From: a virus | Taxonomy: Duplodnaviria > Caudoviricetes | IMG/VR virus record: IMGVR_UViG_3300006143_000333 | Span: 64,959-128,958 of that record | Reading direction: 5' to 3' (one strand) | Length of the DNA stretch: 64,000 nucleotides | The notes under the pieces: generated by a model | Told to the model about the DNA's origin: nothing | The model's input: the letters and a program-made list of their open reading frames with translations, nothing else | Database searches by the model: none | Program-made: the position numbers and the translations under genes | Shown: positions 1-64,000 of the stretch, in pieces | Layout of the letters: every line of letters starts with the position of its first letter | How positions within the stretch are numbered: position 1 is the stretch's first letter

Positions 1-8
1 TTGCATTT

Positions 9-2444
9 ATGGGTGTAATGGAATTTTCAGAACCAATTATGATTATGGTGGTTCTTGGTATTGTAACTGGAATTGCTGTAAAAACAGGATTGGGTGTACA
101 GAAATCGGCCGCAGAATTAAGAGCAAAAACATCAATTCGATATTGTGATGTTATTCGTGATGGAAAAGTAGAAACAATTAATAAGGATGATATTGTAGTT
201 GGTGATTTGGTTTGTCTAGGAATGGGGCAAGAGATATTCGCTGATGGTTATATTGTAGAAGGAAAGATTTCTGTAAATAACGCTGCAATAAATGGAGAAA
301 GCAAAGAATGTAAAAAGTACCCAGTGGAGGGATATATTCATAAAAAAACAACATCTACAGATGCATATACAAATGAAAACTGTCTATTTGCAGGAACTAC
401 AGTAATGGCCGGTGAGGGGAAGATGGTTGTAACAGATGTTGGAATTAATACCATTAATGGAGACACAATGGTTAAAATGCAGACATTGGAATCACCTAAG
501 ACAGCATTAGATATTGCACTTGATAATTTGAGTGAATTTATCTCAAAATGGGGAACAATCGCATCAATTTTAACATTTGTTATCCTTACTGTATCAGGAA
601 TTGTAGAAGTTGGATTTAGCGAATATTTTGCAGATAGTCCATTTAATATTATTCAAAAATTTGCACAAAATTTTTCGGTAGCATTAACAATCATTGTAGC
701 TGCAGTTCCAGAAGGACTTCCATTAATTGTAAAACTTGTAACTAAACAAAATGTTAAAACAATGGAACAATTTAATATTTTGGCAAAAAATCCAAATAAA
801 ATTCCAGAATTAGCCTATGTAGATATTATTTGCACTGACAAAACAGGGACCTTAACAACAGGAGTTATGAGTCCAAAAACAATTGTAAGTGGAGAAGGGA
901 AGGAAGTTGATCGAAATTCTCCTCTTTGGAGCGAAATTGAAAAGAATATTATATTAAACAATAGTGCAACGTTTGACAACAAAAATAATATTACAGGCGG
1001 CAATTCAATTGATAGAGCTATACTTTCTCTTGTGAAAAATGAAGAGTATTTATCTGTTTTGAACAATAATAATATGAAGGACAAGCAGGTATTTAACAGT
1101 TCTAATAAGTATTCAGCTTTTACTTCTGAAAATGGGACTACATATTACAAAGGGGCTCCTGAAAAATTGATTGATTCTTGCACAAGAGTTATGAAAAATG
1201 ATGGATCGATATGTGATTTAACGTCCACAATGAAGAAGAGTATAGATGAGACTATTAGAACAATGACATCGAAGTCAATTAGGTGTATTGCTTTAGCCAT
1301 GAAAAACGAAGATTTAATTGAAAATATACTGCCGTCAAAAATGACATTACTTGGAATTATTGGTGTAGTTGATCCTGTAAGAGTAGAAGTACCAAATGCC
1401 GTAAAAGTTGCGCATAAAGCGGGTATTCAGGTAATTGAAGTTACTGGAGATTGTATCGAAACAGCTATTTCAGTAGCAAGAGAATGTGGAATTTTTGAAG
1501 AAGGCGATGTGGCTTTAACAAATAATGAATTTGAAACAATGACAGATGAAGAAGTAAAGGATATAATACCTTCCCTAAGAGTGATTTCAAGATGTTCTCC
1601 AAATACAAAACTTAGGCTTGTAACATTAGCGCAGGAAATCGGTAAGTCTGTAGCAATGACAGGAGATGGTGTAAATGATTCTCCGGCATTAAAGAGATCA
1701 GACGTTGGATTCGGAATGCAGAGTGGAAGTGATGTAGCGAAAGAAGCAAGTGACATTGTATTGACTGATGATAACTTTGCTTCAACAGTAAAAGCAGCAG
1801 AGCTTGGTAGGACGTTTATGCATAACATCATGATGTTCCTAGAATTTCAATTACCAATTAATATTTCACTTTTGATTTTAAGCATTGTATACCCGATGTT
1901 GTCTGCGGGAGCGTCTATATTAGCATCAGTTCAGATTTTAATTGTAAACATTATTATGGATTCTCTTAATTCACTTTCTTTTGGTGGAGAACCTCCAAAA
2001 GAAGAATATATGAGTGAGAAACCTATTAAAAAAGGATCAGGTTTGTTTATTAGAGGGGCAAAAGAAAGAATTGCAATAAGTACGTGTTCTTTTATCGCTG
2101 TTTACGGGATACTTACAATTTCTCCAATTAAATGCATATTTACATCGGAATTGGAAAGCTTGACGGCCAGATTTGCTCTCTTATGTTTCATGGCAGTATT
2201 TAATGGTTTCAATATTAGAACAGAACATATGAATTTGCTTAGTGGATTGAGCAGCAATAAATTATTTACAAAAATTGCTTTGGGAATTTTTATAGGAACG
2301 ATGGCAGTTTGTACGTTTATGGGAAATCTTGTTAAGGTTAGTTCATTAAATATCGTTCAATGGATGGTCATAATTGGACTAGGATTTATTGTGATTCCAA
2401 TTGATATATTAAGAAAATATATTACAAAAAGAAAAAAGAATTAA
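9..2444 (+). CDS. P-type cation (Ca2+-type) transporting ATPase, 5' end probably outside the window
   Basis: DKTGTLT phosphorylation motif, PEGL, TGD and GDGVND motifs, NGES variant of TGES, multiple TM segments. Confidence 0.93.
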   Translation: MGVMEFSEPIMIMVVLGIVTGIAVKTGLGVQKSAAELRAKTSIRYCDVIRDGKVETINKDDIVVGDLVCLGMGQEIFADGYIVEGKISVNNAAINGESKECKKYPVEGYIHKKTTSTDAYTNENCLFAGTTVMAGEGKMVVTDVGINTINGDTMVKMQTLESPKTALDIALDNLSEFISKWGTIASILTFVILTVSGIVEVGFSEYFADSPFNIIQKFAQNFSVALTIIVAAVPEGLPLIVKLVTKQNVKTMEQFNILAKNPNKIPELAYVDIICTDKTGTLTTGVMSPKTIVSGEGKEVDRNSPLWSEIEKNIILNNSATFDNKNNITGGNSIDRAILSLVKNEEYLSVLNNNNMKDKQVFNSSNKYSAFTSENGTTYYKGAPEKLIDSCTRVMKNDGSICDLTSTMKKSIDETIRTMTSKSIRCIALAMKNEDLIENILPSKMTLLGIIGVVDPVRVEVPNAVKVAHKAGIQVIEVTGDCIETAISVARECGIFEEGDVALTNNEFETMTDEEVKDIIPSLRVISRCSPNTKLRLVTLAQEIGKSVAMTGDGVNDSPALKRSDVGFGMQSGSDVAKEASDIVLTDDNFASTVKAAELGRTFMHNIMMFLEFQLPINISLLILSIVYPMLSAGASILASVQILIVNIIMDSLNSLSFGGEPPKEEYMSEKPIKKGSGLFIRGAKERIAISTCSFIAVYGILTISPIKCIFTSELESLTARFALLCFMAVFNGFNIRTEHMNLLSGLSSNKLFTKIALGIFIGTMAVCTFMGNLVKVSSLNIVQWMVIIGLGFIVIPIDILRKYITKRKKN

Positions 2445-2456
2445 AGGAGGAAACAA

Positions 2457-3221
2457 ATGGGATTATTTGAAAAATTGTTTGGTAGAAAGGATTCTCAGAT
2501 GGTGGTGCATGATAGTACCGCCACACCAGTAGCATTACAGAATTTAGAAAATGTAACAATTGATATGTCAAAGTCGGCCAAAAGCCTAAACAAGGTTCTA
2601 ATTGATATGTCGAAAACAAGTAAGATTGATATGTCAAAGCATACTGCAAGAGTTGCATTGGCTATGGATTATTCAGGAAGTATGAGTGAGCTGTTTAATA
2701 ATGGTTCTGTCCAGGATACAATTACAAGGCTTTTACCAATAGCATTGAAGTTTGATGACAATGGTGAATTAGAATCTTGGTTATTTTCAAATAGTATGAA
2801 GCGCCTTGAAGCAGTTGATATTAATAATTATAAGAATTATGTAAGAAAAGTGATGATGAGATCAGGTATGAGTATGGGAGGGACCAGTTATGCACCAGTT
2901 TTAAAAGATATTGTCTCATATTATAAGGATATTGAACCAAGTGAAATCCCAGCTTTTATTATCTTTATAACAGATGGAGAAAATTGGGATACCGAAGAGA
3001 CAAACAGAATTATTAGAGAATTATCTAATTACAATATGTTTGTTCAGTTTATTGGTATTGGAAATGAAAGTTTTGATTATTTACGTTCTTTAGATGATAT
3101 GAAAAGACGCAAGTATGATAATACAGGATTTACAGCAGTAAAAGATATGAATAGGATGAGTGATGAAGAGCTATATAGTGAAATTTTAAGACAATATAAA
3201 GATTGGTTAAACAGTAAATAA
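2457..3221 (+). CDS. vWA-domain protein (Ter-associated type)
   Basis: MIDAS DYSGSM, GGTSY and FITDGE motifs; adjacent to TerD. Confidence 0.85.
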   Translation: MGLFEKLFGRKDSQMVVHDSTATPVALQNLENVTIDMSKSAKSLNKVLIDMSKTSKIDMSKHTARVALAMDYSGSMSELFNNGSVQDTITRLLPIALKFDDNGELESWLFSNSMKRLEAVDINNYKNYVRKVMMRSGMSMGGTSYAPVLKDIVSYYKDIEPSEIPAFIIFITDGENWDTEETNRIIRELSNYNMFVQFIGIGNESFDYLRSLDDMKRRKYDNTGFTAVKDMNRMSDEELYSEILRQYKDWLNSK

Positions 3222-3242
3222 TTGAAAATGGAGGGTTAAATA

Positions 3243-3881
3243 ATGGCAGTAATTAATATGAGTAAGAATCAAAAGATTAGTATGGCAAAAGAAGATGGAA
3301 GTGCAATTAAAAATATCTTTATTGGAGTTAATTGGGATGAGAATCGTTTTGCAGGAGAGTCAGATATTGATTTTGATATCCATGGGATGTTAACTAATTC
3401 GGATAGAAAAGTGGCTTATCCTAAAGATATTGTAAATTATAATACTTATGGAAATGGTACTGATTATCCATGGATTGAGTTTTCAGGAGATAATCGAACA
3501 GGTGACGATTCACAGGGAATTAATTTTAATGGTAAACATTATGATGAATTTTTTATTATTCATGCAGACAAGTTTCCTAAAGAAAGAACAAATTTTACAG
3601 TGTGCTTAACTATTTTTAGAGCAATACAGAGATTGCAAAATTTTGGGATGGTGAGCAATGCCAAAATGATAATTTGTGATTACGATAATCCTAAAGGATT
3701 TGCTGCAGAGTATGATTTGTCTGAAGAAGAAAAATTTACAGATTTGAATGCAGTAGAAATGGGGCGTTTATACCGTTATGGTGATGGATTTAAGTTTCAG
3801 GCTATAGGTTCAGGTTACGTGGGAGGTACGACAGAACTTTTTAAGAATTTTGGCCTGGATATTGATGAAGGAAGGGATTAA
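3243..3881 (+). CDS. terD: TerD-family stress protein
   Basis: GVNWD, DFD, SGDNRTG, QNFGMVSNA and GRLYR..FKFQAIGSG TerD signatures. Confidence 0.85.
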   Translation: MAVINMSKNQKISMAKEDGSAIKNIFIGVNWDENRFAGESDIDFDIHGMLTNSDRKVAYPKDIVNYNTYGNGTDYPWIEFSGDNRTGDDSQGINFNGKHYDEFFIIHADKFPKERTNFTVCLTIFRAIQRLQNFGMVSNAKMIICDYDNPKGFAAEYDLSEEEKFTDLNAVEMGRLYRYGDGFKFQAIGSGYVGGTTELFKNFGLDIDEGRD

Positions 3882-3882
3882 T

Positions 3883-4620
3883 ATGATAAATTTACTAATT
3901 ATTTCAATTTTTGTTTGTATTGTTGGAGGAATACTACTTTTTTCTAAAGTGGGTAAAAGAATAAGGTTAAGGGCTTCTGGAACTGCAGATGAATTGATTT
4001 CAAGGGACGCTTCTACTCCGGAAGGGTCCAAAGCATATTATAATACCGCCATAACAGCGAAAGAAAATGATTATCAAAAAGCTTATTCTATCTACACACA
4101 AATGCTAGGGAAAATTCAAACCTATGAAGAGCAATTAAGAAGTTTACAGAAAGAGAATATGCAGTTAAATCTCAATATCAATACCTGTGTTGATAAGAAT
4201 GATGACGAAGGTGCAAAGGTTTATTTAAAACGACAACAGGAAGTAAATGAAAAAGTAGATATTATTAAAAATGTTTTAAAAGAACTTAAGTCTAATTCTG
4301 TCCTGCAAAAAGAGACTGTAGATAATATTTTTGCTGAGTTAGGAGATTTGAAATCAGAAAAAGAAAATGCAATCCTAACACTTGAAACAGCACAGGTCAC
4401 TAAGTCATTACAAGCAACACCTGGTATTTCGTCCAAAGAAGAAGATAAAATGTTAGAAAAAGTAAGAGATGGAATCCGTAAAACCAAAGAAGAAGCTGAT
4501 GGGAATAAAGTTGCTTATGAGAATTCTTCAACTGTTCAGCAAATGCGTCTTGATAAACGTATGAAAGATGAGGAAGTGGATCAAAAGTTACAGGAATTAA
4601 AAGCAAATAGAAAGAAATGA
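3883..4620 (+). CDS. PspA/IM30-like coiled-coil protein with N-terminal TM helix
   Basis: N-terminal hydrophobic helix, long coiled coil ending VDQKLQELK; Ter context; ATG at 3883. Confidence 0.55.
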   Translation: MINLLIISIFVCIVGGILLFSKVGKRIRLRASGTADELISRDASTPEGSKAYYNTAITAKENDYQKAYSIYTQMLGKIQTYEEQLRSLQKENMQLNLNINTCVDKNDDEGAKVYLKRQQEVNEKVDIIKNVLKELKSNSVLQKETVDNIFAELGDLKSEKENAILTLETAQVTKSLQATPGISSKEEDKMLEKVRDGIRKTKEEADGNKVAYENSSTVQQMRLDKRMKDEEVDQKLQELKANRKK

Positions 4621-4733
4621 TTTTGAATTTTATTGTGTGCAGTATTTTATGACTACACACAATATATTCTTAGAAAAATATTAAATGATTTGGAACCTGT
4701 AAATAATCGAAAGTTTATAAAAGGAGACCAAAG

Positions 4734-4958
4734 ATGAAAAAGATTAAACTTTCCCCAGCACCACATACAGTGATGATACTTCATGTGTCGGATCAGATGG
4801 AAAAAGATATGGAAGAATGTCATGCGAAAGCTTTGCATAAGGGGCAAGATTGTGACAAGTGCAGTTGGAAAGATGTGGAGCCGTATGGGGTAGATATGTG
4901 TGGTATTGGCGAAGTGGTAAATAAAGTGCTGTTTGATGTTGGCGATCCATTAGATTAA
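4734..4958 (+). CDS. hypothetical protein (CxxC)
   Basis: RBS aaggag and open ORF. Confidence 0.65.
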   Translation: MKKIKLSPAPHTVMILHVSDQMEKDMEECHAKALHKGQDCDKCSWKDVEPYGVDMCGIGEVVNKVLFDVGDPLD

Positions 4959-4974
4959 AAGTTAGTGGCAAGGA

Positions 4975-5700
4975 GTGAAATTAAATATGTATTATGATGA
5001 TTATTATGACGAGGACTACGAGCCTACGCCGGAAGAAATGGAGGAACAGGACGGAATGGATAATACGGAAGTAAAGATGGAGAGAGAAAATCTGAAAATA
5101 GAATTCAACACGGAAAATTTTGCGGCTGGAATTATGCAGGTCGTAGCATCAGAGGTCAAGAAGAATCTATATAGCGAAATCGTGAGTGAGATCAAGAGAG
5201 AGGTCCTGGAGGATATTCAGAAGAAGATTCAGTGTGCAACCGGCGATATCATTAAGGATATTGTACAGGATTTCATGGTTAATGAGAAAATTTGCATTGG
5301 TGGTTCCAATGTCTGGGATGATGAACCGAAAGAAGAGCTTACATTGTTCCAGTATGCGAAGCGATGCGTAAAGGATTGTATTGAAAACAATAGATTCCGG
5401 ATCGTTAAGAACTTTGAGAAGGACAGGTACAATAAGGGGCGGTACAGAGCGGAAACGAAGGAATATACATTTGAAGAGTATCTTCTGCAGCACCTTGGAA
5501 TTGATGATGAGGTGAAAAGCTATCTGGATAAGCAGGTGGATGAAGTTCGCCAGCAGGTAAATCGTGATGTGAAGGCGGCATTTGATGAAAGCACGAAGGC
5601 GATGCTGTCCAATGCGGTATTGCAGGTTCTTATGGCAAATGATACTTATAAAAAGATTGAAGGAAATATTGCCTGCATAGCAGACAGGCCGCAGGAGTAA
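4975..5700 (+). CDS. hypothetical acidic protein with visibly GC-richer codons
   Basis: 241 aa ORF. Confidence 0.75.
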   Translation: MKLNMYYDDYYDEDYEPTPEEMEEQDGMDNTEVKMERENLKIEFNTENFAAGIMQVVASEVKKNLYSEIVSEIKREVLEDIQKKIQCATGDIIKDIVQDFMVNEKICIGGSNVWDDEPKEELTLFQYAKRCVKDCIENNRFRIVKNFEKDRYNKGRYRAETKEYTFEEYLLQHLGIDDEVKSYLDKQVDEVRQQVNRDVKAAFDESTKAMLSNAVLQVLMANDTYKKIEGNIACIADRPQE

Positions 5701-5737
5701 AGAGAGAGTATGGGGGTGAGTAAGGGGAAATTCCCTC

Positions 5738-5896
5738 TCACTCTCCACCAGGACCATCACGACGTGGCACTTCATCTGGAATTATATTTTCGGCATCGGT
5801 TGTCTTTGGAAGATCAACCTCTGGAATATTGTCATCGTCATAATCGTCATTGGAGTAAGGATTTATTGTTGGTAAATTTGTTTTACTACTTTTCAT
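5738..5896 (-). CDS. 52-aa acidic small protein (MKSSKTNLPT...EVPRRDGPGGE), absent from ORF track
   Basis: Hand translation of - strand; RBS gaaaggag upstream; hairpin at ~5712-5746. Confidence 0.7.
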   Translation of the reverse strand: MKSSKTNLPTINPYSNDDYDDDNIPEVDLPKTTDAENIIPDEVPRRDGPGGE

Positions 5897-5986
5897 GCGT
5901 ACACACTCCTTTCATAGGTAGTGTTTGTATAAGTGAAAAAAATATGTATAGATATTAAAGGAAATTTTAAGTAGGAGGTGAAAAAC

Positions 5987-6112
5987 ATAGATAATCGTTG
6001 GAAAGTACAAATAGCTGCGTGGATCACGACTGCGATAGGAGTTATTGCAGGAGTATATTTTACGAAGTCACCTACATGCTTGTGGGCATTTTTATTACCG
6101 TTATGGTGTTGA
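5987..6112 (+). CDS. 41-aa membrane peptide, ATA start
   Basis: SD aggaggtg, then ATA GAT AAT CGT TGG; hydrophobic; stop abuts next RBS. Confidence 0.6.
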   Translation: MDNRWKVQIAAWITTAIGVIAGVYFTKSPTCLWAFLLPLWC

Positions 6113-6125
6113 AGGAGCTGAGACT

Positions 6126-6422
6126 ATGAAATTGATGGAAGAAAAAATACAAGATGTGTTAATCGAAATATTAAAAGAGTTTGGCATTCCTGAAAATTTT
6201 TATTCTCTTGGAGGATATGCAGAAGAAACAGTTTGTCTTGAAAAGAAAGGGGACACTTGGATTGTATATGGTGGTGAAAGAGGGCAAAAGCATAATGTAA
6301 TAACACATATAAATTGTAAAAGTGCTTGTCTTGATCTTTTAAGCAGACTTGCAGAAACAAGAGTTGAAGAGGAAAGGATGAAGATCTTTTTCGAAATAAA
6401 ATGCAAAAAGATAGAAGAATAA
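6126..6422 (+). CDS. hypothetical protein, possible Imm59-like immunity protein
   Basis: YSL..EETVCLEK..WIVYGGERG pattern; RBS aaggag. Confidence 0.45.
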   Translation: MKLMEEKIQDVLIEILKEFGIPENFYSLGGYAEETVCLEKKGDTWIVYGGERGQKHNVITHINCKSACLDLLSRLAETRVEEERMKIFFEIKCKKIEE

Positions 6423-6468
6423 ATATAGATGAAAAATCTGTTTCATCGCAGGAGGTGATTTAGAGTGT

Positions 6469-6711
6469 ATGTTACAAACCTTTGAAGAAATGTGTGATAG
6501 CGAAGAGATTTGTAGTTATTGCTCTCATACAGAATATGGAGAATATAAGTCTGGTGTTACACCAAATGGATATTGGAGTTGTGAGGGTAGTTGGTGTAAA
6601 GACGCATATGAAGATTATTTAGATGAGAATGGAACAACAGATAATATTGTAAAATATGCAAGTGTTGTTAAATTGGTAAACAGGGAGGAATTTAATGGGA
6701 ACACCACTTAA
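6469..6711 (+). CDS. hypothetical Cys-rich protein
   Basis: SD aggaggtg; CxxC. Confidence 0.7.
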   Translation: MLQTFEEMCDSEEICSYCSHTEYGEYKSGVTPNGYWSCEGSWCKDAYEDYLDENGTTDNIVKYASVVKLVNREEFNGNTT

Positions 6712-7297
6712 ATTTGAGTTTGATTTTGATGAAGTATTTGAAGGAATCAAACAGGGTGTAATAAGAGAATTGTCAGAAACAAATTTTGATGAAGCCAAAG
6801 AATCAGCTATAAATCAGATTAAAAGTGAAGTAAAAGAAAAGCTGGCTCTTACATATAGTGATGAATATGCTTTAAAGGATGAAATTAAAAAGGAAATAAA
6901 AGAGAGAGTATTTGATAAACTTATTAAAGATATTGATGACAAATATTTAGAACAGTTTGAAGGTTACATAGAGTCACAGTTGACAAAGAATCCTGACAGA
7001 TTGGAGCAGTTAAAAAGAGAAATTAAAGATGGGTTGACTGAAAATCTATATGATGATTTATATCATTCTATTAAAGAAGAAGTGATTGGACAAGTTAGAG
7101 AAACGACTACTCAGTTATGTAATTTGATTGGTGGTAACAGTGTTAAAGCAGAGGGTTCTGATAGAACAATTTCTAAAAAGGAATATGAAGAGTTGATGGA
7201 TAGAAATAGAAAACTCAGTGCTTTAGAGGCTGGCGGTGTAGATAACTGGGAATGGTATAGTGAGTCTTTAAGTCAGTATTATGATGAAGAAGAATAA
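6695..7297 (+). CDS. hypothetical protein with C-terminal LEAGGVDNWEWY phage motif
   Basis: SD ggagg; conserved-looking C-terminus. Confidence 0.75.
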   Translation: MGTPLKFEFDFDEVFEGIKQGVIRELSETNFDEAKESAINQIKSEVKEKLALTYSDEYALKDEIKKEIKERVFDKLIKDIDDKYLEQFEGYIESQLTKNPDRLEQLKREIKDGLTENLYDDLYHSIKEEVIGQVRETTTQLCNLIGGNSVKAEGSDRTISKKEYEELMDRNRKLSALEAGGVDNWEWYSESLSQYYDEEE

Positions 7298-7315
7298 ATA
7301 AAAGAAAAATAGTAC

Positions 7316-7361
7316 AGAAAGGAACAAAGGTGCTGCAGCCGTGAGATGATCATACCTTTCT
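7316..7361 (+). promoter_or_regulatory. Leader element E1 (SD/anti-SD stem enclosing GCTGCAGC and ATGATCAT)
   Basis: agaaagg...cctttct stem; same layout as 8751 and 15451. Confidence 0.6.
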
Positions 7362-7373
7362 GGGTAAAGAAAA

Positions 7374-8261
7374 ATATTTGAGAATAATAATTATGAATTA
7401 TGGCAAGGTGATTGTTTGGAATTGATGAATGATATTCCTGATAAAACTATAGACGCAATAATAACGGATCTTCCTTTTGGGCAGACTGCTAGGAATGTTT
7501 GGGATATAGTAATTCCATTTAATGACTATATAAACTTAGAAGTCAGAAGGAAGCCAAAAATATTTTATAAAGATGATTTTCTTTTATGGTGTTATAAACA
7601 AGGAGAGACAGATTATAACGGAGCAGTTACATATTTTGAAGAAAATAAATCTATAGGATTGTGGACTCAGTATAAAAGAATTATCAAAGATAATGGTGCA
7701 ATTATTTTATTTGCAAATGGTATGTTTACTGCCGATCTTATGGAAAGCAATAGAGAGATGTGGAGGTACAATCTTGTCTGGGAGAAAACTCAACCTACAG
7801 GGTTTCAAAATGCTAATAGGATGCCAATGAGAAATCATGAGGATATGTGTGTATTCTATAAGAAACAACCAACATATAATCCTCAAAAAACAAGTGGTCA
7901 TATCAGAAAAGTTAGTACAGCTTCACACAAAAGAAATAGTAAGCAATCAACAAACTACAACGAAATCAAAAATCATACATATGACAGTACAGAAAGATTT
8001 CCTAAGTCAGTTTGGCTATTCGCCAAAGATACCCAAAAGTGTGCATTAACTCCAACTCAAAAGCCAGTAGCATTAGTAGAAGAAATTATTAAAACTTATA
8101 CTAATGAAGGTGATACTGTGTTTGATTCGACTGCTGGTAGTATGACAACTGGAGTAGCTGCTATTCGGACAGGTAGGAAGTGTATTTGTATTGAGAATAA
8201 CGAAGAGATATTTAATATCGGTAAAAATAGAATTACGGAATGTGTGAAAGAGAATAAATAA
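7374..8261 (+). CDS. N6-adenine/N4-cytosine DNA methyltransferase (beta class), probable ATA start
   Basis: YELWQGDCLELM N-terminus, TDLPF catalytic motif, PTQKP, FDSTAGSMTTG SAM motif; frame opens after TAA at 7365. Confidence 0.9.
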   Translation: MFENNNYELWQGDCLELMNDIPDKTIDAIITDLPFGQTARNVWDIVIPFNDYINLEVRRKPKIFYKDDFLLWCYKQGETDYNGAVTYFEENKSIGLWTQYKRIIKDNGAIILFANGMFTADLMESNREMWRYNLVWEKTQPTGFQNANRMPMRNHEDMCVFYKKQPTYNPQKTSGHIRKVSTASHKRNSKQSTNYNEIKNHTYDSTERFPKSVWLFAKDTQKCALTPTQKPVALVEEIIKTYTNEGDTVFDSTAGSMTTGVAAIRTGRKCICIENNEEIFNIGKNRITECVKENK

Positions 8262-8425
8262 AAGTATTCCGAAATGTTTTTTTAAGGACTATTGGATAGA
8301 GGTATTTCTAATGCCTTATGTATACGAGTTTGTCTATATAGAATGGGTGTGATATCCAATAGAAAGCCAATTTTATTGCAAGAAAATAAGGCAATCCGAT
8401 GACTGCCTTACCCTCTTAATGAACA

Positions 8426-8590
8426 CTACTTCTTATGTTTCTTCTTTTTGGACTTTGTGTTAATCTCAAAATCTTTGTATTTAATATGTAAGTTCCTGAG
8501 AACAAAGCCACTTACCAACACCAAGATTGATAGTGCCAAAATGACACAAGTAGGTGTCTGAAAAAGTTGAATGATAGATGAGATATTCAT
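8426..8590 (-). CDS. 54-aa single-TM basic-tail protein (antisense moron)
   Basis: RBS aaggagg; own promoter; hairpin at ~8384-8412. Confidence 0.7.
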   Translation of the reverse strand: MNISSIIQLFQTPTCVILALSILVLVSGFVLRNLHIKYKDFEINTKSKKKKHKK

Positions 8591-8640
8591 AGGCGCCTCC
8601 TTTTCAGGAGGAAAAATTAGCTTAATGTGTTCGTAAATAT

Positions 8641-8670
8641 AATTATAACACAAGTGACTAAAATAGTAAA
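8641..8670 (-). promoter_or_regulatory. sigma-A-like promoter TTTACT-17-TATAAT with extended TG
   Basis: Reverse complement reads tttact attttagtcacttgtgt tataat. Confidence 0.6.
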
Positions 8671-8750
8671 GAAATAGCAATGAAAATTTCGATTCATTGG
8701 TAGTTTAAAAGTAGAAGTAACAATTAAGCATGTGCGAAAAGTAATCAAAC

Positions 8751-8796
8751 AGGAGGAAATGAGGTTTCTGCGCAGAATAAATCATGATTTACTCCT
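8751..8796 (+). promoter_or_regulatory. Leader element E2 (SD/anti-SD stem enclosing CTGCGCAG and ATCATGAT)
   Basis: aggag...ctcct; aligns without gaps to E3. Confidence 0.7.
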
Positions 8797-8804
8797 AAAG
8801 TTAT

Positions 8805-9644
8805 TTGAAAGAAGAAAAGTACATAAAAAGTCCACTTAATTATGTGGGTGGAAAGCATAAATTGTTAAAAGAAATATTACCGCTATTCCCAAAGGATATT
8901 CACACGTTTGTTGATTTATTTGGAGGCGGATTTAATGTTGGTGTGAATGTAGAAGCAGAACATATTATTTATAACGATATATGTGAACCAGTAGTAAAAT
9001 TCCTAAGATGCCTATCTGGAAGCGATATTGATAAAATTCTTGCTGAAATTGATAAATACATAGAAAAATACAACCTAACAAAAGAAAATAAGGAAGGATA
9101 TTTGCAACTTAGAGAAGATTATAATAAAGGAACTAAATCCGCAATGAAGTTTTATACATTGCTTTGTTATGCATTTAATAATCAAATACGTTTTAACAAA
9201 AATGGCGATTATAATATGCCATTTGGTAAAGATAGGAGTAGTTTTAATCCTGCATTAAGACAGAAATTTATTGATTTTCATAAAAGGATTAATGTAATAG
9301 ACTGTGTATTTATAAATATTCCATTTGAAAGGTTTGATTTTTCGGAATTAGATAGCAAAGATTTTGTATATTGTGATCCGCCATACTTCAATAGTGTAGC
9401 AACTTATAACGAGCAGAACGGTTGGACTGAAGAACATGAAAAGAAATTGTTGTCTGTATTAGATGTGTTAAATGAAAAAGGCGTTAGATTTGCATTAAGC
9501 AATAATCTTAAATATGAAAATCCACTTTTGGATGAATGGAAAAATAAGTATAACATTCACTATTTGAATGGTAATTATAGCAATTGTAATTATCAAAAGA
9601 AAGATAAGAGTCAAGATATAGAAGTGTTAATTACGAATTATTAG
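8805..9644 (+). CDS. Dam/D12-class DNA adenine methyltransferase
   Basis: SPLNYVGGK, FVDLFGGG and YCDPPY motifs. Confidence 0.92.
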   Translation: MKEEKYIKSPLNYVGGKHKLLKEILPLFPKDIHTFVDLFGGGFNVGVNVEAEHIIYNDICEPVVKFLRCLSGSDIDKILAEIDKYIEKYNLTKENKEGYLQLREDYNKGTKSAMKFYTLLCYAFNNQIRFNKNGDYNMPFGKDRSSFNPALRQKFIDFHKRINVIDCVFINIPFERFDFSELDSKDFVYCDPPYFNSVATYNEQNGWTEEHEKKLLSVLDVLNEKGVRFALSNNLKYENPLLDEWKNKYNIHYLNGNYSNCNYQKKDKSQDIEVLITNY

Positions 9645-9666
9645 TCTTAAAACATCGGTTTCAAAG

Positions 9667-9812
9667 GGAGTCATTAGTTCATAACTGATGATTTCCATTC
9701 GAGAGATAGTTGCCTTACCAATTCTAACGACTCTCTTCAAACGGTAGGAATGGCGTTTACGACAGGTGGTAGTGAAGATCCTTCCTTGTACGAGAACAAG
9801 GGCAAACTACAC
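9667..9812 (+). ncRNA. candidate structured RNA
   Basis: Several nested hairpins in a ~170-nt intergenic gap. Confidence 0.35.
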
Positions 9813-9839
9813 TGAAATATAGAAAGGATAATTTAAAAA

Positions 9840-10091
9840 ATGAATAGAGATATAGGTGCTAAATTACCACAAACAAATTGTAGAACACCAATGCAACCTG
9901 TAAAGGAATTTGGTGAAAAAATTTGTGAGAATTGTGATAAAGAAGATGTGTGTATGTATAAAGAAGAGTGCATAAAAGCTATAAAGGATATTTTGGATAT
10001 CGAGAGTAGAACTAATGTGTTTATTAAAACACATATTGATTGTAAGAAGTGGAGTAAGAAGTCAAATATAAATGATATTGCTTACAGATAA
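9840..10091 (+). CDS. hypothetical Cys-rich protein, similar to 23557-23832
   Basis: RBS gaaagga; CxxC-x3-VCxY. Confidence 0.7.
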   Translation: MNRDIGAKLPQTNCRTPMQPVKEFGEKICENCDKEDVCMYKEECIKAIKDILDIESRTNVFIKTHIDCKKWSKKSNINDIAYR

Positions 10092-10118
10092 AATTTTCAT
10101 TTCAAAGGAAGGAGAAAT

Positions 10119-10379
10119 ATGTTTCAAAATATAGTTATTTGTGATAGATGTGGAGAAAAGGCAAATTTTTGTGGAACTTCCTATTATACAATACATATTT
10201 CTGCCCATGATATAAATCCGACTAATGACGGACGATTATATGTTGATACGGCAGTTCAGAATGTACATGAGAATATGAGTAAGATTTTTGGTAAAGAACG
10301 TCATTATTGTAAAAAGTGCAAAGAGAAAATAGAAAAATTTATGAGCGAGGTAGATGATGACAATAGAACAGAAAATTGA
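10119..10379 (+). CDS. hypothetical Zn-ribbon protein
   Basis: CDRC...CKKC; RBS aaggag. Confidence 0.75.
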   Translation: MFQNIVICDRCGEKANFCGTSYYTIHISAHDINPTNDGRLYVDTAVQNVHENMSKIFGKERHYCKKCKEKIEKFMSEVDDDNRTEN

Positions 10380-10614
10380 TTATATGATTCAGTCTTTACA
10401 GTTAGCAAAAGAAGAAATTACTTATGCAAAATGGTATACAGAAGGAAAAGAAAAAGATCGAAATTTTGATTGGTATGATCATCCTGGATATCAAAAAAGA
10501 AGTCCAAACGGAACAATAATAAGAGAATCATTAAAGATGGTAGGTAGAATGGCTAATATAATGGCAAATAGTATTTGTCTAAGCCCATATAATAAAAATT
10601 TGTATAAAGAATAA
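10354..10614 (+). CDS. hypothetical protein
   Basis: SD gaggt and open ORF. Confidence 0.7.
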   Translation: MMTIEQKIDYMIQSLQLAKEEITYAKWYTEGKEKDRNFDWYDHPGYQKRSPNGTIIRESLKMVGRMANIMANSICLSPYNKNLYKE

Positions 10615-10649
10615 ATCAACTCTTTCATTGAGAAAATAGGAGGGATGAC

Positions 10650-10895
10650 TTGATTGTTGGAGGATATGATACCGATGATTTGACAGATAGACAAAATCAT
10701 GTATTTCGTAAATTATATAACAATCCAGTAGCCAATAATAATCTATTAGCTTTGAATTTTCTATCTTATTCTGTACGTAAAAATTTTAGATGTAGAGAAT
10801 TTTATAATTATGAAGATGATTGTGATTACTTGTTAAGGATAGAAAAAGAAACATTAAGCAAATATGGAATAGATTTAAAAGAACTGTATACTTAA
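10650..10895 (+). CDS. hypothetical protein
   Basis: SD aggaggg, TTG start. Confidence 0.6.
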   Translation: MIVGGYDTDDLTDRQNHVFRKLYNNPVANNNLLALNFLSYSVRKNFRCREFYNYEDDCDYLLRIEKETLSKYGIDLKELYT

Positions 10896-10918
10896 TTAAA
10901 AGCACAAGGAGGAATCGC

Positions 10919-12206
10919 TTGAAAAGTAATATATTTATTCCCAAAACAATAAATGTAGGATATCAGAATCGTTCTGGTACATACACAGGAAAATTAGCTT
11001 ATGTAATTTATTATGATGAAAAAGGAAAGCTGCGGAAAGAAGCATCTTGGAATAGCTGGCGTGATGAAAAGATTCCAAATGAAGAATTTGATAATGTGCC
11101 AACAACTGGATTTGTATTAAATAAAAAGGTTGGTGATTATTCTTCGGGCTGGGATCATAGACAAGCATATTGTAGAGTGTATGATCCACGAAACTTTGAA
11201 TTTGAGATAACTATTGAAAATCTGTTGTATATTCTTGAAAATGCAAATTCCATCAAAGGTAAAGGGCTTGAAGGAGAATTTGTTTATGGATGGGATGGTA
11301 AAGACTTGGTGTTAATGCCGGTAGAGTCTCCTGATTATAAACAGATCACAGAATATAACAAAATTGTTCATAATAATGAGAGTATTAAAGCAAAAAGATT
11401 TGATTGTAGGAGCTACATATCTAACCAAAAACAATGAAGAAAGAATTTATTTGGGCAAATTTGATTATTACTCATATGGTTATAGGTGGTTAGAAGACGG
11501 AGAATATAAAACTAGTAAAAATTCAGATGATATACCGACAGAAAGTGGTAGTGGTTCTGGTTGGTATAGACATAAAATTTCGTATGATAGTATTGATTAT
11601 TTATATGGAAAATATTTTTGGTTTGCTTATAAATATTATGATTATGATTACGTTAATGGAGAAAAAGTTTATAGAGATAAATATGAATGGCATTTTGAGC
11701 AATATAAGAGTATATCAGCAAACAAATTTATTACTTGTGTTGATAATAAATGCACACAGGATTATTCAGATATTTATGAGTCTATGATCCGTACCAATCA
11801 TTTTTCACCTAGAGACTTTGATAATTTAAAATATATTCCATATTCTTTTGAAGAATTTAAAGAATATGCAGAGAAAACAGAAGATAGATACAATCGAGGT
11901 ATTTTTTGTAGATATAATACGAACTATTTCTCTGATAGTTATTGTAAATATGAAATTTCCTGTGATGATGAAACAAATTTATGGACAGTTAAACAATCTT
12001 ATTATGAGAATGATGATGATTTTTATGGCAGGTTTATTTTTAAAGATGAAGAGGTCAATAATTATTGGGGAAGTAGGAAAATTATAAAAAAGATTATTCC
12101 GATGACAATAGAAGAATTATATGAGAGGTTAAAACCTTGCTATAAAGAAATTTATTTACGGAATGGTAAATTATTTGGAAGGGAGTGCTACTATGGCAAC
12201 AAATAA
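10919..12206 (+). pseudogene. phage hypothetical gene split by a +1 frameshift at ~11392-11396
   Basis: Removing one A from gcaaaaagat joins the two ORFs as ESIKAKDLIVG. Confidence 0.65.
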
Positions 12207-12597
12207 TGATGAAAGAGTTTTACAACTAAAACAGGTTATTGATAAGAAGAAAACAGAACTAAAAGGATCAAAGAAGTTCACGCCACTTACAAATTGTGTC
12301 CTAGATTTAGAAGGGCAGAGATACAATTTGAATGTTCTCCAGTTTGATGATTTGCAGTTGTTGCTTGTTAGATTGAATATGTATTTAATGTCTGTTAAAG
12401 ATCTGGGAATCAGTTTGGAAGTTTCGGGGTATAACATTGTAGAATGGATTACGGATATCAAATGTAAGATTGAGATTTTCGAGTATAAGAAGAAAGAAGC
12501 AGAGCTGAAGGCATTAGAAACTAAATTGGACAAGATGTTATCTGATGAAAAGAAGACTGAATTGGAACTGGATGAGATTGCTGCATTATTGAATTAG
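12193..12597 (+). CDS. hypothetical coiled-coil protein
   Basis: SD gggag; overlaps upstream gene end. Confidence 0.75.
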   Translation: MATNNDERVLQLKQVIDKKKTELKGSKKFTPLTNCVLDLEGQRYNLNVLQFDDLQLLLVRLNMYLMSVKDLGISLEVSGYNIVEWITDIKCKIEIFEYKKKEAELKALETKLDKMLSDEKKTELELDEIAALLN

Positions 12598-12634
12598 TCT
12601 TGAAATTTTGCTTTCATTGAGTCAGGGGGAAGAT

Positions 12635-12907
12635 GTGGAAGAATTAGAAAAAATATTAAAACAGATGGCGAATCAACCAATACAGGTGCTTAAAGAGCCA
12701 GAAATTTATTACATAGTAAGTATCAAGGAAAGATATATTTATGACTTACATTTAACCACAATTACTAAAGAATTTTGTGGACGAATAGAGAATCAAACAA
12801 GCACAAGCATTTATTTTAGACTTAATGGAAGTGATGCTTTAGTAATAATTCCTCATAACTGGATTGAGTGGATGGCACCAGCAAAAGAACTATGGCAAGC
12901 AATATAA
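12635..12907 (+). CDS. hypothetical protein
   Basis: ggggga, then GTG. Confidence 0.6.
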   Translation: MEELEKILKQMANQPIQVLKEPEIYYIVSIKERYIYDLHLTTITKEFCGRIENQTSTSIYFRLNGSDALVIIPHNWIEWMAPAKELWQAI

Positions 12908-12935
12908 AAATAAATTATAAAGGAGAAAGAAATTT

Positions 12936-13487
12936 ATGAACAAGAAAACAAATTGGAAGTTACCGTTAATCATTGGAGCAGGTATTGTTGCTGTTATTTT
13001 ACTTTGTGTATTTGGTGTACAGAGTTCCCAGAACAGGGCGTTTGCTTTGGAGGAACAGGTAAACACAGCACAGTCGGATATCAAAGTTCAGGAGAAACGA
13101 AGAGTAGATTTAGTGTACAACCTTGCAGATTGTGTAAAGCAGTATGACAAACATGAGTCTGAAACTCTTACAGCCATTGCAGAGGGGCGTGGATCAGCAG
13201 GTGATATTGAAAATGTAACGACAGCTATTACAGCGGTTTCAGAAGCATATCCTGAGTTAAAGTCTAATGAAAACTATAAGCAGCTTATGAATGAACTGGC
13301 GATGACTGAAAACTTAATTGCAGAATATAGAAGTAATTATAATAAACAGGTCAAGGAATATAACAGATATGTAAAGGCATTTCCTACTAGAGTTTTTCTA
13401 AATATTCTCGGATATGAAAAGCAGAATTATACATATTTGGATTATGACGCACCTTCTGACGCACCACAAAATTTGTTTGGAGATTAA
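12936..13487 (+). CDS. LemA-family protein
   Basis: N-terminal TM, RRVDLVYNL, EAYPELKSNENY, YNRYVKAFP. Confidence 0.9.
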   Translation: MNKKTNWKLPLIIGAGIVAVILLCVFGVQSSQNRAFALEEQVNTAQSDIKVQEKRRVDLVYNLADCVKQYDKHESETLTAIAEGRGSAGDIENVTTAITAVSEAYPELKSNENYKQLMNELAMTENLIAEYRSNYNKQVKEYNRYVKAFPTRVFLNILGYEKQNYTYLDYDAPSDAPQNLFGD

Positions 13488-13489
13488 AT

Positions 13490-14236
13490 ATGAGTAGATA
13501 CAGTTATAGGAATCGTGGATTTGATTTTGGAGACTTTGAAATCACCAAGAGAGAAATTTTAGCAAGTATTTCTATTATAGCTGTAATGTTGCTTATTGGT
13601 GTTCTGATTTCTGGCAAGATTTCAGAACACCAGCTAGATGCAAATGAAGTCTATAACAAGGCAGTGAAAATAGATAATATAGATTTGTTTCAGTATGGCA
13701 TGGACACAAATGTAGGTAATGCGTTTGTATATGGTGATTTAGTGGCAGTTGACACAGTTACTTATCCTGAAATTGGCGGAGAGTATATGTATATTGAAAA
13801 AGTGAAGGAGAAATATACAAGACATACTCGAAGAGTGAAATCAGGGAAAACATATCATACACAAGTTTATTGGACGTGGGATAGAGTAGGTAGCGAAGAT
13901 AGAAAGTGTCAGGAAATTTCTTTTTGTGGAATTGCTTTTAATAGTAATAAGATTGATTTACCAAGCACAGATTATATAGACACTATCAAAGAATCAAGTC
14001 ATATCAGATATAAATATTATGGTGTTGGAACAAAATATACAGGAACCATATTTACAGATTTGAGAGATCAGACTATTTCAGATAATACTCAATTTTACAA
14101 TAACAAAAATATAGAAGAAACAGTTAAGCAGTTAGAATCTGGTGGTGGAGTGATTATATTCTGGATATTTTGGATTCTGTTGACTGGTGGTTGTGTGTTT
14201 GGATTTTATTATGCAGAGAATAAGTGGTTAGAGTAA
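13490..14236 (+). CDS. membrane protein (N- and C-terminal TM), coupled to LemA
   Basis: Two hydrophobic segments; 2-nt gap after LemA. Confidence 0.75.
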   Translation: MSRYSYRNRGFDFGDFEITKREILASISIIAVMLLIGVLISGKISEHQLDANEVYNKAVKIDNIDLFQYGMDTNVGNAFVYGDLVAVDTVTYPEIGGEYMYIEKVKEKYTRHTRRVKSGKTYHTQVYWTWDRVGSEDRKCQEISFCGIAFNSNKIDLPSTDYIDTIKESSHIRYKYYGVGTKYTGTIFTDLRDQTISDNTQFYNNKNIEETVKQLESGGGVIIFWIFWILLTGGCVFGFYYAENKWLE

Positions 14237-14278
14237 GGACTTAAAACCAGAGTTTCAAGGGAGATGGAGGTGATATAA

Positions 14279-15073
14279 GTGCTGTTTTGGCTTCAAAAAG
14301 AGTTAAATAATAAAATTGATATTGATACTACAATCCTACAGGAAGAACTTGATAAGCAAAAAATTAATCATTTGTATGATATTGGAACCATGAAAGATTA
14401 TGAGTGTATTTTGAATACAGATATGATTGAGAAAGAAAATTTGGAGAAAGTAATCCCTGTAGGTAGTCTTGATTTTGTACAAATGATTCTTTCTAGGATA
14501 CATAATGTCAATAATATGAATCCAATAGAAGTTCCAGATGTTCTTAGAGAAGATAGATTCTTGAAACGTAAATATTCCATTGTGCCTAAAAATAAACTTC
14601 CAAAGGAAGGATATTATTTCACAAAATATGTTTCAAAACTGAAAGTATTTAGCCATACAGGAATGATAGAGACTCTGCAATATACAGACGATGGTAAGGA
14701 ACCATTTCTGAAAGAAGGATTATATCAAGTATCAGAAGTGGTGGATATTTTATCTGAATATCGTTGCTTTGTACAGAATGATAAGTTGGTTGCTATAAAT
14801 TATTATGATGGAGATTGTACTGTATTCCCAGATGTCTCAGATATAAAAACTATGATTGGCAATTATATGAGAGATCAAGATAGACCAAAAGCATATACAA
14901 TGGATATTGCTGTAATTCGTAATAGTGGTACTGCAATTTTAGAAGTGCATCCGTGGGTAAGCGTTGGATTATATGGGTATATGTTTGGTGGTTCTCTTCC
15001 ATATTACTACAAAGATGGATTTGAATATTATATCAATTCTAATAAAGAAATAAAAGAATGGAGTAATTTTTAA
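14279..15073 (+). CDS. ATP-grasp domain protein (DUF4343/R2K-like)
   Basis: PVGSLDFV, SEYRCFV, YTMDIAV, ILEVH..SVGLYG. Confidence 0.75.
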   Translation: MLFWLQKELNNKIDIDTTILQEELDKQKINHLYDIGTMKDYECILNTDMIEKENLEKVIPVGSLDFVQMILSRIHNVNNMNPIEVPDVLREDRFLKRKYSIVPKNKLPKEGYYFTKYVSKLKVFSHTGMIETLQYTDDGKEPFLKEGLYQVSEVVDILSEYRCFVQNDKLVAINYYDGDCTVFPDVSDIKTMIGNYMRDQDRPKAYTMDIAVIRNSGTAILEVHPWVSVGLYGYMFGGSLPYYYKDGFEYYINSNKEIKEWSNF

Positions 15074-15085
15074 AGGATAGTAGAG

Positions 15086-15391
15086 GTGATTTTTATGAGT
15101 GAATATGTAGAATTACCAAAAGGTTATAACTTTGATACGGTATTTGATACTTATATTTTGGCGTTTTGTCCAGATACAGATTCATGGTTCGCTACTAATC
15201 AAAGGTTTTTCTATTATGAATACCAAAAGGAATTTAAAAGCGAATCTGAAGCAATAGAGTATTTTAAAAATAATCCAAATATATTTTTAGAACAAGAAGA
15301 AAGAATGAAAGTATATCGTCCAACCTTTTATGCTGAAGGAGTATATTTGGATAATACAAAAGAACTCATAAAAGTATCAATGAAAGGTTAA
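15086..15391 (+). CDS. hypothetical protein
   Basis: Open ORF with SD gaggtg; true start may be ATG at 15095. Confidence 0.7.
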   Translation: MIFMSEYVELPKGYNFDTVFDTYILAFCPDTDSWFATNQRFFYYEYQKEFKSESEAIEYFKNNPNIFLEQEERMKVYRPTFYAEGVYLDNTKELIKVSMKG

Positions 15392-15450
15392 TTTCATGGA
15401 ATAAAAATAGAAGAAATATGATGTGATAGTTGCAAATATCACAAATAAAA

Positions 15451-15500
15451 TTAGGAGGAAACGAGATTTGACTGGTCGATAAATGTACATTTGCTCCTAA
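15451..15500 (+). promoter_or_regulatory. Leader element E3 (SD/anti-SD stem enclosing GACTGGTC and ATGTACAT)
   Basis: ttaggag...ctcctaa stem; aligns with E2. Confidence 0.7.
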
Positions 15501-15507
15501 AAAGTAA

Positions 15508-16509
15508 TTGACAGACAATAAACATACACCAGAAGATTTAAAACGTCTTCAATTATATGATTTGGGTAACAAGATACAAATTTCTATTGCCAGAATCATG
15601 GAATGGTATAACAGAAACGATAAAAAATGTTATGTATCGTTTTCAGGTGGAAAAGATAGTACAGTTTTAGCATGGTTAGCAGCACAAGTTTGTAAATTGT
15701 TTGATTGTAAATTAATATTATGGTTTTCTGATACTGGTCTTGAATTTCCAGAATTGAGGGAACATGTAAAAACATATTCGGAGTGGTTGAAATTAACCTT
15801 TTCGATAGAAGTTGAAACTATAATGGACACTCCCAAAGATAAAAATGGAAAGAGAATAATATTTAAAGATGTGATTTTGAATGAAGGCTATCCAATTCTC
15901 AGTAAAAATATTAGCAGACAGATAGGAGATGTTCAAAGACTTGGACAGGATTGTTGGGCTGCAAGATGTTTTGATGGTAGAGAAACTGGAATGTATGATA
16001 TGAGAAGATGGAAATATGTATTGTCAGCTCCGTATAAAGTATCAAATAAGTGTTGTGAAATAATGAAGAAAAGACCAGCACATAGATTTACAAAATTATC
16101 TGGGTTAATGCCAATTATAGGAACAATGGCTTGTGAAAGTCGGCAGAGAAAAACAGAGTGGTTACATAATGGTTGTAATGCTTTTAATAAGAAAAATCCA
16201 AGTAGTCAGCCTATGAGTTTCTGGACAGAACAGGACGTACTGGAATGTCTTGTGAAATATGAAATTCCATATTCTTCAGTTTATGGTGAAATTAAGAAAA
16301 ATGAAAAAGGAGAATGGTACACGACAGGATATAACAGAACGGGTTGTATGTTTTGTGGATACGGTTGTCATTTAGAAAAAGAACCAAATAGATTTCAGAT
16401 GTTAAAAAATACTCATCCTAAAGTTTGGGATTATTGTATGAAATCAGTTGAAGATGGAGGATTGGGTATGAGAGAAGTTTTAGAGTATATAGGCGTCAAA
16501 GTAGAATAA
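15508..16509 (+). CDS. PAPS-reductase-family (PP-loop) protein
   Basis: SFSGGKDS, DTGLEFPE, KCC..MKK and RTGCMFC motifs. Confidence 0.9.
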   Translation: MTDNKHTPEDLKRLQLYDLGNKIQISIARIMEWYNRNDKKCYVSFSGGKDSTVLAWLAAQVCKLFDCKLILWFSDTGLEFPELREHVKTYSEWLKLTFSIEVETIMDTPKDKNGKRIIFKDVILNEGYPILSKNISRQIGDVQRLGQDCWAARCFDGRETGMYDMRRWKYVLSAPYKVSNKCCEIMKKRPAHRFTKLSGLMPIIGTMACESRQRKTEWLHNGCNAFNKKNPSSQPMSFWTEQDVLECLVKYEIPYSSVYGEIKKNEKGEWYTTGYNRTGCMFCGYGCHLEKEPNRFQMLKNTHPKVWDYCMKSVEDGGLGMREVLEYIGVKVE

Positions 16510-16553
16510 AATGGACTTAAAATCTTGGTTTCAAGTGGTGGGAGGGAAAGAGT

Positions 16554-16745
16554 ATGGTAAAACATTTTTGCGATATGTGTAAAAAAGATTCAAAAACAAG
16601 TTTGGTAAATCTTCCTTCATTAGAACAACATGGAACAGATAATGATGGATATCCAGTTTTTAAAAAGATAATAAGAGGTTTTGATATTTGTGATAATTGT
16701 TTAAATGAAATGTCAAAGAATTTTTATGAAAAATTGAAATGGTAG
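16554..16745 (+). CDS. hypothetical Zn-ribbon protein
   Basis: CDMC...CDNC. Confidence 0.7.
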   Translation: MVKHFCDMCKKDSKTSLVNLPSLEQHGTDNDGYPVFKKIIRGFDICDNCLNEMSKNFYEKLKW

Positions 16746-16758
16746 AGGAGGTAGGAAC

Positions 16759-17451
16759 ATTAAAAAATTAGTAGACCACATAAAAGAATCAGAACATTAT
16801 ATAAAAGAGTTTGCAACATGGGAAGCATCTGAGCAGATTATAGATGATAACAAATCATTTTGGATGTTAAGAAAGCCAGGAAGCCAATATCAGAAAGTTT
16901 GTCTTTATCGTGATGGTTGCAATATGTTTGTATATGGAGATTATGGACAATTCACATTCGACAACATGACTTGGACAGGCAGTGTTTATAATCTGGAATA
17001 TGATAACATCAGATATCAGATGGAGAAGTTAAACCATGAGAGCAAAGAATCTTTAAGAGTTTTTGATGAAGATAAATGCGTAAAGGATATTTATGATTGG
17101 TTAAAAGAACATCTTGAAGATTTATATGATGCTGAAGAAGATATTATCAAGAAGATTATCAAATTATTCAAAGAAAGTATATATGTGTATGATTCGAATA
17201 TAGATGATTTTTGTTATGAAAACAATATGGAAGAATTGAAAGATATACTTTACTTTACAAGAAACGCTTTAGAAAATGCTGATGAATATAATTGGAATGT
17301 TTTCTTGAGAAATAGTAATATAGAAGATTTTGATGATCCATGTGAGAGTTACTTATGGAATGCTGGCAAATGTATTCATCAAAGATATTTTATCTGTATG
17401 TATGCGTTGCAGGTTTGTGGTGAGAAGCTAAAAGATAGGAGTGATAAGTAA
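16759..17451 (+). CDS. hypothetical protein, probable ATT start
   Basis: SD ggaggt, then in-frame ATT 35 codons upstream of the track start. Confidence 0.65.
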   Translation: MKKLVDHIKESEHYIKEFATWEASEQIIDDNKSFWMLRKPGSQYQKVCLYRDGCNMFVYGDYGQFTFDNMTWTGSVYNLEYDNIRYQMEKLNHESKESLRVFDEDKCVKDIYDWLKEHLEDLYDAEEDIIKKIIKLFKESIYVYDSNIDDFCYENNMEELKDILYFTRNALENADEYNWNVFLRNSNIEDFDDPCESYLWNAGKCIHQRYFICMYALQVCGEKLKDRSDK

Positions 17452-18197
17452 TCAGTACAGTTAAGGATTTGTTTTTGGTAATTGAAGAAAAAATAAAAAT
17501 GGAAGAAAAAATAAAAGAGATTGTAAACAAACTGAAATTACAGGCAAAAAACTTGAAAGTCTCAGATTTAAGTGATTTCAGTTATGAGGAATGTAGAAAT
17601 TTATATAAGCAGATTCAATATTATATTGATGATGAAAATTTGCGAAATCAACTATCTACAATTGTTGAGAAGAAAAAGATTGAAAAATATCCAGAATTAC
17701 TGAAACCTACATATTATCCAGAAATTGATTCATTAGAGATTTCCGATTCAGAGAAGATTAGATTAGACAAAGCTGCACGATGGAATGTTAGAAATTATAT
17801 GAATGAAAATAATATCAAAAAAATGACATATCCACTATCTATTGACGATTTGGAAATGCTAAAAAGTATTGGTATTGTTGAGAAGAAATATAATTTCAGA
17901 TGCGAAAGCTGTGGAAGTTCATGTGATGTGATTTCAGAAAGTGATTTGGAAAAGTATAAAAGATTTTGGGAACTTTTTGAGCTTGAAAAACAGAAGATAA
18001 TTACGGATGAGCAATTAGATGAATTAGATCAGTTAGAAAAAGATGGATTTTATGAGATTTACTTATGCTGCTTGGATGAAGACGAGTGTGATGATGCTGA
18101 AATAACAAATGAAAAAGAATTATCTGATTACATGAGAAATGTAGAAGTAGTTTATAAGGTGGTAAAGAATCCAGATTTGACTTATGAGAAATTATAG
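17451..18197 (+). CDS. hypothetical protein (CxxC), possible ATC start
   Basis: SD aggagtg, then in-frame ATC. Confidence 0.65.
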   Translation: MSTVKDLFLVIEEKIKMEEKIKEIVNKLKLQAKNLKVSDLSDFSYEECRNLYKQIQYYIDDENLRNQLSTIVEKKKIEKYPELLKPTYYPEIDSLEISDSEKIRLDKAARWNVRNYMNENNIKKMTYPLSIDDLEMLKSIGIVEKKYNFRCESCGSSCDVISESDLEKYKRFWELFELEKQKIITDEQLDELDQLEKDGFYEIYLCCLDEDECDDAEITNEKELSDYMRNVEVVYKVVKNPDLTYEKL

Positions 18198-18215
18198 AAA
18201 AGGAGAATAAAAAGT

Positions 18216-18467
18216 ATGCCAAACGAATTAAGAGATACAATTGAAATGATGAACAGTGAAAATTATAAGGAGAGATTCAAAGCTGAATATTATCAGGTGG
18301 TGATTCGCTATCAGAAATTAAAGTCAATGCTTGATAAGTGGGATAACGATCAGCTTGAATTTACACCTACCTGTCCACGAAGTACATATAATATGCAGAT
18401 TGTAGCAATGATAGATTATATTGCGGTTCTGGAGGCGAGGGCAGTTATGGAAGGTGTGGAACTATAG
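18216..18467 (+). CDS. crAss001_48-like conserved phage protein
   Basis: YKERFKAEYYQ..RY.KL...FTPTCP...LEARA pattern. Confidence 0.75.
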   Translation: MPNELRDTIEMMNSENYKERFKAEYYQVVIRYQKLKSMLDKWDNDQLEFTPTCPRSTYNMQIVAMIDYIAVLEARAVMEGVEL

Positions 18468-18477
18468 AAAGTAAAAT

Positions 18478-18587
18478 AGTTTTGGTTTATGAAGCAGACC
18501 TCATAATTAAATGAATGAAATTTAAGGCACAGTGTAGTCAGGTATTCTCCAGGGAGAAGAAATCCACGAGTTCATTCAGCCAAAACT
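18478..18587 (+). ncRNA. candidate structured leader RNA
   Basis: agttttggt/gccaaaact and tgaatgaa/ttcattca nested stems. Confidence 0.3.
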
Positions 18588-18612
18588 TAATTAAAAAGGA
18601 GAACTAATATAT

Positions 18613-18810
18613 ATGGCGTTAACAAAGAAACAAGAAAAACAGTTAAATGGTGAAATCAAAAAGACTTTGGATGAAGTTAGATTTCAGGGATTAAAAGCAG
18701 GTGCTGCAGGTATTCTTGGAGCAGTTCTGGATATGTGTAACACAGGTAAAACGGTTGATGATATTAAAAATTTCTGTGAGAAGTCTTTGGGTATGGATGG
18801 GATGAAATAA
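18613..18810 (+). CDS. hypothetical protein
   Basis: RBS aaggag. Confidence 0.7.
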   Translation: MALTKKQEKQLNGEIKKTLDEVRFQGLKAGAAGILGAVLDMCNTGKTVDDIKNFCEKSLGMDGMK

Positions 18811-18823
18811 ATGGAGGTATCTA

Positions 18824-19114
18824 TTGGAGAGATATTTTAAAATTAAATTTTTTGTAGAGTTTGGAGTACCAGTATTTTTATTTGCTTTATGTGTCTTAAT
18901 AATGTTGATTTGTATAATTGTAGGAATTATAGAATCACATAAAGAGAATAAGATTAAAAGGTATATGTTAGCAAATGGATATGAACATTATCTGAGAGAT
19001 GTTGCTTCTGTTGGAGGAAAATGCTGGTACGCATTTAGAAAAGATAATATTAGAATTGACGAAGAAAAATTATATAAAATGTCATTTAGGCAGGTAAAGA
19101 AAAATTACAAGTGA
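18824..19114 (+). CDS. hypothetical membrane protein
   Basis: SD ggaggt; N-terminal TM. Confidence 0.7.
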   Translation: MERYFKIKFFVEFGVPVFLFALCVLIMLICIIVGIIESHKENKIKRYMLANGYEHYLRDVASVGGKCWYAFRKDNIRIDEEKLYKMSFRQVKKNYK

Positions 19115-19121
19115 GGTATAT

Positions 19122-19301
19122 ATGAAGGTAAAATTTTTAGATAATGTAGATATCAGTGGCAAAATCAATATTAATAAAGGTGAAACTTTTGAAGCTAGAG
19201 AAGATGGAGATTTTATCATGATTCGCATGAAAGATGATAGCACAGTTAAAGCACCGAAATCTGAAATCGAAGGAATTTTGGAAATTGTGGAAGGAGAATA
19301 A
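19122..19301 (+). CDS. 59-aa hypothetical protein, absent from ORF track
   Basis: SD gaggt, then ATG AAG GTA; fills the gap. Confidence 0.65.
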   Translation: MKVKFLDNVDISGKININKGETFEAREDGDFIMIRMKDDSTVKAPKSEIEGILEIVEGE

Positions 19302-19305
19302 ATAA

Positions 19306-19524
19306 TTGGAGTGGATCAAATGTATTTCTGGTCAAATGCCAGAAGATGATGAAAGATATAAAGGTAAAAAAGTTATTAATGTTATTGCCACCACTAATAA
19401 AGGGGTTGTTACGAAGGTACAAAGGATTTTTAATGATTATGCTAACACTTGGTATTGGGGAAGGATATGTGGAGGTATGAGGGCATGGATGCCGTTGCCT
19501 GAGCCATACAAAGAGAAGCATTGA
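19306..19524 (+). CDS. DUF551-like protein
   Basis: MEWIKC..QMPE...AWMPLPEPY. Confidence 0.75.
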   Translation: MEWIKCISGQMPEDDERYKGKKVINVIATTNKGVVTKVQRIFNDYANTWYWGRICGGMRAWMPLPEPYKEKH

Positions 19525-19570
19525 AAGCACGATTTCAAGGTTGTTTAAATAGAAACGGAGGTAAGCTTAT

Positions 19571-21400
19571 TTGGCAGTAGAATTAAAGGTAAATGTGATA
19601 AATCAGCTTAAATTGCTGCGCCAAAGTACATTTAAGGATATATATTGTTTTCTTGATGAAGATATACAGAATGCCCAGAGAGCAAAAGCGACAGAGGTAA
19701 GAGTTACTGTTGATAGATGGGGAGAAGGTACAGTCACTATTGAAAATAATGGCAATATACTTACTAAACCACAGGCACTATTTTCTATTGCCGAAAGTGA
19801 TTGGGATGAAGAAGTAAGGAATAGTGAAAATCCTTTTGGTATGGGATTCTTCAGTAATATTACTGTCAGTAATCTTATCAATGTTCATTCAGGAAATACA
19901 TATATTACATTTGATGTAGAAGATATGATTTCTACGAACAATACAGAAATCAAAGTAGAAGAAATAGATGATTATTATGACGGATTTAAATTAATTCTTA
20001 GAAATTTTGATTTTGATACAGCGAGTTCATATGATATACAGGAGCGTGTAGAAGTTCTCGGAAAATATATTCATGAGTTAGACATTTATTATAACGGAGA
20101 ATTAGTTGAAGAAAAAGATCTAACGGAGGGTGATGGTAGCAAGTATCAATTTTCTGTAGATGATGAAAATTGCAAAGGTTGGATTGCATTAGGAAATAAT
20201 TACTCTTGGGGAAATAATGTCAATGTATTTTACAAAGGAAGGTTGGTTGCTCCGTTAGAAGGATTGCCATACTTAAAAGGTGATTTACATGTAAGCGACA
20301 AAACTCTCAATTTAACATCTCCAGATAGAAAAGATATTATCAAAGATGAAAAATTGAATGTATTTAAAAAGGTGATAACAGAACATGTTGAAAAATACTG
20401 TACATCTTTATTGGTAAACGGAGAAGAGAATATTAGTGATTATGCTTCTTGCTTTGGTTATTATGTGAATAAAAAGAATGTAAAAAATAGCATCAAATTT
20501 ATGACATTCAAGAGCAAAAGTGAAGATGACATTAAATATCTAAAAGGAATTGCTATTGCGAGAGGTAAAAACAAAGATATCAAATCATTTACAGGTTATG
20601 AAATATATCTGAAAAAAGATGCGGCCAAACAAAATGAGCAAATTGTAAATGAAGTTACTGTAAACCCTGAGTTACAAACAGCCCCAGAGAAAGCTAGTGG
20701 ACGAGTTTATCATGAAGCATCATATTCTCACAGAGATGGGTATGTAGAAGTACCAGAAATAAAAATAAAAGACTTAATGGAAAAGAGAGGTTCTTTGATT
20801 ATTGATTCAGTAGAGCCAACATTCTTTATAGGATTTAATGAAGTAGAACAATATGAATACAAGTTGAATGTTGCGAAACATTATGATTTAAAAATTATTG
20901 TAAGTCGCAACGAGGTAGAAACTTCTATATTAAAATCTATGAAAGAATCTGATAATGTGTTGCATATTTCTGAACTCAAAGAAGAAATAACAGTTAGAGG
21001 ATATTTGTCAAATACAGAATTATCTATTAAGGAAAGTAGAGCATTGATGATCTTTGATATGATCAGTAGAATTTTAGGGTTTGATCATAATGTATTTGCT
21101 ATTGGCAATTTAATGGTGACAAAATCTGTTTCAGTAGAATCAATTGGCGTTGAAGAAGAAATGGTTGAATCAAACATTGTTGTACTGAAGGATGAACTGA
21201 ATGATAAAGTTTATGTGGATAGAAGCATCATCAATAAGAATAAACTCAGGAATGATACAGATACGAATTTAGATATATTTGATTATCAGTTTATTCTGGC
21301 AAATTTTAAGGAAATGATGAAACAGGTTGCATTAGTGGCTGGTATATCGCCAAATGATTGTGAAGTAAAAGTGTTAGATATCTTGGGAAATTGTGCTTGA
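19571..21400 (+). CDS. GHKL (HATPase_c) ATPase-domain protein
   Basis: EDIQNAQRA, ENNG and FGMGFFS Bergerat-fold motifs. Confidence 0.8.
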   Translation: MAVELKVNVINQLKLLRQSTFKDIYCFLDEDIQNAQRAKATEVRVTVDRWGEGTVTIENNGNILTKPQALFSIAESDWDEEVRNSENPFGMGFFSNITVSNLINVHSGNTYITFDVEDMISTNNTEIKVEEIDDYYDGFKLILRNFDFDTASSYDIQERVEVLGKYIHELDIYYNGELVEEKDLTEGDGSKYQFSVDDENCKGWIALGNNYSWGNNVNVFYKGRLVAPLEGLPYLKGDLHVSDKTLNLTSPDRKDIIKDEKLNVFKKVITEHVEKYCTSLLVNGEENISDYASCFGYYVNKKNVKNSIKFMTFKSKSEDDIKYLKGIAIARGKNKDIKSFTGYEIYLKKDAAKQNEQIVNEVTVNPELQTAPEKASGRVYHEASYSHRDGYVEVPEIKIKDLMEKRGSLIIDSVEPTFFIGFNEVEQYEYKLNVAKHYDLKIIVSRNEVETSILKSMKESDNVLHISELKEEITVRGYLSNTELSIKESRALMIFDMISRILGFDHNVFAIGNLMVTKSVSVESIGVEEEMVESNIVVLKDELNDKVYVDRSIINKNKLRNDTDTNLDIFDYQFILANFKEMMKQVALVAGISPNDCEVKVLDILGNCA

Positions 21401-21447
21401 AAACGCACTTGAAACCCAATTTTAAGATTTAAATGAGGTGATTTTGA

Positions 21448-21927
21448 TTGTTAATACCTGCAATTTTAAAGAAGAATGAAATACAGGAAGCATTTAAGAG
21501 ATATTACTATTCAGATGATATGATGTACGAAACTGGTGGTTTAAATAATTGGCTGCCAAATATCCAAGAAGAGACTGAAATAGGAAGGTTTCAATTTGCT
21601 ATTGTAAATTCAGAAGAAAAATTAGTTGGATATTTTGATTATCATATTGATTGGTATAATTCTTGTGCTTCCAGATTTGGATTGATTTCTTTTGATAGAG
21701 GCAACCCAATTGTAGGGATGGATTTATATAGTGAATTGAAGAAACTTATTTATGAGTACAATCTACATAGAATTGAATGGCGAATGATAGGTGGCAATCC
21801 AATAGAGAAAAATTATGATAAATTTTGTGATAAGTTTGGTGGTACCAAGCACATTTTGAGAGATGCTGTTAAAGATAAATACGGCAAATATCATAATGAT
21901 ATTATTTATGAGATTATCAATGATTAA
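21448..21927 (+). CDS. GNAT/RimJ-like protein
   Basis: NLHRIEW...LRDAVKDKYGKYHND..YEI pattern. Confidence 0.55.
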   Translation: MLIPAILKKNEIQEAFKRYYYSDDMMYETGGLNNWLPNIQEETEIGRFQFAIVNSEEKLVGYFDYHIDWYNSCASRFGLISFDRGNPIVGMDLYSELKKLIYEYNLHRIEWRMIGGNPIEKNYDKFCDKFGGTKHILRDAVKDKYGKYHNDIIYEIIND

Positions 21928-21943
21928 GAAGGAGAATTTGTAA

Positions 21944-22285
21944 ATGGATTGTAAATATCCGATTGAAAGTAGAAGTTATAAAGTATGTATATTGTGTTCT
22001 GAGAAAAATATCTGCGAAAATTCAACTATCGTAAATGATACAGCAACATTATTATCTGCAAGTGAATCACATAAAAAGACAGTAGATAATATTAAAAATT
22101 GTTCAACAAAAGAATTAGCAGAAATCAGTAAAAGAATTAGTGACGCTATTGCAAATGGAAAGTTTTCTATTAGTGATGATGGTTGTTTACAATATGAAAC
22201 AACTCAAAGATTAGAAGAACTTGGTTATAAAGTTCAAACTGGAAGCCAATACAATGAGCAGTATTGGAGTATTAGCTGGAAATAA
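21944..22285 (+). CDS. hypothetical protein
   Basis: RBS aaggag; ends LEELGYKV...ISW. Confidence 0.7.
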   Translation: MDCKYPIESRSYKVCILCSEKNICENSTIVNDTATLLSASESHKKTVDNIKNCSTKELAEISKRISDAIANGKFSISDDGCLQYETTQRLEELGYKVQTGSQYNEQYWSISWK

Positions 22286-22330
22286 CAGTTGAAACCGAAA
22301 TTTCATTTGAAAAATAAAGGAGTGAGATGT

Positions 22331-22786
22331 ATAGAAAAAAGGATTTTAGATGTATGCTGCGGATCAAGAATGTTTTGGTTTGATAAGCATAATGAAGATA
22401 CAGTATTTATGGATAACAGAATACTACATGATACATTGTGTGATGGTAGAAAATTAAATGTTGAACCAGATGTCATAGGAGATTTTAGAAATATACCTTT
22501 TAATGATGATACTTTCAATATGGTCGTATTTGATCCTCCTCATCTTTTGAAAGTTGGAGAAAGTTCATGGTTGGCCAAGAAGTATGGAAAACTAACTGAG
22601 AACTGGAAAGAAGATTTGAAGTTGGGATTCAAGGAATGTATCAGGGTACTAAAGCCAGGAGGAAGTTTGATTTTTAAGTGGAATGAACAACAAATAAAAT
22701 TGAAGGAAATATTGAAGTTGGTTGATATTGAACCTCTTTTTGGTAATAAAAGAGCAGATACACATTGGGTTGTGTTTATGAAATAG
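22331..22786 (+). CDS. small SAM-dependent (probable DNA) methyltransferase, ATA start
   Basis: ILDVCCGSRMFWFDK, VVFDPPH, RVLKPGG; SD aaggagtg. Confidence 0.85.
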   Translation: MEKRILDVCCGSRMFWFDKHNEDTVFMDNRILHDTLCDGRKLNVEPDVIGDFRNIPFNDDTFNMVVFDPPHLLKVGESSWLAKKYGKLTENWKEDLKLGFKECIRVLKPGGSLIFKWNEQQIKLKEILKLVDIEPLFGNKRADTHWVVFMK

Positions 22787-22833
22787 GACTTGAAAGCGTT
22801 CTTTCATTTGGTAAATAGAGAAAAGGGAGGTAC

Positions 22834-23031
22834 ATATTAAAAAGATTTTTACTATGGATTTTAGTCATTATTCTTGGTGTTATAGTATTGTCACTACTCT
22901 ATGCTTTGGGATATATGTCAGCAACAAGTAATGTAAGTTCATTTGTACGAATAGTTATTGGAACTATAGCATTATGTATTGCAGATATAAAAAGTTATTT
23001 GCAATGGAAAGTTATTAATTGGAACAAATAA
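22834..23031 (+). CDS. 65-aa two-TM protein, ATA start
   Basis: SD gggaggt; hand translation ILKRFLLWILV... Confidence 0.55.
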   Translation: MLKRFLLWILVIILGVIVLSLLYALGYMSATSNVSSFVRIVIGTIALCIADIKSYLQWKVINWNK

Positions 23032-23055
23032 GGATTTGGAAAGGAGAATGAGATA

Positions 23056-23451
23056 TTGAAAGAAGTAATTTTGATTTTATGTATGCTATTTTGTCACATT
23101 GTAGATGACTATTACCTACAAGGATGGCTTGCATCAGCAAAACAGAAAAAGTGGTGGAAACAAAACGCCAATAATCCATTATACAAAAATGATTATATTA
23201 TGGCGTTGGTGGAACACGCATTTAGTTGGAGTTTTATGATCCATATTCCAATTATTGTTTATTCTTTAATTTGCGGATTGCAACTAAACATCTTGTTATT
23301 CATTGCAATATTTACAATGAATTGGTTGATACACACAATTACGGATAATGCAAAAGCAAATTTGATGAAAATTAACCTAATTCAAGATCAGTGGATACAT
23401 ATAGCACAGATTTTTGTTACATGGACAATATATGTGGTGATGAGTAGATAA
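23056..23451 (+). CDS. DUF3307-like membrane protein
   Basis: HIVDDYYLQ, H...D, DQWIH. Confidence 0.75.
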   Translation: MKEVILILCMLFCHIVDDYYLQGWLASAKQKKWWKQNANNPLYKNDYIMALVEHAFSWSFMIHIPIIVYSLICGLQLNILLFIAIFTMNWLIHTITDNAKANLMKINLIQDQWIHIAQIFVTWTIYVVMSR

Positions 23452-23454
23452 AAT

Positions 23455-23502
23455 ATACAATATACAGTATTTGTATAGAAATCAAAACACAATATATTGA
23501 TG
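23455..23502 (+). promoter_or_regulatory. tandem NrdR-box-like pair
   Basis: atacaatatacagtat and acacaatatattgatg, 32-bp offset. Confidence 0.55.
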
Positions 23503-23556
23503 TAAAAAGCGGTTGAAATTCTTATTTCATTGGGTGAGTTTGGAGGTGATTTGATT

Positions 23557-23832
23557 ATGAGTGATATGTTTACAGATGCAAGTCCATTAAGTTGTAGTTT
23601 AGAAAAACTCAATGATTTTTATTTTAAAAATGGCGAAAGAGAAATTGTTACACAAACAAGTAATGGTAGAAATTGTAGAACTTGTTGTAAAGTAACTGTT
23701 TGTAAATATTCAGAAGAAGTGGTTGAAAAAGTAGAAAATCTAATTGGCGAAATCTCTAAAATGAATTTACCATTATCTGTTAATATTAATTGCCAAGAAT
23801 GGGCAGATAGAAAAACAAGTACATTGAGATAA
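23557..23832 (+). CDS. hypothetical Cys-rich protein
   Basis: SD ggaggtg; similar to 9840-10091. Confidence 0.7.
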   Translation: MSDMFTDASPLSCSLEKLNDFYFKNGEREIVTQTSNGRNCRTCCKVTVCKYSEEVVEKVENLIGEISKMNLPLSVNINCQEWADRKTSTLR

Positions 23833-23856
23833 AAATGGAATGTGAGGTGATAATAC

Positions 23857-24039
23857 ATAAAATTTGAAACAAGCAAAAGAATAGATAAATGGGTAGAGAA
23901 GCATAGAAAGCAAGGTTGTGTATCTCATGCAACAGCAGGTGAACAGTTTGTATATGAATTTTTACCAAGTGGCATTGTAGAGTGTCAAACAGTCAAATGT
24001 ATGTGTTGCAATGAAGAATTTACTGATTATGTAGATTGA
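23857..24039 (+). CDS. 60-aa hypothetical protein, ATA start
   Basis: SD gaggtg; hand translation fills the gap. Confidence 0.6.
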   Translation: MKFETSKRIDKWVEKHRKQGCVSHATAGEQFVYEFLPSGIVECQTVKCMCCNEEFTDYVD

Positions 24040-24058
24040 TGAAAAGGAGAATGATTAA

Positions 24059-24394
24059 ATGAACGAAAAGAATGGAATTTCAGAAGGAGTAAAAGAAATA
24101 AATCCAATTGATGAATATTTGGAGAGATATAAGGAACAAAGACTTGCAGAATTTTGTGTCCAAAAAGATAAAGAAATTCAGGAATATAAGGAAGAAAGAC
24201 TGAAACTTATTGAACAGATTGCAGTTATGAGGCATAAGGTTGAAGAATATGATGATACTTGGAATAATGTAAAGAAACTATATGAACATATCAAAAGTCT
24301 TTCTGTAGATGATTATTTAAAAATATATCATATGATTTCAGAAGATGTATCTGGGAATCATAATTATGTATCAACAATTACACTTAATAGATAG
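24059..24394 (+). CDS. hypothetical coiled-coil protein
   Basis: RBS aaggag. Confidence 0.7.
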   Translation: MNEKNGISEGVKEINPIDEYLERYKEQRLAEFCVQKDKEIQEYKEERLKLIEQIAVMRHKVEEYDDTWNNVKKLYEHIKSLSVDDYLKIYHMISEDVSGNHNYVSTITLNR

Positions 24395-24408
24395 GAGAAA
24401 ATATACAT

Positions 24409-24537
24409 ATGGGACTTACATGTAAACCATTAGGCAAAATGAGAAGTGTCACAAGAAAGTTAGAGAATCATTTAGCTGAAGAAGCGAAGTTACAGAAAGA
24501 GAAAAAGGAAAGTAAGAAAGATAAGACAAGCAGATAG
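24409..24537 (+). CDS. 42-aa basic peptide
   Basis: RBS aggag, ATG. Confidence 0.5.
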   Translation: MGLTCKPLGKMRSVTRKLENHLAEEAKLQKEKKESKKDKTSR

Positions 24538-24730
24538 ATTAGATACATTTTATGATGAATTAAAGAGAATACACAAACAATATTTTTGTGATTGGCGTTT
24601 TGGTCAGCTTTGTAGTAATTTTTTCGGTTGGCTCATGTCAGAGAAGAAAGTGGATTTATTCTTTCCAGAAGAAGATAAGATGATAGAGTATATCCGAGAA
24701 TATGCCGAGAGTTCTGGTAGCAACAAGTAA
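24521..24730 (+). CDS. conserved-looking phage protein (DWRFGQL motif), ATA start
   Basis: IRQADRLDTFYDELK..DWRFGQL. Confidence 0.6.
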   Translation: MRQADRLDTFYDELKRIHKQYFCDWRFGQLCSNFFGWLMSEKKVDLFFPEEDKMIEYIREYAESSGSNK

Positions 24731-24968
24731 ACTTTCGCACGGTTATCCGTAGAAAATTCCAATATTAACAACTGAACAGTTATATTCGTTTTTGGTGGTG
24801 AACAGCATACCATTGGCTTAAATTACGCAAAAATAGCCATAAATCACTGATTAGCATAGATTTTATATAGATTTAATTTCTATGTTCCAGTCTGAAAAGG
24901 CTGTTGAAGTTATATATATGATGTGAAAATATTTTAATAATTTTATTTTACAGGAGGACATTTATTTA

Positions 24969-26039
24969 ATGACAGAAACAAAGAAAAAGGGAAGACTATT
25001 TGATTTACCTGAGACAAAAGGATCATTCCAGTTGAAGGGCGTTGTTAGTGGCGTAGAGAAGGAAAACTTCTATAAGGAAATTAAGACCAAGAGCAACAAG
25101 GATATGAGAATGATTAACTTTGGAGTTGGATACGCTGAAGGCAGCACACTCTACGTTAATTTACAGGGTATGGAGCAGGAAAATGTGTATTTCTCAAAGA
25201 AGGCTGAAAGGAAGGGCGATAAGCCTGAAACTGCAAAGGTTCATTGGGCAGATAGGTTTTCTTATAACCGTGAAGGATTCCGTCTTATTGGTAAGAACAT
25301 TGGAGTAAAGAAGAAGGTAGATGAGAATGGTAAGACCGTTAATGATAAAAAGGTCATGACAGACTTTGATGCTTGCAAGGAAGTAAATGACAATCTGAAA
25401 GATGGAGCAAGTGTATTTATCAGAGGTAGTCTTGATTATAGTAGCTTCTTGGATAACAACGGTAATAAGAAGACATCTACCAAGTTGGTTCCTAATCAGA
25501 TTTCACTTTGTTCAGAAATTGATTTTAATGATGAGAACTTCACTCAGCAGAATGACTTTATCCAGGTAATTGTATTTATGGGTATTGATCAGGAAAAGGA
25601 AAATAATAAGCCGACTGGAAGATTTGTTGTATCTGCAAAGGTTATTACATACAGCAACATTGAAGATGTTGAGTTCATTATCGAGAATAAGGATTTGGCA
25701 AATAAGTTCAAGAAATCCTTAAAGCCATATAATGCGATTCAGGTCAGCGGTCATATGGTAGCGTCTACACAGACAGAAACAGTTGAAGATGATGATGCCA
25801 ACTGGGGTGAAGAAGTTTCTATGGAGAAGGTTCTTGCGCCTACCAAGAGAGAATTTATCATTACCAACGCAAAAGGTTCTACTGTTGATAAAGAACTTTA
25901 CACAGAAACGAATGTTACAGAAGCTATGTCGAAGATTACACAGGCAAACAAAGCTGAAAATGATTTTGGTGGAGATGCTGACAATGATGATTGGGGAGAA
26001 GCCAATCTTGATACAGACGATGATGCAGCTTGGGAGTAA
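24969..26039 (+). CDS. SSB-like protein (SPbeta YorF-like position)
   Basis: Beta-rich, very acidic tail DDDAAWE; first gene of the replication module. Confidence 0.6.
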   Translation: MTETKKKGRLFDLPETKGSFQLKGVVSGVEKENFYKEIKTKSNKDMRMINFGVGYAEGSTLYVNLQGMEQENVYFSKKAERKGDKPETAKVHWADRFSYNREGFRLIGKNIGVKKKVDENGKTVNDKKVMTDFDACKEVNDNLKDGASVFIRGSLDYSSFLDNNGNKKTSTKLVPNQISLCSEIDFNDENFTQQNDFIQVIVFMGIDQEKENNKPTGRFVVSAKVITYSNIEDVEFIIENKDLANKFKKSLKPYNAIQVSGHMVASTQTETVEDDDANWGEEVSMEKVLAPTKREFIITNAKGSTVDKELYTETNVTEAMSKITQANKAENDFGGDADNDDWGEANLDTDDDAAWE

Positions 26040-26111
26040 TTCTTGGACTAAGGAACGTCAGAGATGGCGTTCCACAACTCTTAAAAATAATACTATTTCG
26101 GAGGTAATTTA

Positions 26112-27272
26112 ATGGCAAAGGCTAGAAAAGCGTCAGTAACACAGAGTAAGTTAGGAATGATTTTATATGGAGAACAGTTTACAGGTAAATCTACTATGGC
26201 TATGCAGTTAGCATATTTCAAGCGTCCAGACGGAAAGCCGTTTATGGTACTGTATCTTGATCCTGAGACTGGTTCTATTGATGATTATTTGGGTGAATTA
26301 GAAGCAAACGGTGTAGACCTTGAAAATATTTATATCGTATATACACAGTCTCTTGGAGAAGTAAGGGAGTACATTGCAAAGGTAAAAAATGGTGAGGATT
26401 TGTATGTTCTTGATGAAGAGACTGGCGATGAAACAGATGAAGTTCTTCTTGATGCAGACGGTGAACCTTTTAGGGCAGATGCGATTGTTGTTGATGGTAC
26501 AAGCATTTTAAATTTGACAACCAAACAGGGATTGATTGAGTTTTCCAAGAAGAGAAATAAGGTAAAGGCTGATAAGGACGGTCTTGTAGGTGATGCTCGG
26601 CTTGTAAAGATTGAGGGAGCAGGTATGGAACTGAAGGATTATCAGACTATCAACTTTAAGGGACAGGACTTGATTCTTGATTTGATGGCATCTGGTGTTC
26701 ACTATATTGTGACAGCAAGAGAGACAGATGAGAAAGAGACAATTAAACAGGAAGATGGTTCTACTATGAGTGTTACAACTGGCAGAAAGATTCCTGATGG
26801 TTTTAAGGGAATGACATACAATGTCAAAACAGAGGTTCGTATGTTTAGAAACGAAGATGGTGTTGTATGCGCTCATGTTAAGAAGGACAGAACACATACC
26901 CATGAAGATAATATTATCATTGAAGATCCTACTCTGGTCGATTGGCAAGCGGTTATTGATAAGACAGCAGATAAAAAGGCATTTGTTGTTAAGAATGACT
27001 TGACTAAGGCTGTTGATGTTGAGCAGAACATTTATAGTAAGGAGATTCTTGGTAAGGTTGGAGAACCTGTAAATGAAGAGTCTGCTGAAGAAAATAGTTC
27101 TGGTGTAGATATTGAGACAATGAAGAAAGAAATTATTGCTAAACGAAATGCACTACCACCTATGGAAAAGAAAGCAATGAAAGAAAAGTTGGAAGCAGAA
27201 GGACTACCTACAGCATACAAGAATGTAACAGATGCGGCTGTTTTACAGAAGGTGCTTGGTATGTTCAAATAA
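26112..27272 (+). CDS. AAA_24/Sak4-like P-loop ATPase
   Basis: GEQFTGKST Walker A, AIVVDG Walker B, KKDRT. Confidence 0.8.
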   Translation: MAKARKASVTQSKLGMILYGEQFTGKSTMAMQLAYFKRPDGKPFMVLYLDPETGSIDDYLGELEANGVDLENIYIVYTQSLGEVREYIAKVKNGEDLYVLDEETGDETDEVLLDADGEPFRADAIVVDGTSILNLTTKQGLIEFSKKRNKVKADKDGLVGDARLVKIEGAGMELKDYQTINFKGQDLILDLMASGVHYIVTARETDEKETIKQEDGSTMSVTTGRKIPDGFKGMTYNVKTEVRMFRNEDGVVCAHVKKDRTHTHEDNIIIEDPTLVDWQAVIDKTADKKAFVVKNDLTKAVDVEQNIYSKEILGKVGEPVNEESAEENSSGVDIETMKKEIIAKRNALPPMEKKAMKEKLEAEGLPTAYKNVTDAAVLQKVLGMFK

Positions 27273-27300
27273 TAAAAACTCTAGTATAGAAGGATAAAAT

Positions 27301-28164
27301 ATGAGGGCGACAAGAAAAGAAGGATGTATAAGTCGAGTATGTGCTTGCTGCAATCAATCCTTTTACATAGGTAAAGATAATATCAGTGATGCAATTTACT
27401 ATGATAAAAAAACTTATCATAGTAATTGCTTTATTGATAAGCAAGTTAAATCTTTTGCACCAAAAGAAGTTAAAAACTTAAAAACAATGCCTAAAAACGA
27501 TCAATTATTAAAATATGGTATAGATATTCAAAAATATAAAAATGGTCGAAGGTATATTCCGAATGGAAAAGATAAAATATTACACGATTTTAATGAAGTA
27601 AAAAAGAAACAATATGAAGATCAACTAATTGATTTTCACAATCGAGTAAATGATATAACTAACAATATATTAAACAGTGGGGAATTTATTCAATTAAAGA
27701 AAAACTCATATAATCATTTTTTACGTTCAATAGAAAAGCAATGTGTGTATGACTTCATTTTAGAAGTTTATGATTTGAATATTATTCCTACTAATATTTG
27801 GGAAAAAATTACTGAGATTTATAGCGGTACATATAAGGGTATGTCTATTGGGATACCTCCAGAACATTTACTTGATATGTGGAAAAGAAAAATTGATATG
27901 TTAAATGGTGTTGCAGAGAGAAATGAGATTAAGGGAATTAAAATGTCAGCAGACCAAAGATTAAATTATGACTTATCAATTTTAGTTAATAAGTATGACA
28001 GCTATCTGAAGTGGCTTGAAAAACAGAAGATTATAGCATCGGAAAAAGAAATAGAAAAAAACGATAATATTGTTGGTAAAAGTATTGGATATACCGCTTC
28101 AAATAAATCTGAAAAAAATGATTCAGACGATATATCCGCTTTGGTTGATGATATTTTCGGATGA
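27301..28164 (+). CDS. putative helicase loader/replication protein
   Basis: N-terminal CxxC..HxxC, acidic C-terminus; directly upstream of the helicase. Confidence 0.5.
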   Translation: MRATRKEGCISRVCACCNQSFYIGKDNISDAIYYDKKTYHSNCFIDKQVKSFAPKEVKNLKTMPKNDQLLKYGIDIQKYKNGRRYIPNGKDKILHDFNEVKKKQYEDQLIDFHNRVNDITNNILNSGEFIQLKKNSYNHFLRSIEKQCVYDFILEVYDLNIIPTNIWEKITEIYSGTYKGMSIGIPPEHLLDMWKRKIDMLNGVAERNEIKGIKMSADQRLNYDLSILVNKYDSYLKWLEKQKIIASEKEIEKNDNIVGKSIGYTASNKSEKNDSDDISALVDDIFG

Positions 28165-28181
28165 TTGGTGGTGATAATTGA

Positions 28182-29729
28182 TTGACAGAGGAACATAGTG
28201 CTTCAAACATTCAAGCGGAGATATGCTTCGTAGGCGCACTACTCAAAGCTCCTGATTCATTTGTTAATTACGGTAATTTTATGAGAAGTAAATACGACTT
28301 CTCAGATCCGGCAGTAAAGTTCTTTTATGACAGTTTTGAAACTTACTATTTAACTTTCTCACAGACAGTAGATGAGACAAAGATGAATGTGTTTATGAGT
28401 CAAAATCCAGAAAGATTAAGCACATATAAGCAATATAAAGGCTGGAAAACCATACAGCAATATATGAATCTTGCAGATGAAAACGACTGTAAAAATTATT
28501 TTGATACAATCAAAAAGTATTCTCTTGTAAGAGAATATGGAAGAAATGGATTTCCGGTTGAAAAGATTTTGTCTCATAAGAACTTCGATAAGATGTCTCC
28601 CAATGATATATATAGGATTATTCGCACAAAGGCAGATAAAATACACACAGTCATCAATGCAGGTGAGGAGGCAGTAGAACTTACAGACAATAATACAGTA
28701 CAAATTGACAAGTATCTTGAAAAGCCTAATTTCGGTTTACCGTTCCCTTGGTATATGTATAATGAATATTTCCTTGGTATGAGAGATACAAAACTACTAT
28801 TTGAGGGGTTCTTGTCTAATGAAGGTAAAACAAGAAAACTGGTATTATTGGCAGCTTATGTAGCACTTGTACAAAATGAAAACTTTTTTCTTATGAGTAA
28901 TGAAATGGATGAAGAAGATTTGAGAAGCTGTTTAATAACAACGGTTATCAACAATAAAGAATTTCAGGATTTACATGGTGTTGTACTTGAAAAGCCAGAG
29001 AAAGAAATTGTTCTTGGTGTGTACCATGATAAAAGAGGAGAAATCATCAGAAGAAAAATAGATGATTTTGGTATCTATATAGAATCAAATGAAGAATACA
29101 TAAAAAGAGTACAGAAAGAATCAGAAGAATATTGGCAAGTAAAAACTGTAACAGAATGGATCGACAGTTCTGACCGTAAGGGTAAAGTTCTATTTAAAGA
29201 TGTTGGTAATGATTATAGCCCAGAGCAGATTGAGTTTGAATTGCGTAAAGCAAAAATGGTTCAAAACATCAAATATTATGGATATGACACATTAAAAGGA
29301 TATAACACAGATGATTGGTCACAAATAAAACAGTTTGCTACCAAGCTGAAAGAATTGACAAAAGAATTAAGAATGAGTGGTTATGCAGTCTTTCAGTTGA
29401 GTGATGATACTGTGTTTACAGATATTTTTAGTCTAAGCAGTAACAATATTGCAAATGCAAAACAGATAAAACACGTTGCTGACATCTTGAATATTGGTAA
29501 GAAACTAAATAAGGATGAATATCACAAATATCAAATGGTGGCAGAAAATGATAGTTGGGGTGAGCCTGTTACAGAAGATTTAGACTTAAAAAAGCAATAC
29601 TTTTGCATTAAACCTGATAAAAACAGGGCTGGCAGCAAAGATAAAGTCATGTTATTTGAAATAGATCTCAATTTTAATATTTGGAGAAATATAGGTTATA
29701 TCATTAAAAAACCGAAAAGTACAGAATAA
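28182..29729 (+). CDS. DnaB-like replicative helicase
   Basis: SNEGKTR Walker A, SNEM, QLSD, KNRAG. Confidence 0.85.
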   Translation: MTEEHSASNIQAEICFVGALLKAPDSFVNYGNFMRSKYDFSDPAVKFFYDSFETYYLTFSQTVDETKMNVFMSQNPERLSTYKQYKGWKTIQQYMNLADENDCKNYFDTIKKYSLVREYGRNGFPVEKILSHKNFDKMSPNDIYRIIRTKADKIHTVINAGEEAVELTDNNTVQIDKYLEKPNFGLPFPWYMYNEYFLGMRDTKLLFEGFLSNEGKTRKLVLLAAYVALVQNENFFLMSNEMDEEDLRSCLITTVINNKEFQDLHGVVLEKPEKEIVLGVYHDKRGEIIRRKIDDFGIYIESNEEYIKRVQKESEEYWQVKTVTEWIDSSDRKGKVLFKDVGNDYSPEQIEFELRKAKMVQNIKYYGYDTLKGYNTDDWSQIKQFATKLKELTKELRMSGYAVFQLSDDTVFTDIFSLSSNNIANAKQIKHVADILNIGKKLNKDEYHKYQMVAENDSWGEPVTEDLDLKKQYFCIKPDKNRAGSKDKVMLFEIDLNFNIWRNIGYIIKKPKSTE

Positions 29730-29744
29730 TTTGGAGGGTGGCAC

Positions 29745-30770
29745 TTGGATGTAAAAGAATTAAAGAATTACATATATGAAAACAGATATGTTGAGCAAAT
29801 CCTAGAATCCATTGGTTGCCACCATATCAAATACCATGCTTCAAATAGTTATTGGACTTGTGCAAACGCAACAGGAGATAACAATGGAGCAATTGTTTTA
29901 TATAACAGCGAGTATTTAATGTGTCAGAACTATACAAGACAGATGATTAGAACTAATCGAAAAACAGATATTATTGATTTGGTGTGTTATACAAAGGATT
30001 TAACTTTCCCTAAAGGTTTGCAGTTTATATGTGATGAAATTGGAATGTCTTATTACCACGACTTTGAAGAAGACATTCCAGAAAGTTTTAAGATTCTGAA
30101 AATGATAGATGACATGAGTTCTAATACAAATATAGAAAAAGAGAAACCATTAAAACCAATCAGTGAAAGTGTGCTTTCCTATTATAAAAGATATGGAAAC
30201 GATTTGTTTTATGAAGATAACATAGATTATTCCACGCAAAAAGAATTTGAGATTGGCTTTGATGAAGAAAGTAACAGATACACAATTCCTATTCGCTCAG
30301 AGCTTGGTGATTTGGTAGGAATTAAAGGAAGATATTTTTATAGAGAAGTTCCTGAAGGAGAAAACAAATATATTTATTTAGAACCATGTGCAAGATCGAA
30401 AATTATTTATGGATTATATAAGACTATTGATTATATAAAATCATCTGGAAAGATATTTGTAGGAGAAAGTGAGAAATTTTCACAACAGCTATGGAGTTAT
30501 GGATATAGAAATAGTGGAGGAACTGGAGGCAAGGAATTATCACAACATCAGATAGATATGCTTGTTAGGCTTGGAGTAATGATTATTTTCTGTTTTGATA
30601 AGGATGTTACAAAAGATGGATTGGAAAAGTTAGCTGATAGATTTCCTGATGGGGTTCCTCTGTTCTATATATATGATGAAGACAATGTTTTGAACGAACA
30701 TGAATCACCTTCGGATAACCCTACAAAGTGGCAGTATATGGTAGAACATAATGTTTACAAATTGAGATAG
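29745..30770 (+). CDS. DNA primase (TOPRIM)
   Basis: TIPIR...GIKGR, FVGESEK, FCFDKD. Confidence 0.8.
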   Translation: MDVKELKNYIYENRYVEQILESIGCHHIKYHASNSYWTCANATGDNNGAIVLYNSEYLMCQNYTRQMIRTNRKTDIIDLVCYTKDLTFPKGLQFICDEIGMSYYHDFEEDIPESFKILKMIDDMSSNTNIEKEKPLKPISESVLSYYKRYGNDLFYEDNIDYSTQKEFEIGFDEESNRYTIPIRSELGDLVGIKGRYFYREVPEGENKYIYLEPCARSKIIYGLYKTIDYIKSSGKIFVGESEKFSQQLWSYGYRNSGGTGGKELSQHQIDMLVRLGVMIIFCFDKDVTKDGLEKLADRFPDGVPLFYIYDEDNVLNEHESPSDNPTKWQYMVEHNVYKLR

Positions 30771-30776
30771 AGAGGT

Positions 30777-32552
30777 GTGAATTTGCAATATAAATTATAT
30801 GAAAACGGAAATAATGATACTTCTAATGTGTTAGCAGAAGTTCTTAAAAATAGAGGAATAGATGATTATAACAGATATTTAAACTTAAATGAGAGTGTCG
30901 TTGAACCATATCAGAATTTAGACCATATTGAAGAAGCAGTAAATCTATTCATGAAGCATTTTAATCAAAAAAGTAAGATTGGAATATTGGTGGATGAAGA
31001 TCCAGACGGATTTTGTTCTGCAGCAATGATGTATTTATACATCAAACAAATGGATAGTAAATATCCTGTTGGTTATATATTGCATGGAAGAGCAAAGGCA
31101 CATGGGTTATCAGACGATGTAGTTATTCCTAAAGATATACAGTTATTGATTATTCCAGATGCCGGAACAAATGATAATGAGCGGTGTAAAGAATTATCTG
31201 GGAGTGGTATTGATATTTTGATTTTAGATCATCATGAAAAGGAAGAAAATAATCCATATGCACTGATTGTCAATAATCAAATGAGTAATGATTATTCCAA
31301 TAAAAATTTGTGCGGAGCTGGAGTTGTATATCGTTTCCTTCAAGCATTGGATGAAGAAAATTGGAATGAATTTGCAGATGATTATTTAGATTTGTGCGCA
31401 TTGGCGAATATCAGTGATGTAATGGATATGCGTTCTTTTGAAACACGCTATTTAACAGACATGGGGTTATTAAATATTCAAAATAAGTGTTTTAAAGCTC
31501 TTATAGATGCACAGGATTATAGTATGAGTGGCAAAATCAATGTGCATAACGTACAGTGGTATATTACACCTATCTTAAATGGGATGATTAGAATCGGTTC
31601 CCCAGAGGAAAAAGAATTACTATTTAGAGCATTTATTGAACAGGATGAGTTTTTTGAATATAAGAAACGTGCCACTAAAGATAAACCTGCTGAAACAATA
31701 CAGGAAAGTATATATGATAGAGCAGCCAGACTTTGCAAGAATGCAAAAAGTAGACAAGATAAGCAAAAAGAAAAATGTGTATCACAAATTGCAGAGATTG
31801 CACGACATATTCCACAAGAAGATAAAGTTGTTATGATTGATACCTCTGATATTCTTGATAATGGCTTAACTGGCGTTGTTGCTATTAAAATTGCTGAAAT
31901 GTTTAATAAACCATGTATCTTACTAAACAAATTTTTAGATAAGAAAACAGGGAAGATTACATATGGCGGTAGTGCGAGAAATATTGATAACAGTCCTATT
32001 GATAGTTTCAAGGATATAGTCAACAGTACAAATATATTGGATGGTAGAGGTCATGCCAATGCTTTCGGTGTTGTCGGTTTAGAGATAGATAAAAAAGATG
32101 ACGCATTAAATAGACTCAATGATATTTTGCGAGATGTCGAGTATGATTCTACATACCGAGTTGATTTCATTATGGACATTGATGATGTGAATATAAAAAT
32201 TGTTACTGAATTAGCAAGGCTTGAGGATATTATTGGACAAGGTATTGAGGAACCAATGCTTGCTGTTGAAAATATCAGCCTTGCAAAAGAACAGTTTGAG
32301 ATATTTGGTAAAAATGAAGATACCATCAGTTTTATGATTGATGATATTAAATATATCCAATTCAAATGTAAAGAAGGTAATCAACTGTATGACTGGCTTC
32401 AAAATGCCTGGGATGAAAATGATAGTGTTGTCTTTAATATTGTGGGGAAACCATCAATTAACGAATATAACGGTGTCATAACACCGCAAATAATTATAGA
32501 AGATGTTGTGGTGGTAAGTACGAATAATTCAGATGACGAGGAAGAATGGTAG
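30777..32552 (+). CDS. RecJ-like DHH ssDNA exonuclease
   Basis: DEDPDG, LDHH, GSAR, GHANAFG. Confidence 0.9.
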   Translation: MNLQYKLYENGNNDTSNVLAEVLKNRGIDDYNRYLNLNESVVEPYQNLDHIEEAVNLFMKHFNQKSKIGILVDEDPDGFCSAAMMYLYIKQMDSKYPVGYILHGRAKAHGLSDDVVIPKDIQLLIIPDAGTNDNERCKELSGSGIDILILDHHEKEENNPYALIVNNQMSNDYSNKNLCGAGVVYRFLQALDEENWNEFADDYLDLCALANISDVMDMRSFETRYLTDMGLLNIQNKCFKALIDAQDYSMSGKINVHNVQWYITPILNGMIRIGSPEEKELLFRAFIEQDEFFEYKKRATKDKPAETIQESIYDRAARLCKNAKSRQDKQKEKCVSQIAEIARHIPQEDKVVMIDTSDILDNGLTGVVAIKIAEMFNKPCILLNKFLDKKTGKITYGGSARNIDNSPIDSFKDIVNSTNILDGRGHANAFGVVGLEIDKKDDALNRLNDILRDVEYDSTYRVDFIMDIDDVNIKIVTELARLEDIIGQGIEEPMLAVENISLAKEQFEIFGKNEDTISFMIDDIKYIQFKCKEGNQLYDWLQNAWDENDSVVFNIVGKPSINEYNGVITPQIIIEDVVVVSTNNSDDEEEW

Positions 32553-32560
32553 GTGATTGA

Positions 32561-35500
32561 TTGTTTACACTTTTACATATACATACAACTAAAGGTTCTC
32601 TGTTAGATTCCATATTGACTGTTGAAGAGGCTGTTAAATTTGCAAGTGAAAACGGTATGAAAGCTATGGCTATAACGGATCATGGGAGTATGGCTTCATT
32701 TGTAGATTTTGTTAAAGAGTGCAATAAATATAATATCAAACCCATAATCGGAAATGAGATTTATGAAGTAGATGATATGTGGAAAAAGGCAGATACAAAA
32801 GAGTACACTCAGCCACGCTATCATTTAATTTTACTTGCAAGGACTCAGGAAGGATATAAAAACCTTATCAAAATCACATCTGTATCAAGAACAGAGGGTC
32901 TTTATAAGAAACCAAGAATTGATATTAAGTATATACAAGAAAATGGTCTTGGGAAAGGTATTATCTGCTTAACAGCTTGTCAAGCTGGGCGGTTGAGTAG
33001 ATACCTTGTAAATGACAAATATGAAGAAGCAGAACAATATATTAATAAACTGAAAAATACATTTGATTATGTCGTTTGCGAACTTCAATCACATAATACA
33101 GAAGATCAGGCAAATGCAAATCAACTGATTTATGATTTCTCACAGAAACACAATCTGCCATATACGATTACGACAGACGCACATATGTTAAGTGATTCCT
33201 TCAAAGAATCACACGCAATGTTTGTTGAAATAGGGGAAGGGAGAGAAGTAGGAGAAAGTTATACAGACTGCTATTTACAGACTGAGAATGAGATATACGA
33301 AAAGTTATCTGACCAATTTTCAGAAGACATTATAAGAAAAGGCATTGAAGAGTCTGTAAATATAACAGACATTATTGAAAACATTGATATTGGTCTGAAT
33401 AAAGGTAACATCATGCCAAAAATAAATATTGAAAATGGCTATGATAATCACGAAGAATATTTGAGATATTTGGTATTCAAAACCTTTGATGAAAAATTTG
33501 GTCATATGTCTAAGGAAGATCAGGAGATAAGAAGACAAAGGCTTGAAACAGAACTGCCAGTATTATATGCAGTTGACTATACGGATTATTTCATTATGCT
33601 GTATATGCTTGCAAAAGAGGCAAGAAAAAGAAAAATACCATTGGGGTATTCCAGAGGTTCAGGAGCAAACTGTTTATGCCTATTTATGTTGAATGTGACA
33701 CAGATAGACAGTGTTAGATGGGATTTAGACTTTTCACGTTTCGCAAATCTTGGCAGAAAATCTATGGCAGATTTCGACTGGGACATATCAAAGCGAAGAA
33801 GAAAAGAAATGGTTGAAATATCTGAGGAGTTATTTGGGAAAGAAAACGTGGCTCCTATTGCTACATTCAATACACTAAGTACAAAAGTTGCAATTCGTGA
33901 TATTGGAAAGGTATTGGATGAGAAAGACTATTCCCCATACTACAAACAGATTCCGTATAAATTGCGTGACGAAGTTGCAAAGATGATCCCTACAATCAAG
34001 ACGCTAAATGATTTAGGAGAAGAGGAAGAGAAAGACGTTCTGCTCAAAGATATTCTCAATAAGAATGAAAAGTTGAAAGAAGTATATGAAAAGTTCCCAC
34101 TTTGGTTCAAGTATGTCATGGATGTTGAGGGTTTACCTAAGTCAATGGGAAGACACGCAGCAGGAACACTTATAACACCTACTCCAGTTACAGATTATTG
34201 TCCATTATGTTATGATTCTGAAAAAAATATTATGATCGAGTTAGAGATGCATAATGCTATGGATGATTTGGGGCTTGTCAAGATGGACTATCTTGGTCTG
34301 GAGACTCTTGATATTGTTGATGACACGCTAAAAATGGCTGGTATTACATGGGATGATGTTGATATTAACCATTTGAATTTAGAAGATAAAGAAGTTTTTG
34401 AAAAAGTATATAAGAATGGCAATACAGTTGGTATCTTTCAGATGGAATCGGCAGAAGGAAGACGAATGTGTATTGAAGCAAAAGCGGATAACGTAGAGGA
34501 TGTTATTGTTGTCAATGCAGCCAATCGTCCAGGAACAAAAGAGAGTTTTCCAACATATTGTCAAAATAAACTAAATCCAGAAAATGTAAGCATTTTGCAT
34601 GAAGATTTAAGAGAGTTGTTTGGAAAAACACATTATATATTGCTGTATCAGGAACAGGCATTGCAATTATTCAGACACGCAGGGTTCCCAGAAGAACAGG
34701 TTGATAATGCAAGAAGAGCTATCGGTAAGAAAAAGAAAGAAGTAATGGAACAGCTTGAAGTAGATTTCAGAGCTGGTCTTACTCAAAAAGGATGGAACAA
34801 TGAACAGTTGATTGAGATTTGGCAGTTAATGCTAAAACAGGCAGAATATTGTTTTAATCGTGGTCACGCTGTTGCATATGGTCTATTATCTTATCTTACT
34901 GCATATTTGAAAACTCACTACACAATTTATTTTATGGCAGCACTACTTACATCTAAAAGCGACAAGGTACAGAAAATTAGTATCGTAATCAACGACTGCA
35001 AGAGATTGGGTATCAAAGTGTCTCCACCAAATGTTAATAAATCAGATATTGAGTTTACTGCCCTACCAGAAAATAATGAGATTTTGTTTGGATTATTGGC
35101 TGTAAAAGGTCTTGGCGAGTCTATTGTTGATAAGATTATTGAAAATAGACCATATCAGAGTATGAATGATTTTATTGAGAAAGTTGCTGATAAGACAGCA
35201 ATCATTACACTAATTAAAGCTGGTGCTATTCCAACAAAAGATAAAATGCTTTCTTTGAAGAAATATGCAAATAGACTTTTTGAAAGAAAAGAATATAAGC
35301 CAGTAACTACATTGCCATCTCCATATTCAAAACTTATACCTTTTGGATTGAATGTTGATGATTACAGGGACGGTAAAAAAGTAAATAAGGAAGCATTACT
35401 GATAGATTATAACAAAGCAAAAGAGAAATTATTTATAGAAGAACAGAATCAAAAATATAAGAATCACATGATAGAGTTTCAAGAAAAATATGCAAAAGAT

Positions 35501-35878
35501 GAATATATGTGGGAATTTGATACATTGTCTATGTTCCTGACGAATGACCCGTTAAAAGATGCCTACAAATATACAAAGACAGATTGGGATATGGTAGAGA
35601 ACGGAGATAAGACTACATTATTCTGTGTCATTGTTGATATTAAAAGAAAGAAAGATAAAAATGGAAATCAATTTGCATATTTAGACCTGTATACACCATT
35701 TGGTATTGTTGAAGCAACTATATGGTCAAGCCAGTTAAAACAATATAGCGATGACATTAAGAAAGGAAATTGTCTTGCAATACTCGGAAGAAAGAGAGAA
35801 GAACATTTCTTTGTAGAGAAAGTAAAACCATATAATACTTGGTTGGATCAGATGAGGAAGAAAGGAGTGGCAGTATAA
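32561..35878 (+). CDS. dnaE: DNA polymerase III alpha subunit
   Basis: PHP domain (LHIHT, TDHG), SRGSG, DFDWD, KMDYLGL, FNRGH. Confidence 0.95.
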   Translation: MFTLLHIHTTKGSLLDSILTVEEAVKFASENGMKAMAITDHGSMASFVDFVKECNKYNIKPIIGNEIYEVDDMWKKADTKEYTQPRYHLILLARTQEGYKNLIKITSVSRTEGLYKKPRIDIKYIQENGLGKGIICLTACQAGRLSRYLVNDKYEEAEQYINKLKNTFDYVVCELQSHNTEDQANANQLIYDFSQKHNLPYTITTDAHMLSDSFKESHAMFVEIGEGREVGESYTDCYLQTENEIYEKLSDQFSEDIIRKGIEESVNITDIIENIDIGLNKGNIMPKINIENGYDNHEEYLRYLVFKTFDEKFGHMSKEDQEIRRQRLETELPVLYAVDYTDYFIMLYMLAKEARKRKIPLGYSRGSGANCLCLFMLNVTQIDSVRWDLDFSRFANLGRKSMADFDWDISKRRRKEMVEISEELFGKENVAPIATFNTLSTKVAIRDIGKVLDEKDYSPYYKQIPYKLRDEVAKMIPTIKTLNDLGEEEEKDVLLKDILNKNEKLKEVYEKFPLWFKYVMDVEGLPKSMGRHAAGTLITPTPVTDYCPLCYDSEKNIMIELEMHNAMDDLGLVKMDYLGLETLDIVDDTLKMAGITWDDVDINHLNLEDKEVFEKVYKNGNTVGIFQMESAEGRRMCIEAKADNVEDVIVVNAANRPGTKESFPTYCQNKLNPENVSILHEDLRELFGKTHYILLYQEQALQLFRHAGFPEEQVDNARRAIGKKKKEVMEQLEVDFRAGLTQKGWNNEQLIEIWQLMLKQAEYCFNRGHAVAYGLLSYLTAYLKTHYTIYFMAALLTSKSDKVQKISIVINDCKRLGIKVSPPNVNKSDIEFTALPENNEILFGLLAVKGLGESIVDKIIENRPYQSMNDFIEKVADKTAIITLIKAGAIPTKDKMLSLKKYANRLFERKEYKPVTTLPSPYSKLIPFGLNVDDYRDGKKVNKEALLIDYNKAKEKLFIEEQNQKYKNHMIEFQEKYAKDEYMWEFDTLSMFLTNDPLKDAYKYTKTDWDMVENGDKTTLFCVIVDIKRKKDKNGNQFAYLDLYTPFGIVEATIWSSQLKQYSDDIKKGNCLAILGRKREEHFFVEKVKPYNTWLDQMRKKGVAV

Positions 35879-38151
35879 ATTTGTTTGAGAACGATGAAGA
35901 TATTTTGAAATTTAAAGCAGTCATAACTTATGAACGCTACTATAACTCAGATACCACTTGGGGCGTATATGGTTTTTACACAAACGATGATATACCTCAA
36001 TATACAAAAGAAACAAAAATGGATTTACCATTTGAAGATAGGAAAGAAGTCGATCCAGATAAAAAGTTTAGTTCTTTGGCTGGCAAAATGCAGGAATTGG
36101 TTGTCGGTGGAGAATATATGGTAAAGGCGAGGTATAAGTATGACAAAACATATGGTCATCAGTATACACCAATAGCCATATATGCTCTTATACCACAAAC
36201 AAAAGAGTCACAGTTAATGTTTCTGCAATCCATTATTTCACCTTGGATTGCGGAGAATTTAATAAGTGTGTACCCGAATGTAGTAAATGATGTGGCAAAT
36301 GGCACGTTAAAAGAAATTGATTATGATTTAGTAAAGGGAGTTAGAGAACTTACTTGGAACAGGATTAAGGACAAGATCATCAATAATTATCTGATTTCAG
36401 ACATTATCACAATGTTAAAGCCATTAGGAGTTACATATACGATGATTAAAAAACTTCTAACAGATGAACCTAATCCGGCATTATTAAAACAGCAATTAGA
36501 AGAAAATCCTTATATACTTACAAAAATTAATGGGCTTGGGTTTAAGAAAGTCGATGACTTGGCATTAAAATTGAAGCCAGAACTCATAAATACAACTGAA
36601 AGATTGGTTGCGTTTATAAAATACTATTTCACAGATTTGGGAGAAAGTAGTGGTCATACTTGGTGTTCAGTTAAAATTCTAAAGTCGGCAATAAGTAATA
36701 GTGTTCCTGAGTGTGCCGATAAAACGGATTGGTTATTGGAAAACAATGAGTTTTTACACATATCAGAAGATAGAGTAGGGCTGAAATATTATCACGATAT
36801 CGAAATGCAGATTTATAATATACTGCTTGAAAAGTCTAAGAAACAGACGGACATTAATATCTCTGATGAAAAAATAGAACAGGCGATCAGAAATGCAGAA
36901 GAAGAACAAGGATTTCAATATGTAGTAGAACAGCTTGGCACAATCAATAAAAGTTTACATAGAACAATCAGCCTAATAACTGGAAAAGCTGGCACTGGTA
37001 AGACTTCCATTATGAGAGCGATTGTAAAAGCATATACAGAGAACCAATTTACATTAACGGCATCTGCTTTATCAGCTATGGCAGCACAGAGAATAACTGA
37101 AGCAACATCATTTCCTGCTATGACGATTCATAGGACATTAGGATGTAAAGGTTTGAATAAGTTTGATTTTAATAAGGATAATCACTTGATTACAAGCGTT
37201 GCATTTCTTGATGAGGGAAGTATGGTAAATGCCAGTTTATTTCTCCATTGGTTAGAAGCTATTGATGATAACACAAGAATTATTATTTCTGGTGATCACA
37301 AGCAGTTACCGCCAATAGGATTTGGTAATGTATTTTCAGATTTGATAGAAATGTTTGATGATACAGTGGTAAGCAAATTAGTGAAACCGATGAGACAAGC
37401 TGAGAAATCTGGTATTTTAGTAGACGCAAATCTAATCCGTGAAAATATCAACCCTATAACTGAAAAGTTACAACCGAGAATTATTCATGGTGAGTTACAA
37501 GATATGTATTATATGTTCCGTACAAATAGGCAGTCATTGTTTGATATTGCAGTTAAGACATTCCTAAAATCGGTAGAATCTGATGGAATTGATAATGTTG
37601 TTATTGCAGTTCCACGAAGAAAAGATTGCTTGAATAGTACAAATGAGTTAAATAAAACGATTCAGGAAAAGTTGTTAGGAGATGTATTGCAAAGTATATC
37701 TGGTTTTGAGATGACATTTAAATTGGGTGCTAAAGTAATGCAGACAGTAAATGATTACGATAAGAATGTGTTTAATGGAGAAATAGGATATATAACAGAA
37801 ATCAGTGAGAGACAAAATGGTAAAAAGAAAGAAGAGTATTGCGTAGTAACATATACTGATATTTTTGGTAAGGATAAATTGATTGAGTACACAAAGAAAG
37901 AACTGGCAGCTTTGGATCTTGCTTATGCGATGACGGTACATAAGTTACAGGGAGCCGGTAGAAAGATTGTGATTGGTATTATTGATAATACGCACCATCA
38001 GCTTTTAGACAACTGTATGTTATATACACTACTGACAAGAGCAAAGAAGAGATGCTTATTATTGGCAGAGCCACAAGCATTTTTACAGTGTATTCGCACA
38101 AGTCATAATAAACGGAACACATGGATGATGTTAGAAGAAAAAGTAGCATAA
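35875..38151 (+). CDS. RecD2-like helicase (start ATA 35875 or TTG 35881)
   Basis: GKAGTGKT, DEGSM, GDHKQLPPI, AMTVHKLQG, YTLLTRAK. Confidence 0.9.
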   Translation: MNLFENDEDILKFKAVITYERYYNSDTTWGVYGFYTNDDIPQYTKETKMDLPFEDRKEVDPDKKFSSLAGKMQELVVGGEYMVKARYKYDKTYGHQYTPIAIYALIPQTKESQLMFLQSIISPWIAENLISVYPNVVNDVANGTLKEIDYDLVKGVRELTWNRIKDKIINNYLISDIITMLKPLGVTYTMIKKLLTDEPNPALLKQQLEENPYILTKINGLGFKKVDDLALKLKPELINTTERLVAFIKYYFTDLGESSGHTWCSVKILKSAISNSVPECADKTDWLLENNEFLHISEDRVGLKYYHDIEMQIYNILLEKSKKQTDINISDEKIEQAIRNAEEEQGFQYVVEQLGTINKSLHRTISLITGKAGTGKTSIMRAIVKAYTENQFTLTASALSAMAAQRITEATSFPAMTIHRTLGCKGLNKFDFNKDNHLITSVAFLDEGSMVNASLFLHWLEAIDDNTRIIISGDHKQLPPIGFGNVFSDLIEMFDDTVVSKLVKPMRQAEKSGILVDANLIRENINPITEKLQPRIIHGELQDMYYMFRTNRQSLFDIAVKTFLKSVESDGIDNVVIAVPRRKDCLNSTNELNKTIQEKLLGDVLQSISGFEMTFKLGAKVMQTVNDYDKNVFNGEIGYITEISERQNGKKKEEYCVVTYTDIFGKDKLIEYTKKELAALDLAYAMTVHKLQGAGRKIVIGIIDNTHHQLLDNCMLYTLLTRAKKRCLLLAEPQAFLQCIRTSHNKRNTWMMLEEKVA

Positions 38152-38155
38152 AAAT

Positions 38156-38203
38156 TGTCTATATATAGCGGTTTGCAAAACTCAAAACCACTATATATAG
38201 ACT
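38156..38203 (+). promoter_or_regulatory. tandem NrdR-box-like pair
   Basis: tgtctatatatagcgg and ccactatatatagact, 32-bp offset. Confidence 0.55.
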
Positions 38204-38247
38204 AAGTATGCCGATGAAATAGGACTTTCAAGTGTGTGTGCAAAGTA

Positions 38248-38940
38248 TCATTGTAAGGTATCGTGGATACATATCTTACAAAAAAGTCTTCCTAATTCTG
38301 TTAATTCGATTTTAGTTGAATAACCTTCACTAGACTTTATAAATGAAGTTAATGCTTCATGGTTGCCCCAAGATGCTGTCATTATTTTTTCATGAATATC
38401 GGACTTAATTAATCCATTATGTTCTAAAACTGATAATGAAATTAAGAATTTGTATTCATTTTCTATATCTAATTTTATAGAACTGCCCTCATCAATTTTA
38501 TATATTTTTTCCATTAATTCTGCATCTGAAGAATTTAGTTGAGAAATTATATTTATAAAAATAGGATGAACATTTTGTTCTGTTGTTCTATCTAAAGATT
38601 TAGAAATTAAATTGCTAAACATTTTTCTGAGTTCCTCTTTTTCAACACAGTATTTAGCTTCTTCTAATGCTTTAGCAATAATTTGAATGTCTGGCTCTAC
38701 CTTTATATCTTCTGGAATTTTAGATATTTTTTCTTTTAGCTCCTTTTCAAATTCCTGAAGAGCGTAAGCGTATTTCAATTTACGTTTCTCAGCAGATTGG
38801 GAAATACCTCCAAAAACAAGATACCAAATATCAGCAAGCGTGGTTCCCATGTTTTGCGTTGGTTTATCGGTAATGTTTTTAACAGCATTATCAACAGAAT
38901 CAGGAACTAAGTCGATTAATGATTTTTTATCTTCTGACAT
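38248..38940 (-). CDS. DUF4393/Abi-alpha-like protein (antisense moron)
   Basis: EELRKMFSNLI..VHPIFINIISQL..LTELGRLFCKIC; SD ggaggt. Confidence 0.7.
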   Translation of the reverse strand: MSEDKKSLIDLVPDSVDNAVKNITDKPTQNMGTTLADIWYLVFGGISQSAEKRKLKYAYALQEFEKELKEKISKIPEDIKVEPDIQIIAKALEEAKYCVEKEELRKMFSNLISKSLDRTTEQNVHPIFINIISQLNSSDAELMEKIYKIDEGSSIKLDIENEYKFLISLSVLEHNGLIKSDIHEKIMTASWGNHEALTSFIKSSEGYSTKIELTELGRLFCKICIHDTLQ

Positions 38941-39018
38941 ATATGTAACCTCCAAATAGTTTTATAGAAGTATTATATAACAATTTACAAATCAAATAAA
39001 GTAGAAAGGAACAAATTT

Positions 39019-39345
39019 AGAAGAGTAGAAAACATAGAAGTAACATTCGATATTCCAGTACATTTTGGACAGCCAGATAAAAATGGATATGTTTATACAA
39101 AAGAATCTTGGGAAGAAGCTGTGAAAAAAGCGGCTGATATACCTACACCAATTGAAATCATTAATGATGATGGTACACGGACAGCATTAGGTGTAACTCA
39201 AGATATAAAACTTGTAAAAGATGGAGATGAAGATATCATCAAAATTTCTGGAATATTATTTTATGGTGGAACTTCTGAAAATGTTGAATTCACTAAAGAT
39301 GTCATTACTAATGTGACTTTAAATGGCATCGGAATTACGAAGTAG
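39019..39345 (+). CDS. hypothetical protein, start uncertain
   Basis: Frame open from ~39001; RBS gaaagga but no standard start after it. Confidence 0.5.
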   Translation, partial: RRVENIEVTFDIPVHFGQPDKNGYVYTKESWEEAVKKAADIPTPIEIINDDGTRTALGVTQDIKLVKDGDEDIIKISGILFYGGTSENVEFTKDVITNVTLNGIGITK

Positions 39346-39402
39346 GTGTGAAATGTAAGAAATAATACTAGACACAAATTAATGGTGTGAGGTGGTTATA
39401 GA

Positions 39403-40611
39403 ACGAAAGTACAAAGGTCAGAACAAAAAGTAATTAAAAGAGATCATCCCAAATTCAAGATAATTGATGAAATGTGTTTCCGTTCTAAGAATCTATATAA
39501 CGAAGCAAATTATATAATTCGTCAAGAATTTATTAAAAATGGGAACTACATCAATTATTATAATTTGAACTTTGAATTTAAGACACATGAAAACTACAAA
39601 TTGTGTTTCAGTCAACCAGCAAATTGTACTTTACGGCTGCTTGATAAGAACTGGAAGTCATACTTCAAAGCAATTAAGGATTGGAAAGAGCTTCCTGATA
39701 AATATTTAGGAATGCCCAAACTTCCAAAGTATCTTCCTAAAGATGGTAGATTCCCTTGGATGATACCAAACAATCAACTTGTTTATGATTATGAAAAATC
39801 TACCATTTATATAAGGAATCGTCTACTGAATGATTTTGATTGGAAATGTAGATGTTTAGGCAGACCAATACAAATACGTTTTATTCCGAAAGGAACTTGC
39901 TATGTTATGGAGATAGTTTATGAAATAGAAGTTCCAGAACAACCGTCTGAAAGCAAACATATAGCTGCTATTGATATTGGGGTGGATAATCTTATAACAA
40001 TGTCAAACAATATCGGCAAAAAGCCAATTATTGTTAATGGTAAGGTTTTGAAGTCCATCAATCAGCAATATAACAAGCAAAGAGCTAAACTGCAATCTGA
40101 ACTGAAGAAAAGGAATAACAGGAATTGGAGTAAACGTCTTGATTCTTTAACATTTAAGAGATTTTGCAGAGTCAAAAATTATATGCATAATACATCAGCT
40201 TTTGTTGTGAAGTGGTGCAAAGAAAACAACATTGACACTTTAGTAATTGGCAAGAATGATACTTGGAAACAGAAAAAGAAAGGTATGCAAAATTTCGTAT
40301 TTATTCCTTATGAGATGTTATTAGGACAACTGAAATATAAATGCGAAAATATAGGAATTAAATATGTAGAAGTAAATGAGGCATACACATCAGGAACAAG
40401 TTATTTGGATGACGAACTGCCAACAAAAGAGAATTATAACAAAGAGAGACGTATTCAAAGAGGATTATTTCAGGCAAAAGATATGTTAATTAATGCGGAT
40501 GTCAATGGAAGTCTGCAAATTATGAGCAAGGTATTCCCAGATTCCTATACAGGATATGGGATAGAGGTGGATCTAACGCCTACCATTATAAATGTTGCGA
40601 AAGCAACGTGA
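39403..40611 (+). mobile_element. tnpB: TnpB-only IS200/IS605-family (IS1341-like) element, probable ACG start
   Basis: NLYN, IDIGVDN (RuvC-I), EAYTS, INADVNG (RuvC-III); hairpin at 40623-40640; no tnpA nearby. Confidence 0.88.
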
Positions 40612-40675
40612 TTTATGGTAAATGGGGTTATAAAAACCCAATAGAAGATAGGTTTCAAGTACACAAAGAAAGGAT

Positions 40676-40945
40676 ATGAAAATGGAAGGAAATAAGAGTT
40701 ATATACAACAAATCGCTAATATGCTTGGTGTGGAAATTAATGAAGAATTTAAAATAAGACCAACAGAATACGGAAAAGTTTTAGGTTGTAAAGAGATTGA
40801 TAAGGTATTTAGATTTGATACTGAATTAGTATACAAGGGATATAATGATGGTTGGTCTGAATGGTGGGGATATGAGTGCGATAAATATTTGTATTATTTA
40901 ATTCTTGGAAAGTATGAAATAGTTAAAATTAGCGATGCGGAATGA
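40676..40945 (+). CDS. hypothetical protein
   Basis: IANMLGVEINEEFKI pattern; RBS gaaagga. Confidence 0.7.
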   Translation: MKMEGNKSYIQQIANMLGVEINEEFKIRPTEYGKVLGCKEIDKVFRFDTELVYKGYNDGWSEWWGYECDKYLYYLILGKYEIVKISDAE

Positions 40946-41000
40946 GGGTTTATAAATAAAGAAATGGCAATGAATCGCTCGTTTTAAGGAGGAAATTTAT

Positions 41001-41165
41001 ATGTTAAGTAGCATTAAGAATATTGATAAGAAATTTTGTTTGCTTGTTGGTGTAGTATTTTTAATATTATCACTTGTGACACATATTTCATGTTTTACTT
41101 TTGGATTTATGAGTGGTATTGGTGTGGCAGGATGGATGTGTCTGCCAGATAAGGAGAACAAATAA
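41001..41165 (+). CDS. 54-aa membrane protein, absent from ORF track
   Basis: SD aaggagg, ATG; hydrophobic. Confidence 0.65.
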   Translation: MLSSIKNIDKKFCLLVGVVFLILSLVTHISCFTFGFMSGIGVAGWMCLPDKENK

Positions 41166-41573
41166 ATGCTTTGGTCATGGAATGAAACAGATGATGAAAA
41201 TTGGACACATGGTACGTTTAACACTAAAGATGAAGCAATACAGGATGCTATAGGTTGTAGAAAATGGATTGAAAGAAGTTTATCTACAGATAATCCAATA
41301 ATTTATGTTGGTGAGTGTAAACTTGTTCCGCTAAGAACTGACCCTGATCCAGATAGAATTATGGAGGAGTTAGACGAAGCATATTGTGATGATTCTGGAT
41401 GTGATACATACATTTATGATGGTGTAACTGACGAAGAGAGAAAATGGTTAGAGGATAAGCTATCAGAGTTAATGTTTGAATTTCATCAAAAGATTGGTTT
41501 GAATCCTGGATGGTTTAAAGTTGTTTCTATGGAAGAAGTTAATTTGAATGATTATAGATTAAAGAAAGGGTGA
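41166..41573 (+). CDS. hypothetical protein
   Basis: RBS aaggag. Confidence 0.75.
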   Translation: MLWSWNETDDENWTHGTFNTKDEAIQDAIGCRKWIERSLSTDNPIIYVGECKLVPLRTDPDPDRIMEELDEAYCDDSGCDTYIYDGVTDEERKWLEDKLSELMFEFHQKIGLNPGWFKVVSMEEVNLNDYRLKKG

Positions 41574-41578
41574 TATAA

Positions 41579-41872
41579 ATAAGTAAAGTAGTATTTGTTA
41601 GTATAGATAAGCCGAAAAGATGGGGCGAATGGCACTCAGGAAGTACAGATAGTGTTTATTATAGTGATTTTTTAAATGAAAATGAAGATGTGAATAATTT
41701 TTTAGAACAAGTAAAACATGATTATTCAGATAATAATTTATCTGACAATAAATGTGATCACGAATATTACATAAAGTATGTTGTACTAGATTATAATAAA
41801 AATGACGTTAAAGGATTTGAAACATTATGTAGAATGATGAGAGCTTACAGTTCTTACAACAATAGAAGATAA
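41579..41872 (+). CDS. hypothetical protein, ATA start
   Basis: SD agggtg; ATA in frame 37 codons before the track start. Confidence 0.6.
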   Translation: MSKVVFVSIDKPKRWGEWHSGSTDSVYYSDFLNENEDVNNFLEQVKHDYSDNNLSDNKCDHEYYIKYVVLDYNKNDVKGFETLCRMMRAYSSYNNRR

Positions 41873-41930
41873 GAAGGCTTAAAACCACGCTTTTATTGGT
41901 AAAAAATTAGAAAGGACAATAGATATAAAA

Positions 41931-42662
41931 ATGTATAATTGGCAAGTAATGCATTTGTGTGATAGACAATTAAGAGATGTAAATCCTAGTGACATTTTGA
42001 ATAATGGATTATATAGAAGATGTGATATATATAAAGGTGGCGGAGGGTATGATAAGTTTTCCGATATTTATAAAAATAGAACTGGTCAAGTAAAAGAGTG
42101 TAATGAACAATTTGTTGTACAGTTAAAAGGTTGTCCTCTTAGATGTCCTTATTGTTATGTTACAGAAGATGGTGTACATAAAGGATCATACAGTTTAATA
42201 TCTACAGAACGGCTTATCAAAGATTTTTATGATTCTAATTTGTCTGTTCTACATCTTATGGGTGGTGCTCCTGCATTATATATTAACTATTGGAAAGAAA
42301 TACTGGAGAGACTAGAAGCACAATTTGTTTTTCATAGTGATTTACTATTGGTTGAAAACGAATATTCAAAACGAACAATAGAAGAATTAGTAAAATATCC
42401 TAACTCTTTGTATGCTGTCAGCATTAAGGGTGGAACCAATGAGGAATTTAAGAAAAATACTGGTGTAAATCTCAATGAAGAGCTATTTTGGAAAAATTTT
42501 GATATCATTGTTGACTGTAAGTTGCCGTTTTATATAACATTTACAGGCATGACAGGTGAAAGTATAAAATTATTTAAAAATATTCTTATACAGAGATATG
42601 GGAATCATATTTTAGATGATAGTTTTTCTATCAATCTTATTAATTATGAAGCTTTAAAGTAA
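41931..42662 (+). CDS. radical SAM protein
   Basis: GCPLRCPYC, LMGGAP. Confidence 0.8.
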   Translation: MYNWQVMHLCDRQLRDVNPSDILNNGLYRRCDIYKGGGGYDKFSDIYKNRTGQVKECNEQFVVQLKGCPLRCPYCYVTEDGVHKGSYSLISTERLIKDFYDSNLSVLHLMGGAPALYINYWKEILERLEAQFVFHSDLLLVENEYSKRTIEELVKYPNSLYAVSIKGGTNEEFKKNTGVNLNEELFWKNFDIIVDCKLPFYITFTGMTGESIKLFKNILIQRYGNHILDDSFSINLINYEALK

Positions 42663-42696
42663 GGCAATAGAACAAGTCTTTTCAAATGGAGGTTAT

Positions 42697-43110
42697 ATGA
42701 TAAAAGAATTTAGAGGTAAATATTATTTTCTCAGTAATTTTTATGAAGCTCAAATAACATACGATGGAATAACATATCAAAATAATGAGGCTGCCTTTCA
42801 ATCTGCAAAAGTATTGGATAGATCAGTTAGGGAGAAATTTTCTATGCTTGATCCGTCTTCTGCTAAAAGAAAAGGCAGACATGCACAATTAAGGCACGAT
42901 TGGGAAAAGGTTAAATTTGACATTATGTATGAAATTTGTATGGCAAAATTTTCTCAGAACGAAGAATTAAAAATCAAACTATTAGAGACAAGGGATGAAT
43001 ATTTAGAAGAAGGGAATACATGGGGAGATAGGATCTGGGGAACTGTTAATGGGAAAGGACAGAACAATCTTGGTAAAATTCTCATGAGAGTCAGAGAAGA
43101 ACTAAGATAA
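42697..43110 (+). CDS. NADAR (YbiA-like) family protein
   Basis: FLSNFY, EAAFQSAK, KFSQN, DRIWG, GQNNLGKILMRVR. Confidence 0.9.
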   Translation: MIKEFRGKYYFLSNFYEAQITYDGITYQNNEAAFQSAKVLDRSVREKFSMLDPSSAKRKGRHAQLRHDWEKVKFDIMYEICMAKFSQNEELKIKLLETRDEYLEEGNTWGDRIWGTVNGKGQNNLGKILMRVREELR

Positions 43111-43140
43111 ATTCGCAATTTCAAAGGAGGAAATATTGAA

Positions 43141-43515
43141 ATGAATGGTAAAGAATATCAGGAATTAGCAATGAGAACGTATGATGGATATGCAAAGAAT
43201 CGCTTATCTAACAATGTTATGAGTGCTACATTTTATGAAACGGCAGCACTTTTGAATGGTGTTTTAGGACTTACAGGAGAAGCAGGTGAAGTATCTGATC
43301 TAGTTAAGAAGAGTATTTTTCATGAAAAAGGTATTGATAAAGAACACTTAGAAAAAGAATTAGGAGATGTAATGTGGTACATAGCACTTATATGTCATAC
43401 TTGCGGATTTAATTTGGATGAGATTATGCAAATGAATATTGACAAGTTGAAAGCTAGATATCCTGAAGGTTTTGATGTTGTGAAAGCAAATAATAGAGAA
43501 AACGGTGATGTGTAA
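43141..43515 (+). CDS. MazG-like NTP pyrophosphohydrolase
   Basis: GLTGEAGEV, KELGDVMWY, NIDKLKARYP. Confidence 0.9.
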   Translation: MNGKEYQELAMRTYDGYAKNRLSNNVMSATFYETAALLNGVLGLTGEAGEVSDLVKKSIFHEKGIDKEHLEKELGDVMWYIALICHTCGFNLDEIMQMNIDKLKARYPEGFDVVKANNRENGDV

Positions 43516-43530
43516 GGGAGGAGATTTTTT

Positions 43531-43728
43531 ATGCAATATATCTTAACTGAACATGAAATGAATCTTGGATGTGAGTTAGTCGAAGTATGGGAAACAGAAG
43601 AAATGGATCTTGATAGTATCTACATAGAGCAAAATAATCTCCATAATTAGGGATATTTTATAGTAGTACATTGTACTGATACAGAAAAAAATTTATATAA
43701 AATATCCGTATTTCATAGAAATAAGTAG
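43531..43728 (+). CDS. 65-aa hypothetical protein
   Basis: SD ggagg, ATG. Confidence 0.55.
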
Positions 43729-43756
43729 ATAAATTGTGTGTTTCAAAGGAGTAAAA

Positions 43757-44107
43757 ATGTTTAAAGTAATTGATAAAAGGGATAATGACATTAGGGAAAT
43801 TTATGCTGTTTCTAATGATGAGTTTGATCCTAAATTTCTTTATTATGATTCAACAGCAAAGAAATGGGAATGGTGTTTTGCAAATTGGTTTGAACCATAT
43901 ACTGAAAATCGTTTTATGATAGAGGATAAACCATATCATTTTAATTCAGATAGAATTCGTGGCATTATTACGGTTACTGATGTAATAACAGGAAATCATA
44001 GAAATAAAGAATGGAAAACCTATGACGATGGTTTTAATGATAGAGAATATGTAATTGAAATGTTAAAAGATGTTTTGCTAAAAGAAAATAGCAAGGGAGG
44101 ATTGTGA
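43757..44107 (+). CDS. hypothetical protein
   Basis: RBS aaggag. Confidence 0.65.
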   Translation: MFKVIDKRDNDIREIYAVSNDEFDPKFLYYDSTAKKWEWCFANWFEPYTENRFMIEDKPYHFNSDRIRGIITVTDVITGNHRNKEWKTYDDGFNDREYVIEMLKDVLLKENSKGGL

Positions 44108-46032
44108 TTGGACAAAGTAAAAAGAATAAAGGAATTATCAAAATTGTTACAAAAAGCATCATATGCGTATTATGGGCGAGATAATCCTATTATGAGTGAC
44201 AAGGAATATGATGATCTATATGACGAATTATCAAAATTAGAAGTGGAGGCTGAATATGTACTGGCAGGATCTCCAACACAAAAAGTCCAAGGATATGTAT
44301 TAGATGGTTTTAGCAAAGTAGAGCATTCAAAGCCAATGCTTAGTGCTAATAAAACCAAAGATATAAAAGAAATTGAAAAGTTTATTAAAGGTAAGGAGTT
44401 TTATGGTTCATATAAGCTTGATGGACTTACAGTAGTAGCACGCTATAAAGACGGGAAATTTGTACAAGGAATTACAAGAGGAACGGGAACGGTAGGAGAA
44501 GATATCACAGAACAATGCAAATTTATAAAAAATCTTCCTATGGCTATTTCATATAAGCAAGATTTAGAGTTACGAGGAGAATGTGTAATATCGTGGAATG
44601 AATTTAAACGGATCAATGAGGCTTTAGATAGTCCTTATTCACATCCACGCAATTTGGCGCAGGAACAATACGTAATCTTGATTTGAATATTTTAAAGAAT
44701 AGGAACTTATCTTTTATTGTATTTGAATGTGTAACAGATATTGGGGAGAATAGTAAGTCAAAATCTCTTAGTTATATCAACAATATTGGATTTGAAATTG
44801 TTCCATTTACAAAATTAGATTGTACAATAGAACAAGCAAATGATGCACTCCAACCAGAGTTTTATCAGTATCCAACAGATGGAATCATTTTTGAGTTAGA
44901 CAGTAGAAAACTATCTGAATCATTAGGGGTAACGTCACATCATGAATGCTGCAGAATGGCGTTGAAGTGGGAAGATGAGTTGTATGAAACTACATTAAAA
45001 GATATTGAATGGAATACTTCAAAAACAGGACTTGTCAATCCTGTGGCAGTTTTTGAACCAGTAAATTTAGATGGGGCGATTACTACCAGAGCGACATTAC
45101 ATAATATTTCTTATATAGAAGATTTACAGTTGGGTATTGGAGATACAATTCAAGTATATCGTGCAAATATGGTAATTCCAAAAGTACACAGCAATCTTAC
45201 GATGAGTAATACATGGAAACTTCCAGATAAATGTCCTTGTTGTGGAGGAGATGTAGAAATACATAATGAAAATGGAAGCAAGACATTACATTGTATGAAT
45301 CCTGATTGTAAAGCAAAATTGCTTGGAAAACTTGTTCACTTTGTAAGTAAAAATGCAATTAATATAGATGGGCTATCGGAGCAGACATTACAGAAATTTA
45401 TTGATTTAAGATGGTTAGAATCATTCAAAGATATTTATTACTTGTCAGAACACAAAGAAGAAATATATAAACTTGACGGTTTTGGTAAGAAATCTGTTGA
45501 TAAATTGTTAGAGAGTATTGAAAAAAGTAGAAATACTACATTGGATAGATTCATTTATGGACTGTGTATTCCTCTGATTGGCAGAACAGCAAGTAAAGAA
45601 ATTGCAAAATTCTTTAACTATGATTATGAAAAGTTTAGAACAGATGGAATAGTAACGCATTATAGTCAAATTGATGGATTTGGAGATAATATGAACCAGT
45701 CGTTACATGATTATTTGCGAGAAAATCACATGAAGATATCTACATTGGCTGATGAATTTATTTTTGAAACGAAGAGTGAGAGTAATAATAATGCAAACTT
45801 ATCAAACAAAACTTTCGTAATTACTGGTAGCTTAAATCATTATAAAAACCGTGACGAACTTGTAAATATTATTGAACGGTTTGGTGGTAAAGTATCTAGT
45901 TCTGTGTCAACTAAAACATCATATTTGTTAAATAATAATGTTACAAGCACATCTGGGAAAAATAAAAAAGCAATTGAATTAGGAATACCTATTATATCCG
46001 AAGAAGAATTTGATAAAATTTTATTAAAATAA
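44108..46032 (+). pseudogene. ligA: NAD-dependent DNA ligase split by a 1-nt deletion at ~44659 (or sequencing error)
   Basis: KLDG, TRG, ELRGE, PRNLA|GTIR, DG, Zn finger, HhH, BRCT. Confidence 0.88.
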
Positions 46033-46286
46033 ATAATAAAAGAGAATTATCAAGACAATTATAGAGATATTGAATTTGGATAGTAATTTTGTCAGATATG
46101 TATGGAAATTTTTTAAGTAAATAGATGATTAGATTAAATTTTAATGAAGGAAAGGAATGAAAAGATTGCTTTATAATGGTAAGGGAGAGAATAAAGAATA
46201 TTGTGACAGAGTAATCAAGGATATTTTGAAACAATGGGAACAGAATGTTTCGGGTAAAACGACGAATCAGGAAGGAGATAGGAAAA

Positions 46287-46565
46287 ATGAGGTTGATTGA
46301 TGCAGATACATTATTGAATTCTTTGAAGAAAAATGTTCTTGTTGATGTAACATCGGTTTTGGAAGAAGTTATAGAGAGTCAGCCGACAGTTTATAATTTG
46401 GACAAAATCATTGAGGATTTGGAGAAATATGCACACAGTGATATTTGCCATGATTGTCACAGATGTAGGTACATTAATGAAGACAATATTAATTGTGAAC
46501 AGTGTGGTGCGCTTGGGGCATTAGAAATTGTAAAAGAGCTGATTAAAAATACTTATGTGAATTAA
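46287..46565 (+). CDS. hypothetical protein (MRLIDAD type)
   Basis: MRLIDAD...QPTVY pattern. Confidence 0.7.
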   Translation: MRLIDADTLLNSLKKNVLVDVTSVLEEVIESQPTVYNLDKIIEDLEKYAHSDICHDCHRCRYINEDNINCEQCGALGALEIVKELIKNTYVN

Positions 46566-46686
46566 TATTAGAGGAAAAAAATAACAAATAGAATAGAATG
46601 AAAGTGTTATTTCATCGTTTCTTGAAGATATGAAGAAATTTGAAGTATAGACAGCAAAACATAAAAGAAAAAAGGAGAAAAAGAGT

Positions 46687-47331
46687 ATGAGAATTATTGA
46701 ACCAAGTTATGAGATTTTAACAGAGATTTCCGAAGGTGGAATCAAGGAATTACAGCACATTGAGAAGATAGCAAGAGTATGCTACAAAAGTGAGAATTTG
46801 ATTACAGAAGATGGAGAATCAGCAAAAAAGATGGTTAAAATGCTTATCGACAGAGGGCATGAGGCAATGATTGAGCATTCTTCATTATCTGTTAAGTTTA
46901 CAGTGGATCGTGGTGTGTCACATGAATTGGTGAGACATAGAATTGCTTCGTTTGCGCAGGAGAGTACAAGATATTGTAATTATTCAAAGGATAAGTTTGA
47001 TAATGGTATTACATTTATTAAGCCGTTTTTCTTTAAAGAAGGGACAACAGAATATGAAGAATGGGAAGATGCTATGGATAATGCGGAGCAGTCTTATTTA
47101 TTCTTAATTAATGAATGTGGTGCGACACCGCAAGAAGCACGTTCTGTATTGCCTAACAGTACCAAGACAGAGATTACAATTACGGCAAATTATCGTGAAT
47201 GGCGCAACTTCTTTAAGCTGAGAACCGCAAAGGCAGCGCATCCATCTATGCAAGAAATTACAAGACCCTTATTGAAAGAATTAAAGACAAAACTACCTAT
47301 TATTTTTGATGACATTGAAGTAGAGGAGTGA
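46687..47331 (+). CDS. thyX: flavin-dependent thymidylate synthase
   Basis: HELVRHRIASFAQESTRY, ARSVLP. Confidence 0.95.
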   Translation: MRIIEPSYEILTEISEGGIKELQHIEKIARVCYKSENLITEDGESAKKMVKMLIDRGHEAMIEHSSLSVKFTVDRGVSHELVRHRIASFAQESTRYCNYSKDKFDNGITFIKPFFFKEGTTEYEEWEDAMDNAEQSYLFLINECGATPQEARSVLPNSTKTEITITANYREWRNFFKLRTAKAAHPSMQEITRPLLKELKTKLPIIFDDIEVEE

Positions 47332-47338
47332 TTATTTA

Positions 47339-47842
47339 ATTAGTAGAAGAAAGAATAAATATATCGAACTTGAAAACGAATATCTAATAGAATTGTATTT
47401 TCCAAATAGTAATGAAATTGAAGACTATGCTCATATTTCTAAGATTGACTATGAGAAATGTAAAGAAGTGTACTGGAAGAAAAGTGAGTATGGATATGCT
47501 CGTGGATATTTTAATAAAAGAGCAGTATTGCTACACAAATTTATTACTAATACAGACGATACAATTCTAATAGATCACATAAATAGAAATAAATTGAATT
47601 GTACAAGGAATAATCTAAGATTTGCAGATAAAAGTATAAACAGCTTAAATAGAGATTTACAATCAAATTCAACTACTGGCTATAAAGGAGTTTCTTTAGA
47701 TAAAAGAAGAAATAAATATAGAGCCTATTTAAAGAAAAATGGTAAACAAATATGGTTGGGCTATCATGATACATTAGAGGAAGCTGTGCTTGCTAGGCAA
47801 AATGGATTTGAAAAAATATATGGTAAAGATATTTATATTTGA
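47339..47842 (+). CDS. HNH-AP2 homing endonuclease, probable ATT start
   Basis: LHKFI..IDHINRNKLNCTRNNLR, then GYKGV..YRAY..LGY...EAVLAR. Confidence 0.85.
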   Translation: MSRRKNKYIELENEYLIELYFPNSNEIEDYAHISKIDYEKCKEVYWKKSEYGYARGYFNKRAVLLHKFITNTDDTILIDHINRNKLNCTRNNLRFADKSINSLNRDLQSNSTTGYKGVSLDKRRNKYRAYLKKNGKQIWLGYHDTLEEAVLARQNGFEKIYGKDIYI

Positions 47843-47863
47843 AGTGGAGGAATAAATACATAT

Positions 47864-48430
47864 ATGATTATTGTTTTACTAGGGGCTTCCGGATCAGGGA
47901 AGTCCACAATTGAAAATGAATTAGCAACACATCATGGCTTTGAAAAGATTATTTCGTACACTACGAGACAGCCTAGAACTGGCGAAGAAAATGGAAAAAA
48001 CTATTATTTTACAGAAAATAATACATTTGCCGCCATGATAAACACAGATGTTTTGGCAGAATATGACGAATATTCACAAGGAAGATTATATGGAACTTTG
48101 AAATCTGACTATGCAGACGGCAATAAAGTAGTTGTACTTACACCAAACGGACTCAGACAGCTTAAACAAAATTGTCCAAATGACAACATTTTTACTGTAC
48201 TTGTAAACGCAAGTCTTGGTACAAGAGTAAAAAGATACATAGACAGATGTGGCGTTAATGAATTTACTTTTGATGATAAGAATGAAATTGCTGCGAGAGT
48301 TGAGAGAGATTTTTCGATGTTTTTAAGATTAGAAAGAGAAGTAAATCTTGTAGTTAATAACAATGAAGGAACAGATATTAATGATGTTGTGAAAGAAATT
48401 TTAGAAACAGAAAGGATGTATAACGTATGA
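47864..48430 (+). CDS. guanylate kinase-like protein
   Basis: GASGSGKST, SYTTRQPRTGE. Confidence 0.85.
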   Translation: MIIVLLGASGSGKSTIENELATHHGFEKIISYTTRQPRTGEENGKNYYFTENNTFAAMINTDVLAEYDEYSQGRLYGTLKSDYADGNKVVVLTPNGLRQLKQNCPNDNIFTVLVNASLGTRVKRYIDRCGVNEFTFDDKNEIAARVERDFSMFLRLEREVNLVVNNNEGTDINDVVKEILETERMYNV

Positions 48431-48882
48431 ATAGAACCGTGTATCTCGGTGGTGCCATGAGTTGTTATTTTAATACAGATCAGCACGACTATCCTAAAAA
48501 GTGGAGAGAAGATGCAAAGAAATATGTTAAGCAACTCTATGACGGCATTATTCTTATATCACCAACAGATTTCTATGAAATAGGGAAAAATTACCATAAG
48601 AAAGAATCTGAAACAATGCGATTTGATCTTAGGATGGTAAGAGAAGCAGATATTGTTCTTGTAAATATAAAGGATCTACATAGTTCACTTGGAACATCAG
48701 ATGAAATTTTATATGCATTTATCAGTGGTAAACCTGTTATTGGATTCCTAGAAGATGAATCAGAAGTAAAAAATATTCATCCATGGAAGATTGAACAGAT
48801 TGACAGGATTGAGACTGGTGAGGATGCTATGAAACATGCAATAGATTATATCTATAGATATTATGTGGACAGGAATAATTAA
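48427..48882 (+). CDS. nucleoside 2-deoxyribosyltransferase-like protein
   Basis: VYLGG, DL..V..ADIVLV, SLGTSDEI..A..GKPV. Confidence 0.75.
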   Translation: MNRTVYLGGAMSCYFNTDQHDYPKKWREDAKKYVKQLYDGIILISPTDFYEIGKNYHKKESETMRFDLRMVREADIVLVNIKDLHSSLGTSDEILYAFISGKPVIGFLEDESEVKNIHPWKIEQIDRIETGEDAMKHAIDYIYRYYVDRNN

Positions 48883-49093
48883 AAAGGAGGATTTAGAAAT
48901 TATTAATACAAGCCATAAACTGGCAAAAGAATTATTAAGTAAACCAGATGGATTTATTACTGCTGTACATAAAGGAGATGAATATATTATTGAAAATTTA
49001 AAAAGGACAATTACACATGCAAATAACGATGACAGTGTGATACATTGGGCAGTAAATTTACGAGATGGTGGAAAGGGAAATATTAAAAGATGA
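48863..49093 (+). CDS. hypothetical protein
   Basis: Overlapping coupled ORF. Confidence 0.6.
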   Translation: MWTGIIKKEDLEIINTSHKLAKELLSKPDGFITAVHKGDEYIIENLKRTITHANNDDSVIHWAVNLRDGGKGNIKR

Positions 49094-49923
49094 TGTTTTC
49101 AGAAAGAAATGTAGTTTCATGTAAAAACTATTATGTCAAAAGAAAAAAGGAATTAACTAATCAAGTAGCAGAATTTGAAAAGATTCCAACGCTTGTTGTT
49201 ATACAAATTGATGATAATAGATCATCAAATTCATATATAAAAGGAAAGAAAAAAGATTGTGAAGAAATAGGGATAGATTTTGTACATTTTAAATTGGATT
49301 CAAGAAAATATTCACAAAAAGATTTATGTAATACATTAATTGCTTTAAGCAAAGATGAATTAATTCACGGAATCATTATTCAGCTTCCAATTCCAAATAA
49401 ATATAATTTTAACAAATTAATAAATTGTATCACTCCAGAAAAAGATGTTGATGGTTTTAGAAAAGATAGTCTATTTAAACCATGTACTCCAAGAGGAATT
49501 ATGGATTGGTTAGAATATAATCATTATGATTTTGTTGGTAAAAACATTACTGTATTAGGGAGAAGTAAAATTGTGGGAAAACCTTTAGTTGATATGTTGA
49601 TTGATAAAGGAGCTACTGTAACATGTTGCAATAGTCACACAACACATATTGAAAGATATACTCTTAATTCAGATTTGGTAATTTCAGCTATAGGAAAAGC
49701 AAAATTATTATGTTGTGAACTTCCTTCCAATGCTATTGTTATAGATGTTGGTATTAATCATGATATTAATAATAAATTATGTGGAGATGTTAATTTTGAA
49801 TATGTTAAAAATAATATTGAAAACACATATGTAACACCTGTGCCTGGAGGAGTTGGATTGCTCACAAGAATTTCATTGCTAAAAAATGTAATTGATGCAT
49901 ATAAGATACAGGATAAAAAATGA
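49090..49923 (+). CDS. folD: methylenetetrahydrofolate dehydrogenase/cyclohydrolase
   Basis: QLP, KDVDG, PCTP, GRSKIVGKP, DVGIN, TPVPGGVG. Confidence 0.95.
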   Translation: MMFSERNVVSCKNYYVKRKKELTNQVAEFEKIPTLVVIQIDDNRSSNSYIKGKKKDCEEIGIDFVHFKLDSRKYSQKDLCNTLIALSKDELIHGIIIQLPIPNKYNFNKLINCITPEKDVDGFRKDSLFKPCTPRGIMDWLEYNHYDFVGKNITVLGRSKIVGKPLVDMLIDKGATVTCCNSHTTHIERYTLNSDLVISAIGKAKLLCCELPSNAIVIDVGINHDINNKLCGDVNFEYVKNNIENTYVTPVPGGVGLLTRISLLKNVIDAYKIQDKK

Positions 49924-50171
49924 GAAATTGTGTAAAAGTTAAAGTAAATAGTATCGAAAGCGCAAAAGAATTTTCAAGAATCTGTGAAAGATTTGAAGAA
50001 GATATTGATTATATAGTTGGAAGATATACCATTGATGCAAAATCTATACTTGGTATTTTATCTACAACACTTGGCAAAATTGCAGAAGTCAAAATTTGTT
50101 CTAAAGATTTGAAAACGATAGAATTATTTTTTAATTCAATAAATTCTTGGATTGTGGAGGAAACTATATGA
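49920..50171 (+). CDS. short HPr-like protein (no His15)
   Basis: IDAKSILG Ser46 motif; no His in the protein. Confidence 0.75.
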   Translation: MRNCVKVKVNSIESAKEFSRICERFEEDIDYIVGRYTIDAKSILGILSTTLGKIAEVKICSKDLKTIELFFNSINSWIVEETI

Positions 50172-50407
50172 AAATCAAATTAAACACAATTAATGACATA
50201 TCAAGTTTTACGACAGCATGTGGCAACTATTATGAAGGAGAAATTGATATTAAACAAGGACGACAGATTATCGATGGGAAAAGTATCTTAGGAATATATA
50301 GTCTTAATTTGTTGAAACCTTTAGATGTGTCTATTAATGCTAATAATAAAGATGTTGAACAAAATTTTTATAATTTTATAAAAAAATGGTACACAGATGA
50401 AGAATAA
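50168..50407 (+). CDS. short HPr-like protein (no His15)
   Basis: IDGKSILGIYSL; no His in the protein. Confidence 0.75.
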   Translation: MKIKLNTINDISSFTTACGNYYEGEIDIKQGRQIIDGKSILGIYSLNLLKPLDVSINANNKDVEQNFYNFIKKWYTDEE

Positions 50408-50558
50408 TAATATAATGATTAATTTTAAAAGATGAAAACAGGGGTGAAGATATGAAGATTCATTTATTTGAAGGAATATTTGAGGTTGACTGGAAAGCAG
50501 TAGTAGGTATTGGAATTATAATTTTAGGATACGCCTTGTTAACTATATGAGGAGGGAT

Positions 50559-51098
50559 TTGTTGAATACAATAGTAATAAACTTATTTGGAGAGCCAGGA
50601 GTAGGTAAAAGTACAGCGGCCATGGATATCACAGCAAGATTAAAAAGAAAAGGCATAAATGCAGAATATGTTTCTGAATTTGCAAAAGATAAGGTATATG
50701 AAAACAACGGAGAAGTATTTAAGCATCAGGAATATTTATTTGGTAAACAATCATTTAAGATGGGCAGAGTAAGAGATAAGGTTCAAGTAATGGTGGTAGA
50801 TTCTCCGTTGCTCCTATGTATTGTTTATAACAATGACAAAACACTTGGAAAAGATTTCAACAAGACGGTTCGTGATGTATTTAATTCATATACTAACAGA
50901 AATTATCTACTTACAAGAAACCATATATACGAAGATGAAGGAAGATTTCAAAATGAAGAAGAAGCATTGGAAGTTAGAAAACAGATTATAATGGCATTAG
51001 ATAGTATGAATATTACTTATAATTTTGCTACATCTAGCGAATTAGATTGTGAGATTATAGCAAATAAAATTGCGGAGGAAATTAGAAAAAATGAATAG
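50559..51098 (+). CDS. NadR/AAA_28-like P-loop kinase
   Basis: GEPGVGKST, EYVSEFAK, VDSPL, GRFQ. Confidence 0.75.
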   Translation: MLNTIVINLFGEPGVGKSTAAMDITARLKRKGINAEYVSEFAKDKVYENNGEVFKHQEYLFGKQSFKMGRVRDKVQVMVVDSPLLLCIVYNNDKTLGKDFNKTVRDVFNSYTNRNYLLTRNHIYEDEGRFQNEEEALEVRKQIIMALDSMNITYNFATSSELDCEIIANKIAEEIRKNE

Positions 51099-51252
51099 TA
51101 AGGGACATTTGTTTATTAGTCTTGGTAAATCAGCTATTAGGATTATTGGTGGAATTGCTGCTTTGGCTAAGAAGTCAGTTGTGCCATTGGCAATCGGCAC
51201 TATTGTAGCTGAGATTGGCGGCGTGTTGGAAGAATTAGTTGATGAAAGATAA
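51091..51252 (+). CDS. small hypothetical membrane protein
   Basis: KSAIRI...AEIGGVLEELV. Confidence 0.6.
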   Translation: MNSKGHLFISLGKSAIRIIGGIAALAKKSVVPLAIGTIVAEIGGVLEELVDER

Positions 51253-51274
51253 TTGATGACGGAGGATGTAGTTA

Positions 51275-53482
51275 TTGACAGTACAAAAAAGAGATGGACG
51301 CAAGGTTAAATTTGATAAAGAAAAAATCAAGATAGCTGTGTTAAAAGCATTTATTGATATAGATGGGGAAGAAACTGCTTATGCGAAAGAAAAAGCCAGA
51401 GATATTGCCAATTACATAGAATATCTAAATAGGAGTATGACTGTAGAGGAGATTCAGGATCAGGTAGAAGAAAGACTGATGGCAAGTAATCGAAAAGATG
51501 TGGCAAGAAAATATATTATATATAGAAACGAGAGGAATAAAATTCGAAAATCTAAAACATATGCAGTATTTAACAGCATAGTTAATACTGAGTCTAATGA
51601 TGTTACAAAAGAAAATGCAAATATGAATGCTGAAACACCTGCTGGCATGATGATGAAGTTTGCAAGTGAGACAACAAAAGCATATACAGATGATGAATTA
51701 ATTAGTGATGAAGCAAGAGAAGCAGTTGATAATAATTATATCCATATACATGATAAAGATTATTATCCAACCAAGTCATTAACTTGCCTACAGCATCCTC
51801 TTGATAGAATCTTAAATAATGGTTTTAGGGCAGGACATGGTTCAAGTAGACCAGCAAAAAGAATTGAGACAGCTTCAATTATTGGTTGCATCAGCATGGA
51901 GACGGTACAAAACGAGATGCATGGAGGACAAGCAATTCCAGCATTTGATTATTATTTGGCACCATATGTAAGAAAAACATACATTGAAGAAGTAGAGAAA
52001 CTCATTGAGTTTACTGGCATTGATTACACCTACCTCTTTGATGAAGAAATTGAAGATTATGTAAAAAGACCATTAAAAACATTGACAGGTAGAGACAGAG
52101 TAAAACAACAAGCAATTAATAAAACTGTATCAAGAGTTCATCAGTCTATGGAGGCATTTATTCATAATATGAATACAATACACAGCCGTGGTGGAAATCA
52201 GGTTGTATTCAGCTCAATAAATTATGGTACAGATACAAGTGCGGAAGGTAGATGCATTATCCGAGAGATTCTTAACTCTACATATAACGGAGTGGGTAAT
52301 GGAGAAACACCAATTTTTCCTATTCAAATTTGGAAACTAAAAAAAGGTTTAAGTGCAGAAAAAGGTGATAGAAATTATGATTTATTGGAACTTGCTTGCA
52401 AAGTAACAGCAAGACGATTTTTCCCCAATTTTATTAATTTAGATGCTCCTTTCAATGTAAATAATCTATGGAATGAGAATGACTCCGAAAGATATAAATA
52501 TGAATGCGCAACAATGGGCTGCAGAACGAGAGTGTTTGAAAATAGACATGGGGAAAAATCATCTATTGGAAGAGGGAATTTATCTTTTACGACAATTAAT
52601 ATTGTCAAACTTGCGTTAGAGTGTATGGATATTGAAAATGATGAAAAAAGAATCAATACTTTTTATAAAAAATTAGATAAATACACAGATATAGCAGTAA
52701 GACAGTTATATGACAGATATTGTTTCCAAAAAACAGCTCTTAAATCACAATTCCCATTATTAATGGCTGGGTTATGGAACTATTCTGAAAAGTTACAGAA
52801 AAGTGATAGAGTAGGAGATTTATTAAAACAAGGAACATTAGGAGTGGGATTTATTGGACTTGCTGAATGCTTAATTGCATTAACAGGCAAACATCATGGA
52901 GAATCTGAAGAATCACAGAAATTAGGTGTTGAAATTATTACTCATCTTAGAGATAGAGTAAAGATGTGGGCTGATGAATACGACTTGAATTATTCTGTAT
53001 TGGCTACACCAGCAGAAGGTTTATCTGGGAGATTCACTAAGAAAGACAGAAAAGATTTTGGTGTAGTTGAACATATTACAGATAAAGATTACTATACCAA
53101 TTCTAATCATATCCCTGTGTGGTATCACTGCACGATTAAACATAAAGCTGAAGTTGAATCTCCATATCATGAATTAACTCTCGGAGGGCATATCTTCTAT
53201 GTAGAATTGGATGGTGATGCAACGCACAATCCAGAAGCAGTTATGCAGGTAGTTAAAATTATTCGCGATAATAATATTGGATATGGTTCCATTAATCATT
53301 TGAGAAATCGCTGTCTTGATTGTGGTTGGGAAAGTGCTATAAGAGACTTAAAGCAATGTTTGGAGTGTGGAAGCGAAAATATAGACACTATTGAAAGAAT
53401 TACTGGCTATTTAGTTGGAGCAATAAATAGTTGGAATAATGCAAAATTAGCAGAACTTAATGATAGAGTTTGTCATAATTGA
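51275..53482 (+). CDS. nrdD: class III anaerobic ribonucleotide reductase with ATP cone
   Basis: QKRDG ATP cone, TMGCRT, TPAEG, YYTNS, RITGYL glycyl-radical loop. Confidence 0.95.
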   Translation: MTVQKRDGRKVKFDKEKIKIAVLKAFIDIDGEETAYAKEKARDIANYIEYLNRSMTVEEIQDQVEERLMASNRKDVARKYIIYRNERNKIRKSKTYAVFNSIVNTESNDVTKENANMNAETPAGMMMKFASETTKAYTDDELISDEAREAVDNNYIHIHDKDYYPTKSLTCLQHPLDRILNNGFRAGHGSSRPAKRIETASIIGCISMETVQNEMHGGQAIPAFDYYLAPYVRKTYIEEVEKLIEFTGIDYTYLFDEEIEDYVKRPLKTLTGRDRVKQQAINKTVSRVHQSMEAFIHNMNTIHSRGGNQVVFSSINYGTDTSAEGRCIIREILNSTYNGVGNGETPIFPIQIWKLKKGLSAEKGDRNYDLLELACKVTARRFFPNFINLDAPFNVNNLWNENDSERYKYECATMGCRTRVFENRHGEKSSIGRGNLSFTTINIVKLALECMDIENDEKRINTFYKKLDKYTDIAVRQLYDRYCFQKTALKSQFPLLMAGLWNYSEKLQKSDRVGDLLKQGTLGVGFIGLAECLIALTGKHHGESEESQKLGVEIITHLRDRVKMWADEYDLNYSVLATPAEGLSGRFTKKDRKDFGVVEHITDKDYYTNSNHIPVWYHCTIKHKAEVESPYHELTLGGHIFYVELDGDATHNPEAVMQVVKIIRDNNIGYGSINHLRNRCLDCGWESAIRDLKQCLECGSENIDTIERITGYLVGAINSWNNAKLAELNDRVCHN

Positions 53483-53499
53483 AACGGAGGTACTGATAT

Positions 53500-55518
53500 A
53501 TAGATAATATTAAATGTATATTATCGGATTCTGTTGATGTAAAACTTGGAAGCAAGAATATGAAATACTATAAAGAACTTGGTTACAATGGTAATTTTGG
53601 AGATGTCATTCATGTAAAAGTGGATGACATCAAACCAACATCACATGTCAAAATTAATACAGAATGTCCGATGTGTAAAAAGGAACATAGAATTCAATAT
53701 TGTGATTATTATAAACAACAACATACGCTGTGTAATTCTTGTGCTACAACATATTTTAACACTAAAAATAATGTTTGTATCTATTGTGGTAAAAAGGCTA
53801 CTAAAATATTTGATGGTCATTATTATTGTAGTAAACATATTGAACATATGAAAAAATATGGAAAGTGTTTAGCAACTACTTGTTGTGATTTGAATGAAAT
53901 TTCATATGAGAATGATTATGCCATACTACATGTTAGAGGTTCTGATCAAATTGATATAGCATTAGTTAAAATTGATTTGAATGCAGTTGATTATGTAAAG
54001 CATATCCATTGGCTATATAGCAAGACAGACGGATTTATTGTATCAAAAGATAATATCAAATTACATAGGTATTTATATCGAAATTTGATTGGCGATATAG
54101 AATGCAATTATATTTTGTTTAAAAATAATGATATGTATGATATGAGATGTAAAAACTTGATACAATCTAATGAAAAAACTTTCAGATTATTTTCAGATGA
54201 TAATACTGATATAGATGGGATATTTATAAAGGATAATTTACAAGTTGGAATTATAGACGACACTCATTATAAATTATTAAATATACGAGATTTAAAAGAT
54301 ATTGAAAGTAACAGAAAACCCATTATTGTTGAGGTTGGCGAAAATGGATGCTGGAATTGTATAAGTCATAGTCAACATCCAGATGGTTATGTTTATGTAT
54401 ACTCTGGAAAGAAAAAGATAAAACTCCATAAACGTGTTCTTGAAATAAAATTAGGAAGAGAACTAAAAATTAATAATGACGAACTAACGAGACATATGTG
54501 TGACAATCCGCAATGTTGCAATCCAGATCATTTAATTATAGGAAATTCACAAGAAAATCATGACGACATGGTTTTGCGTGGAAGAGGATATTGGCAAAAT
54601 CATACGGGATACTTTAAATGGTATGAACGAGAAGGTAGTAAGCAAAAAAAACAACCCAAACCATTATTAACAGAAGAAATAATTATTAATATTTATAAGG
54701 ATGCATTACAAAATTGCATTCCTTATAGGCAATTAGATAAAAAATATGGAGTTGGGAGGGGAGTTTCTTCAAATATTGCAAATAAAAAGACTTATAAAAA
54801 TATCACTGAAAATATTGATGTCATAGATAATAGACACATATTAGATAATACAAGAAAAGAAGATTATATTATGGTTAAGAATCTTAAAGATGGTAATTTA
54901 TATACCAATAGAGAAATTGCAGATTTAACGGGGATAAATAGAGAAACTGTTAGAAATATCGTTAATGATACATGGACATATTCATCCAAAGATATTGAAA
55001 ATTATATTGATAAATTTGTTGGCGATGGATCTGGTGTTATCTATTATATGGATATTAAATACGACACTATTGTAGATGGTGTTGGTTTCAGAAACACAGT
55101 ATATTGTGCAAAATGTGACATCTTATGCAAAGGATGTCATAATCCACAAAGTCACAATATAAAAAATGGAAGACCTAGTTCTGTTAATAATTTAGCAAAA
55201 TTATTACTTGGAAATGGTAATGATATTACTTTCTCAGGAGGGGAATGCAGTTTACAAGCAAAAGCGTTTATTAAATTAGCACAAATGTTAAAAAACGAAA
55301 ATAAAAATATCTGGTTATATTCAGGACATACATATGAAGAATTAATTGGCGACTCTGTTACAAGTAAATTACTAAATTTAGTGGATGTTCTGGTAGATGG
55401 TAGATTTGAAAATGATCTTAGAAATACTGATTTACTTTTTAAAGGATCTTCTAATCAAAGGATTATTGATTTAAATGAGACTAGAAAGGTTGGAGAGGTT
55501 GTTTTATGGAGAAGATAA
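53500..55518 (+). CDS. nrdG: HNH endonuclease-NrdG fusion, probable ATA start
   Basis: HMCDNPQCCNPDHL HNH motif; C-terminal DGVGFR, CDILCKGCHN, FSGGE, LVDGRF, GSSNQ. Confidence 0.85.
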   Translation: MDNIKCILSDSVDVKLGSKNMKYYKELGYNGNFGDVIHVKVDDIKPTSHVKINTECPMCKKEHRIQYCDYYKQQHTLCNSCATTYFNTKNNVCIYCGKKATKIFDGHYYCSKHIEHMKKYGKCLATTCCDLNEISYENDYAILHVRGSDQIDIALVKIDLNAVDYVKHIHWLYSKTDGFIVSKDNIKLHRYLYRNLIGDIECNYILFKNNDMYDMRCKNLIQSNEKTFRLFSDDNTDIDGIFIKDNLQVGIIDDTHYKLLNIRDLKDIESNRKPIIVEVGENGCWNCISHSQHPDGYVYVYSGKKKIKLHKRVLEIKLGRELKINNDELTRHMCDNPQCCNPDHLIIGNSQENHDDMVLRGRGYWQNHTGYFKWYEREGSKQKKQPKPLLTEEIIINIYKDALQNCIPYRQLDKKYGVGRGVSSNIANKKTYKNITENIDVIDNRHILDNTRKEDYIMVKNLKDGNLYTNREIADLTGINRETVRNIVNDTWTYSSKDIENYIDKFVGDGSGVIYYMDIKYDTIVDGVGFRNTVYCAKCDILCKGCHNPQSHNIKNGRPSSVNNLAKLLLGNGNDITFSGGECSLQAKAFIKLAQMLKNENKNIWLYSGHTYEELIGDSVTSKLLNLVDVLVDGRFENDLRNTDLLFKGSSNQRIIDLNETRKVGEVVLWRR

Positions 55519-55877
55519 TTATAAATGATTACATACGAGGGGAACCATTAGCAGAAGAAAATCTTGACGATGTATTAGATCTAGTCAATAAAATCCGTCT
55601 TTCAATGCCACAGAAATCTATATGGCTTTATACAGGATATGCATGGGAACATATATTTGACGAAAAATGGCATTATCATCCACAAACCATGGAAAAATTA
55701 TCTATAAATAGATGGAAACGACAGCAAATAGTTTCTGAGTGCAATGTATTAATAGATGGAAGATATTTAGATAATCAAAAAGATATTACACTCAAATGGC
55801 GTGGTAGTAATAATCAAAAAGTTATTGATATTCAAAAATCAATACAGCAAGGAGAAATTGTATTATGGTGCAATTAA
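55506..55877 (+). pseudogene. orphan 3' half of a second nrdG
   Basis: GEPL, IWLYTGY, LIDGRY, WRGSNNQ but no CxxxCxxC. Confidence 0.8.
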
Positions 55878-56140
55878 AGAAAGAAGACCGATTATACTAT
55901 GCGCGCATTATTCCTAAAACAAGAATTTATGAAGTTTGTGAAGTGATTGTTAGAACAGTAAAGGATACATGGTTCGTTACTGTAGATAAGAGAGATAAAC
56001 GTGCATATCTCTTTAATAAGAGCGATTTTAATAAGATTGTATTTGAAGATAGGAACGTTGCCTTGTCAAAGGTTAAAGAAGCCGAGGAGAATGATATATC
56101 AAGAACTAAAAATGAAGAATTGTATTATGAAGAATATTAA
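55865..56140 (+). CDS. hypothetical protein
   Basis: RBS aaggag. Confidence 0.7.
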   Translation: MVQLKKEDRLYYARIIPKTRIYEVCEVIVRTVKDTWFVTVDKRDKRAYLFNKSDFNKIVFEDRNVALSKVKEAEENDISRTKNEELYYEEY

Positions 56141-56200
56141 AGCCGAGATAATATAAAACATGAGTATACATTAATAAAAAAGAAAAAGGTGGTGAATTGA

Positions 56201-56551
56201 ATGAAGAGGTTGACAAATGAACAAGGTGAACTTATATCATGCACAGATTGTTCAGATAATGATTGTTATATTTGTGTGAATGTTATTTGTGCGTTAGAAA
56301 AATTAAAGCATTATGAAGATTTAGAATCGCAATTAGAGAAAGTCTGCGGCGAAGAACTTGAAGAATCTGTGGAATATGGAAGGGTAAGTCTCGATAATTC
56401 CAACAATTCAAATGGTGCTAGAGTATATTTGACACATGAAGAAACGAAAATAGTTATATCTGTACTTGAAGAAATTCAAAAATATAGAAAAATTGGAACG
56501 ATTAAGGAATGCGAAGAAGCAAGAGATAAGCAGAGGTCAAAAATTGGATAA
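56201..56551 (+). CDS. hypothetical protein
   Basis: MKRLT...LKHYEDLE...YRKIGT pattern. Confidence 0.7.
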   Translation: MKRLTNEQGELISCTDCSDNDCYICVNVICALEKLKHYEDLESQLEKVCGEELEESVEYGRVSLDNSNNSNGARVYLTHEETKIVISVLEEIQKYRKIGTIKECEEARDKQRSKIG

Positions 56552-56725
56552 TTGGATGAAGTAAGAAATAATCTGTTTAGCAGCAAACATAAAACACTTC
56601 TATATGAGTTTAAATAATAAAATTTACAAGAGTGCTACATGCTGATAGACTTCATCATCGAAATTGCAGGCTCGATGATACAACGGTTTGTTCTATTGGA
56701 AGAAAAAATCTGGGAGTGATGAAAT

Positions 56726-57367
56726 ATAGCAAATTATTTAATATCGCACTATAAAGGCAAATACCGTATAAAATGTGAATATGATAAGACTTTAAACCAG
56801 TTCCCAAGAAAATTAGATGGAACATATGAAGATATAGATTGTTATATAGATTGTTATAATAATATAAAGATATTTTACTTTGGTAAATCAACTTTAGAAG
56901 CATATATCCCATCAAAAGGCAGAGGACATAATATAATAAAGGCGATAGAGGACGAACTGGGAAAAGGAATTATATATAATAAGGAAGAAAACGATTCAGA
57001 AGTACTTTTTCATTTTAAAGCAAAAGATATGCACAAGTTAGAAAAATATTTGAAACCTAAGACAAGTGGTTCAAATATAAGCCCATTTAGTTCAAAGAAT
57101 TTACCTAAAAATAAGTTCTATAAAATACCAGATGAAGATTTGATAAATTATAAAAATATTGTTGAAAATATAGAACAAAATCAGATAATAGTATTAAGTC
57201 ATATAACAAATTCATATTTGAAAACTTTAGTAATGAAAAATAATACTTGGGAGGATATTAAAGCTGATATGGCACTGAAGGGACTATCTGGAAAGAACTA
57301 TATTCATTCACTAGGAAAATGGAAAAATTACATTGAATATTTGGAAAAGATGATAAATAAAGTATGA
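56726..57367 (+). CDS. hypothetical protein, ATA start
   Basis: SD gggagtg; 101 extra stop-free codons upstream of the track ATG. Confidence 0.7.
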   Translation: MANYLISHYKGKYRIKCEYDKTLNQFPRKLDGTYEDIDCYIDCYNNIKIFYFGKSTLEAYIPSKGRGHNIIKAIEDELGKGIIYNKEENDSEVLFHFKAKDMHKLEKYLKPKTSGSNISPFSSKNLPKNKFYKIPDEDLINYKNIVENIEQNQIIVLSHITNSYLKTLVMKNNTWEDIKADMALKGLSGKNYIHSLGKWKNYIEYLEKMINKV

Positions 57368-57534
57368 AAATGATTATTACGAGTGAATGTGAAAATTGCA
57401 TTCACTCAAAATTAGACGAATCTGATAAAGCAAAAATTAAAATATATTGTGCTATTAAAAATAAGACATACTATTTTGGACAATGTGTGCCATGTGAATA
57501 TAAAGAGGAAATAAAAAGCAAGGATGATTTTTAA
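57364..57534 (+). CDS. 56-aa Cys-rich protein
   Basis: ATGA overlap; CENC..C..C.PC. Confidence 0.55.
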   Translation: MKMIITSECENCIHSKLDESDKAKIKIYCAIKNKTYYFGQCVPCEYKEEIKSKDDF

Positions 57535-57536
57535 AT

Positions 57537-57884
57537 ATGGAACAATTGAAATTACACAAGGAACTTGATAATAAAAAACTTATTAAATATGGGTTTAAGA
57601 AGAGAAAATATAAAGGAAATATTAATTATATTCTGTCAATTCCATTATATGAGTATAAGGATATATCAGTTATAGAAGCACACTTTATTGTATTTCAGCC
57701 AGAACAACATATTAGATATGATGTTATCAATTCAAGTTCAGATACTTTATATGTGCCGTTTTATGATAGAAAATTTTCTAATCCAAATAAAAATATTGTA
57801 TTAAAAGAAGTAAGGGAAAAATTAAATAAAGAATTACAGTTTATGAAAAAATCTAAAATTATTTCAAAATTTCTGGAGGTATAA
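57537..57884 (+). CDS. hypothetical protein
   Basis: Open ORF. Confidence 0.65.
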   Translation: MEQLKLHKELDNKKLIKYGFKKRKYKGNINYILSIPLYEYKDISVIEAHFIVFQPEQHIRYDVINSSSDTLYVPFYDRKFSNPNKNIVLKEVREKLNKELQFMKKSKIISKFLEV

Positions 57885-57885
57885 G

Positions 57886-58401
57886 ATGAGGAAAGTTGCT
57901 AAGTTTGAAAAGGTAAGTTTAGAACAATTTAAAAATGATTGGATTAGTACATTTGGGGAAAAGTCAGAGCAGATTGTTACGGAAATATACAATAATATAA
58001 AATTACCTAAAAGAGCAACTATAGGGTCTGCGGGATATGATTTCTTTTCACCTATAAATTTTATATTACGCCCTGAAAGTTCGATTAAAATTCCTACAGG
58101 AATTAGATGTGAAATGGAATATGGATGGGTACTCAAATGTTATCCAAGGAGTGGACTAGGATTTAAATATCGTATGCAGCTTGATAACACAGTGGGAATT
58201 GTAGACAGTGATTACCAATATTCAGATAATGAAGGACATATATTCCTGAAGGTTTCTAATGACACAAATGATGAAAAAACAATTACTATTAATCGTGGTG
58301 ACGGTATTGCCCAAGGAATTTTTATTGAATATGGAATTACATACGATGATGAAGTTTATGATATTAGAAATGGCGGATTTGGAAGTACAACAGGAAAGTA
58401 G
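57886..58401 (+). CDS. dut: trimeric dUTPase
   Basis: SAGYD, PRSG, GIVDSDY, IAQ, RNGGFGST. Confidence 0.93.
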   Translation: MRKVAKFEKVSLEQFKNDWISTFGEKSEQIVTEIYNNIKLPKRATIGSAGYDFFSPINFILRPESSIKIPTGIRCEMEYGWVLKCYPRSGLGFKYRMQLDNTVGIVDSDYQYSDNEGHIFLKVSNDTNDEKTITINRGDGIAQGIFIEYGITYDDEVYDIRNGGFGSTTGK

Positions 58402-58410
58402 GCGTAAATT

Positions 58411-58584
58411 ATGCTTGATACATGTAAAGATTTATTAACAGTAAAAGAAGTTTCTAATATACTTGGCGTAAGTAAACAAATGGTTCGTTCTCTTGTTAAG
58501 AATCAAAAAATTAAAAGTATAAAAATTGGAAGAGAATATAGGATTACCAAAAAGAATTTGATTGATTTTATTAATGGAGAATAA
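58411..58584 (+). CDS. excisionase-like HTH_17 protein, absent from ORF track
   Basis: LLTVKEVSNILGVSKQMV..IKIGREYRI; directly upstream of the integrase. Confidence 0.8.
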   Translation: MLDTCKDLLTVKEVSNILGVSKQMVRSLVKNQKIKSIKIGREYRITKKNLIDFINGE

Positions 58585-58600
58585 ATTTTTATATATTTTC

Positions 58601-58644
58601 AAACCCAACTATGGTATAATTTAATACTGTGATAGTTGGGTTTT
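58601..58644 (+). promoter_or_regulatory. inverted repeat enclosing an extended -10 upstream of int
   Basis: aaacccaactat..TGgTATAAT..atagttgggttt. Confidence 0.5.
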
Positions 58645-58666
58645 TATATTTGGAAGGAGGACATGA

Positions 58667-59884
58667 ATGAAAGCCCAAAAAGAAGTAACTGGGAGTGTTC
58701 AGAAAAAAAATAGTAAATGGTATATCGTATTAAATCTTTATGATACAAAAGGACAAAGAAAACTAAAATGGATAAATACAAAGTTGGATATCAGAGGTAA
58801 TAAAAAGAAAGCGGAAGCAATGTTAGAAGAAGAATTAGATAAATATAATTCTTTAAAACAAACAAATGTGGAATTTCTATATGATAGAGATAAGTTACTA
58901 TTTGGAGACTATATGCATAAATGGCTTGATTATCAAAAGGGAAGAGTGGATGAGATAACATATGCGTCTGATGAATTGACAGTCAGAGTGCATCTGTATC
59001 CATATTTTGAAAATGTAAAAATTGATGAAATAAACTCTGAAATTGTTAATAAGTATTTTGAAGATAAAAGAAATGGTTATGGTAATAGAAAGAAATTGTC
59101 TGGAACTTCTTTGCAAAGACACTATGCAACCATTTCTTCAATATTATCAAAAGCTGTTAAAGAAGGGTATATTCAAAAAAAAGATGTTGATGATATTGTT
59201 AAACCTAAGTGTGATACACAAAAAGCACAATGGTATAATGCTGAACAGATACAAAAATTAATAGACATATTAAAGTTAGAAGAAAGTAAACTATTAATAC
59301 CAGTTATATTAGCAAGTTACTATGGCCTACGTCGGGAAGAGGTAGTCGGGATAAAAGAAAGTGATATTGATTTTAATAATCATGTATTGAATATTCAACA
59401 TAGTGTTGTAACAGGGTTTATTTTTGATAATCATGTAAATAAATATAAGACAACCCATTTAAAGAAAGATAGTCTGAAAACAGAAACTTCTGTAAGGAGT
59501 TTTCCGTTATTTTTTGATTTAGAAGAATATTTAAAGAAAGCTATTGAAAAAAAGAAAAAATATATGGAAATTTATGGTAATACGTACAATATGAACAACT
59601 TTGATTATATTTTAGTACATGAAAATGGAAATTTGATTACTCCTGATTATATAACTCATACTTTTCGGAAGGTTATAAAAAAATATAACCTATTGCCAAT
59701 TACATTTCATGGACTAAGGCATAGCTGTGCATCGTTATTGTTAAATTTAGGATACTCAATGAAAGAAATTCAAGAGTGGTTAGGACATTCAAGTTATAGT
59801 ACAACTGCTAAAATATATGTTCATGTAGATCAAAATTCAAAGAAAAATATAGTGGATGATATAACAAAGAAGGTTACTATATAA
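58667..59884 (+). CDS. int: tyrosine integrase
   Basis: GLRREE, LKT, HGLRH, LGHS, Y catalytic residues; N-terminal arm-binding region. Confidence 0.93.
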   Translation: MKAQKEVTGSVQKKNSKWYIVLNLYDTKGQRKLKWINTKLDIRGNKKKAEAMLEEELDKYNSLKQTNVEFLYDRDKLLFGDYMHKWLDYQKGRVDEITYASDELTVRVHLYPYFENVKIDEINSEIVNKYFEDKRNGYGNRKKLSGTSLQRHYATISSILSKAVKEGYIQKKDVDDIVKPKCDTQKAQWYNAEQIQKLIDILKLEESKLLIPVILASYYGLRREEVVGIKESDIDFNNHVLNIQHSVVTGFIFDNHVNKYKTTHLKKDSLKTETSVRSFPLFFDLEEYLKKAIEKKKKYMEIYGNTYNMNNFDYILVHENGNLITPDYITHTFRKVIKKYNLLPITFHGLRHSCASLLLNLGYSMKEIQEWLGHSSYSTTAKIYVHVDQNSKKNIVDDITKKVTI

Positions 59885-59902
59885 TATTTGGCATTGTACA
59901 AC

Positions 59903-59932
59903 TGTTAGAAAAGTGTTAGAAGACTGTTAGAA
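59903..59932 (+). repeat. 3x TGTTAGAA direct repeats (11-bp period), probable integrase arm sites
   Basis: Copies at 59903, 59914 and 59925, just after int. Confidence 0.65.
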
Positions 59933-59967
59933 GAAATCATAATATGACTCGACTATCACAAAACCGT

Positions 59968-59999
59968 AAAAAATAGGGTAGAGAAAAATCTCTACCCTG
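59968..59999. terminator. terminator between convergent int and lysin
   Basis: agggtagaga aaaa tctctaccct hairpin with A tract. Confidence 0.75.
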
Positions 60000-60006
60000 A
60001 ATATTA

Positions 60007-61035
60007 TTAACATAACTGGAAGCGATCAATCGCCTTACCAAAACATCCAGCATATCCATCCTGACCATTACCAGTTTCATTATCATACTGCCAACTATAA
60101 TAATTTCCATTTACAGGACTGACATGGTATTGTGCTTTCTGATACCCACTAGAACGTGCAATATCTTGAGGAGTGTTGTAATATACCCTAACAGCGTCAA
60201 TTACTTTTCCGTTGCCAGCATATCCGTTATTGTGATCGTTCCAGTTATAACCAGTTACTTTCGGTAGCCAACCACCACCTAGAACGTGCACCTGATACCA
60301 CAAAGAACCTTTATCACATTTAATAGCAATATCAGTAATTCTTTTACCTCTAATTCCTGCATAATCCGAAAGATTTGTTACTGCGGGTAAAACACGTCCA
60401 CCTTCAATTTTTACAGCATATGTGAAATTTACAGGTGAATTGGTTACATTAACAGGAATCTTATTTATATTTTGATTAGCATCTGGTTTTTCTATTGGTT
60501 TCGGTTCTGCTCCAGATACACCTTCAATACAAAATGCATTTAAAATGCCTTTAGCAATCTCATCCATACGACTATTAAATGTTTGAATATCTCCAGCATT
60601 AGAAATGAAACCACACTCCATTAGCCTATATCCGTATCCTTTTGTGGCAGCACGATTTACATTTGCTAAGTCACTTCGCCCTACGATTAGTTTAGATCTT
60701 CCTGGGAAAATACATCCAATCATAGTAGCTAAAGCATTATCATAATCATCTGGTGCGAAACCACTCTTAATAATTACATGTCCACCTCTTGCAGAAGGGT
60801 TCGGTGAACTGTCCATATGTAACTCTAATATCTGATAGTCATTCGAAACGTTTAAACGGCTTATCCCGTTGTCTCTATACCAATTCCTAGACATATCTCC
60901 AACTGTTACATTTGGACCGCCTAAAACGGCTATCTTGGATGCTAGAGCCCTAACTCTTTCTGCTTCTGTATAGCCATTTCCTACTGCACCGGAATCCCCT
61001 GCACCGTGACCTGCAATAATAAATAATTTTGACAT
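60007..61035 (-). CDS. endolysin, N-acetylmuramoyl-L-alanine amidase (Amidase_3)
   Basis: AGHGAGDSGA, E, LELHMD, MECGFISN; C-terminal repeat domain. Confidence 0.9.
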   Translation of the reverse strand: MSKLFIIAGHGAGDSGAVGNGYTEAERVRALASKIAVLGGPNVTVGDMSRNWYRDNGISRLNVSNDYQILELHMDSSPNPSARGGHVIIKSGFAPDDYDNALATMIGCIFPGRSKLIVGRSDLANVNRAATKGYGYRLMECGFISNAGDIQTFNSRMDEIAKGILNAFCIEGVSGAEPKPIEKPDANQNINKIPVNVTNSPVNFTYAVKIEGGRVLPAVTNLSDYAGIRGKRITDIAIKCDKGSLWYQVHVLGGGWLPKVTGYNWNDHNNGYAGNGKVIDAVRVYYNTPQDIARSSGYQKAQYHVSPVNGNYYSWQYDNETGNGQDGYAGCFGKAIDRFQLC

Positions 61036-61125
61036 ATATTTCTCCTTCCTGCTTTTGAGCATAAAAATAGGACGTTTTACACACCCTAAAATCTTTATAA
61101 AAAATTTAATTGTGTTTTATGGTAT

Positions 61126-61149
61126 AAAAATAAGACCCTTTACGGGTCT
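61126..61149 (-). terminator. terminator overlapping the leader peptide
   Basis: agaccc gtaaa gggtct tattttt on the - strand. Confidence 0.65.
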
Positions 61150-61166
61150 GCACGGATCTTATTCAT
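61140..61166 (-). CDS. 8-aa leader peptide MNKIRADP
   Basis: RBS gaaagga; last codons form the terminator 5' arm. Confidence 0.5.
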   Translation of the reverse strand: MNKIRADP

Positions 61167-61199
61167 AAAATTTTCCTTTCTTTCCCTTTCCCTCTACTC

Positions 61200-61786
61200 A
61201 ACTAAATGGCAATTAATGTATGCAAAAAATACATCCCAGACAGGATGGAAATTTCACCGCTTTGGTAATATGGTGTTTTTTACGTTTAACAAAGCTCTAA
61301 GCGTCGTTGTAGCAAACACATACTATACAAACCAAGGTAATGCACCTACAGGATACATGCCCGTGGAAAGATACTACGCAAATGGTGTGCGTAGCGTGGG
61401 GGCTTCAGTTGCTGGTAATTTTTACTTTGAGATTTCAGCATCCGGTTCAACAACATTTATAAGCACAGCAAGTCATAACAATGACCAAAGTTATACTGTT
61501 TCTGGATGTTATGTCACAACAGACGCATTCCCAACGGCAGATAAGTTATAGCTTTATCCAAAGAACCGATATCGGTATAGTCGTATTTGTGTTTACCCCA
61601 TCAAATATAACTATGTATAATCCGTCGGTGCGTCGATTGATACCTTTTATGTAATAAGAGCTATCTGCCCGGACAGTATATACACTTGCCAACTTATATC
61701 CGGGTTTGTTTAGTGTCGCCCAGTTGCCATTTGTGGTTACGGCAATCTCCTCGGACAAAACGATATTATTTAATTTGCCATTTAGT
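61200..61786. other. putative invertible segment bounded by 13-bp inverted repeats AACTAAATGGCAA
   Basis: Repeats at 61200-61212 and 61774-61786; two convergent alternative C-termini inside. Confidence 0.7.
61216..61551 (+). CDS. silent alternative C-terminal cassette of the tail-associated protein
   Basis: No RBS; begins at the inverted repeat; RFGNMV..P.GY.P tail-tip-like pattern. Confidence 0.6.
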   Translation: MYAKNTSQTGWKFHRFGNMVFFTFNKALSVVVANTYYTNQGNAPTGYMPVERYYANGVRSVGASVAGNFYFEISASGSTTFISTASHNNDQSYTVSGCYVTTDAFPTADKL

Positions 61787-61923
61787 TCATTAATCTTATC
61801 CTCAACACTCTTCCCGTCACTCATCGCTACGAGTGTCGCTAACGTTCTTGGAAGTAGCTTCACATATCCTGACGCAGTCTTTATTGTCATATATCCCTTT
61901 TTTACAGTAGACAAAATAGACAT
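61546..61923 (-). CDS. small tail-associated protein with switchable C-terminus
   Basis: SD ggagg; the inverted repeat encodes ELNGK. Confidence 0.7.
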   Translation of the reverse strand: MSILSTVKKGYMTIKTASGYVKLLPRTLATLVAMSDGKSVEDKINELNGKLNNIVLSEEIAVTTNGNWATLNKPGYKLASVYTVRADSSYYIKGINRRTDGLYIVIFDGVNTNTTIPISVLWIKL

Positions 61924-61939
61924 ATATTTTCCTCCAATC

Positions 61940-61966
61940 AAAAAAGATTGCGTTATTACGCAATCT
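61940..61966 (-). terminator. terminator-like hairpin
   Basis: agattgcgt aata acgcaatct tttttt. Confidence 0.6.
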
Positions 61967-61991
61967 CACAAATTTAAAATTTATATAATTT

Positions 61992-64000
61992 TTAACATTC
62001 ATAGAACCATATATCTCCAGTATTCTGAGATGGCTCTGTGGTTTGAGATACAAAATTTATAGCTCCTAAATTCGTACGTGCTCCAGAAGCAGTAGTAGAA
62101 CCAGTGCCGCCATATGCGACTGCAACATAACTTAAAGCTGTTAATGTGCCAGCGTTAGAATATATAGGTCTTGTAGAGCCGCCAATAGTAGTAGAACAAG
62201 CCGTTAATGTACCTGCATTCATATATATTGGTTTACTAGCACTGCCTACAGTAGAACTACAAGCGGTTGCTGAACCAGCGTTAAGATAAATAGGTTTACT
62301 TGCACTTCCAACAGTTGAAGTACCTAATTTGGAAGCAGCACCATTAAATGTAGGTGCTGTAATACTTCCCGTAGATGTGACAACACCATTTATAACATTT
62401 ATTGTAAAACTCCAATCAGTTCCATTAGCAGTACGTCCACTTTTGAAGCCATACAAACCAACTGTATCTGTTATAGTACCTAAATTCCAAACATGATTAT
62501 TATAAGTTTTACATGCAATAATAGGATGATAACTACCAGACGTATTCTTAGTAGTAATTCCAAGAGTTGCATTAGAAAGAGTCATACCACTAATCCAACT
62601 TCCGCCAACGGTTGGAGCTTGTATTTTTCCAGTCATAGTCCCACCAGTTAGTGGCAAATACCCAGTTGAATTTGCATCATCTCTCCATGCAGGATTCCCA
62701 TTAGCGTCTGTTTTCCATACTTTATTAGCTTGTCCACTACCTTTTGCTACATACCCTTCTTGATCTTTTGTATTTGCCTTCCATGTGTTTGTATTGGTAT
62801 CTGGAGGTACTTGCCATGTACCATCAGACCTAAGATACCTATTTGCTGCGCCAGCCGTAGGCGCAGGTGCGAGTCCTGCTGTACCAGCAGATGATGTTGT
62901 CGCTCCTTTCATTGCCGAATATGTAGTATTCGTATCTGTCCAAGGAACGTAGACATACATCTTTTCGTTACCATCTAACTGTACTGGGTAATTTTTGCCA
63001 TTTGCTGAATACCCTATCTTTGCTCCACCACGTATACTTGATGATGCTAGTGGAAGAGAATAAGCATTTGCACCAGATGATATTCCATCAAGTTTGTGTT
63101 TATCTGAAGCAGATAGAAAACCATTTGCACTTTGAGTAGCGATACTATGTGTGTGTCCTGAAGTTGCCGCCCCTATTGTCGATAATACCTTAGCAGGAGC
63201 TATAGCTCTTAATTCATGACCATTCCATGCGGCAAACCATGAAGTCGTTTCTAATCCTGCTTTTGAATAAGCAAAAGTAGTAGCAACACTATTTCCACTG
63301 TCCAGTACATTCTTGCTTGACTTTACTGTTTTGTTAATATCAGCAGTATTGTCTACTTTATCCAAGCCCAATTCGGCCATAGTCCATACGATATTTGCAC
63401 TTCCATTGACATTTTTGCTTTCAGATCCAATAGTGATAGTTCTTGACGTACCCCAATTTGCAGTTGTAATATCTTGTGTCCCATCAAATAAAGTCCCATT
63501 TATTTTACGTGCATTAACGAGTTTTGTAGTAGATGCAGAATTACCAGTAGAAGATAATCCAGTATGACTGTGCGAAGCAGAAATATTTATTTTGTTGTTT
63601 ATTTCATCTAACGTAAATTGTATATTTTCACCATGTTCTAATGTTAAAGTGTCCATTTTAGAATCAGCGGCGATTATAACGTCGCCAATTTTTATATTGC
63701 TATAAGCGTTTTGGTTTGGTTCAGCATTACCTGGCGCATGTTGGGAGTCAGCATGTGATTTTGCTAAATTCCAATTCAATCTTTCCACGGCAGTGATATG
63801 TGCTACATTGTTTTCGATATGTGCAGTTAAATCACTGGTATTTGCTTTTAGTCCAATTGCTACGTCCAATGCGTCCATCACATCTTCATTGTCAGCAAGT
63901 ACATCAGCTATTTCCTTTAAAGTATCCAAAGTTTCAGGCGCACCATCAATTAAATCGGATATTTGTAGGTCAGTATAATTTTTTGCACTTATTAATGCGG
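61992..64000 (-). CDS. tail fibre protein, 5' end outside the window
   Basis: GAPETLDTLKEIA, ARKINGTLFDG, YLPLTGGTMTG, GGTGSTTASGARTNLG; frame open to the window edge. Confidence 0.85.
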   Translation of the reverse strand, partial: ALISAKNYTDLQISDLIDGAPETLDTLKEIADVLADNEDVMDALDVAIGLKANTSDLTAHIENNVAHITAVERLNWNLAKSHADSQHAPGNAEPNQNAYSNIKIGDVIIAADSKMDTLTLEHGENIQFTLDEINNKINISASHSHTGLSSTGNSASTTKLVNARKINGTLFDGTQDITTANWGTSRTITIGSESKNVNGSANIVWTMAELGLDKVDNTADINKTVKSSKNVLDSGNSVATTFAYSKAGLETTSWFAAWNGHELRAIAPAKVLSTIGAATSGHTHSIATQSANGFLSASDKHKLDGISSGANAYSLPLASSSIRGGAKIGYSANGKNYPVQLDGNEKMYVYVPWTDTNTTYSAMKGATTSSAGTAGLAPAPTAGAANRYLRSDGTWQVPPDTNTNTWKANTKDQEGYVAKGSGQANKVWKTDANGNPAWRDDANSTGYLPLTGGTMTGKIQAPTVGGSWISGMTLSNATLGITTKNTSGSYHPIIACKTYNNHVWNLGTITDTVGLYGFKSGRTANGTDWSFTINVINGVVTSTGSITAPTFNGAASKLGTSTVGSASKPIYLNAGSATACSSTVGSASKPIYMNAGTLTACSTTIGGSTRPIYSNAGTLTALSYVAVAYGGTGSTTASGARTNLGAINFVSQTTEPSQNTGDIWFYEC

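Follow-up and report, generated by a model that had tools for sequence, protein, structure and literature searches.

Short inverted-repeat sites at the junctions between the accessory genes of a phage are best explained, in our view, as heterospecific Xer-type crossover sites, which let related phages swap accessory cassettes in register. We hold this reading with moderate confidence only, and the action of an enzyme on the sites is inferred and not shown. The sites themselves are shown, as are their placement, their conserved order, the crossover within them, the fidelity with which a spacer stays at its cassette edge, and the intact recombinase genes. The original prediction, made from the sequence alone, had seen tyrosine-recombinase-type sites marking swappable cassettes. 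This core inference is supported, with binding and catalysis by a recombinase remaining inferred only.

The Site Array

The host of the array is a large mouse-gut phage with a contig of 129 kb. The stretch that was analyzed, hereafter the window, is 64,000 nucleotides long, and coordinates refer to it unless stated otherwise. Each site follows the pattern T(G/A)AAA-N6-TTT(C/T)A (TRAAA-N6-TTTYA), comprising 16 bases with a 6-base spacer (the "address"). The window contains 15 exact copies, against 3.43 ± 2.01 expected from 100 dinucleotide shuffles (maximum 9), and the proposed enrichment check is thus positive. With a tolerance of one mismatch, further junction copies appear at 8360, 8681, 10612, 21410, 40642, 40971, 43108, and 43730. 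Once these near-matches and a copy with a 7-nt spacer (42668) are included, the total reaches about 24, which is the number originally predicted.

The array is, however, larger than was claimed. The whole contig holds 38 strict copies, of which 23 lie upstream of the window, so the supposed start at 5.9 kb fails at the contig scale. The claimed restriction to 5.9–23.5 and 38.2–46.6 kb likewise fails in part, given a true copy at 55589 in the nrd region. The array is essentially confined to the early region. Among relatives, the exact pattern occurs 43 times in G001 (8 for a control pattern) and 28 times in G004 (6 for the control). In G000 (the genome studied here), G001, and G004, the site motif ranks first among intergenic signals, both when dyads are counted without bias and in an EM search; variants of it were recovered in G002, G003, and G005. 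The G005 group carries TAAAA-N6-TTTTA, with the arms altered symmetrically, as would be expected if a dimer occupies inverted half-sites. A genome has about 40–60 sites, with centres that are all different.

Several structural claims of the prediction held. All 38 strict contig copies have distinct spacers, and the right arm is better conserved than the left, the conserved stretch per arm being only 5–7 bp. In line with the prediction, almost every copy falls in the gap that separates a stop codon from the following ribosome-binding site: 32 of the 38 strict copies are outside ORF bodies, with intergenic DNA making up only ~15% of the contig; a stop codon is 0–11 nt away from the first base of 20 copies, and the next start follows 12–28 nt after the end of 19. 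The left arm does contain the stop codon at 10089, 10612, 19522, and 43108, and the antisense gene (minus-strand ORF 8426–8680) is indeed flanked by the copies at 8360 and 8681. The cassettes consist of one to several promoterless genes with their own ribosome-binding sites, almost all oriented with early transcription, and the site marks the 3′ end of the gene before it. Relative to transcription, the flanks of the sites favor one orientation. A regulatory role, too, would fit the tight spacing ahead of ribosome-binding sites and the restriction to the early region, which speaks against the main reading.

Shared Addresses in Related Phages

When G000 is compared with G001, 22 identical spacers are found among 38 × 43 sites (0.4 expected), and their order is conserved throughout. 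Identity at these shared sites is mostly just the 16-mer plus 0–3 nt, both flanks usually being unrelated. A search for isolated collinear identity islands (≥16 nt), in which the motif was not used, returned 24 islands, 20 of which are these sites. Unrelated genes occupy 15 of the 32 slots between shared sites.

The individual sites, all on the plus strand, illustrate this pattern. The exact site at 6430..6445 (spacer AATCTG) recurs as the same 16-mer in G001, collinear and with both flanks unrelated. The site at 8360..8375 (AGCCAA; degenerate left arm, one mismatch) is the left boundary of the slot with the antisense ORF and has a collinear same-spacer partner in G001 with different flanks. 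At 8681..8696 (ATTTCG; degenerate right arm, one mismatch), the same-spacer partner in G001 has a homologous right flank but not a homologous left one. Exact copies at 9648..9663 (CATCGG) and 10089..10104 (TTTTCA; the first three bases of the site are a stop codon) also have same-spacer partners in G001, the former with a different left arm and different flanks. Collinear identity islands with G001 mark the sites at 10612..10627 (left arm TAAAT with the stop codon, spacer CAACTC; an isolated island) and 15381..15396 (GGTTAA, exact). The 16-mer at 12601..12616 (TTTTGC) is the same in G001 and G004, and the three genomes have mutually unrelated flanks on the left as well as on the right.

The extent of identity with G001 differs among the remaining sites ahead of the helicase. 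At 14242..14257 (CCAGAG), homology coming from the left stops 6 nt past the shared site. Identity is limited to exactly the 16-mer at 16518..16533 (TCTTGG), with 0 nt of extension on either side, and extends by 1 nt on each side of the shared site at 22791..22806 (GCGTTC). At 19522..19537 (GCACGA; stop codon in the left arm), there is a 25-nt identity island with unrelated flanks. The G001 counterpart of 22290..22305 (CCGAAA) keeps the spacer with a different left arm and unrelated flanks, and the shared site at 23514..23529 (TTCTTA) has a homologous left flank and a right flank that diverges after 5 nt. The weakest member is a candidate site at 21410..21425 (CCCAAT; degenerate right arm, one mismatch), for which no same-spacer partner was found among the sequences compared.

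Past the helicase, the same address series is found in five genomes, with slots of differing length and unrelated flanks. The first address, at 38215..38230 (TAGGAC), has a constant left flank and at least seven different right flanks, and the homology of 11 relatives with the window stops at 38219–38234. In L002 this address is missing and the helicase flank is directly joined to the next site. Spacers recur amid unrelated flanks at 40642..40657 (left arm TAGAA, spacer GATAGG; L001, L002, L003, and L009, with varying arms), at 40971..40986 (TGAAT, CGCTCG; L001–L003, in the same order), at 41880..41895 (CCACGC; G001/L009, L001, and L002), and at 43730..43745 (TAAAT, TGTGTG; L001 and L003, plus an island in G001). 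The variant at 42668..42684 has a 7-nt centre (CAAGTC plus an extra T), and L001, L002, and L009 have a 6-nt form at the same rank. The spacer of the site at 43108..43123 (left arm TAAAT with the stop codon, spacer TCGCAA) is shared with L001 and L003; the right flank is homologous to that of L003, the left one is not. At 46599..46614 (GTGTTA), homology with L001, L003, L009, and G001 starts at the site, where left arms differ and left flanks are unrelated. Finally, the exact nrd-region site at 55589..55604 (TCCGTC) has a collinear counterpart in G001 with the same spacer and a different left arm.

Mouse-gut sequencing runs point to the same places: 12 of 30 listed contig joint ends lie ≤16 nt from a site, where ~1 is expected (assembled contigs with short sides, not raw reads). 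Joints end at 6446 and 19521, beside the sites at 6430 and 19522, and contigs of three runs join at 10104, the edge of the site at 10089. In run X9, the loose end behind 22307 has the sequence that in G001 follows the address CCGAAA. The sites are not the sole exchange route, since G000 and G001 have many further mosaic boundaries elsewhere, at start codons or within genes.

Position of the Crossover

The original prediction had proposed in advance that gene-replacement breakpoints in relatives should fall within the spacers, and this check is positive. To map the crossover, site pairs were matched only via a flank 16–45 nt away, and mismatches were tallied by position. Pairs matched by the left flank show 0–12% mismatch across the left arm, the spacer, and TTT, which rises to 28% at right-arm position 4 and 41–70% beyond. 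Pairs matched by the right flank show 47–72% mismatch from −15 to −2, 20% at −1, 31% at left-arm position 2, and 25% at left-arm position 5, falling to 0–9% in the spacer and 0–10% beyond. Homology is thus gained or lost between left-arm position 5 and right-arm position 4, placing the crossover in the 6-bp centre. Arm variants track their own flank in 46 informative spacer families and do the opposite in 5.

Among 703 pairs that share one flank only, the spacer truly differs in 11; in about 98% of such pairs, then, the spacer stays with its cassette edge. The predicted Tn916-like tolerance of unmatched spacers is not supported, as the detected exchanges join same-spacer sites. The apparent need for the same centre partly reflects the limits of detection, since junctions with differing spacers would escape the grouping.

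Candidate Recombinases

The check for further tyrosine recombinases was positive, an Xer-like one being encoded in the early region. This better candidate lies outside the window, at contig positions 25816–26835 (locus L115:5816–6835), and is a 339-aa member of the Phage_integrase family (E 1.6e-22). Besides G000, clear homologues are encoded in the early regions of G001, G003, and G004 (four of the five genomes compared in full), and the early-region candidate in G002 is more divergent. The residues R, K, HxxR, H, and Y are fully conserved across six sequences, namely the four clear homologues, a close relative (L118), and a divergent late-region recombinase of G002. The best solved relative of the 339-aa protein is XerH (E 1e-13), and IntI4 is missing from its hit list. 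The site motif is enriched around 80 homologues of the gene. Recombinase identity is only 25–45% among genomes with nearly the same arms, and no clear co-variation of protein clade with arm sequence was seen; both points weigh against the main reading.

A second tyrosine recombinase, at 58667..59884 on the plus strand, is a Tn916/Tn1549-type integrase (phrog_1 integrase, E 4e-60; PDB matches 3nkh and Tn1549 Int), with a homologue only in G003 among the genomes compared. This is likely a prophage integrase rather than the array enzyme. We infer, without binding or cleavage data, that the XerH-like protein serves the array; with 2–3 tyrosine recombinases per genome, the enzyme assignment stays open.

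Proposed Mechanism

In the proposed mechanism, the two inverted 5-bp arms would be recombinase-binding half-sites around the 6-bp centre, bound by a phage-encoded tyrosine recombinase of the Xer type. The centre, unique within its genome, would serve as an address: strand exchange would occur inside it, and only between two sites with identical centres. The partners would be the same junction on two co-resident relatives, e.g., an infecting phage and a prophage. Recombination between sites of one genome would delete or invert genes; because all addresses of a genome differ, this would be blocked, and every crossover between genomes would consequently be in register. Repeated crossovers at various addresses would shuffle cassettes of one to several genes. 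As these lie between a stop codon and a ribosome-binding site, mostly along early transcription, a new cassette would be expressed at once. That exchange is enzymatic and requires matched centres is an inference, for which binding or cleavage data are lacking.

Alternative Explanations

The strongest rival, which we nonetheless consider unlikely, is that the sites are primarily regulatory. In this view, a dimeric DNA-binding protein of the phage would use them as operators or stoperators to time or silence the long early transcription units, on the model of mycobacteriophage L5, the phiC31 CIRs, or SPBRE/MrpR of SPbeta, and exchange would be a by-product of short-homology recombination at conserved sequences. 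In its favor, the sites occupy short intergenic gaps within operons, in the early region only, and their flanks are oriented relative to transcription. The inverted arms, 11 bp apart centre to centre, fit a helix-turn-helix dimer as well as a recombinase, and the motif family is retained across distant relatives. Moreover, a protein of SPbeta with a tyrosine-recombinase fold represses via a repeated element (PMC10516654). However, pure repressor stoperators, the main alternative in the original prediction, do not account for the data: an operator gives no reason for an identical 6-nt spacer while flanks and even arms change, nor for a homology step exactly at the arms. The identity shared at junctions is often about 11–16 nt, and at many only ~11 nt. 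Such stretches are short for recombination by RecA or an annealing protein, and searches of the five genomes revealed neither RecT nor ERF. Sigma-70-type promoters are not in excess near the sites, and the early-region recombinase retains all catalytic residues, whereas the SPbeta protein, MrpR, lost its own.

An integron-like array is very unlikely. Here cassettes would carry their own attC-like site, be excised as circles, and insert anywhere by a single-strand exchange tolerating unmatched centres. Promoterless, co-oriented cassettes that have their own ribosome-binding sites and follow a site at the end of the previous gene fit this idea, canonical attC clusters do occur in some phages (PMC9892861), and the joined helicase flank of L002 looks like a site-by-site deletion. 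Against it, address order is conserved in five genomes, and as cassette edges keep their spacer, cassettes do not move between addresses; this integron-like detail of the prediction is thus not supported. The sites are 16 bp without folded attC architecture, the recombinase resembles XerH and not IntI, and neither an attI-like site nor an adjacent integrase-plus-promoter unit was evident.

It is also very unlikely that the sites act as an RNA element, i.e., a small hairpin ahead of the ribosome-binding site for processing, stabilization, or translational coupling. They do lie on the transcribed strand, 0–11 nt past a stop and 12–28 nt before a start, and some are more stably folded than their shuffled counterparts (z −2.1 for the copy at 6430, −1.9 for that at 46599). 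Yet the hairpins are weak (−0.9 to −6.3 kcal/mol), and shuffles fold at least as well as the TAAAA copies. Pairing covariation is absent: a left-arm A meets a right-arm C, a would-be mismatch, in 10 of 38 copies, right-arm C being as frequent after A as after G. The flanking bases do not covary either, no Rfam family matches, and the crossover map is left unaccounted for. Lastly, exchange that is not site-specific (template switching during replication at small palindromes, or a site-directed nuclease cut repaired from a relative) can draw on the palindromic arms and on several nuclease-like genes in the phages (HNH, GmrSD_N) but is very unlikely, as the stem has just 5 bp and is not perfectly paired in a quarter of copies, and nuclease repair normally co-converts flanks, so that no sharp step at the arms on both sides would be expected.

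Relation to Known Systems

The crossover-site reading has its closest parallels in Xer systems with a single recombinase, such as XerH/difH and XerS/difSL, which likewise have inverted arms around a 6-bp centre. The XerH site difH is a TGAAAA/TTTTCA palindrome with a unique 6-bp centre, and recombination depends on the G and A residues of the palindrome (PMC3325230). The inner arm of TGAAAA-N6-TTTTCA is almost the same as that of the phage sites, and the similarity of the early-region recombinase to XerH also links the two. In contrast, difH occurs once per chromosome for dimer resolution with FtsK, whereas the phage has about 40–60 gene-junction sites with differing centres. The phage arms are one A/T pair shorter than in difH, with unconserved outer positions, and their 5–7 conserved bp compare with arms of 11–13 bp for Xer, Cre, and FLP, a point against the proposed reading.

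Many Xer-type sites per replicon, with arms and a 6-bp spacer, also bound the accessory (pdif/dif) modules of Acinetobacter plasmids, which occur in differing combinations among relatives (e.g., PMC6449649, PMC13141974). Each pdif site spans 28 bp, has different arms for XerC and XerD, and relies on host enzymes, whereas the phage sites are 16 bp with like arms and probably a phage enzyme. pdif sites alternate in orientation around modules that are mobile between plasmids; the phage sites, in contrast, keep a single order, appear address-specific, and bound modules that stay in position. Integrons and phage attC clusters (CALINs) share promoterless co-oriented cassettes, intervening recombination sites, and a tyrosine recombinase (PMC9892861). 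However, attC sites are folded single-strand substrates of 57–141 nt that travel with the cassette and recombine with attI, unlike 16-bp duplex-type cores in fixed order that keep their spacer at the cassette edge.

The stoperators of L5, the CIRs of phiC31, and the SPBRE of SPbeta resemble the array in that tens of copies are spread over the short gaps between early genes, and MrpR, which binds SPBRE, has a tyrosine-recombinase fold (PMC10516654). Unlike the phage sites, these repressor sites are near-identical copies without a variable centre (SPBRE lying at promoters) and are not reported as homology breakpoints; MrpR, unlike the phage enzyme, is without catalytic residues. T4-type promoter-early stem-loops (PeSL) and the boundary sequences of lambdoid phages are likewise short, conserved, and intergenic; they lie in hyperplastic regions and have been proposed to shuffle small genes through promoter or terminator homology. 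The phage sites differ from these in having no promoter or stable stem, and their identity is too short and too sharply bounded. In the R64 shufflon, the tyrosine recombinase Rci acts on several short sfx sites with one arm better conserved. The shufflon thus resembles the array in having one such enzyme, several short sites, and unequal arm conservation, but it inverts segments in the 3′ end of one gene, with a shared spacer and no exchange between genomes.

In heterospecific lox/FRT cassette exchange, sites have identical arms and differing spacers, and only like sites recombine. The proposed array would follow the same logic, allowing exchange and preventing deletion. The former is a two-site laboratory design, whereas the phage array would be a natural one, with dozens of sites and operating between virus genomes. 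If this holds true, the array would be an undescribed recombinase-type system for the orderly exchange of genes between phages.

Phage Genome and Its Relatives

The window corresponds to the right-hand half of one virus contig of 128,958 bp (G000), which is present in public mouse-gut metagenome runs; some of these, such as X6, X9, and X12, contain variants alongside the phage. Public RNA runs contain no more than small parts of the stretch. Nearly all genes lie on the + strand until window position 59.9 kb; a tyrosine integrase comes next, and beyond a strand switch the lysis and tail genes are encoded on the minus strand. The window encodes SPbeta-like replication proteins (a DnaE-type polymerase, RecJ, and a RecD2-like helicase), as well as NrdD, NrdG, DNA methyltransferases, an NAD-dependent ligase, and a P-type ATPase. 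The latter, a cation-transporting enzyme (E1-E2 ATPase, C-terminal domain; 3-2444), lies within the phage early region and not at a prophage border, since phage genes run on for 65 kb upstream in the contig. The ligase is encoded by two overlapping ORFs (192 and 449 aa; 44108-46032), both matched by a single 646-aa ORF in the related phage G001, and at 53560-55877 the N-terminal part fused to NrdG resembles an HNH/zinc-loop endonuclease. A tRNA scan of the window found nothing, and the INPHARED phage collection gave no megablast match to 18 kb and 12 kb of it.

With the helicase as query, we collected 80 loci on IMG/VR contigs of ~90-220 kb, and five of these relatives (G001-G005) were compared in full. 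In these genomes, late genes take up ~60 kb on one strand, and early and accessory genes ~100 kb on the opposite strand; G001 is classed as a provirus. Homologues in all four closer relatives exist only for the replisome block and three further G000 genes, and the content of the remaining early region mostly differs between genomes. Besides a recombinase gene that is discussed further on, the sole non-replisome genes conserved to this extent encode a sigma-70-like protein (194 aa) and a GmrSD_N (DUF262) protein, outside the window at contig 41803-43805 (L116:1803-3805, a locus from the same contig). Two further GmrSD_N paralogues are found at contig 18852 and 24176.

Placement and Anatomy of the Sites

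The pattern T(G/A)AAA-N6-TTT(C/T)A occurs 15 times in the window, where 3.4 copies are expected, and about 24 times when near-matches at gene junctions are included. The whole contig holds 38 exact copies, spanning 9.7 to 120.5 kb, of which 32 are located outside ORF bodies. A typical site starts 0-11 nt past a stop codon and ends 12-28 nt ahead of the next start, and the motif ranks first in both a motif-blind dyad count and an EM search of intergenic DNA. Several claims of the original prediction could be confirmed, namely that the stop codon is part of the left arm at four sites, that all spacers differ, that the right arm is the better conserved one, and that the copies at 8360 and 8681 bracket an antisense gene (a minus-strand ORF). 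Its confinement of the window's sites to 5955-46614 did not hold, as a true copy is found at 55589 and the array extends far upstream of the window. The 55589 site falls inside a small ORF that follows the NrdG fusion gene. The bracketed antisense gene is an 84-aa ORF without family match (8426-8680, minus strand) and the sole minus-strand cassette of the first block; in G001, the slot (i.e., the DNA between neighboring sites) running from AGCCAA to ATTTCG contains a plus-strand ORF instead.

All 38 strict copies show the anatomy of Xer/dif sites, with 5-bp inverted arms around a 6-bp center. The spacer seldom begins with A or ends with T (positions 1 and 6), and thus the length of the arms is kept exact. 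Arms of ~11-13 bp conserved between copies, which would also be expected of such sites, are not present: conservation covers 5 bp only, with a weak preference at two to three flanking positions. Both arms are of one kind, and all sites follow a single orientation and order along the early region. Spacers appear over-dispersed within a genome (5 near-identical pairs versus about 12 expected, in three genomes), but this is suggestive only. One site, at 42668-42684, has a 7-nt center with an extra T and takes the 6-nt form in three relatives; possibly, it is an address that has been put out of use. When the relatives were screened generically for further 5-N-5 inverted repeats, shared homology confounded the result.

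Conservation of Addresses Among Relatives

G001 shares nucleotide similarity with G000 over about 33 kb only. Nonetheless, an identical 6-nt spacer is present in G001 for 22 of the 38 strict sites (0.4 expected), in exactly conserved order. In most of these pairs, identity is limited to the 16-mer and 0-3 further bases, the flanks being unrelated on both sides. A motif-independent search of the two genomes for isolated collinear exact-match islands of ≥16 nt returned 24 islands, 20 of which are sites, and unrelated genes occupy 15 of the 32 slots between shared sites. Including looser copies, a partner with the same spacer exists in some relative for 23 of the 24 window sites.

Downstream of the helicase, one address series (starting with TAGGAC, GATAGG, CGCTCG, CCACGC, CAAGTC, TCGCAA, and TGTGTG) is common to the window and four other phages. 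Here the spacer is constant, while slot lengths differ, flanks are unrelated, and even the arms vary. In a more distant group of 222-kb relatives (G005, L198-L209; 59% helicase identity), the junction motif reads TAAAA-N6-TTTTA, with (C/T)GGAG behind it. The two arms are altered symmetrically, which would be expected of a dimer that reads inverted half-sites.

Three local features of this region deserve mention. The helicase stop codon is directly followed by a hairpin (38160-38205; stem ~16 bp, arms built on CTATATATAG) that is kept in 11 relatives, with the first address site ~10 nt further on; this hairpin may serve as a terminator or processing signal for the replisome operon. The slot from TAGGAC to GATAGG (38248-40611) contains a minus-strand ORF (phrog_2232) and an IS200/IS605-type TnpB-like ORF (phrog_506). 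This content is seen in this genome only; the slot differs in the relatives and is missing from locus L002. In the latter, the TAGGAC address is absent and the helicase flank and a left arm are joined straight to the GATAGG center (L002:12335), a joint that resembles the product one might expect of rare recombination between two different addresses.

Position of the Crossover

To map the exchange, site pairs were matched solely by their outer flank at 16-45 nt, leaving the site itself free to differ. These flank-matched maps supersede a histogram of BLAST end points around the sites, in which noise from diverged coding DNA limited the enrichment to twofold. In the 76 families with a common left flank only, mismatch remains at 0-12% across the left arm, spacer, and TTT, climbs to 28% at right-arm position 4, and is 41-70% further right. 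In the 51 families with a common right flank only, it amounts to 47-72% from -15 to -2, 20% at -1, and 31% and 25% at positions 2 and 5 of the left arm, before dropping to 0-9% in the spacer and 0-10% further right. The spacer is therefore common to both classes, and parentage switches between the variable positions of the two arms. The homology step thus falls between left-arm position 5 and right-arm position 4, which places the exchange in the center on comparative, not biochemical, grounds.

The variants of the arms track their own flank in 46 spacer families, versus 5 with the opposite behavior. A truly different spacer is found in only 11 of the 703 pairs sharing one flank, and hence a cassette edge stays at its address. 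As inferred from this comparison, the pattern is what reciprocal exchange within the center, between sites with matching centers, would produce; neither an integron-like system nor random breakpoints near a regulatory site would be expected to yield it. Many other mosaic boundaries between G000 and G001 fall away from the sites.

Contigs from four mouse-gut runs, belonging to four different studies, were also placed on 20 kb of the window. Of 30 listed joint ends, twelve map no more than 16 nt from a site (about one expected), and in one loose end behind the 22290 site, the sequence is that found after this address in G001. Since these are assembled contigs with short matching sides, we regard such joints as supporting evidence only.

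A Candidate Recombinase

The early region of G000 encodes, outside the window (contig 25816-26835), a 339-aa protein of the Phage_integrase family (PF00589, E 1.6e-22), whose link to the sites is inferred. Clear homologues occur in the early region of G001, G003, and G004, and G002 has a more divergent early-region candidate at 99.6 kb. A Xer-like G002 homologue reported by BLAST turned out to be a late-region recombinase and not the early-region counterpart. The catalytic residues R, K, HxxR, H, and Y are invariant across six aligned sequences (the G000, G001, G003, and G004 proteins, the close relative L118, and the divergent late-region G002 recombinase), in agreement with the R-K-H-R-H/W-Y set of tyrosine recombinases.

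Among solved structures, the best relative is XerH of Helicobacter (E 1e-13). The PDB matches also include XerD and XerA but not IntI4, and the structure of MrpR is absent from them at E ≤ 0.01. The XerH site, difH, is described as a TGAAAA/TTTTCA palindrome around a unique 6-bp central region, and recombination depends on the G and A residues of the palindrome (PMC3325230); the phage motif is identical apart from one A/T pair fewer per arm. Finding relatives of the recombinase required an alignment search, which yielded at least 360 in IMG/VR, as a single-sequence search gave one locus. In the surroundings of 80 homologues from other contigs, the motif exceeds a reversed control three- to fivefold. 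No co-variation between recombinase clade and arm sequence was seen across 80 loci, but this comparison is uninformative because the arms look alike in all clades. Regarding other recombination functions, each genome has two or three tyrosine recombinases, a serine recombinase is found in G004 only, and searches of the five genomes revealed neither a RecT nor an ERF annealing protein.

Alternative Readings and Known Systems

The nearest known systems are the pdif/dif modules of Acinetobacter plasmids, the canonical attC clusters of some phages, SPBRE-type repressor sites (after the SPbeta repeated element), and engineered heterospecific-lox cassette exchange. A search of the full-text literature returned no description of such an array in phages.

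The alternative that survives best is a regulatory one, in which the sites are bound by a repressor. In stoperator- or SPBRE-type elements, a single asymmetric sequence of 13-15 bp recurs many times almost unchanged and is bound by a phage repressor, whereas the copies described here share their arms only and differ in their center. A regulatory role for the same sites is nonetheless not excluded and might coexist with exchange. In pdif/dif modules, the 28-bp sites have distinct XerC and XerD arms and alternate in orientation around modules, neither of which applies to the phage sites. An integron requires an IntI-type integrase beside attI and a cassette promoter, and no such unit was seen in the phage; the recombinase gene is located within the array and not at its head. 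Moreover, attC is an imperfect palindrome of 57-141 nt (R''-L''...L'-R' boxes) that travels with its cassette, whereas the phage sites measure 16 bp and a cassette edge keeps its spacer and rank.

Readings at the RNA or promoter level were rejected. A base-paired stem is contradicted by the independent variation of left-arm G/A and right-arm C/T (10 of the 38 copies have the A..C combination). For an RNA hairpin, covariation is lacking and folding is weak (z-scores from -2.1 to +0.6); TAAAA copies fold no better than shuffled sequence, and an Rfam scan of the window gave no family match. A sigma-70 promoter would use TTGAAA as its -35 box, but the copies read lack a correctly spaced -10 box, and promoter-like sites are not in excess (97 versus 115 ± 11). 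ECF-type (TGAAAC-N16-CGTA) and sigma-54-type promoters were dropped because at several copies the ribosome-binding site begins 1-2 nt past the right arm, leaving no room for a leader. Finally, Type I restriction sites were rejected, since a phage should avoid them rather than accumulate them at junctions.

Implications for Phage Mosaicism

The sites are well supported as places where related phages exchange cassettes. That the exchange is catalyzed by a tyrosine recombinase requiring matched centers is the most economical reading and a likely one, although both catalysis and the need for matching are inferred; it fits the site anatomy and gene content, the abrupt homology steps at the arms, and the shortness of the shared identity, which is often ~11 nt. 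The weakest step is the assignment of the XerH-like protein as the enzyme. This remains a possibility without binding or cleavage data, given the two to three tyrosine recombinases per genome, the mere 5-7 bp conserved per arm, and the lack of observed co-variation between clade and arm.

A bolder reading, which we would neither bet on nor against, is that a family of gut phages of 150-220 kb organizes all of its accessory genome along some 40-60 heterospecific mini-dif sites that form an ordered scaffold. Owing to the unique 6-bp address of each site, a phage-encoded Xer-type recombinase would cross two related genomes at matching junctions only (a step covered by the same reserved judgment). 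The scheme would be a natural form of recombinase-mediated cassette exchange, and mosaicism would be programmed, in register, and safe from self-deletion.

The origin of phage genome mosaics is a long-standing question, usually answered by rare illegitimate recombination followed by selection or by relaxed homologous recombination. Here, the junctions are marked by a defined 16-bp site with the core anatomy of a tyrosine-recombinase target, and the crossover can be located to within ~9 bp by sequence alone. For genome engineering, the array may provide dozens of naturally occurring recombination sites that exclude one another. Should the link to the enzyme be borne out, this would be a new use of Xer-type recombination, namely in-register exchange between genomes at many addressed sites. 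The scheme would account for an accessory region of 100 kb, probably rich in defence and counter-defence genes, being turned over gene by gene and still kept collinear and expressed.

Follow-up and report, generated by a model that had tools for sequence, protein, structure and literature searches.

The window analysed here is a 64,000-nucleotide stretch (positions 64,959 to 128,958) of virus record IMGVR_UViG_3300006143_000333, from a large temperate phage whose likely host is a mouse-gut Lachnospiraceae bacterium. A megablast search of GenBank phages with 41 kb of the window as query produced zero matches, and the first half of the phage record could not be recognised as a structural module. 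About one tenth of the phage genes have an apparent ATA, ATT, ATC or ACG start behind a strong ribosome-binding site (SD). The 14 sites of a preliminary description of this DNA, and one that was absent from it (48899), are collected in Table 1; the weak-start genes encode DNA methylases, HNH endonucleases, TnpB and small accessory proteins, and the replication core (Pol III alpha, RecJ, SSB, NrdD and ligase) starts with TTG or ATG.

Table 1. Genes and ORFs of the window with apparent weak start codons (spacer in nt; SD:anti-SD duplex energy in kcal/mol; distances in codons)
Product	Coordinates	Strand	Start	SD	Spacer	Energy	Upstream end of frame	Canonical codon (downstream unless stated)
41-aa membrane-peptide ORF	5987..6112	+	ATA (putative)	AGGAGGTGA	8	-16.1		Sole in-frame one lies within SD
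N6/N4 DNA methyltransferase (PF01555)	7374..8261	+	ATA	none		-3.8
230-aa protein	16759..17451	+	ATT	AGGAGGT	7	-13.9		ATG, 35, without SD
248-aa protein	17451..18197	+	ATC	AGGAGTGAT		-13.2
Small SAM-dependent (DNA) methyltransferase	22331..22786	+	ATA	AAAGGAGTGA		-10.8	15
65-aa membrane ORF	22834..23031	+	ATA (possible, low confidence)	GGGAGG	3	-11.3
60-aa Cys-rich protein	23857..24039	+	ATA	GAGGTGAT		-15.7	1	Earliest ATG is codon 49 of 61
69-aa ORF	24521..24730	+	ATA (doubtful)		11	-6.2
RecD-like helicase	35875..38151	+	ATA or TTG	AAAGGAG(T)	6 (ATA); 12 (TTG 35881)			TTG 35881, 2
TnpB (IS605 OrfB / Cas12f-like; PF01385, PF07282)	39403..40611	+	ACG	GAGGTGG		-13.2		First ATG, 23, without SD
97-aa protein	41579..41872	+	ATA	AAAGGGTGAT		-13.0	TAA, directly 5'	Nearest, 37
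HNH_3 + AP2 homing-endonuclease-like gene (Pfam matches)	47339..47842	+	ATT (plausible)	GAGGAGTGAT		-13.4
64-aa protein	48899..49093	+	ATT	AAAGGAGG	8	-12.2	18
672-aa in-frame fusion of HNH-endonuclease-like region and NrdG	53500..55518	+	ATA	GGAGGT	9	-13.2	1
213-aa protein	56726..57367	+	ATA			-10.5	TGA, 2	Nearest, 101

Weak codons, SDs and reading frames

The codons and frames of the preliminary description were confirmed, each coordinate bearing the codon given for it in a frame that opens 0–15 codons upstream; at all listed sites the codon departs from AUG in a single base. Closure of the frame lies 0–6 codons upstream at most sites, the exceptions being 22331 and 48899. SD strength was computed per site as the energy of the SD:anti-SD duplex, with a baseline at random positions that has a mean of -3.5 kcal/mol and a 5th percentile of -8.7 kcal/mol. 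By this measure the earlier claim that an SD usually precedes the weak codon stands for 11 of the 14 sites, with strong SDs (-10.5 to -16.1 kcal/mol, aligned spacing 6–10 nt, ranges that also cover the added site 48899), and does not stand for 24521, where the SD is weak, or for 22834, where the spacer is only 3 nt; the lack of an adjacent SD at 7374 had been described correctly, and the ATA there is also overlapped by a short ORF in a different frame (7346–7381). The strongest SD of the set stands before 5987, for which an ATA start is plausible from the sequence, and the coding score at 24521 is low (0.12). At 35875 the start is ambiguous because of TTG 35881. The frequency of TTG starts was likewise as described: of the 60 canonical starts in the window that have an SD, 18 are TTG.

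Initiation at the next downstream ATG, GTG or TTG, with the upstream open frame and SD being coincidental, was considered very unlikely. Most of the ORFs do have downstream canonical codons, at 35875 and 17451 only 2–8 codons away, but these codons are without SDs (nearly all fall at -0.5 to -3.6 kcal/mol, and two ORFs that are not in the main list have -5.0 to -5.3 kcal/mol), and the alignments with proteins of relatives begin at residue 1 of the long form, so that a canonical start could not give the conserved N-terminus, 35875 being the exception. A downstream start would also remove methylase motif I ('ILDVCCG', upstream of the first ATG at 22331) and the conserved 'GDC' N-terminus at 7374, which precedes every canonical codon, and would leave 101 conserved codons of 56726 untranslated. 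Upstream of 48899, ATG 48863 has no SD and is located within the preceding gene.

Start codons among relatives

Alignment with relatives fixed the start position of 10 genes. For TnpB at 39403, comparison of the start codons across the clade (27 loci, at least 59% identity) showed ACG at 11, ATA at 8, ATT at 4, TTG at 3, GTG at 1 and ATG at 0 of the 27 loci, that is, five different weak codons in about 16 distinct contexts, with all aligned starts behind an SD of -8 to -18.5 kcal/mol. Homologues fetched from bacterial genome assemblies, copies that could be prophage-borne, keep identical weak codons.

Diverged homologues also keep a non-AUG codon at 16759, 17451, 23857, 41579, 48899 and 7374, and in the first five the weak codon is kept or swapped at 60–90% protein identity, with upstream DNA that differs. 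The codon aligned with 16759 is ATT in L178 (86%) and L176 (71%), ATC in L217 (72%) and ATG in L177 (61%), and the position of 17451 is ATT in all three relatives (L204, 82%; L206, 73%; L205, 69%), each with its own strong SD and a frame shut 1–9 codons upstream. The ATA of 23857 is retained in L001 (83%), L085 (92%) and L218, giving four copies including that of the window, with different upstream DNA in each, and the ATA of 41579 is retained in L259 (94%) and in L260 (79%), where the upstream DNA differs and carries GAGGTGAT. In the relatives of 48899 (L062, L069, L219) an in-frame ATT lies 9 nt past the SD and precedes the aligned position by three codons, and at 7374 the ATA is kept in L077/L222 (93%) and L217, while L027 starts with TTG at the aligned position. 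For 53500, 47339 and 35875, the relatives compared were near-identical: the ATA of 53500 is identical only in L021 and L220 (97–100%), the copies of 47339 are 98% identical and come from three other assemblies, leaving the ATT start plausible from the sequence, and 35875 has one available relative at 97%, with a Sundance phage homologue aligning from residue 2. The product of 53500 carries HNH families at residues 264–490 and NrdG (Fer4_12) at residues 525–656, and NrdG of the relatives has an ATG start directly after nrdD. A related prophage in the cultured Eubacterium plexicaudatum ASF492 has copies of 39403 (ACG), 53500 (ATA) and 7374 (ATA). The homologue search for 5987, 22834 and 24521, ORFs too short or too rare, was empty; protein databases based on gene callers would not contain ORFs such as these.

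Conservation of a non-AUG codon is absent at 22331 and 56726, where relatives have ATG or TTG. Among 80 relatives of 22331, the position is ATG (L097, 79%, MEKTILD) or TTG (32 loci), or ATG follows one codon later, and in L065, 79% identical across the full 213 residues, an ATG occupies the very position of the ATA of 56726 (MANYLISHYKG vs IANYLISHYKG). The presence of ATG in homologues, which the preliminary description named as a refutation (decay or error), was found at 22331 and 56726; at 16759, 17451, 23857, 39403, 41579 and 48899 relatives keep codons other than ATG, and the refutation fails. The ATA codons of 22331 and 56726 could be recent mutations, either tolerated or inactivating. 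For the same two genes, initiation at an out-of-frame upstream ATG followed by a frameshift was rejected, as judged by eye, because the SD spacing would be 2–4 nt and the other sites are without that pattern.

Neutral decay in an AT-rich genome would have converted ATG to ATA, a G-to-A transition, in accessory genes that are dispensable and in part dying or silent, with no selection on the weak codon. The relatives of 22331 and 56726 agree with such a course, as do the predominance of ATA, the transition product, in the list and the mostly accessory nature of the affected genes. Nevertheless, frames are intact over 60–672 codons, SDs are retained or stronger, and weak codons persist in six families at 60–80% protein identity; TnpB uses its five weak codons and never ATG, and a change from ATA to ACG would take two mutations, the simplest path passing through ATG, a codon that is unseen. 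Decay was therefore regarded as unlikely for the set.

An artefact, be it an error of sequencing or assembly or a code that reads ATA as Met, has a negligible chance of explaining the starts, and the oddity of the starts is all that speaks for it. Independently assembled metagenomes, isolates and MAGs have identical bases at the weak starts. Within genes, ATA is aligned with Ile in 49%, Val in 16% and Met in 3% of cases, with Leu also among the partners, and the single phage tRNA(CAU) is not initiator-like. A special initiator tRNA was rejected as well, the sole tRNA(CAU) of the genome being elongator-like, with a G1-C72 pair and an anticodon stem that lacks the three G-C pairs; a tRNA search in the window found none, and Rfam gave no matches.

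Frequency of SD-served weak starts

Median SD energy was -13.1 kcal/mol for weak-start genes and -10.25 kcal/mol for ATG genes, a comparison that is biased since the sites were selected for having an SD. An orphan strong SD followed by ATA, ATT, ATC or ACG, at least 15 codons ahead of any canonical start, was found in 11 of 198 phage ORFs, and the comparison with host genes that had been proposed in the preliminary description, made with the identical pipeline on 200 kb of a candidate host chromosome, gave 4 of 506 ORFs. Behind orphan SD clusters in related phage loci (1.16 Mb), ATA (16) and ATT (15) were the top codons, with AAA at 10, despite AAA being used three times as often as ATA within genes. 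A cruder test at the codon level was modest for ATA (Fisher p = 0.026). The decisive evidence that the starts are not due to chance is provided by the homologue alignments.

Proposed dose limitation and a possible role of IF3

Codons, SDs, closed upstream frames, conserved N-termini, and weak codons kept or interchanged among relatives were observed directly; we infer that initiation would occur at these codons, that output would be low, and that low output would be under selection. The reading preferred here, to which we assign a probability of roughly three in four, is that these are genuine near-cognate initiation codons acting as a constant dose limiter. A strong, often extended SD:anti-SD helix would position the 30S subunit with AUA, AUU or AUC, or ACG in the case of TnpB, in the P site, where the codon would be decoded by initiator fMet-tRNA with one mismatch, and hence inefficiently. 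By analogy with reporters in S. aureus, initiation might run at about a tenth of the AUG level, limiting proteins that may be required in small amounts or be harmful in excess: orphan DNA methylases, HNH endonucleases of the homing type, TnpB as an RNA-guided nuclease, and several small accessory proteins. Hecht and colleagues are said to have found, in 2017, that initiation at ACG is very inefficient in E. coli, so traces of TnpB might be all that is produced, or TnpB might arise through a different route.

A weak start as a limiter of protein amount is a known device; its frequency in the present phage is unusual. In E. coli, infC and pcnB have AUU starts, serving IF3 autoregulation and translational limitation of poly(A) polymerase, respectively. 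They resemble the phage genes in that a near-cognate start holds the protein low, with IF3 discrimination as the presumed brake, and differ in that infC forms a feedback loop on its own start, whereas the phage genes have no such link, no IF3 domain was found in the phage record, and the products are methylases, nucleases and other proteins. In S. aureus, near-cognate starts are used by infC (AUA), ccpN (AUA), cvfC1 (AUU) and citZ (AUA), and Ribo-RET and reporters showed that AUA or AUU with an extended SD gives about 10–30% of AUG output (Nat Commun 2026, PMC13009471). Common to both cases are a low-GC Gram-positive host, AUA or AUU 7–10 nt after a long SD, and conservation in relatives. Reduced output was measured with reporters in S. 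aureus, whereas the phage starts are known from sequence; and four sites per bacterial genome, in housekeeping or regulator genes, contrast with at least 10–12 in about 100 phage genes, in methylases, nucleases, TnpB and small ORFs, with ATC and ACG used as well. A literature search on ATA/AUA starts in phages and on TnpB start codons returned nothing specific. By analogy with infC, pcnB and the S. aureus reporters, the near-cognate starts of the phage should reduce translation and be sensitive to IF3. Their layout recurs in infC of four Lachnospiraceae/Clostridia genomes of the likely host clade, with ATT or ATC 9 nt after GGAGGTG, which speaks for genuine near-cognate initiation in the phage as well.

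The preliminary description had proposed a gate that keeps lytic genes low in the lysogen and is perhaps released if the phage lowers IF3 fidelity. Its translational core, real and non-random near-cognate starts behind SDs, is upheld, while the gate is not: the weak starts belong to methylases, HNH endonucleases, TnpB and small accessory ORFs, with the replication core on canonical codons, and neither an IF3_N nor an IF3_C domain was found in a search of the phage record (about 71% complete). By itself a weak start codon is no switch, as it operates whatever the state. A broader form, in which co-regulated weak starts are off in the lysogen and on when IF3 discrimination drops through host physiology or a phage factor, is also improbable. 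It can draw on the established discrimination of IF3 against near-cognate starts, on the number of such genes that a single phage carries (at least 12), and on the ATT or ATC start of infC in the likely host clade; rich medium lifts the ccpN AUA start of S. aureus from about 10% to 30% relative efficiency (PMC13009471). It is opposed by the missing IF3 domain and the position of the genes outside the lytic core, by the TnpB copies from bacterial genome assemblies with the same codons, by the normally transcriptional silencing in lysogens, and by the lack of any shared leader motif seen other than the SD.

A constant dose limiter remains the preferred reading. Its bolder extensions, that the dozen or more near-cognate starts of the phage form one translational regulon or, more narrowly, that the TnpB clade is selected never to carry ATG, are speculative and unlikely. 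A regulon would make joint output follow IF3 activity or host growth state, as a repressor-independent, post-transcriptional dial on methylases, homing nucleases and TnpB, and selection on the TnpB clade would mean a translational brake built into an RNA-guided nuclease. A recurring rule is suggested, in which phages throttle initiation of selfish or potentially toxic enzymes that act on DNA, such as orphan methylases, HNH endonucleases and TnpB.

Gene finders restricted to ATG, GTG and TTG miss or shorten about one tenth of the genes of this phage, losing the catalytic N-termini of methylases and two TnpB genes, and annotation of Clostridia-type phages should permit ATA, ATT, ATC and ACG behind strong SDs. 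Further features of this genome are a TnpB clade on ACG, ATA and ATT without ATG, a result relevant to expressing such nucleases from their natural genes, and an HNH-NrdG fusion starting with ATA. At least one such site lies outside the window, an ATA at genome position 33740 that starts a second TnpB copy.

Start sites and their frequency

The preliminary description had proposed frames opening at near-cognate codons (ATA, ATT, ATC or ACG) behind Shine-Dalgarno (SD) sequences, and the proposed codon was found at all 14 positions, with the upstream frame closed within 0–15 codons at each. SD strength was calculated as duplex energy with the 16S rRNA 3' end, for which random positions gave a mean of -3.5 kcal/mol and a 5th percentile of -8.7 kcal/mol. 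The proposed SD was borne out at 11 sites (-10.5 to -16.1 kcal/mol, aligned spacing 6–10 nt) and less well at 24521, with only -6.2 kcal/mol, and at 22834, where a strong SD has a spacer of merely 3 nt; 7374 scored as lacking an SD, as described. A genome-wide pass added ATT 48899 and, outside the window, ATA at genome position 33740 (numbering of the whole record). TTG starts were frequent, as had also been noted, at 18 of the window's 60 SD-served canonical starts. SD-served TTG starts cluster late in the record: 18 of 26 lie in the window, its second half, versus 40 of 122 ATG starts.

By a crude codon-level test, ATA enrichment was modest (p = 0.026). A stricter pipeline (orphan SD of -10 or below, no nearby SD-served canonical codon, at least 15 codons to the next canonical codon) was used for the suggested comparison with host genes; 11 of 198 ORFs of the phage passed it with a near-cognate codon, versus 4 of 506 in 200 kb of the chromosome of a candidate host, Eubacterium plexicaudatum ASF492. 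Within orphan-SD clusters from related phage loci (1.16 Mb in all), ATA and ATT were the two most frequent codons and outranked AAA, even though the usage of AAA inside genes is three times that of ATA.

Comparison with homologues

Alignment of N termini with homologues was taken to decide that the weak starts are probably real. A non-ATG codon was kept at 16759, 17451, 23857, 39403, 41579 and 48899; at 22331 and 56726, relatives carry ATG or TTG at exactly the proposed position. These last two sites are consistent with neutral decay, in which weak codons are mutated starts, but six families retain weak codons at 60–80% identity, and in the TnpB clade five weak codons occur and ATG does not. 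The relatives found for 53500, 47339 and 35875 were all near-identical, and homologue searches with 5987, 22834 and 24521 returned no relatives.

Start sites and other features of the phage record, with start codons in relatives
Position	Feature	Codon here	Relatives
7374	methylase, no SD	ATA	ATA retained in three copies; aligned TTG start in a fourth relative
16759		ATT	ATT at 86% and 71% identity, ATC at 72%, ATG at 61%
17451		ATC	ATT in 3 of 3 (69–82% identity), own strong SD in front of each
22331	methylase	ATA	dozens with ATG (MEKTILD vs IEKRILD here) or TTG at exactly the same position
23857		ATA	ATA in three more copies, upstream DNA unrelated
39403–40611	TnpB	ACG	27 loci at ≥59% identity: ACG 11, ATA 8, ATT 4, TTG 3, GTG 1, ATG 0
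genome 33740–34948	second TnpB copy, outside the window	ATA	
41579		ATA	ATA at 94% and 79% identity
48899		ATT	ATT in frame, 9 nt 3' of SD
56726		ATA	ATG in a 79%-identical protein aligning along all 213 residues
58667–59884	tyrosine integrase		
	replication/nucleotide module: SSB, RecJ, Pol III alpha, RecD-like helicase, NAD ligase, NrdD/NrdG		

The two TnpB copies of the phage share 55% identity. The genes of their clade occur in Clostridia phages and genomes (including loci L179–L186 and L240–L256), in which a very strong SD, reaching -18.5 kcal/mol, precedes the weak starts; a literature search found no report of this TnpB pattern.

Three other explanations were rejected. Sequencing or assembly error was ruled out by independent assemblies (metagenome, isolate and MAG) that show identical bases, and reassignment of AUA to Met by internal ATA codons, which align with Ile, Val or Leu, and with Met in only 3%. 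A phage initiator tRNA was ruled out because the record's single tRNA (anticodon CAT; genome 40818–40893, + strand, outside the window) is elongator-type, having G1-C72 and lacking the initiator's three anticodon-stem G-C pairs. Its C29-G41, A37, A38 and A73 presumably fit tRNA-Ile2 (lysidine-modified, reading AUA) and tRNA-Met equally.

Host, mechanism and affected genes

The record has 32% G+C and nearly all genes on the + strand; its second half, the window (64959–128958 of 128,958 bp), also holds numerous small accessory genes and an unusual cargo gene for a phage, an 811-aa P-type cation-transporting ATPase (9–2444). Mosaic relatives are common in IMG/VR, and since a Lachnospiraceae MAG from mouse gut and ASF492 both contain related prophage pieces, the host is most likely a Lachnospiraceae.

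In S. aureus, infC, ccpN, cvfC1 and citZ have experimentally mapped AUA or AUU starts behind an extended SD, and reporters with such starts yield ~10% of AUG, rising to at most 30% in rich medium (PMC13009471). The phage sites share this layout but are denser, with at least 10 in ~100 phage genes against four in the S. aureus genome. In four Lachnospiraceae/Clostridia genomes (L236–L239), including both that bear related prophage pieces, infC has GGAGGTG, 9 nt and then ATT (ATC in one), with no SD-served ATG; the classic near-cognate infC start is retained in the likely host clade. On this basis, the likely host's ribosomes plausibly use near-cognate SD-led sites, and from the S. aureus match and the host-clade infC together the phage sites read as real initiation at low output. 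The SD helix would hold a one-mismatch codon in place, fMet-tRNA would initiate there, and little protein would be made.

The affected genes comprise two each for DNA methylases, HNH endonucleases and TnpB, plus several for small proteins, in contrast to Pol III alpha, RecJ, SSB, NrdD and ligase, which start with TTG or ATG; from this choice of genes we infer that weak starts may act as a dose limiter. The mechanism is already known, and it is the density and the gene classes that are notable here. The preliminary description had instead inferred a translational gate that keeps lytic genes low in the lysogen, perhaps released by lowered IF3 fidelity, for which the analysis gave no positive evidence: a domain search of the record found no IF3 domain, the lytic core is not among the affected genes, and TnpB copies from bacterial genome assemblies carry the same weak codons. 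A joint response of the near-cognate set to IF3 activity is judged quite improbable.

Individual loci

One HNH gene (53500–55518) encodes an HNH/His-Me endonuclease-like region of ~500 aa that continues in frame into a complete NrdG (residues ~499–672), directly 3' of nrdD; NrdG may also be made from an internal ATG at 55048. In relatives, NrdG has its own ATG start immediately after nrdD. The gene for NAD-dependent DNA ligase is divided between two overlapping frames (44108–44686 and 44632–46032), the -1 frame change sitting between PRN and AGTIRNLD of a conserved motif with no evident slippery heptamer. A search for a relative spanning the junction found none, and the split may stem from a mutational or programmed frameshift or from misassembly.

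In the region upstream of the 7374 methylase (7320–7381), a short ORF in another frame (MIIPFWVKKNI, 7346–7381) overlaps the ATA and is kept as M-x-M-P-F-W in two relatives with differing stop positions. About 40 nt upstream lies the palindrome GCTGCAGC, found also upstream of the ATG-start relatives; the ORF and palindrome may reflect coupled translation, an operator for the methylase, or both. The phage has a third N6/N4 methylase (genome 56205–57107, outside the window), which has a strong orphan SD directly before the frame opens, and its ATA-TTG pair, aligned to the N-terminal ATG-TTA of relatives (ILETNKIY vs MLEINKIY), is a candidate start only.

Follow-up and report, generated by a model that had tools for sequence, protein, structure and literature searches.

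We showed by sequence comparison that a family of short leaders, 43-48 nt long, occurs exclusively before DNA-modification genes in a group of Lachnospiraceae phages from the gut. We propose that each is a cis-acting mRNA leader operating as a translational throttle, whose self-complementary boxes pair between RNA copies, a reading to which we give a rough probability of 0.55. Three members, designated E1, E2 and E3, occur on the + strand of the window (the whole 64,000-nucleotide stretch of viral DNA that was analysed), at positions 7316-7361, 8751-8796 and 15453-15498, each being 46 nt long as read from the window letters. The original prediction had placed three such elements before Dam-like, PAPS-reductase-family and N6/N4 methyltransferase genes; its letters and coordinates agree with the window sequence, and Pfam returns D12/Dam, a PAPS-reductase family protein and N6_N4_Mtase, respectively.

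The leader E2 (8751..8796, +) is of the main type, scores 70-73 bits with the covariance model, and comprises an outer stem AGGAG/CUCCU, a box 1 CUGCGCAG and a box 2 AAAU-CAUG-AUUU. An identical E2 element is present at 12 other loci. Its downstream gene (8805..9644, +) encodes a Dam-family (D12) adenine methyltransferase (PF02086, E 3e-40; TIGR00571 dam, above cut-off), and starts with a TTG located 9 nt past E2, without a local Shine-Dalgarno sequence (SD; −0.5 kcal/mol). An RNA-library contig spans positions 8754-9001 with 0 mismatches, which is weak evidence and no proof of transcription. A further 8-mer, GCAUGUGC, which is self-complementary with U.G at its centre, lies at 8728..8735 (+), 15 nt upstream of E2; at this position the relatives carry GCAUAUGC or ACAUAUGU, which includes a compensatory change.

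Also of the main type, the leader E3 (15453..15498, +; 59-64 bits) carries a box 1 GACUGGUC, which is self-complementary only through G.U, and a box 2 AAAU-GUAC-AUUU; an identical E3 element precedes the orthologous gene at six loci. The gene that follows (15508..16509, +) belongs to the PAPS-reductase/PP-loop family (PF01507, E 3e-16; phrog_424, E 4e-47), and its product is probably a DNA-modification enzyme. It begins with a TTG 10 nt past E3, where the local SD pairing amounts to +0.1 kcal/mol. In some leader types, another hairpin, whose loop holds a self-complementary hexamer, lies upstream. The one of E3 (15422..15443, +), 10 nt upstream of the leader, has a 7-bp stem and the loop G-UUGCAA-A, of which the hexamer is self-complementary; it is the only strong hairpin of its kind in the genome, and the relatives retain the loop and vary the stem (four stems, one with a G.U pair).

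The leader E1 (7316..7361, +) belongs to a divergent 'E1-type', with an outer stem AGAAAGG (positions 1-7)/CCUUUCU (positions 40-46), a box 1 GCUGCAGC and a box 2 AUGAUCAU, and it scores 45-49 bits as the third-best match in the genome. It is followed by a conserved 3' extension (7362..7376, +) ending in an ATA codon (7374-7376), at which the N6/N4 DNA methyltransferase gene (7374..8261, +; PF01555, E 5e-28; NCBIfam adenine-specific methyltransferase families) probably starts, as judged from the following comparative evidence. The E1-type relatives, of which about 20 were found in other phages and prophages, have the same G-rich/A-rich tail and ATA (ATT once) before at least three methyltransferase families. 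In-frame stops occur just upstream of the ATA, and ATG, GTG and TTG are all absent as options. In one E1-type family, the MKYVGSK N-terminus is conserved except that ATA stands in place of its ATG.

We gathered 47 distinct versions of the family, which takes in E1, E2 and E3, from viral, metagenome and Lachnospiraceae prophage DNA; many of them are close relatives, so that counts overstate the number of independent events. E2 and E3 fit one 46-nt consensus, which occurs twice in the window, twice in the whole 128,958-bp virus record and never in shuffles. A first covariance model run on the whole genome recovered E1 as the third match (45 bits) and nothing beyond E1-E3, while a broader model added a fourth copy (G000:C1:56197-56242), located outside the window, 8.7 kb before it. 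This fourth copy, which has a mismatched box centre, precedes another N6/N4 methyltransferase gene. The 129-kb genome thus contains four leaders, before all three of its Pfam-detectable methyltransferase genes and before the PAPS-reductase-like gene. Similarly, in five related phage records the leader always precedes a methyltransferase and a methyltransferase always has a leader (two divergent leaders were found by eye). These associations strongly support the proposed shared regulator of DNA-modification genes, and the association held when the downstream genes were tabulated: at about 100 loci they encode N6/N4, D12 and C5 methyltransferases, PAPS-reductase-like and radical-SAM proteins and SNF2-type helicases. 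In Rfam 15, the whole window gave no match at gathering thresholds, and the region 7200-15700 gave, at permissive E-values, four chance-level matches, none of them on a leader. The leader is also portable. One and the same leader, with the same first 8 ORF nucleotides, precedes a methylase gene in one phage but a helicase gene in a second phage, and a leader with identical sequence upstream of it is joined either to a Dam or to an N6/N4 gene, which indicates that leader and first codons travel as a unit between genes.

The outer stem is real, judging by its compensatory changes. It is 98% paired across the 47 distinct members, two positions have changed in both arms (GC to AU in the E1-type), G.U intermediates occur, and one pair has turned from AU into UA; the covariation first noticed between aggag/ctcct and agaaagg/cctttct therefore extends to the whole family. 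All 5' arms are SD-like (AGGAG, GGGAG, AGAAAGG) and pair with the 16S rRNA 3' tail at −5.9 to −9.8 kcal/mol, the tail used being the canonical one and not that of the host rRNA, whereas the 3' arms (CUCCU/CCUUUCU) are a copy of that tail. The SD-like 5' arm begins 54-58 nt before the start codon and its 3' end lies 48-52 nt before it. The start codon, frequently a weak one (TTG, GTG or the conserved ATA), stands at a fixed distance of 8-12 nt past the 3' arm with no local SD, the start-adjacent strand being the anti-SD-like arm and not an SD. The 17 nt before the starts pair poorly with the 16S tail (−3.7 kcal/mol for ATA 7374, −0.5 for TTG 8805 and +0.1 for TTG 15508), as compared with a genome median for local SD pairing of about −7.6 kcal/mol. 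Coordinates, local energies and covariation all agree with the view that the sole good SD lies about 50 nt upstream of a weak start (TTG, TTG, ATA) and can pair with an anti-SD. With the inner part folded, the SD-to-start spacing computed from the sequence is still 14-15 nt. For a single molecule, RNAalifold predicts the outer stem alone (−2.9 kcal/mol), and single-sequence folds are no more stable than shuffles (z about −1). These single-sequence folding energies are unremarkable; the structural support is comparative.

Turning to the two inner boxes, the comparisons show that they act at the RNA level and that their self-complementarity is kept through sequence change, from the following lines of evidence. 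First, of the 94 central adjacent base pairs in the 47 distinct sequences, 93 are complementary (87 Watson-Crick and 6 G.U, as against 1 other), and 23 of the 24 distinct even-length 4-nt cores are self-complementary, as compared with about 14% expected by chance. Second, in otherwise identical leaders the core changes from CAUG to CCGG, or from UGCA to UGCG and then CGCG; this co-variation of central adjacent bases is not explicable inside one hairpin. Third, most boxes are perfect DNA palindromes, but several are self-complementary as RNA only (cores CUGG and UGCG; GGUCGGCC; GUUGUAAC). Fourth, departures from symmetry on the sense strand are almost all G.U (30 cells, versus 1-3 cells for A.C), which points to a function of the RNA and speaks against restriction sites in the DNA. 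It is worth noting that this sense-strand C-to-U and A-to-G bias could be inflated by transcription-linked mutation bias. The stem positions of the boxes covary as well (e.g. AAAU/AUUU to AAGG/CCUU and AAAG/CUUU), and a few members have odd-length boxes with a CAG or CUG centre. The claim that the inner palindromes alter their sequence and keep their symmetry is thus borne out across the 47 members, with the qualification that box 1 of E3 (GACTGGTC) is self-complementary as RNA only, via G.U. By contrast, the resemblance of the box 2 cores GATC, CATG and GTAC to restriction-modification sites is uninformative, because nearly every short palindrome is the site of some enzyme and the genome is rich in these particular 4- and 6-mers (213 GATC, 319 CATG and 237 GTAC).

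From these data, we propose that the leader controls how translation of the phage's DNA-modification genes is initiated, as follows. The 5' arm is the gene's only SD, and the 3' arm is a 16S-tail copy sitting where the SD normally is; since the two arms pair, the message would be a competitor of the ribosome for the SD that it carries itself. This pairing, added to the weak starts (TTG, GTG, AUA), would keep the output low. The boxes most likely pair between molecules, since they are too short for stable intramolecular hairpins and their symmetry reaches the central adjacent bases; they would form a dimer or, given two independent boxes, chains. Cofolding predicts that a dimer is favoured over two monomers by 12-19 kcal/mol, and in the folding model trans pairing greatly stabilises the closed, SD-hidden state, by which translation would drop as the message accumulates. 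The throttling itself, the pairing of the boxes between copies and the sign of its effect on translation are inferred. More tentatively, and with somewhat less than even odds, the leader could be an RNA-only concentration sensor, in which only the pairing of message copies through two independent, lineage-specific boxes firmly locks the SD arm onto the 16S-tail mimic, the enzyme output limits itself as message accumulates, and rapid box turnover prevents cross-pairing between the leaders of different genes and phages.

Several observations speak against the throttle and dimer reading. The odd-length boxes and the mismatched centre of the fourth copy fit hairpins with 3-4 nt loops equally well; pairing of both boxes in trans within one dimer yields a knotted topology; a ribosome bound at an SD about 50 nt upstream must reach the start, from which it is 14-15 nt away even after folding; and single-sequence folds stand at a z of only about −1 relative to shuffles.

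In a rather unlikely alternative, the leader is a monomeric three-way junction constituting a split ribosome-binding site, the box hairpins bringing the SD near the start, the outer stem tuning access, and the palindromic loops being incidental or making a tertiary contact. The foldable insert between the start and an SD about 50 nt away, the covarying stem positions of both boxes and the odd-length CAG/CUG centres all suit such an arrangement, but the covariation indicates that the SD arm is paired and not free, the hairpins would have four weak pairs and are absent from the consensus fold, and the fully folded spacing of 14-15 nt persists. Moreover, the loop bases, adjacent ones included, are selected for a self-complementarity that a hairpin does not need. 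The same self-complementarity is left without explanation if the leader is an operator for a trans-acting partner, i.e., a Com-like phage or host protein, or a small ligand (a riboswitch, e.g. for SAM/SAH) that opens or closes the SD stem from the junction. We regard this as improbable, even though conservation is high in the purine-rich strand that joins the elements (positions 6-15) and in the box-flanking bases, most downstream enzymes use SAM, and the mom gene of phage Mu is an earlier instance of DNA modification being controlled by a translational hairpin. Neither the PAPS-reductase-like nor the helicase genes use SAM, the joining strand, for all its conservation, is SD-like rather than pocket-like, the leaders match no SAM/SAH riboswitch or other Rfam family, and no gene was found to travel with the leader among the leader-bearing loci: the Zn-ribbon ORF at 10119-10379 has no homologue at the other loci, and no other ORF co-occurs consistently. 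The riboswitch reading taken by itself is neither supported nor refuted.

Least probable is a DNA-level element, be it a palindromic protein or enzyme site (methylation-sensing switch, operator) or a recombination site marking exchangeable cassettes. The frequent perfect DNA palindromes and the different modification genes found behind the same leader, which imply exchange at its 3' edge, would fit; ordinary homologous recombination in a conserved leader nevertheless accounts for the gene exchange, and the orientation, the distance of 8-12 nt to the start codon and the SD/anti-SD arms are fixed features of the leader. The box words also recur frequently in the rest of the genome, several boxes are self-complementary as RNA only with strongly one-strand-biased exceptions, and near-identical methylase genes have different boxes while one box type precedes unrelated enzymes. 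A methylation-sensing DNA switch, one of the four options of the original prediction, is disfavoured on the same grounds. Since genes of unrelated families (D12, beta-class N6/N4, C5, PAPS-reductase-like, radical SAM, helicase) share a single leader type, we consider an enzyme-bound target mimic unlikely. The palindrome-mediated RNA dimer is the option that best fits the comparative data, namely the sense-strand G.U and the central adjacent bases.

The proposed throttle can be compared with known systems. The T4 genes 38 and 25 have split (discontinuous) ribosome-binding sites, in which the SD is single-stranded and a hairpin shortens the spacing to normal. Like them, the leader combines a phage gene, an SD far upstream of the start and a folded RNA insert in between; unlike them, its SD arm pairs with a 16S-tail mimic occupying the normal SD position, its folded spacing is 14-15 nt instead of the normal 5-9 nt, and its insert consists of two self-complementary boxes instead of one stable hairpin. 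SD-sequestering operators (riboswitch platforms, ROSE and fourU thermometers) share the covarying SD/anti-SD stem within one mRNA, but hide an SD located 5-10 nt before the start, where the leader has the anti-SD, its SD being 50 nt away; furthermore, the leader shows no evident ligand or temperature logic. Similarly to the HIV-1 dimerisation initiation site (SL1) and other retroviral kissing loops, its self-complementary words change between lineages and stay self-complementary, and the hairpin before E3 resembles SL1 in having a purine-flanked self-complementary hexamer in an 8-nt loop. Display of such a word in a loop of this size class (about 9 nt), carried by a stable stem, is seen in the hairpin 15422-15443, whose stem covaries, and is not seen in the two inner boxes, which, unlike SL1, have no real stem-loop frame (at most four weak pairs and a 4-nt loop), so that an extended duplex is likelier for them than a kissing loop. 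The leader also differs from SL1 in adjoining a start codon in a bacterial-virus mRNA, and not in a packaged genome.

In phage Mu, mom expression depends on Com, which opens a translation-inhibiting stem, and on Dam for transcription. Mom and the present genes are phage DNA-modification genes that have, or would have, a tight post-transcriptional control and a leader stem hiding the translation start region, but no Com-like gene accompanies the leader, there is no similarity in sequence or structure, and in the present phages a single leader family is shared by many modification genes that are unrelated. The PeSL (promoter-early stem-loop) cassettes of T4-type phages, which consist of a promoter and a terminator-like stem-loop, are likewise short conserved regulatory modules at the boundaries of accessory-gene shuffling between related phages; they differ in not being bound to one functional gene class or to a translation start. 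Integron attC sites, which a linked integrase recognises, lie at the 3' end of cassettes, whereas the leader occupies the 5' end of its genes and keeps a fixed distance to the start. A restriction-modification controller C-box or methylation-sensing operator was rejected as a counterpart, the same box occurring before different enzyme families and different boxes before near-identical enzymes.

Phage-borne orphan methyltransferases are a main escape route from host restriction, and to our knowledge the control of their expression is known for only a few model phages. We found no description of translational control of this form, combining a 16S-tail mimic with boxes that seem made for pairing between molecules. 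Together, these data support the proposal that one small portable RNA module, along with its start codon, governs every DNA-modification gene of a mouse-gut phage lineage, whichever the enzyme family. The conserved AUA starts and the 16S-tail mimic at the SD position are unusual in themselves for research on translation initiation. If the boxes do pair between molecules, the leader would be a rare example of self-association regulating a message of a bacterial virus, and would offer a compact natural component with which to limit the dose of expressed genes in Firmicutes.

A virus record of 128,958 bp, about 71% complete and derived from mouse-gut samples, contains the window as its second half (G000:C1:64959-128958); the stretch is present in the DNA runs of several studies. 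It contains no detected tRNA gene, and megablast returned no close relative among deposited phage genomes. The three leaders proposed in the original prediction were found letter for letter at E1 (7316-7361), E2 (8751-8796) and E3 (15453-15498), each 46 nt long and made up of a 5' arm, box 1, box 2 and a 3' arm. The E2/E3 consensus matches exactly two positions in the window, the same two in the whole genome and none in shuffled sequence. Searching with a covariance model of 55 hits revealed a fourth copy 8.7 kb before the window (G000:C1:56197-56242, in coordinates of the whole record), which precedes another N6/N4 methyltransferase gene with a TTG start.

Using the constant parts of E2/E3 as an exact pattern, we found 14 loci in IMG/VR; a looser pattern added members with altered outer arms, and a metagenome scan yielded 38 additional ones. 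A covariance model made from ten members returned E1 as the third hit in the window's genome, together with one to four leaders per record in five related phage records of 120-165 kb, where they cluster in methylase islands. A scan of species genomes identified eight prophages with the leader, of which seven belong to Lachnospiraceae or a Roseburia; with two positives among 151 sampled Lachnospiraceae genomes, the leader is confined to this phage lineage. The family comprises 47 distinct sequences of 43-48 nt, which fall into about seven subtypes.

The genes following E1, E2 and E3 encode an N6/N4 methyltransferase, a Dam-family D12 methyltransferase and a PAPS-reductase/PP-loop protein, respectively. 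Pfam models detect two N6/N4, one D12 and no C5 methyltransferase genes in the window's genome; all three have the leader in front of them, and the remaining leader precedes the PAPS-reductase-like gene. In the five related records, a methyltransferase gene lies downstream of every leader. Two methyltransferase genes of these records that seemed leaderless proved, on reading the upstream DNA, to carry divergent leaders: the first is of the E1 type, with boxes GUAGCUAC and CCAUAUGG and an ATA start, and the second is another variant. Over all loci, the downstream methyltransferases are N6/N4, D12, C5 and a small methyltransferase (phrog_11619), and the other downstream proteins are PAPS-reductase-like, radical-SAM, SNF2/DEAD helicase and one unknown fragment. 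Since the downstream proteins are limited to these groups, the leader does not occur before random genes, the outcome that the original prediction had named as counting against it. In one relative (L069:1640-3553), the N6/N4 methyltransferase behind a main-type leader has 638 residues versus about 295; its extra sequence opens with a cysteine directly behind the catalytic DVPY motif, suggestive of an intein or some other insertion.

The leader and its start codon are a portable unit. In two phages, identical upstream sequence and leader stand before different genes, Dam in one and N6/N4 in the other, and an N6/N4 methylase gene and a helicase gene have in common the leader and the first 8 nt of their reading frames, diverging thereafter; the 5' edge of leader conservation is likewise sharp. 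The starts after leaders are ATG, TTG, GTG or ATA. Irrespective of the gene, the conserved tail that follows E1-type leaders closes with ATA, or in one case with ATT. In several phages, an in-frame stop separates the ATA from the E1-type leader, and the conserved N-terminus of the catalytic domain has no canonical start ahead of it; furthermore, one D12 family reads ATA-AAA-TAC-GTT-GGA where homologues behind another leader type read ATG-AAA-TAC-GTT-GGT. In the window, ATA 7374 is therefore the most likely start of the E1 gene, as had been guessed. A sequencing error at this gene start was rejected, the ATG-less arrangement being conserved in more than ten phages.

The neighbourhood of the leaders offers several further observations. 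Directly upstream of E1, an ORF of 200 aa (6695-7297) matches at its C-terminus PF25708, the family of the phage T7 gp5.9 RecBCD inhibitor (E 1.9e-16), and the neighbourhood is therefore an anti-defence island. A gene-free stretch of 195 nt after the Dam gene (9645-9839), which by eye seems more G+C-rich than the flanking sequence, has a TAAAA-N6-TTTCA inverted repeat at its start; the stops at about 12598 and 14237 are followed by similar repeats, and no Rfam match was found. ORF 10919-11437 runs into ORF 11364-12206 in a different frame, a layout that tblastn recovers in several related phages, and relatives' contigs from two runs lack one base at 11392, within a run of five A; the overlap reflects a frameshifted gene, an assembly error or programmed slippage. 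Between the Dam and PAPS-reductase-like genes (12936-15073) lie a LemA-family gene (12936-13487) and an R2K-clade ATP-grasp gene (14279-15073). No Com-like activator partner of the leader was found; the candidate ORF 10119-10379 (86 aa, two Zn-ribbon-like CxxC pairs) was discarded for want of a homologue in other leader-bearing loci.

The outer stem, formed by the two arms, pairs positions 1-5 with 42-46 in 98% of cells. Its predicted co-variation is borne out by two positions altered on both sides (GC to AU in the E1 type), by G.U intermediates and by one AU to UA change in a prophage. This covariation is constrained, in that all 5' arms are Shine-Dalgarno (SD) variants (AGGAG, GGGAG, AGGGAG, AGAAAGG) and all 3' arms are a stretch of the 16S rRNA 3' tail (CUCCU or CCUUUCU, the latter being its extreme 3' end in Firmicutes). 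The pairing energies between the 5' arm and the 16S tail range from -5.9 to -9.8 kcal/mol. We infer a double role for the 5' arm, which must partner the ribosome as well as the 3' arm, so that the message would compete with the ribosome over its own SD. The 3' arm ends 8-10 nt before the start codon in the main types and 11-12 nt in the E1 type, thus occupying the usual SD position. With local SD energies of -0.5, +0.1, -3.6 and -3.7 kcal/mol versus a genome median of about -7.6 kcal/mol built on crude gene calls, the start neighbourhoods are essentially devoid of an SD. Even with the inner part compact, the SD-to-start spacing is still 14-15 nt. The fold stability of leaders taken as single sequences was not significant. 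A general switch pairing purine tract 2 (positions 11-16) with the 3' arm was rejected, since it would form six pairs in the E1 type and three or four elsewhere.

Box 1 is an 8-mer, extendable to 12 nt in many cases, and box 2 is a 4-nt core within conserved A/U arms, 12 nt in total; we counted at least 14 box-1 words and at least 12 box-2 cores, and each genome has different boxes on all its leaders. The predicted palindromes that change while staying symmetric did keep their symmetry, but several are self-complementary only as RNA, through G.U pairs. Sense-strand G.U occurs in the asymmetric cores CUGG (three contexts) and UGCG, in GGUCGGCC, GACUGGUC, CUGUGCAG and GUUGUAAC, and as U.G at stem ends; such words are not DNA palindromes. 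Departures from symmetry amount to 30 G.U cells versus 1-3 A.C cells, a strand bias that argues against a DNA site, where none would be expected. Otherwise identical leaders show compensatory core changes (CAUG to CCGG; UGCA to UGCG to CGCG, or UGCA to UAUA). Among distinct even-length 4-nt cores, 23 of 24 are self-complementary (chance expectation about 14%), and the two central adjacent bases match as Watson-Crick partners 87 times, as G.U 6 times and otherwise once. The exceptions are an odd-length box 2 (central CAG or CUG) in two subtypes and a mismatched box-1 centre in the fourth copy. This comparative evidence settles the kind of symmetry as one at the RNA level, with boxes self-complementary up to their centre. 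As adjacent bases cannot pair within one strand, a hairpin fails to explain the centre and pairing of two strands does. Hairpins in cis would have only four pairs, mostly A-U, and RNAalifold predicts the outer stem alone for a single molecule (-2.9 kcal/mol). Cofolding predicts dimers that are more stable than two monomers by 12-19 kcal/mol and form their outer stems in trans. Pairing of both boxes in one dimer would be a knotted arrangement, beyond what folding programs evaluate.

The original prediction is thus confirmed as an observation, and its interpretation is supported in part. Among the mechanisms initially listed, the RNA dimer is favoured by the RNA-level symmetry and the central pairs. 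A methylation-sensing or operator DNA site is disfavoured, the box symmetry being RNA-only and strand-biased, with no correspondence between box and enzyme and with the box words abundant elsewhere in the genome. As these 4- and 6-mers are common there, their reading as unique restriction sites was likewise rejected. A riboswitch is possible, and nothing found gives it positive support. An ATG with a short frame in box 2 of E1-E3 could have indicated a leader peptide with reinitiation; relatives with CCGG, GCGC or AGCU cores have no ATG, and this reading was dropped. Entry into the methylase frame by programmed frameshifting or bypassing was rejected as well, there being no frame overlap at E3 and the landing-codon logic failing at E2. 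As regards RNA pairing between messages, the two independent boxes of each molecule would permit chains instead of dimers, and the opposite polarity, with the dimer as the active form, is possible.

Ten nucleotides before E3 stands a hairpin (15422-15443; 7-bp stem, loop G-UUGCAA-A), the only one of its kind in the genome; in relatives its loop is constant, and its stem takes four versions, one of them containing a G.U pair. Fifteen nucleotides before E2 lies the 8-mer GCAUGUGC, read as GCAUAUGC or ACAUAUGU in relatives. Both pieces are self-complementary, and they suggest that transcription starts upstream of the leader. Many leaders have a -10-like word 6-10 nt ahead of them; this word, inconsistent between types, hints that transcripts may start near the first base of the leader. 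A sigma-70 promoter and terminator scan was uninformative, hits being no commoner than in shuffles. Between the E1 gene and E2, a small hydrophobic ORF lies on the minus strand (8426-8612; strong SD, ATG near 8593, adjoined by a short CCTCC-N6-GGAGG inverted repeat at about 8597-8612), and E2 must therefore have its own promoter. In one metatranscriptome library, a mismatch-free contig covers E2 and continues over the first 200 nt of the Dam gene, although contigs cannot prove transcription or show ends and RNA libraries may hold DNA. The RNA-library cover of the stretch comes mostly from relatives at 90-95% identity, and the other contigs were silent on transcript ends and levels.

The leader has no Rfam match at gathering or permissive thresholds, a check on which the prediction could have fallen, and neither full-text literature searches nor two large bacterial RNA motif surveys yielded a description of it. 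It is an uncatalogued family, a variant form of the SD-sequestering leaders that differs by two unusual features: boxes that probably pair in trans, and an SD and anti-SD in reversed positions. We propose that the SD of the message, about 50 nt away from a weak start, is paired with a mimic of the ribosome tail that sits in the normal place of the SD. Closure of the SD would be marginal in a single molecule and very stable once two copies pair through their boxes, so that translation would be low and would drop further as the message accumulates.

What the first reader, a model, noticed from the sequence alone, without database searches (positions are those of the whole stretch)
53500..55877. 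Homing endonuclease fused to a complete NrdG, leaving the old nrdG 3' half behind
Seen: one ORF contains a Zn-ribbon, a degenerate HNH, an intact HNH, HTH-like segments and then a full NrdG (from ~55040, CDILCKGC). Directly downstream is a divergent NrdG C-terminal half lacking the Fe-S motif. No intein-like ends are evident. Inference: an endonuclease destroyed the resident nrdG and made itself indispensable by carrying a replacement in frame, a splicing-free homing strategy distinct from the mobE-split nrdA of phage Aeh1.
Basis: partly seen in the sequence, partly recalled or inferred. Interest (0 to 1): 0.72.

Follow-up and report, generated by a model that had tools for sequence, protein, structure and literature searches.

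The report
Homing endonuclease fused to phage NrdG
In a large mouse-gut phage, a selfish DNA-cutting enzyme gene has become one continuous gene with the activator (NrdG) of the phage's anaerobic ribonucleotide reductase. The tail end of the older nrdG gene that this module displaced still lies just downstream, a gene-replacement trick so far described mainly in fungal mitochondria.

Summary
Window 53560-55518 is one uninterrupted 652-codon frame holding zinc ribbons, an intact HNH_3 nuclease motif, helix-turn-helix segments and a complete NrdG (TIGR02491 above its cut-off). ORF 55506-55877 is only the C-terminal ~60% of a different NrdG and has no Fe-S motif. I found no intron or intein.

The fusion is not an error. 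Contigs from two studies carry it without indels, and 24 protein clusters at 97-40% identity keep both halves and all catalytic residues. A distant relative has the same nuclease as a separate gene, with a single TAA before nrdG.

- The fusion is older than the remnant. A 42%-identical relative has the fusion and no remnant.
- The imported block also contains most of nrdD.
- The remnant junction, inside the first Gly codon of GGEP, is the same in three loci. The remnant bodies match different full-length nrdG alleles and switch at one 68-base block.

Cleavage, dependence of NrdG on the fusion, and the exact role of the nuclease in the exchanges are inferred, not shown. An internal start for NrdG is not excluded.

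This is a new variant of a known kind. An earlier first-stage note of this scan describes an in-frame HNH-NrdG reading in another genome.

The parts
51275..53482 (+). nrdD (735 aa), chimeric. The ATP-cone 5' end is of the backbone (L088-like) type and the catalytic core is of the phiCD211-like type.
   Evidence: Pfam NRDD 639 bits plus ATP-cone. blastn: 51257-51526 is 82.6% identical to L088 and 51479-53469 is 71% identical to phiCD211.
53497..53559 (+). In-frame upstream stretch, homologous to the longer N-terminus of family members (..IDNIKCILSD.VD..LGSKN). It is cut off by TGA at 53494-53496 and has no canonical start. A GGAGG lies at 53486-53490.
   Evidence: Sequence compared with the N-termini of P0002-P0009 and P0017-P0024 in alignment A2.
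53560..55518 (+). The 652-aa fusion ORF: N-module, HNH_3 nuclease, HTH region and NrdG.
53560..54294 (+). N-terminal module (aa 1-245): two Cys4 zinc ribbons (aa 36-90) and an HNH_3-like segment without the catalytic His (aa ~150-206).
   Evidence: DZR_2 E 7e-4. Free-standing homologues P0198 and P0210. Self-comparison not significant.
54295..54600 (+). Intact HNH_3 / His-Me finger nuclease core (aa ~246-347). R311, H312, C314, D315, N316, P317, C319, C320, N321, P322, H324, L325, N333, D336 and M337 are invariant in 26 family members.
   Evidence: Foldseek gives weak matches to I-PpoI and I-HmuI, prob 0.89-0.97.
54670..55026 (+). Helical / HTH DNA-binding region (aa ~371-489).
   Evidence: HTH_23/17/29 weak matches. 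Helices 372-485 in the AF2 model. NRETVRNI is invariant.
55027..55518 (+). Complete NrdG domain (NrdG*), phiCD211-like lineage.
   Evidence: TIGR02491 131.7 bits, above the cut-off. 51% identical to phiCD211 NrdG. Foldseek PFL-AE 3cb8, E 3e-5.
55048..55050 (+). Internal in-frame ATG (M497) at the start of the NrdG domain; a possible secondary start.
   Evidence: SD duplex energy -5.3 kcal/mol, against a gene median of -8.15 and -3.6 for the ORF's own start. Met is absent at this position in P0020 and P0023-25.
55490..55496 (+). GGAGAGG Shine-Dalgarno for the remnant ORF, lying inside the last codons of NrdG*.
   Evidence: -9.2 kcal/mol; sequence.
55506..55877 (+). Remnant: the 3' ~60% of a displaced resident nrdG, with 11 new N-terminal codons. 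No Fe-S motif.
55519..55536 (+). 18 bases after the NrdG* stop with no homology to resident nrdG; probably the donor's 3' flank. The junction lies at 55536/55537.
   Evidence: Homology to the L088 full-length nrdG starts at GAGGGGAACCA, inside the first Gly codon of GGEP. L086 and L089 have the identical junction.
55537..55604 (+). 68-base block in two haplotypes. Every comparison switches partner at its 3' end. It ends in TAAAA-TCCGTC-TTTCA (55589-55604).
   Evidence: Window/L086 96% and L089/L088 99% inside the block; 20-77% after it. Strain contigs diverge at 55604/55605. Pattern match.
55865..57367 (+). Three small ORFs of unknown function. They are absent between the remnant and the Zn-finger gene in L086 and L088, and are replaced by other DNA in L089.
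57364..57534 (+). Small Cys-rich gene. It serves as a synteny anchor: it directly follows nrdG in the uninvaded relative L088 and follows the remnant in L086.

Best explanation
An HNH_3 (His-Me finger) homing-endonuclease gene occupies the slot between nrdD and nrdG, the same slot as mobC/segH in T-even phages. In this phage lineage it has lost its stop codon, so the nuclease is always made with a complete NrdG activase as its C-terminal domain. The fusion is old and maintained.

Later, a block made of the nrdD core plus nuclease::NrdG, from a phiCD211-like phage, replaced the matching part of an L088-like phage. The left crossover lies at the end of the nrdD ATP-cone. The right end was joined without homology inside the first Gly codon of the resident nrdG's GGEP motif, 18 bases after the incoming stop codon. 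This left the resident 3' part as a 123-codon ORF with a fortuitous SD and ATG.

The cassette with this fixed junction has since been recombined with many different resident nrdG alleles, using the first 68 bases of the remnant as its right-hand homology.

What is shown: the anatomy, the conservation, the two lineages, the common junction and the mosaicism.

What is inferred: that the nuclease makes the break (predicted target: resident-type nrdG around the GGEP codons), that NrdG activity comes mainly from the fusion protein, and that the remnant protein has no function.
For: The fusion is real and conserved:
- 24 clusters of 629-692 aa carry both Fer4_12 and HNH_3, at 97-40% identity.
- All nuclease and radical-SAM motifs are invariant in these clusters.
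- Further HNH_3-NrdG architectures of 297-461 aa exist.
- DNA contigs of two studies carry the frame without indels, and a contig from an RNA library bridges the junction.
- Differences between strains in the nuclease part are 9 synonymous to 7 non-synonymous.

The ancestral state is visible. L087 has nrdD, then a 252-aa HNH gene ending in TAA, then nrdG in the same frame with its own AGGAAG and TTG. phiCD211 has nrdD overlapping nrdG and no nuclease.

The fusion occurs without a remnant in L006.

There are two NrdG lineages:
- Fused NrdGs form one clade. Half-length ORFs are interleaved with full-length NrdGs in another clade (support 0.98).
- Half P0076 is 92% identical to full-length P0126 but only 67% to the nearest other half. 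Half P0035 is 94% identical to full-length P0053.

An uninvaded locus exists in L088: nrdD, a 196-aa nrdG, and the same downstream gene.

Other points:
- NrdD is a chimera.
- The junction is identical in the window, L086 and the Eubacterium plexicaudatum ASF492 locus L089.
- All comparisons switch partner at the end of the 68-base block.
- Two cassette-end types are joined to the same resident allele (P0039 and P0035 against P0053).
- Nuclease-deleted but in-frame derivatives exist (P0148, P0152).
Against: - There are no cleavage data and no target site has been demonstrated.
- The internal ATG M497 is conserved in the close clade (19 of 26 members, plus a neighbouring Met in 2). Its SD (-5.3 kcal/mol) is weak but stronger than that of the ORF's own start (-3.6), so free NrdG may also be made.
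- The mosaic boundary coincides with a TRAAA-N6-TTTYA palindrome of a kind that other agents of this scan link to cassette exchange in this same phage. Gene-boundary mosaicism is general in this phage group, so nuclease-driven homing is not needed to explain the exchanges.
- The genomic context of most half-NrdG clusters could not be checked.
- The half ORFs show no more damage at conserved NrdG positions than full-length relatives (1.96 against 1.71 deviations). They are therefore either young or constrained.
Confidence: 0.68

Rival explanations
1. The anatomy is the same, but the nuclease plays no part in the exchanges. The module replacement and the later mosaicism of the remnant come from ordinary homologous recombination limited to the conserved 68-base block. 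Alternatively they come from the phage's own site-specific cassette system acting at TAAAA-TCCGTC-TTTCA (55589-55604).
For: - An exact TRAAA-N6-TTTYA match lies at the boundary. The window has 15 such sites against 3.4 expected.
- The same 6-base centre, TCCGTC, is present in L086, L088 and L089.
- Four sequences and two strain contigs all switch within about 9 bases.
- Upstream neighbours of nrdD also differ between relatives exactly at the gene start.
- Notes of other agents on this genome are leads only.
Against: - About 3 such matches are expected by chance. This one lies inside a coding sequence, whereas the others are intergenic and followed by an RBS.
- L088 and L089 have a mismatch in the left arm.
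- A boundary at the end of the only highly similar stretch is also what homology-limited crossover after a double-strand break would give.
- The catalytic residues of the nuclease are invariant down to 40% identity, which argues that it is still in use.
Confidence: 0.22
2. There are two products. The long frame yields the nuclease (with an NrdG tail), while functional NrdG is made mainly from the internal ATG at 55048. The fusion is then a tolerated read-through and not an 'addiction'.
For: - M497 sits exactly at the NrdG N-terminus and is conserved in P0001-P0019.
- Its SD is weak but better than that of the main start.
- L087 shows that a separately started nrdG works in this slot.
- 215-aa ORFs starting at M438 are called in ASF492 and in P0156.
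- An earlier first-stage note on another genome (e1-5642398) describes an nrdG that keeps its own RBS and ATG.
Against: - No Met is present at the junction in P0020 and P0023-25.
- There is no GGAGG-type SD, whereas most genes here have one (median -8.15 kcal/mol).
- No stop codon separates the two parts in any of about 25 diverged clusters, although one mutation would create one.
- Two nuclease-deleted derivatives remain in frame with NrdG.
Confidence: 0.3
3. The 123-aa half-NrdG is a functional protein, for example a partner or regulator of NrdD or NrdG, and is kept by selection rather than being a scar.
For: - Dozens of clusters of 116-135 aa at 55-100% identity have intact frames.
- It has a strong SD and an ATG.
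- Conserved NrdG C-terminal motifs are retained as well as in full-length relatives.
Against: - It lacks the Fe-S and most SAM-binding parts.
- The halves do not form a clade; each sits next to a different full-length allele.
- One junction class has lost the GEP motif (NDPL).
- It is absent from the distant fusion locus L006.
- A protein database shows only open frames, so broken copies are invisible. Shorter fragments of 84-111 aa do occur.
Confidence: 0.12
4. Assembly or sequencing artefact: a missed stop or frameshift between the nuclease and nrdG.
For: The ASF492 draft (L089) shows four 1-base deletions in nrdD and in the nuclease part.
Against: - All four deletions lie in A-runs and so look like homopolymer errors.
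- Independent contigs from two studies and 24 protein clusters from ENA/Logan have the open frame.
Confidence: 0.02

Closest known systems
T4 mobC (HNH) and segH (GIY-YIG): free-standing homing endonuclease genes between nrdD and nrdG of T-even phages (Edgell, Gibb & Belfort 2010, PMC2988022, which cites Sandegren et al. 2005)
   Same: - The same slot, in the anaerobic RNR operon.
- A promoter-less, weakly translated nuclease gene that overlaps or abuts nrdD.
- nrdD/nrdG are recognised targets of mob and seg nucleases.
   Different: - mobC is a separate gene with its own stop. Here the nuclease reads into nrdG and is conserved in that form.
- It has an extra zinc-ribbon / HNH-like N-module.
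- A displaced nrdG 3' part lies downstream.
- The nuclease subfamily is different (HNH_3, CDNPxCCNP type), as is the host group (Lachnospiraceae / Clostridia phages).
mobE-split nrdA of Aeromonas phage Aeh1 (Friedrich et al. 2007, cited in PMC3653736; Crona et al. 2011, PMC3045599)
   Same: A free-standing HNH nuclease inside an RNR gene without an intron or intein; RNR function is kept.
   Different: In Aeh1 the host gene is cut in two and the two pieces reassemble as proteins. Here the host gene is not split: a whole replacement copy is fused to the nuclease, and the old copy's 5' part is gone.
Mobile endonuclease ORFs (mORFs) of fungal mitochondria that bring a foreign C-terminal gene part and leave the native C*-terminus downstream (Allomyces macrogynus atp6; Glomus atp6, atp9, cox2, nad3; Beaudet et al. 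2013, PMC3630166)
   Same: [quoted passage not shown]
- A foreign copy of the host-gene sequence travels with it.
- The native 3' end remains as a diverged duplicate.
- The native piece groups with close relatives and the inserted piece groups elsewhere.
   Different: - The order is reversed here (nuclease first, then the whole gene), and an entire gene rather than a C-terminal part is supplied.
- The imported block also includes the partner gene nrdD.
- The setting is a phage, and the nuclease is HNH rather than LAGLIDADG or GIY-YIG.
NrdG, class III RNR activase (TIGR02491; fold of PFL-AE, PDB 3cb8)
   Same: Full-length match above the curated cut-off, the C-x3-C-x2-C and GGE motifs, the fold, and a position next to nrdD.
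   Different: It carries a 495-residue N-terminal nuclease extension.

Membership tests
NrdG (anaerobic RNR activase, TIGR02491), fused copy | Full-length match above the curated cut-off | tested here: met
   131.7 bits against 126.1, profile positions 2-153 of 154, aa 496-638.
NrdG (anaerobic RNR activase, TIGR02491), fused copy | Radical-SAM C-x3-C-x2-C cluster motif and GGE SAM motif | tested here: met
   C519, C523, C526 and G560-G561-E are invariant in 26 sequences.
NrdG (anaerobic RNR activase, TIGR02491), fused copy | Encoded next to nrdD | tested here: met
   nrdD at 51275-53482, 78 bases upstream. The same holds in L006, L087 and L089.
NrdG (anaerobic RNR activase, TIGR02491), fused copy | Generates the glycyl radical on NrdD | not testable with these tools
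   Needs an enzyme assay with the fusion protein.
NrdG, downstream 123-aa ORF | Fe-S cluster motif / full-length match | tested here: not met
   Only profile positions ~61/74-154, 88.5 bits, below the cut-off; no Cys motif.
HNH_3 / His-Me finger nuclease | beta-beta-alpha-metal core with catalytic His, Asn and a Cys-rich zinc loop | tested here: met
   The motif R-H-x-C-D-N-P-x-C-C-N-P-x-H-L...N..D-M is invariant. PHROG HNH families match at E 1e-15 to 1e-18. Pfam HNH_3 and zf-His_Me matches are below the gathering score. Structural matches to I-PpoI and I-HmuI are weak.
Homing endonuclease gene (functional class) | Presence/absence polymorphism at one site among related genomes | tested here: met
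   Absent in phiCD211 and L088, free-standing in L087, fused in the window, L006, L086 and L089.
Homing endonuclease gene (functional class) | Flanking sequence exchanged together with the gene (co-conversion / mosaic flanks) | tested here: inconclusive
   Sharp mosaic boundaries are seen at ~51500 and 55604, but they can also arise without the nuclease.
Homing endonuclease gene (functional class) | Site-specific cleavage of the allele that lacks it | not testable with these tools
   Needs a cleavage assay on L088-type and phiCD211-type nrdD-nrdG DNA.
Intein | Hint domain with splice-junction residues flanking the nuclease inside the host protein | tested here: not met
   No Hint/intein family appears in the Pfam scan. 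The nuclease is N-terminal to the whole NrdG, not inside it.
Group I / II intron with an endonuclease ORF | Ribozyme structure around the ORF | tested here: not met
   No Rfam match at E<=1 in 50000-58000.

The most novel reading that the evidence does not exclude
The in-frame fusion is a persistence device. Because NrdG can be translated only through the nuclease frame, frameshifts and stops in the selfish gene are purged, which slows the usual decay of homing endonucleases. The remnant's conserved 68-base GGEP block then serves as both the nuclease's half-site and its right homology arm, letting a whole RNR module (nrdD core plus activase) drive itself through phage populations by overwriting non-cognate RNR genes.
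Probability: 0.3. Interest if true: 0.78.

Novelty: new variant of a known kind. Interest (0 to 1): 0.6.

Why it matters
Free-standing homing endonucleases are thought to survive only by constant re-invasion, because nothing protects their own frame from decay. A conserved translational fusion to a needed enzyme would be a different way to stay, one that can be tested with a single stop-codon or start-codon mutant.

The locus also accounts for a widespread set of ~120-aa 'radical SAM / hypothetical' ORFs in gut metagenomes and in a cultured Lachnospiraceae genome (ASF492). They are scars of one cassette junction, which is useful for annotation.

It also shows a whole reductase-activase pair being exchanged between phages as one unit.

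Tried and rejected
The genomic context of most fused and half-NrdG clusters could therefore not be fetched, and the association of halves with fusions rests on the window, L086, L089 and strain contigs.
- IMG/VR held only one other fusion locus (L006) and one relative of the half (L088). The JGI metagenome scan gave two short contigs.
- An Rfam scan for introns found nothing.
- GenBank phages have no close relative of the nuclease part, only generic HNH_3 genes at about 30% identity.
- Self-comparison of the two HNH-like segments by BLASTP (E 20) and hhalign (probability 5%) was not significant.
- Counting deviations at conserved NrdG positions did not separate halves from full-length relatives.
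- dN/dS on the remnant was not possible, because too few DNA sequences were available and the divergence is saturated.
- The pattern TRAAA-N6-TTTYA with one mismatch is at background level (63 matches against 55 expected), so it gave no extra sites near the locus.
- The frameshifts in the ASF492 copy were set aside as probable homopolymer errors.
- Literature searches for an HNH-NrdG fusion found none. PMC1275590 is not held.
- RNA-library contigs cover the region, but contigs cannot show transcript ends or exclude DNA carry-over.
Full report
WHAT IS THERE

The window is the right half of a 128,958-base IMG/VR virus record. Its nearest named relatives are the ~130-kb Clostridioides phages of the phiCD211 group, about 70% identical in nrdD. 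A 93.7%-identical copy of the locus lies in the genome of Eubacterium plexicaudatum ASF492, a mouse-gut Lachnospiraceae. The DNA occurs in mouse-gut metagenomes of several studies.

The gene order on the + strand is:
- nrdD, 51275-53482
- a 652-codon ORF, 53560-55518
- a 123-codon ORF, 55506-55877, which overlaps the end of the long ORF by 13 bases

The long ORF contains the following:
- zinc ribbons, aa 35-91
- an HNH_3 / zf-His_Me nuclease core, aa ~257-340, with PHROG HNH families at E 1e-15 to 1e-18
- weak HTH matches, aa 439-470
- a complete NrdG, aa 496-638: TIGR02491 at 131.7 bits (cut-off 126.1), profile positions 2-153 of 154, with the C-x3-C-x2-C and GGE motifs

An AlphaFold model built on 26 sequences has mean pLDDT 82. 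Its C-terminal domain matches pyruvate formate-lyase activase (3cb8, E 3e-5), and the nuclease core matches I-PpoI and I-HmuI weakly.

The short ORF matches only the last ~60% of NrdG and is 29% identical to the fused copy. There is no Rfam match and so no group I intron, and no intein domain. The observation therefore stands.

One detail is weak: the 'degenerate HNH' at aa ~150-206. It is not significantly similar to the intact core. However, free-standing homologues of this N-module keep an H-I-N...D-x-R..N-L pattern, so the reading is plausible.

IS THE FUSION REAL?

DNA contigs from two different studies span 53300-56100 with 0 and 1 substitutions and no indel. One of them may be the source of the window. 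A 791-base contig from a metatranscriptome library bridges the nuclease/NrdG junction without a gap.

More important is conservation. A search of 5.8 billion proteins found 24 clusters of 629-692 aa carrying both domains, at 97% down to 40% identity. In their alignment the nuclease motif (R-H-x-C-D-N-P-x-C-C-N-P-x-H-L...N..D-M) and the radical-SAM motifs are invariant, and no member has a stop between the parts.

At the 50% clustering level, other HNH_3-NrdG architectures appear at 297-461 aa, one of them with an AP2 domain. Differences between strains in the nuclease part are 9 synonymous to 7 non-synonymous, which points to moderate purifying selection.

HOW DID IT ARISE?

- phiCD211 has nrdD overlapping a 165-aa nrdG and no nuclease.
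- Contig L087 (33% identity) has nrdD, then a 252-aa free-standing HNH gene that overlaps the nrdD end and stops at TAA. nrdG follows in the same frame with its own AGGAAG and TTG.
- L006 (42% identity) has nrdD followed by a 440-aa HNH-NrdG fusion with nothing NrdG-like after it.

The nuclease is therefore a resident of the nrdD/nrdG slot, as mobC and segH are in T-even phages (PMC2988022). The fusion is a stop-codon loss that predates the remnant and does not depend on it.

WHAT IS THE DOWNSTREAM HALF?

Its closest relatives are full-length NrdGs of 173-214 aa at up to 80% identity. A related phage contig, L088, shows the uninvaded arrangement: nrdD, a 196-aa nrdG, and then the same small Cys-rich gene that lies at window 57364-57534.

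Homology between the window and L088 nrdG begins at GAGGGGAACCA (55537), inside the first Gly codon of the GGEP motif and 18 bases after the stop of the fused gene. L086 (a 95% relative) and the ASF492 locus have exactly the same junction.

In a tree of the shared C-terminal region the fused NrdGs form one clade next to the phiCD211 type. All half-length ORFs fall in a separate clade (support 0.98), where they are interleaved with full-length NrdGs.

NrdD is itself chimeric.
- Residues 1-60 are 88% identical to the L088 type and 38% to the phiCD211 type.
- Residues 91-735 are 25-34% identical to L088 and 65-78% to phiCD211 (DNA).

The imported block is therefore probably the nrdD core plus nuclease::NrdG: a reductase together with its own activase. 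The resident reductase core and the 5' 240 bases of its activase were lost. That the two breakpoints stem from one event is an inference.

SPREAD

Half-NrdG ORFs of 116-135 aa are common: dozens of clusters at 55-100% identity. They share the new N-terminus (M-E-K-I-I-I-N-D-Y-I-R-G-E-P-L, or a second type with ..I-N-D-Y-I-E-N-D-P-L). Their bodies, however, match different full-length alleles. For example, P0076 is 92% identical to full-length P0126 but 67% to the nearest other half, and P0035 is 94% identical to P0053. The two junction types are found on the same body.

At the DNA level the first 68 bases after the junction come in two haplotypes. Inside this block the window and L086 are 96% identical, and L089 and the full-length L088 are 99% identical. 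Directly after ...CCGTCTTTCA every pair drops to 20-77%. Strain contigs in two RNA libraries diverge at 55604/55605.

One cassette junction has thus been combined again and again with different resident alleles, always switching at the end of this block.

MECHANISM: SHOWN AND INFERRED

The anatomy, the conservation, the two lineages, the fixed junction and the mosaicism are shown.

I infer that a double-strand break in the resident nrdG near the GGEP codons was repaired from a donor carrying the module. Homology on the left lay in the nrdD ATP-cone, and the join on the right was non-homologous. Later transfers then used the 68-base block as the right arm. This predicts that the nuclease cuts resident-type nrdG at or next to the junction, and that the cassette-bearing allele is immune because the left half-site is replaced.

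The catalytic residues are invariant at 40% identity, which suggests the nuclease is in use. Derivatives with the nuclease deleted in frame (P0148, P0152) fit the usual decay phase of such elements.

CAVEATS AND RIVALS

1. The boundary at 55589-55604 is an exact TRAAA-N6-TTTYA palindrome. The window has 15 of these against 3.4 expected, and other agents of this scan connect them with cassette exchange in this same phage (used as a lead only). This copy lies inside a coding sequence, unlike the others, and about three matches are expected by chance. Still, site-specific or plain homologous recombination could explain the mosaic without the nuclease.
2. NrdG may also be made on its own. An ATG (M497) sits at the domain start in the close clade. 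Its SD is -5.3 kcal/mol, weak against the gene median of -8.15 but better than the -3.6 of the ORF's own start. Distant members lack this Met.
3. The remnant has a strong SD (-9.2) and an ATG, so it is probably translated. It shows no more damage than full-length kin. I read this as youth and repeated renewal rather than function, but function is not excluded.
4. The ASF492 copy has four 1-base deletions, all in A-runs. I treat these as sequencing errors.

COMPARISON AND NOVELTY

- The slot and the type of element are those of T4 mobC/segH.
- The 'no splicing' solution differs from the Aeh1 mobE case, where nrdA is split in two.
- The closest parallel is the fungal mitochondrial mORF hybrids, in which an in-phase endonuclease ORF brings foreign host-gene sequence and the native C-terminus remains downstream (PMC3630166).
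- I found no paper describing an HNH-NrdG fusion or this scar family.
- A first-stage note of this scan reports an in-frame HNH-NrdG reading in another genome (e1-5642398).

I rate this a new variant of a known kind, of moderate to good interest. The main open and testable point is whether translational fusion to a needed enzyme protects a selfish nuclease gene from decay.

Noticed in passing
window 47393-47842 (+): A second, free-standing HNH_3 + AP2-type endonuclease gene (149 aa) lies between thyX (46687-47331) and a nucleotide kinase (47864-48430). The nucleotide-metabolism cluster therefore holds at least two nuclease genes.
   Followed up: partly
window 55589-55604: An exact TAAAA-TCCGTC-TTTCA palindrome lies inside the nrdG remnant, exactly where all related sequences switch partner. 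The same 6-base centre is present in L086, L088 (inside an intact nrdG) and L089.
   Followed up: partly
window 53486-53559: A GGAGG directly follows the nrdD stop. An in-frame stretch homologous to the longer N-terminus of family members is cut off by TGA at 53494 and has no canonical start. This copy seems to have lost about 20 N-terminal codons and its good RBS.
   Followed up: partly
window 55865-57367; L089 8313-10750: The DNA between the remnant and the small Cys-rich gene is a variable spot. The window has three unknown ORFs, L086 and L088 have nothing, and ASF492 has 2.4 kb of other genes, including a GIY-YIG-like 138-aa ORF (L089 9223-9639).
   Followed up: no
L089 (AQFT02000004.1, Eubacterium plexicaudatum ASF492): The cultured-strain copy of the locus has four single-A deletions in homopolymer runs (two in nrdD, two in the nuclease part). 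They split the genes into pieces annotated as hypothetical proteins (C823_007711 and C823_007712) and are probably draft-sequence errors.
   Followed up: partly
proteins P0148 (297 aa), P0152 (305 aa): These relatives have lost both HNH-like domains by internal deletion, yet the zinc-ribbon start or HTH region still reads in frame into NrdG.
   Followed up: partly
L087 1060-1254: The nrdG that follows the free-standing HNH gene has an apparent 1-base frameshift just before the Cys motif. The contig is a low-coverage metagenome contig.
   Followed up: no
window 51275-51530: The first ~60-85 codons of nrdD (the ATP-cone) are of a different lineage from the rest of the gene. This marks a recombination joint at a domain boundary.
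   Followed up: yes
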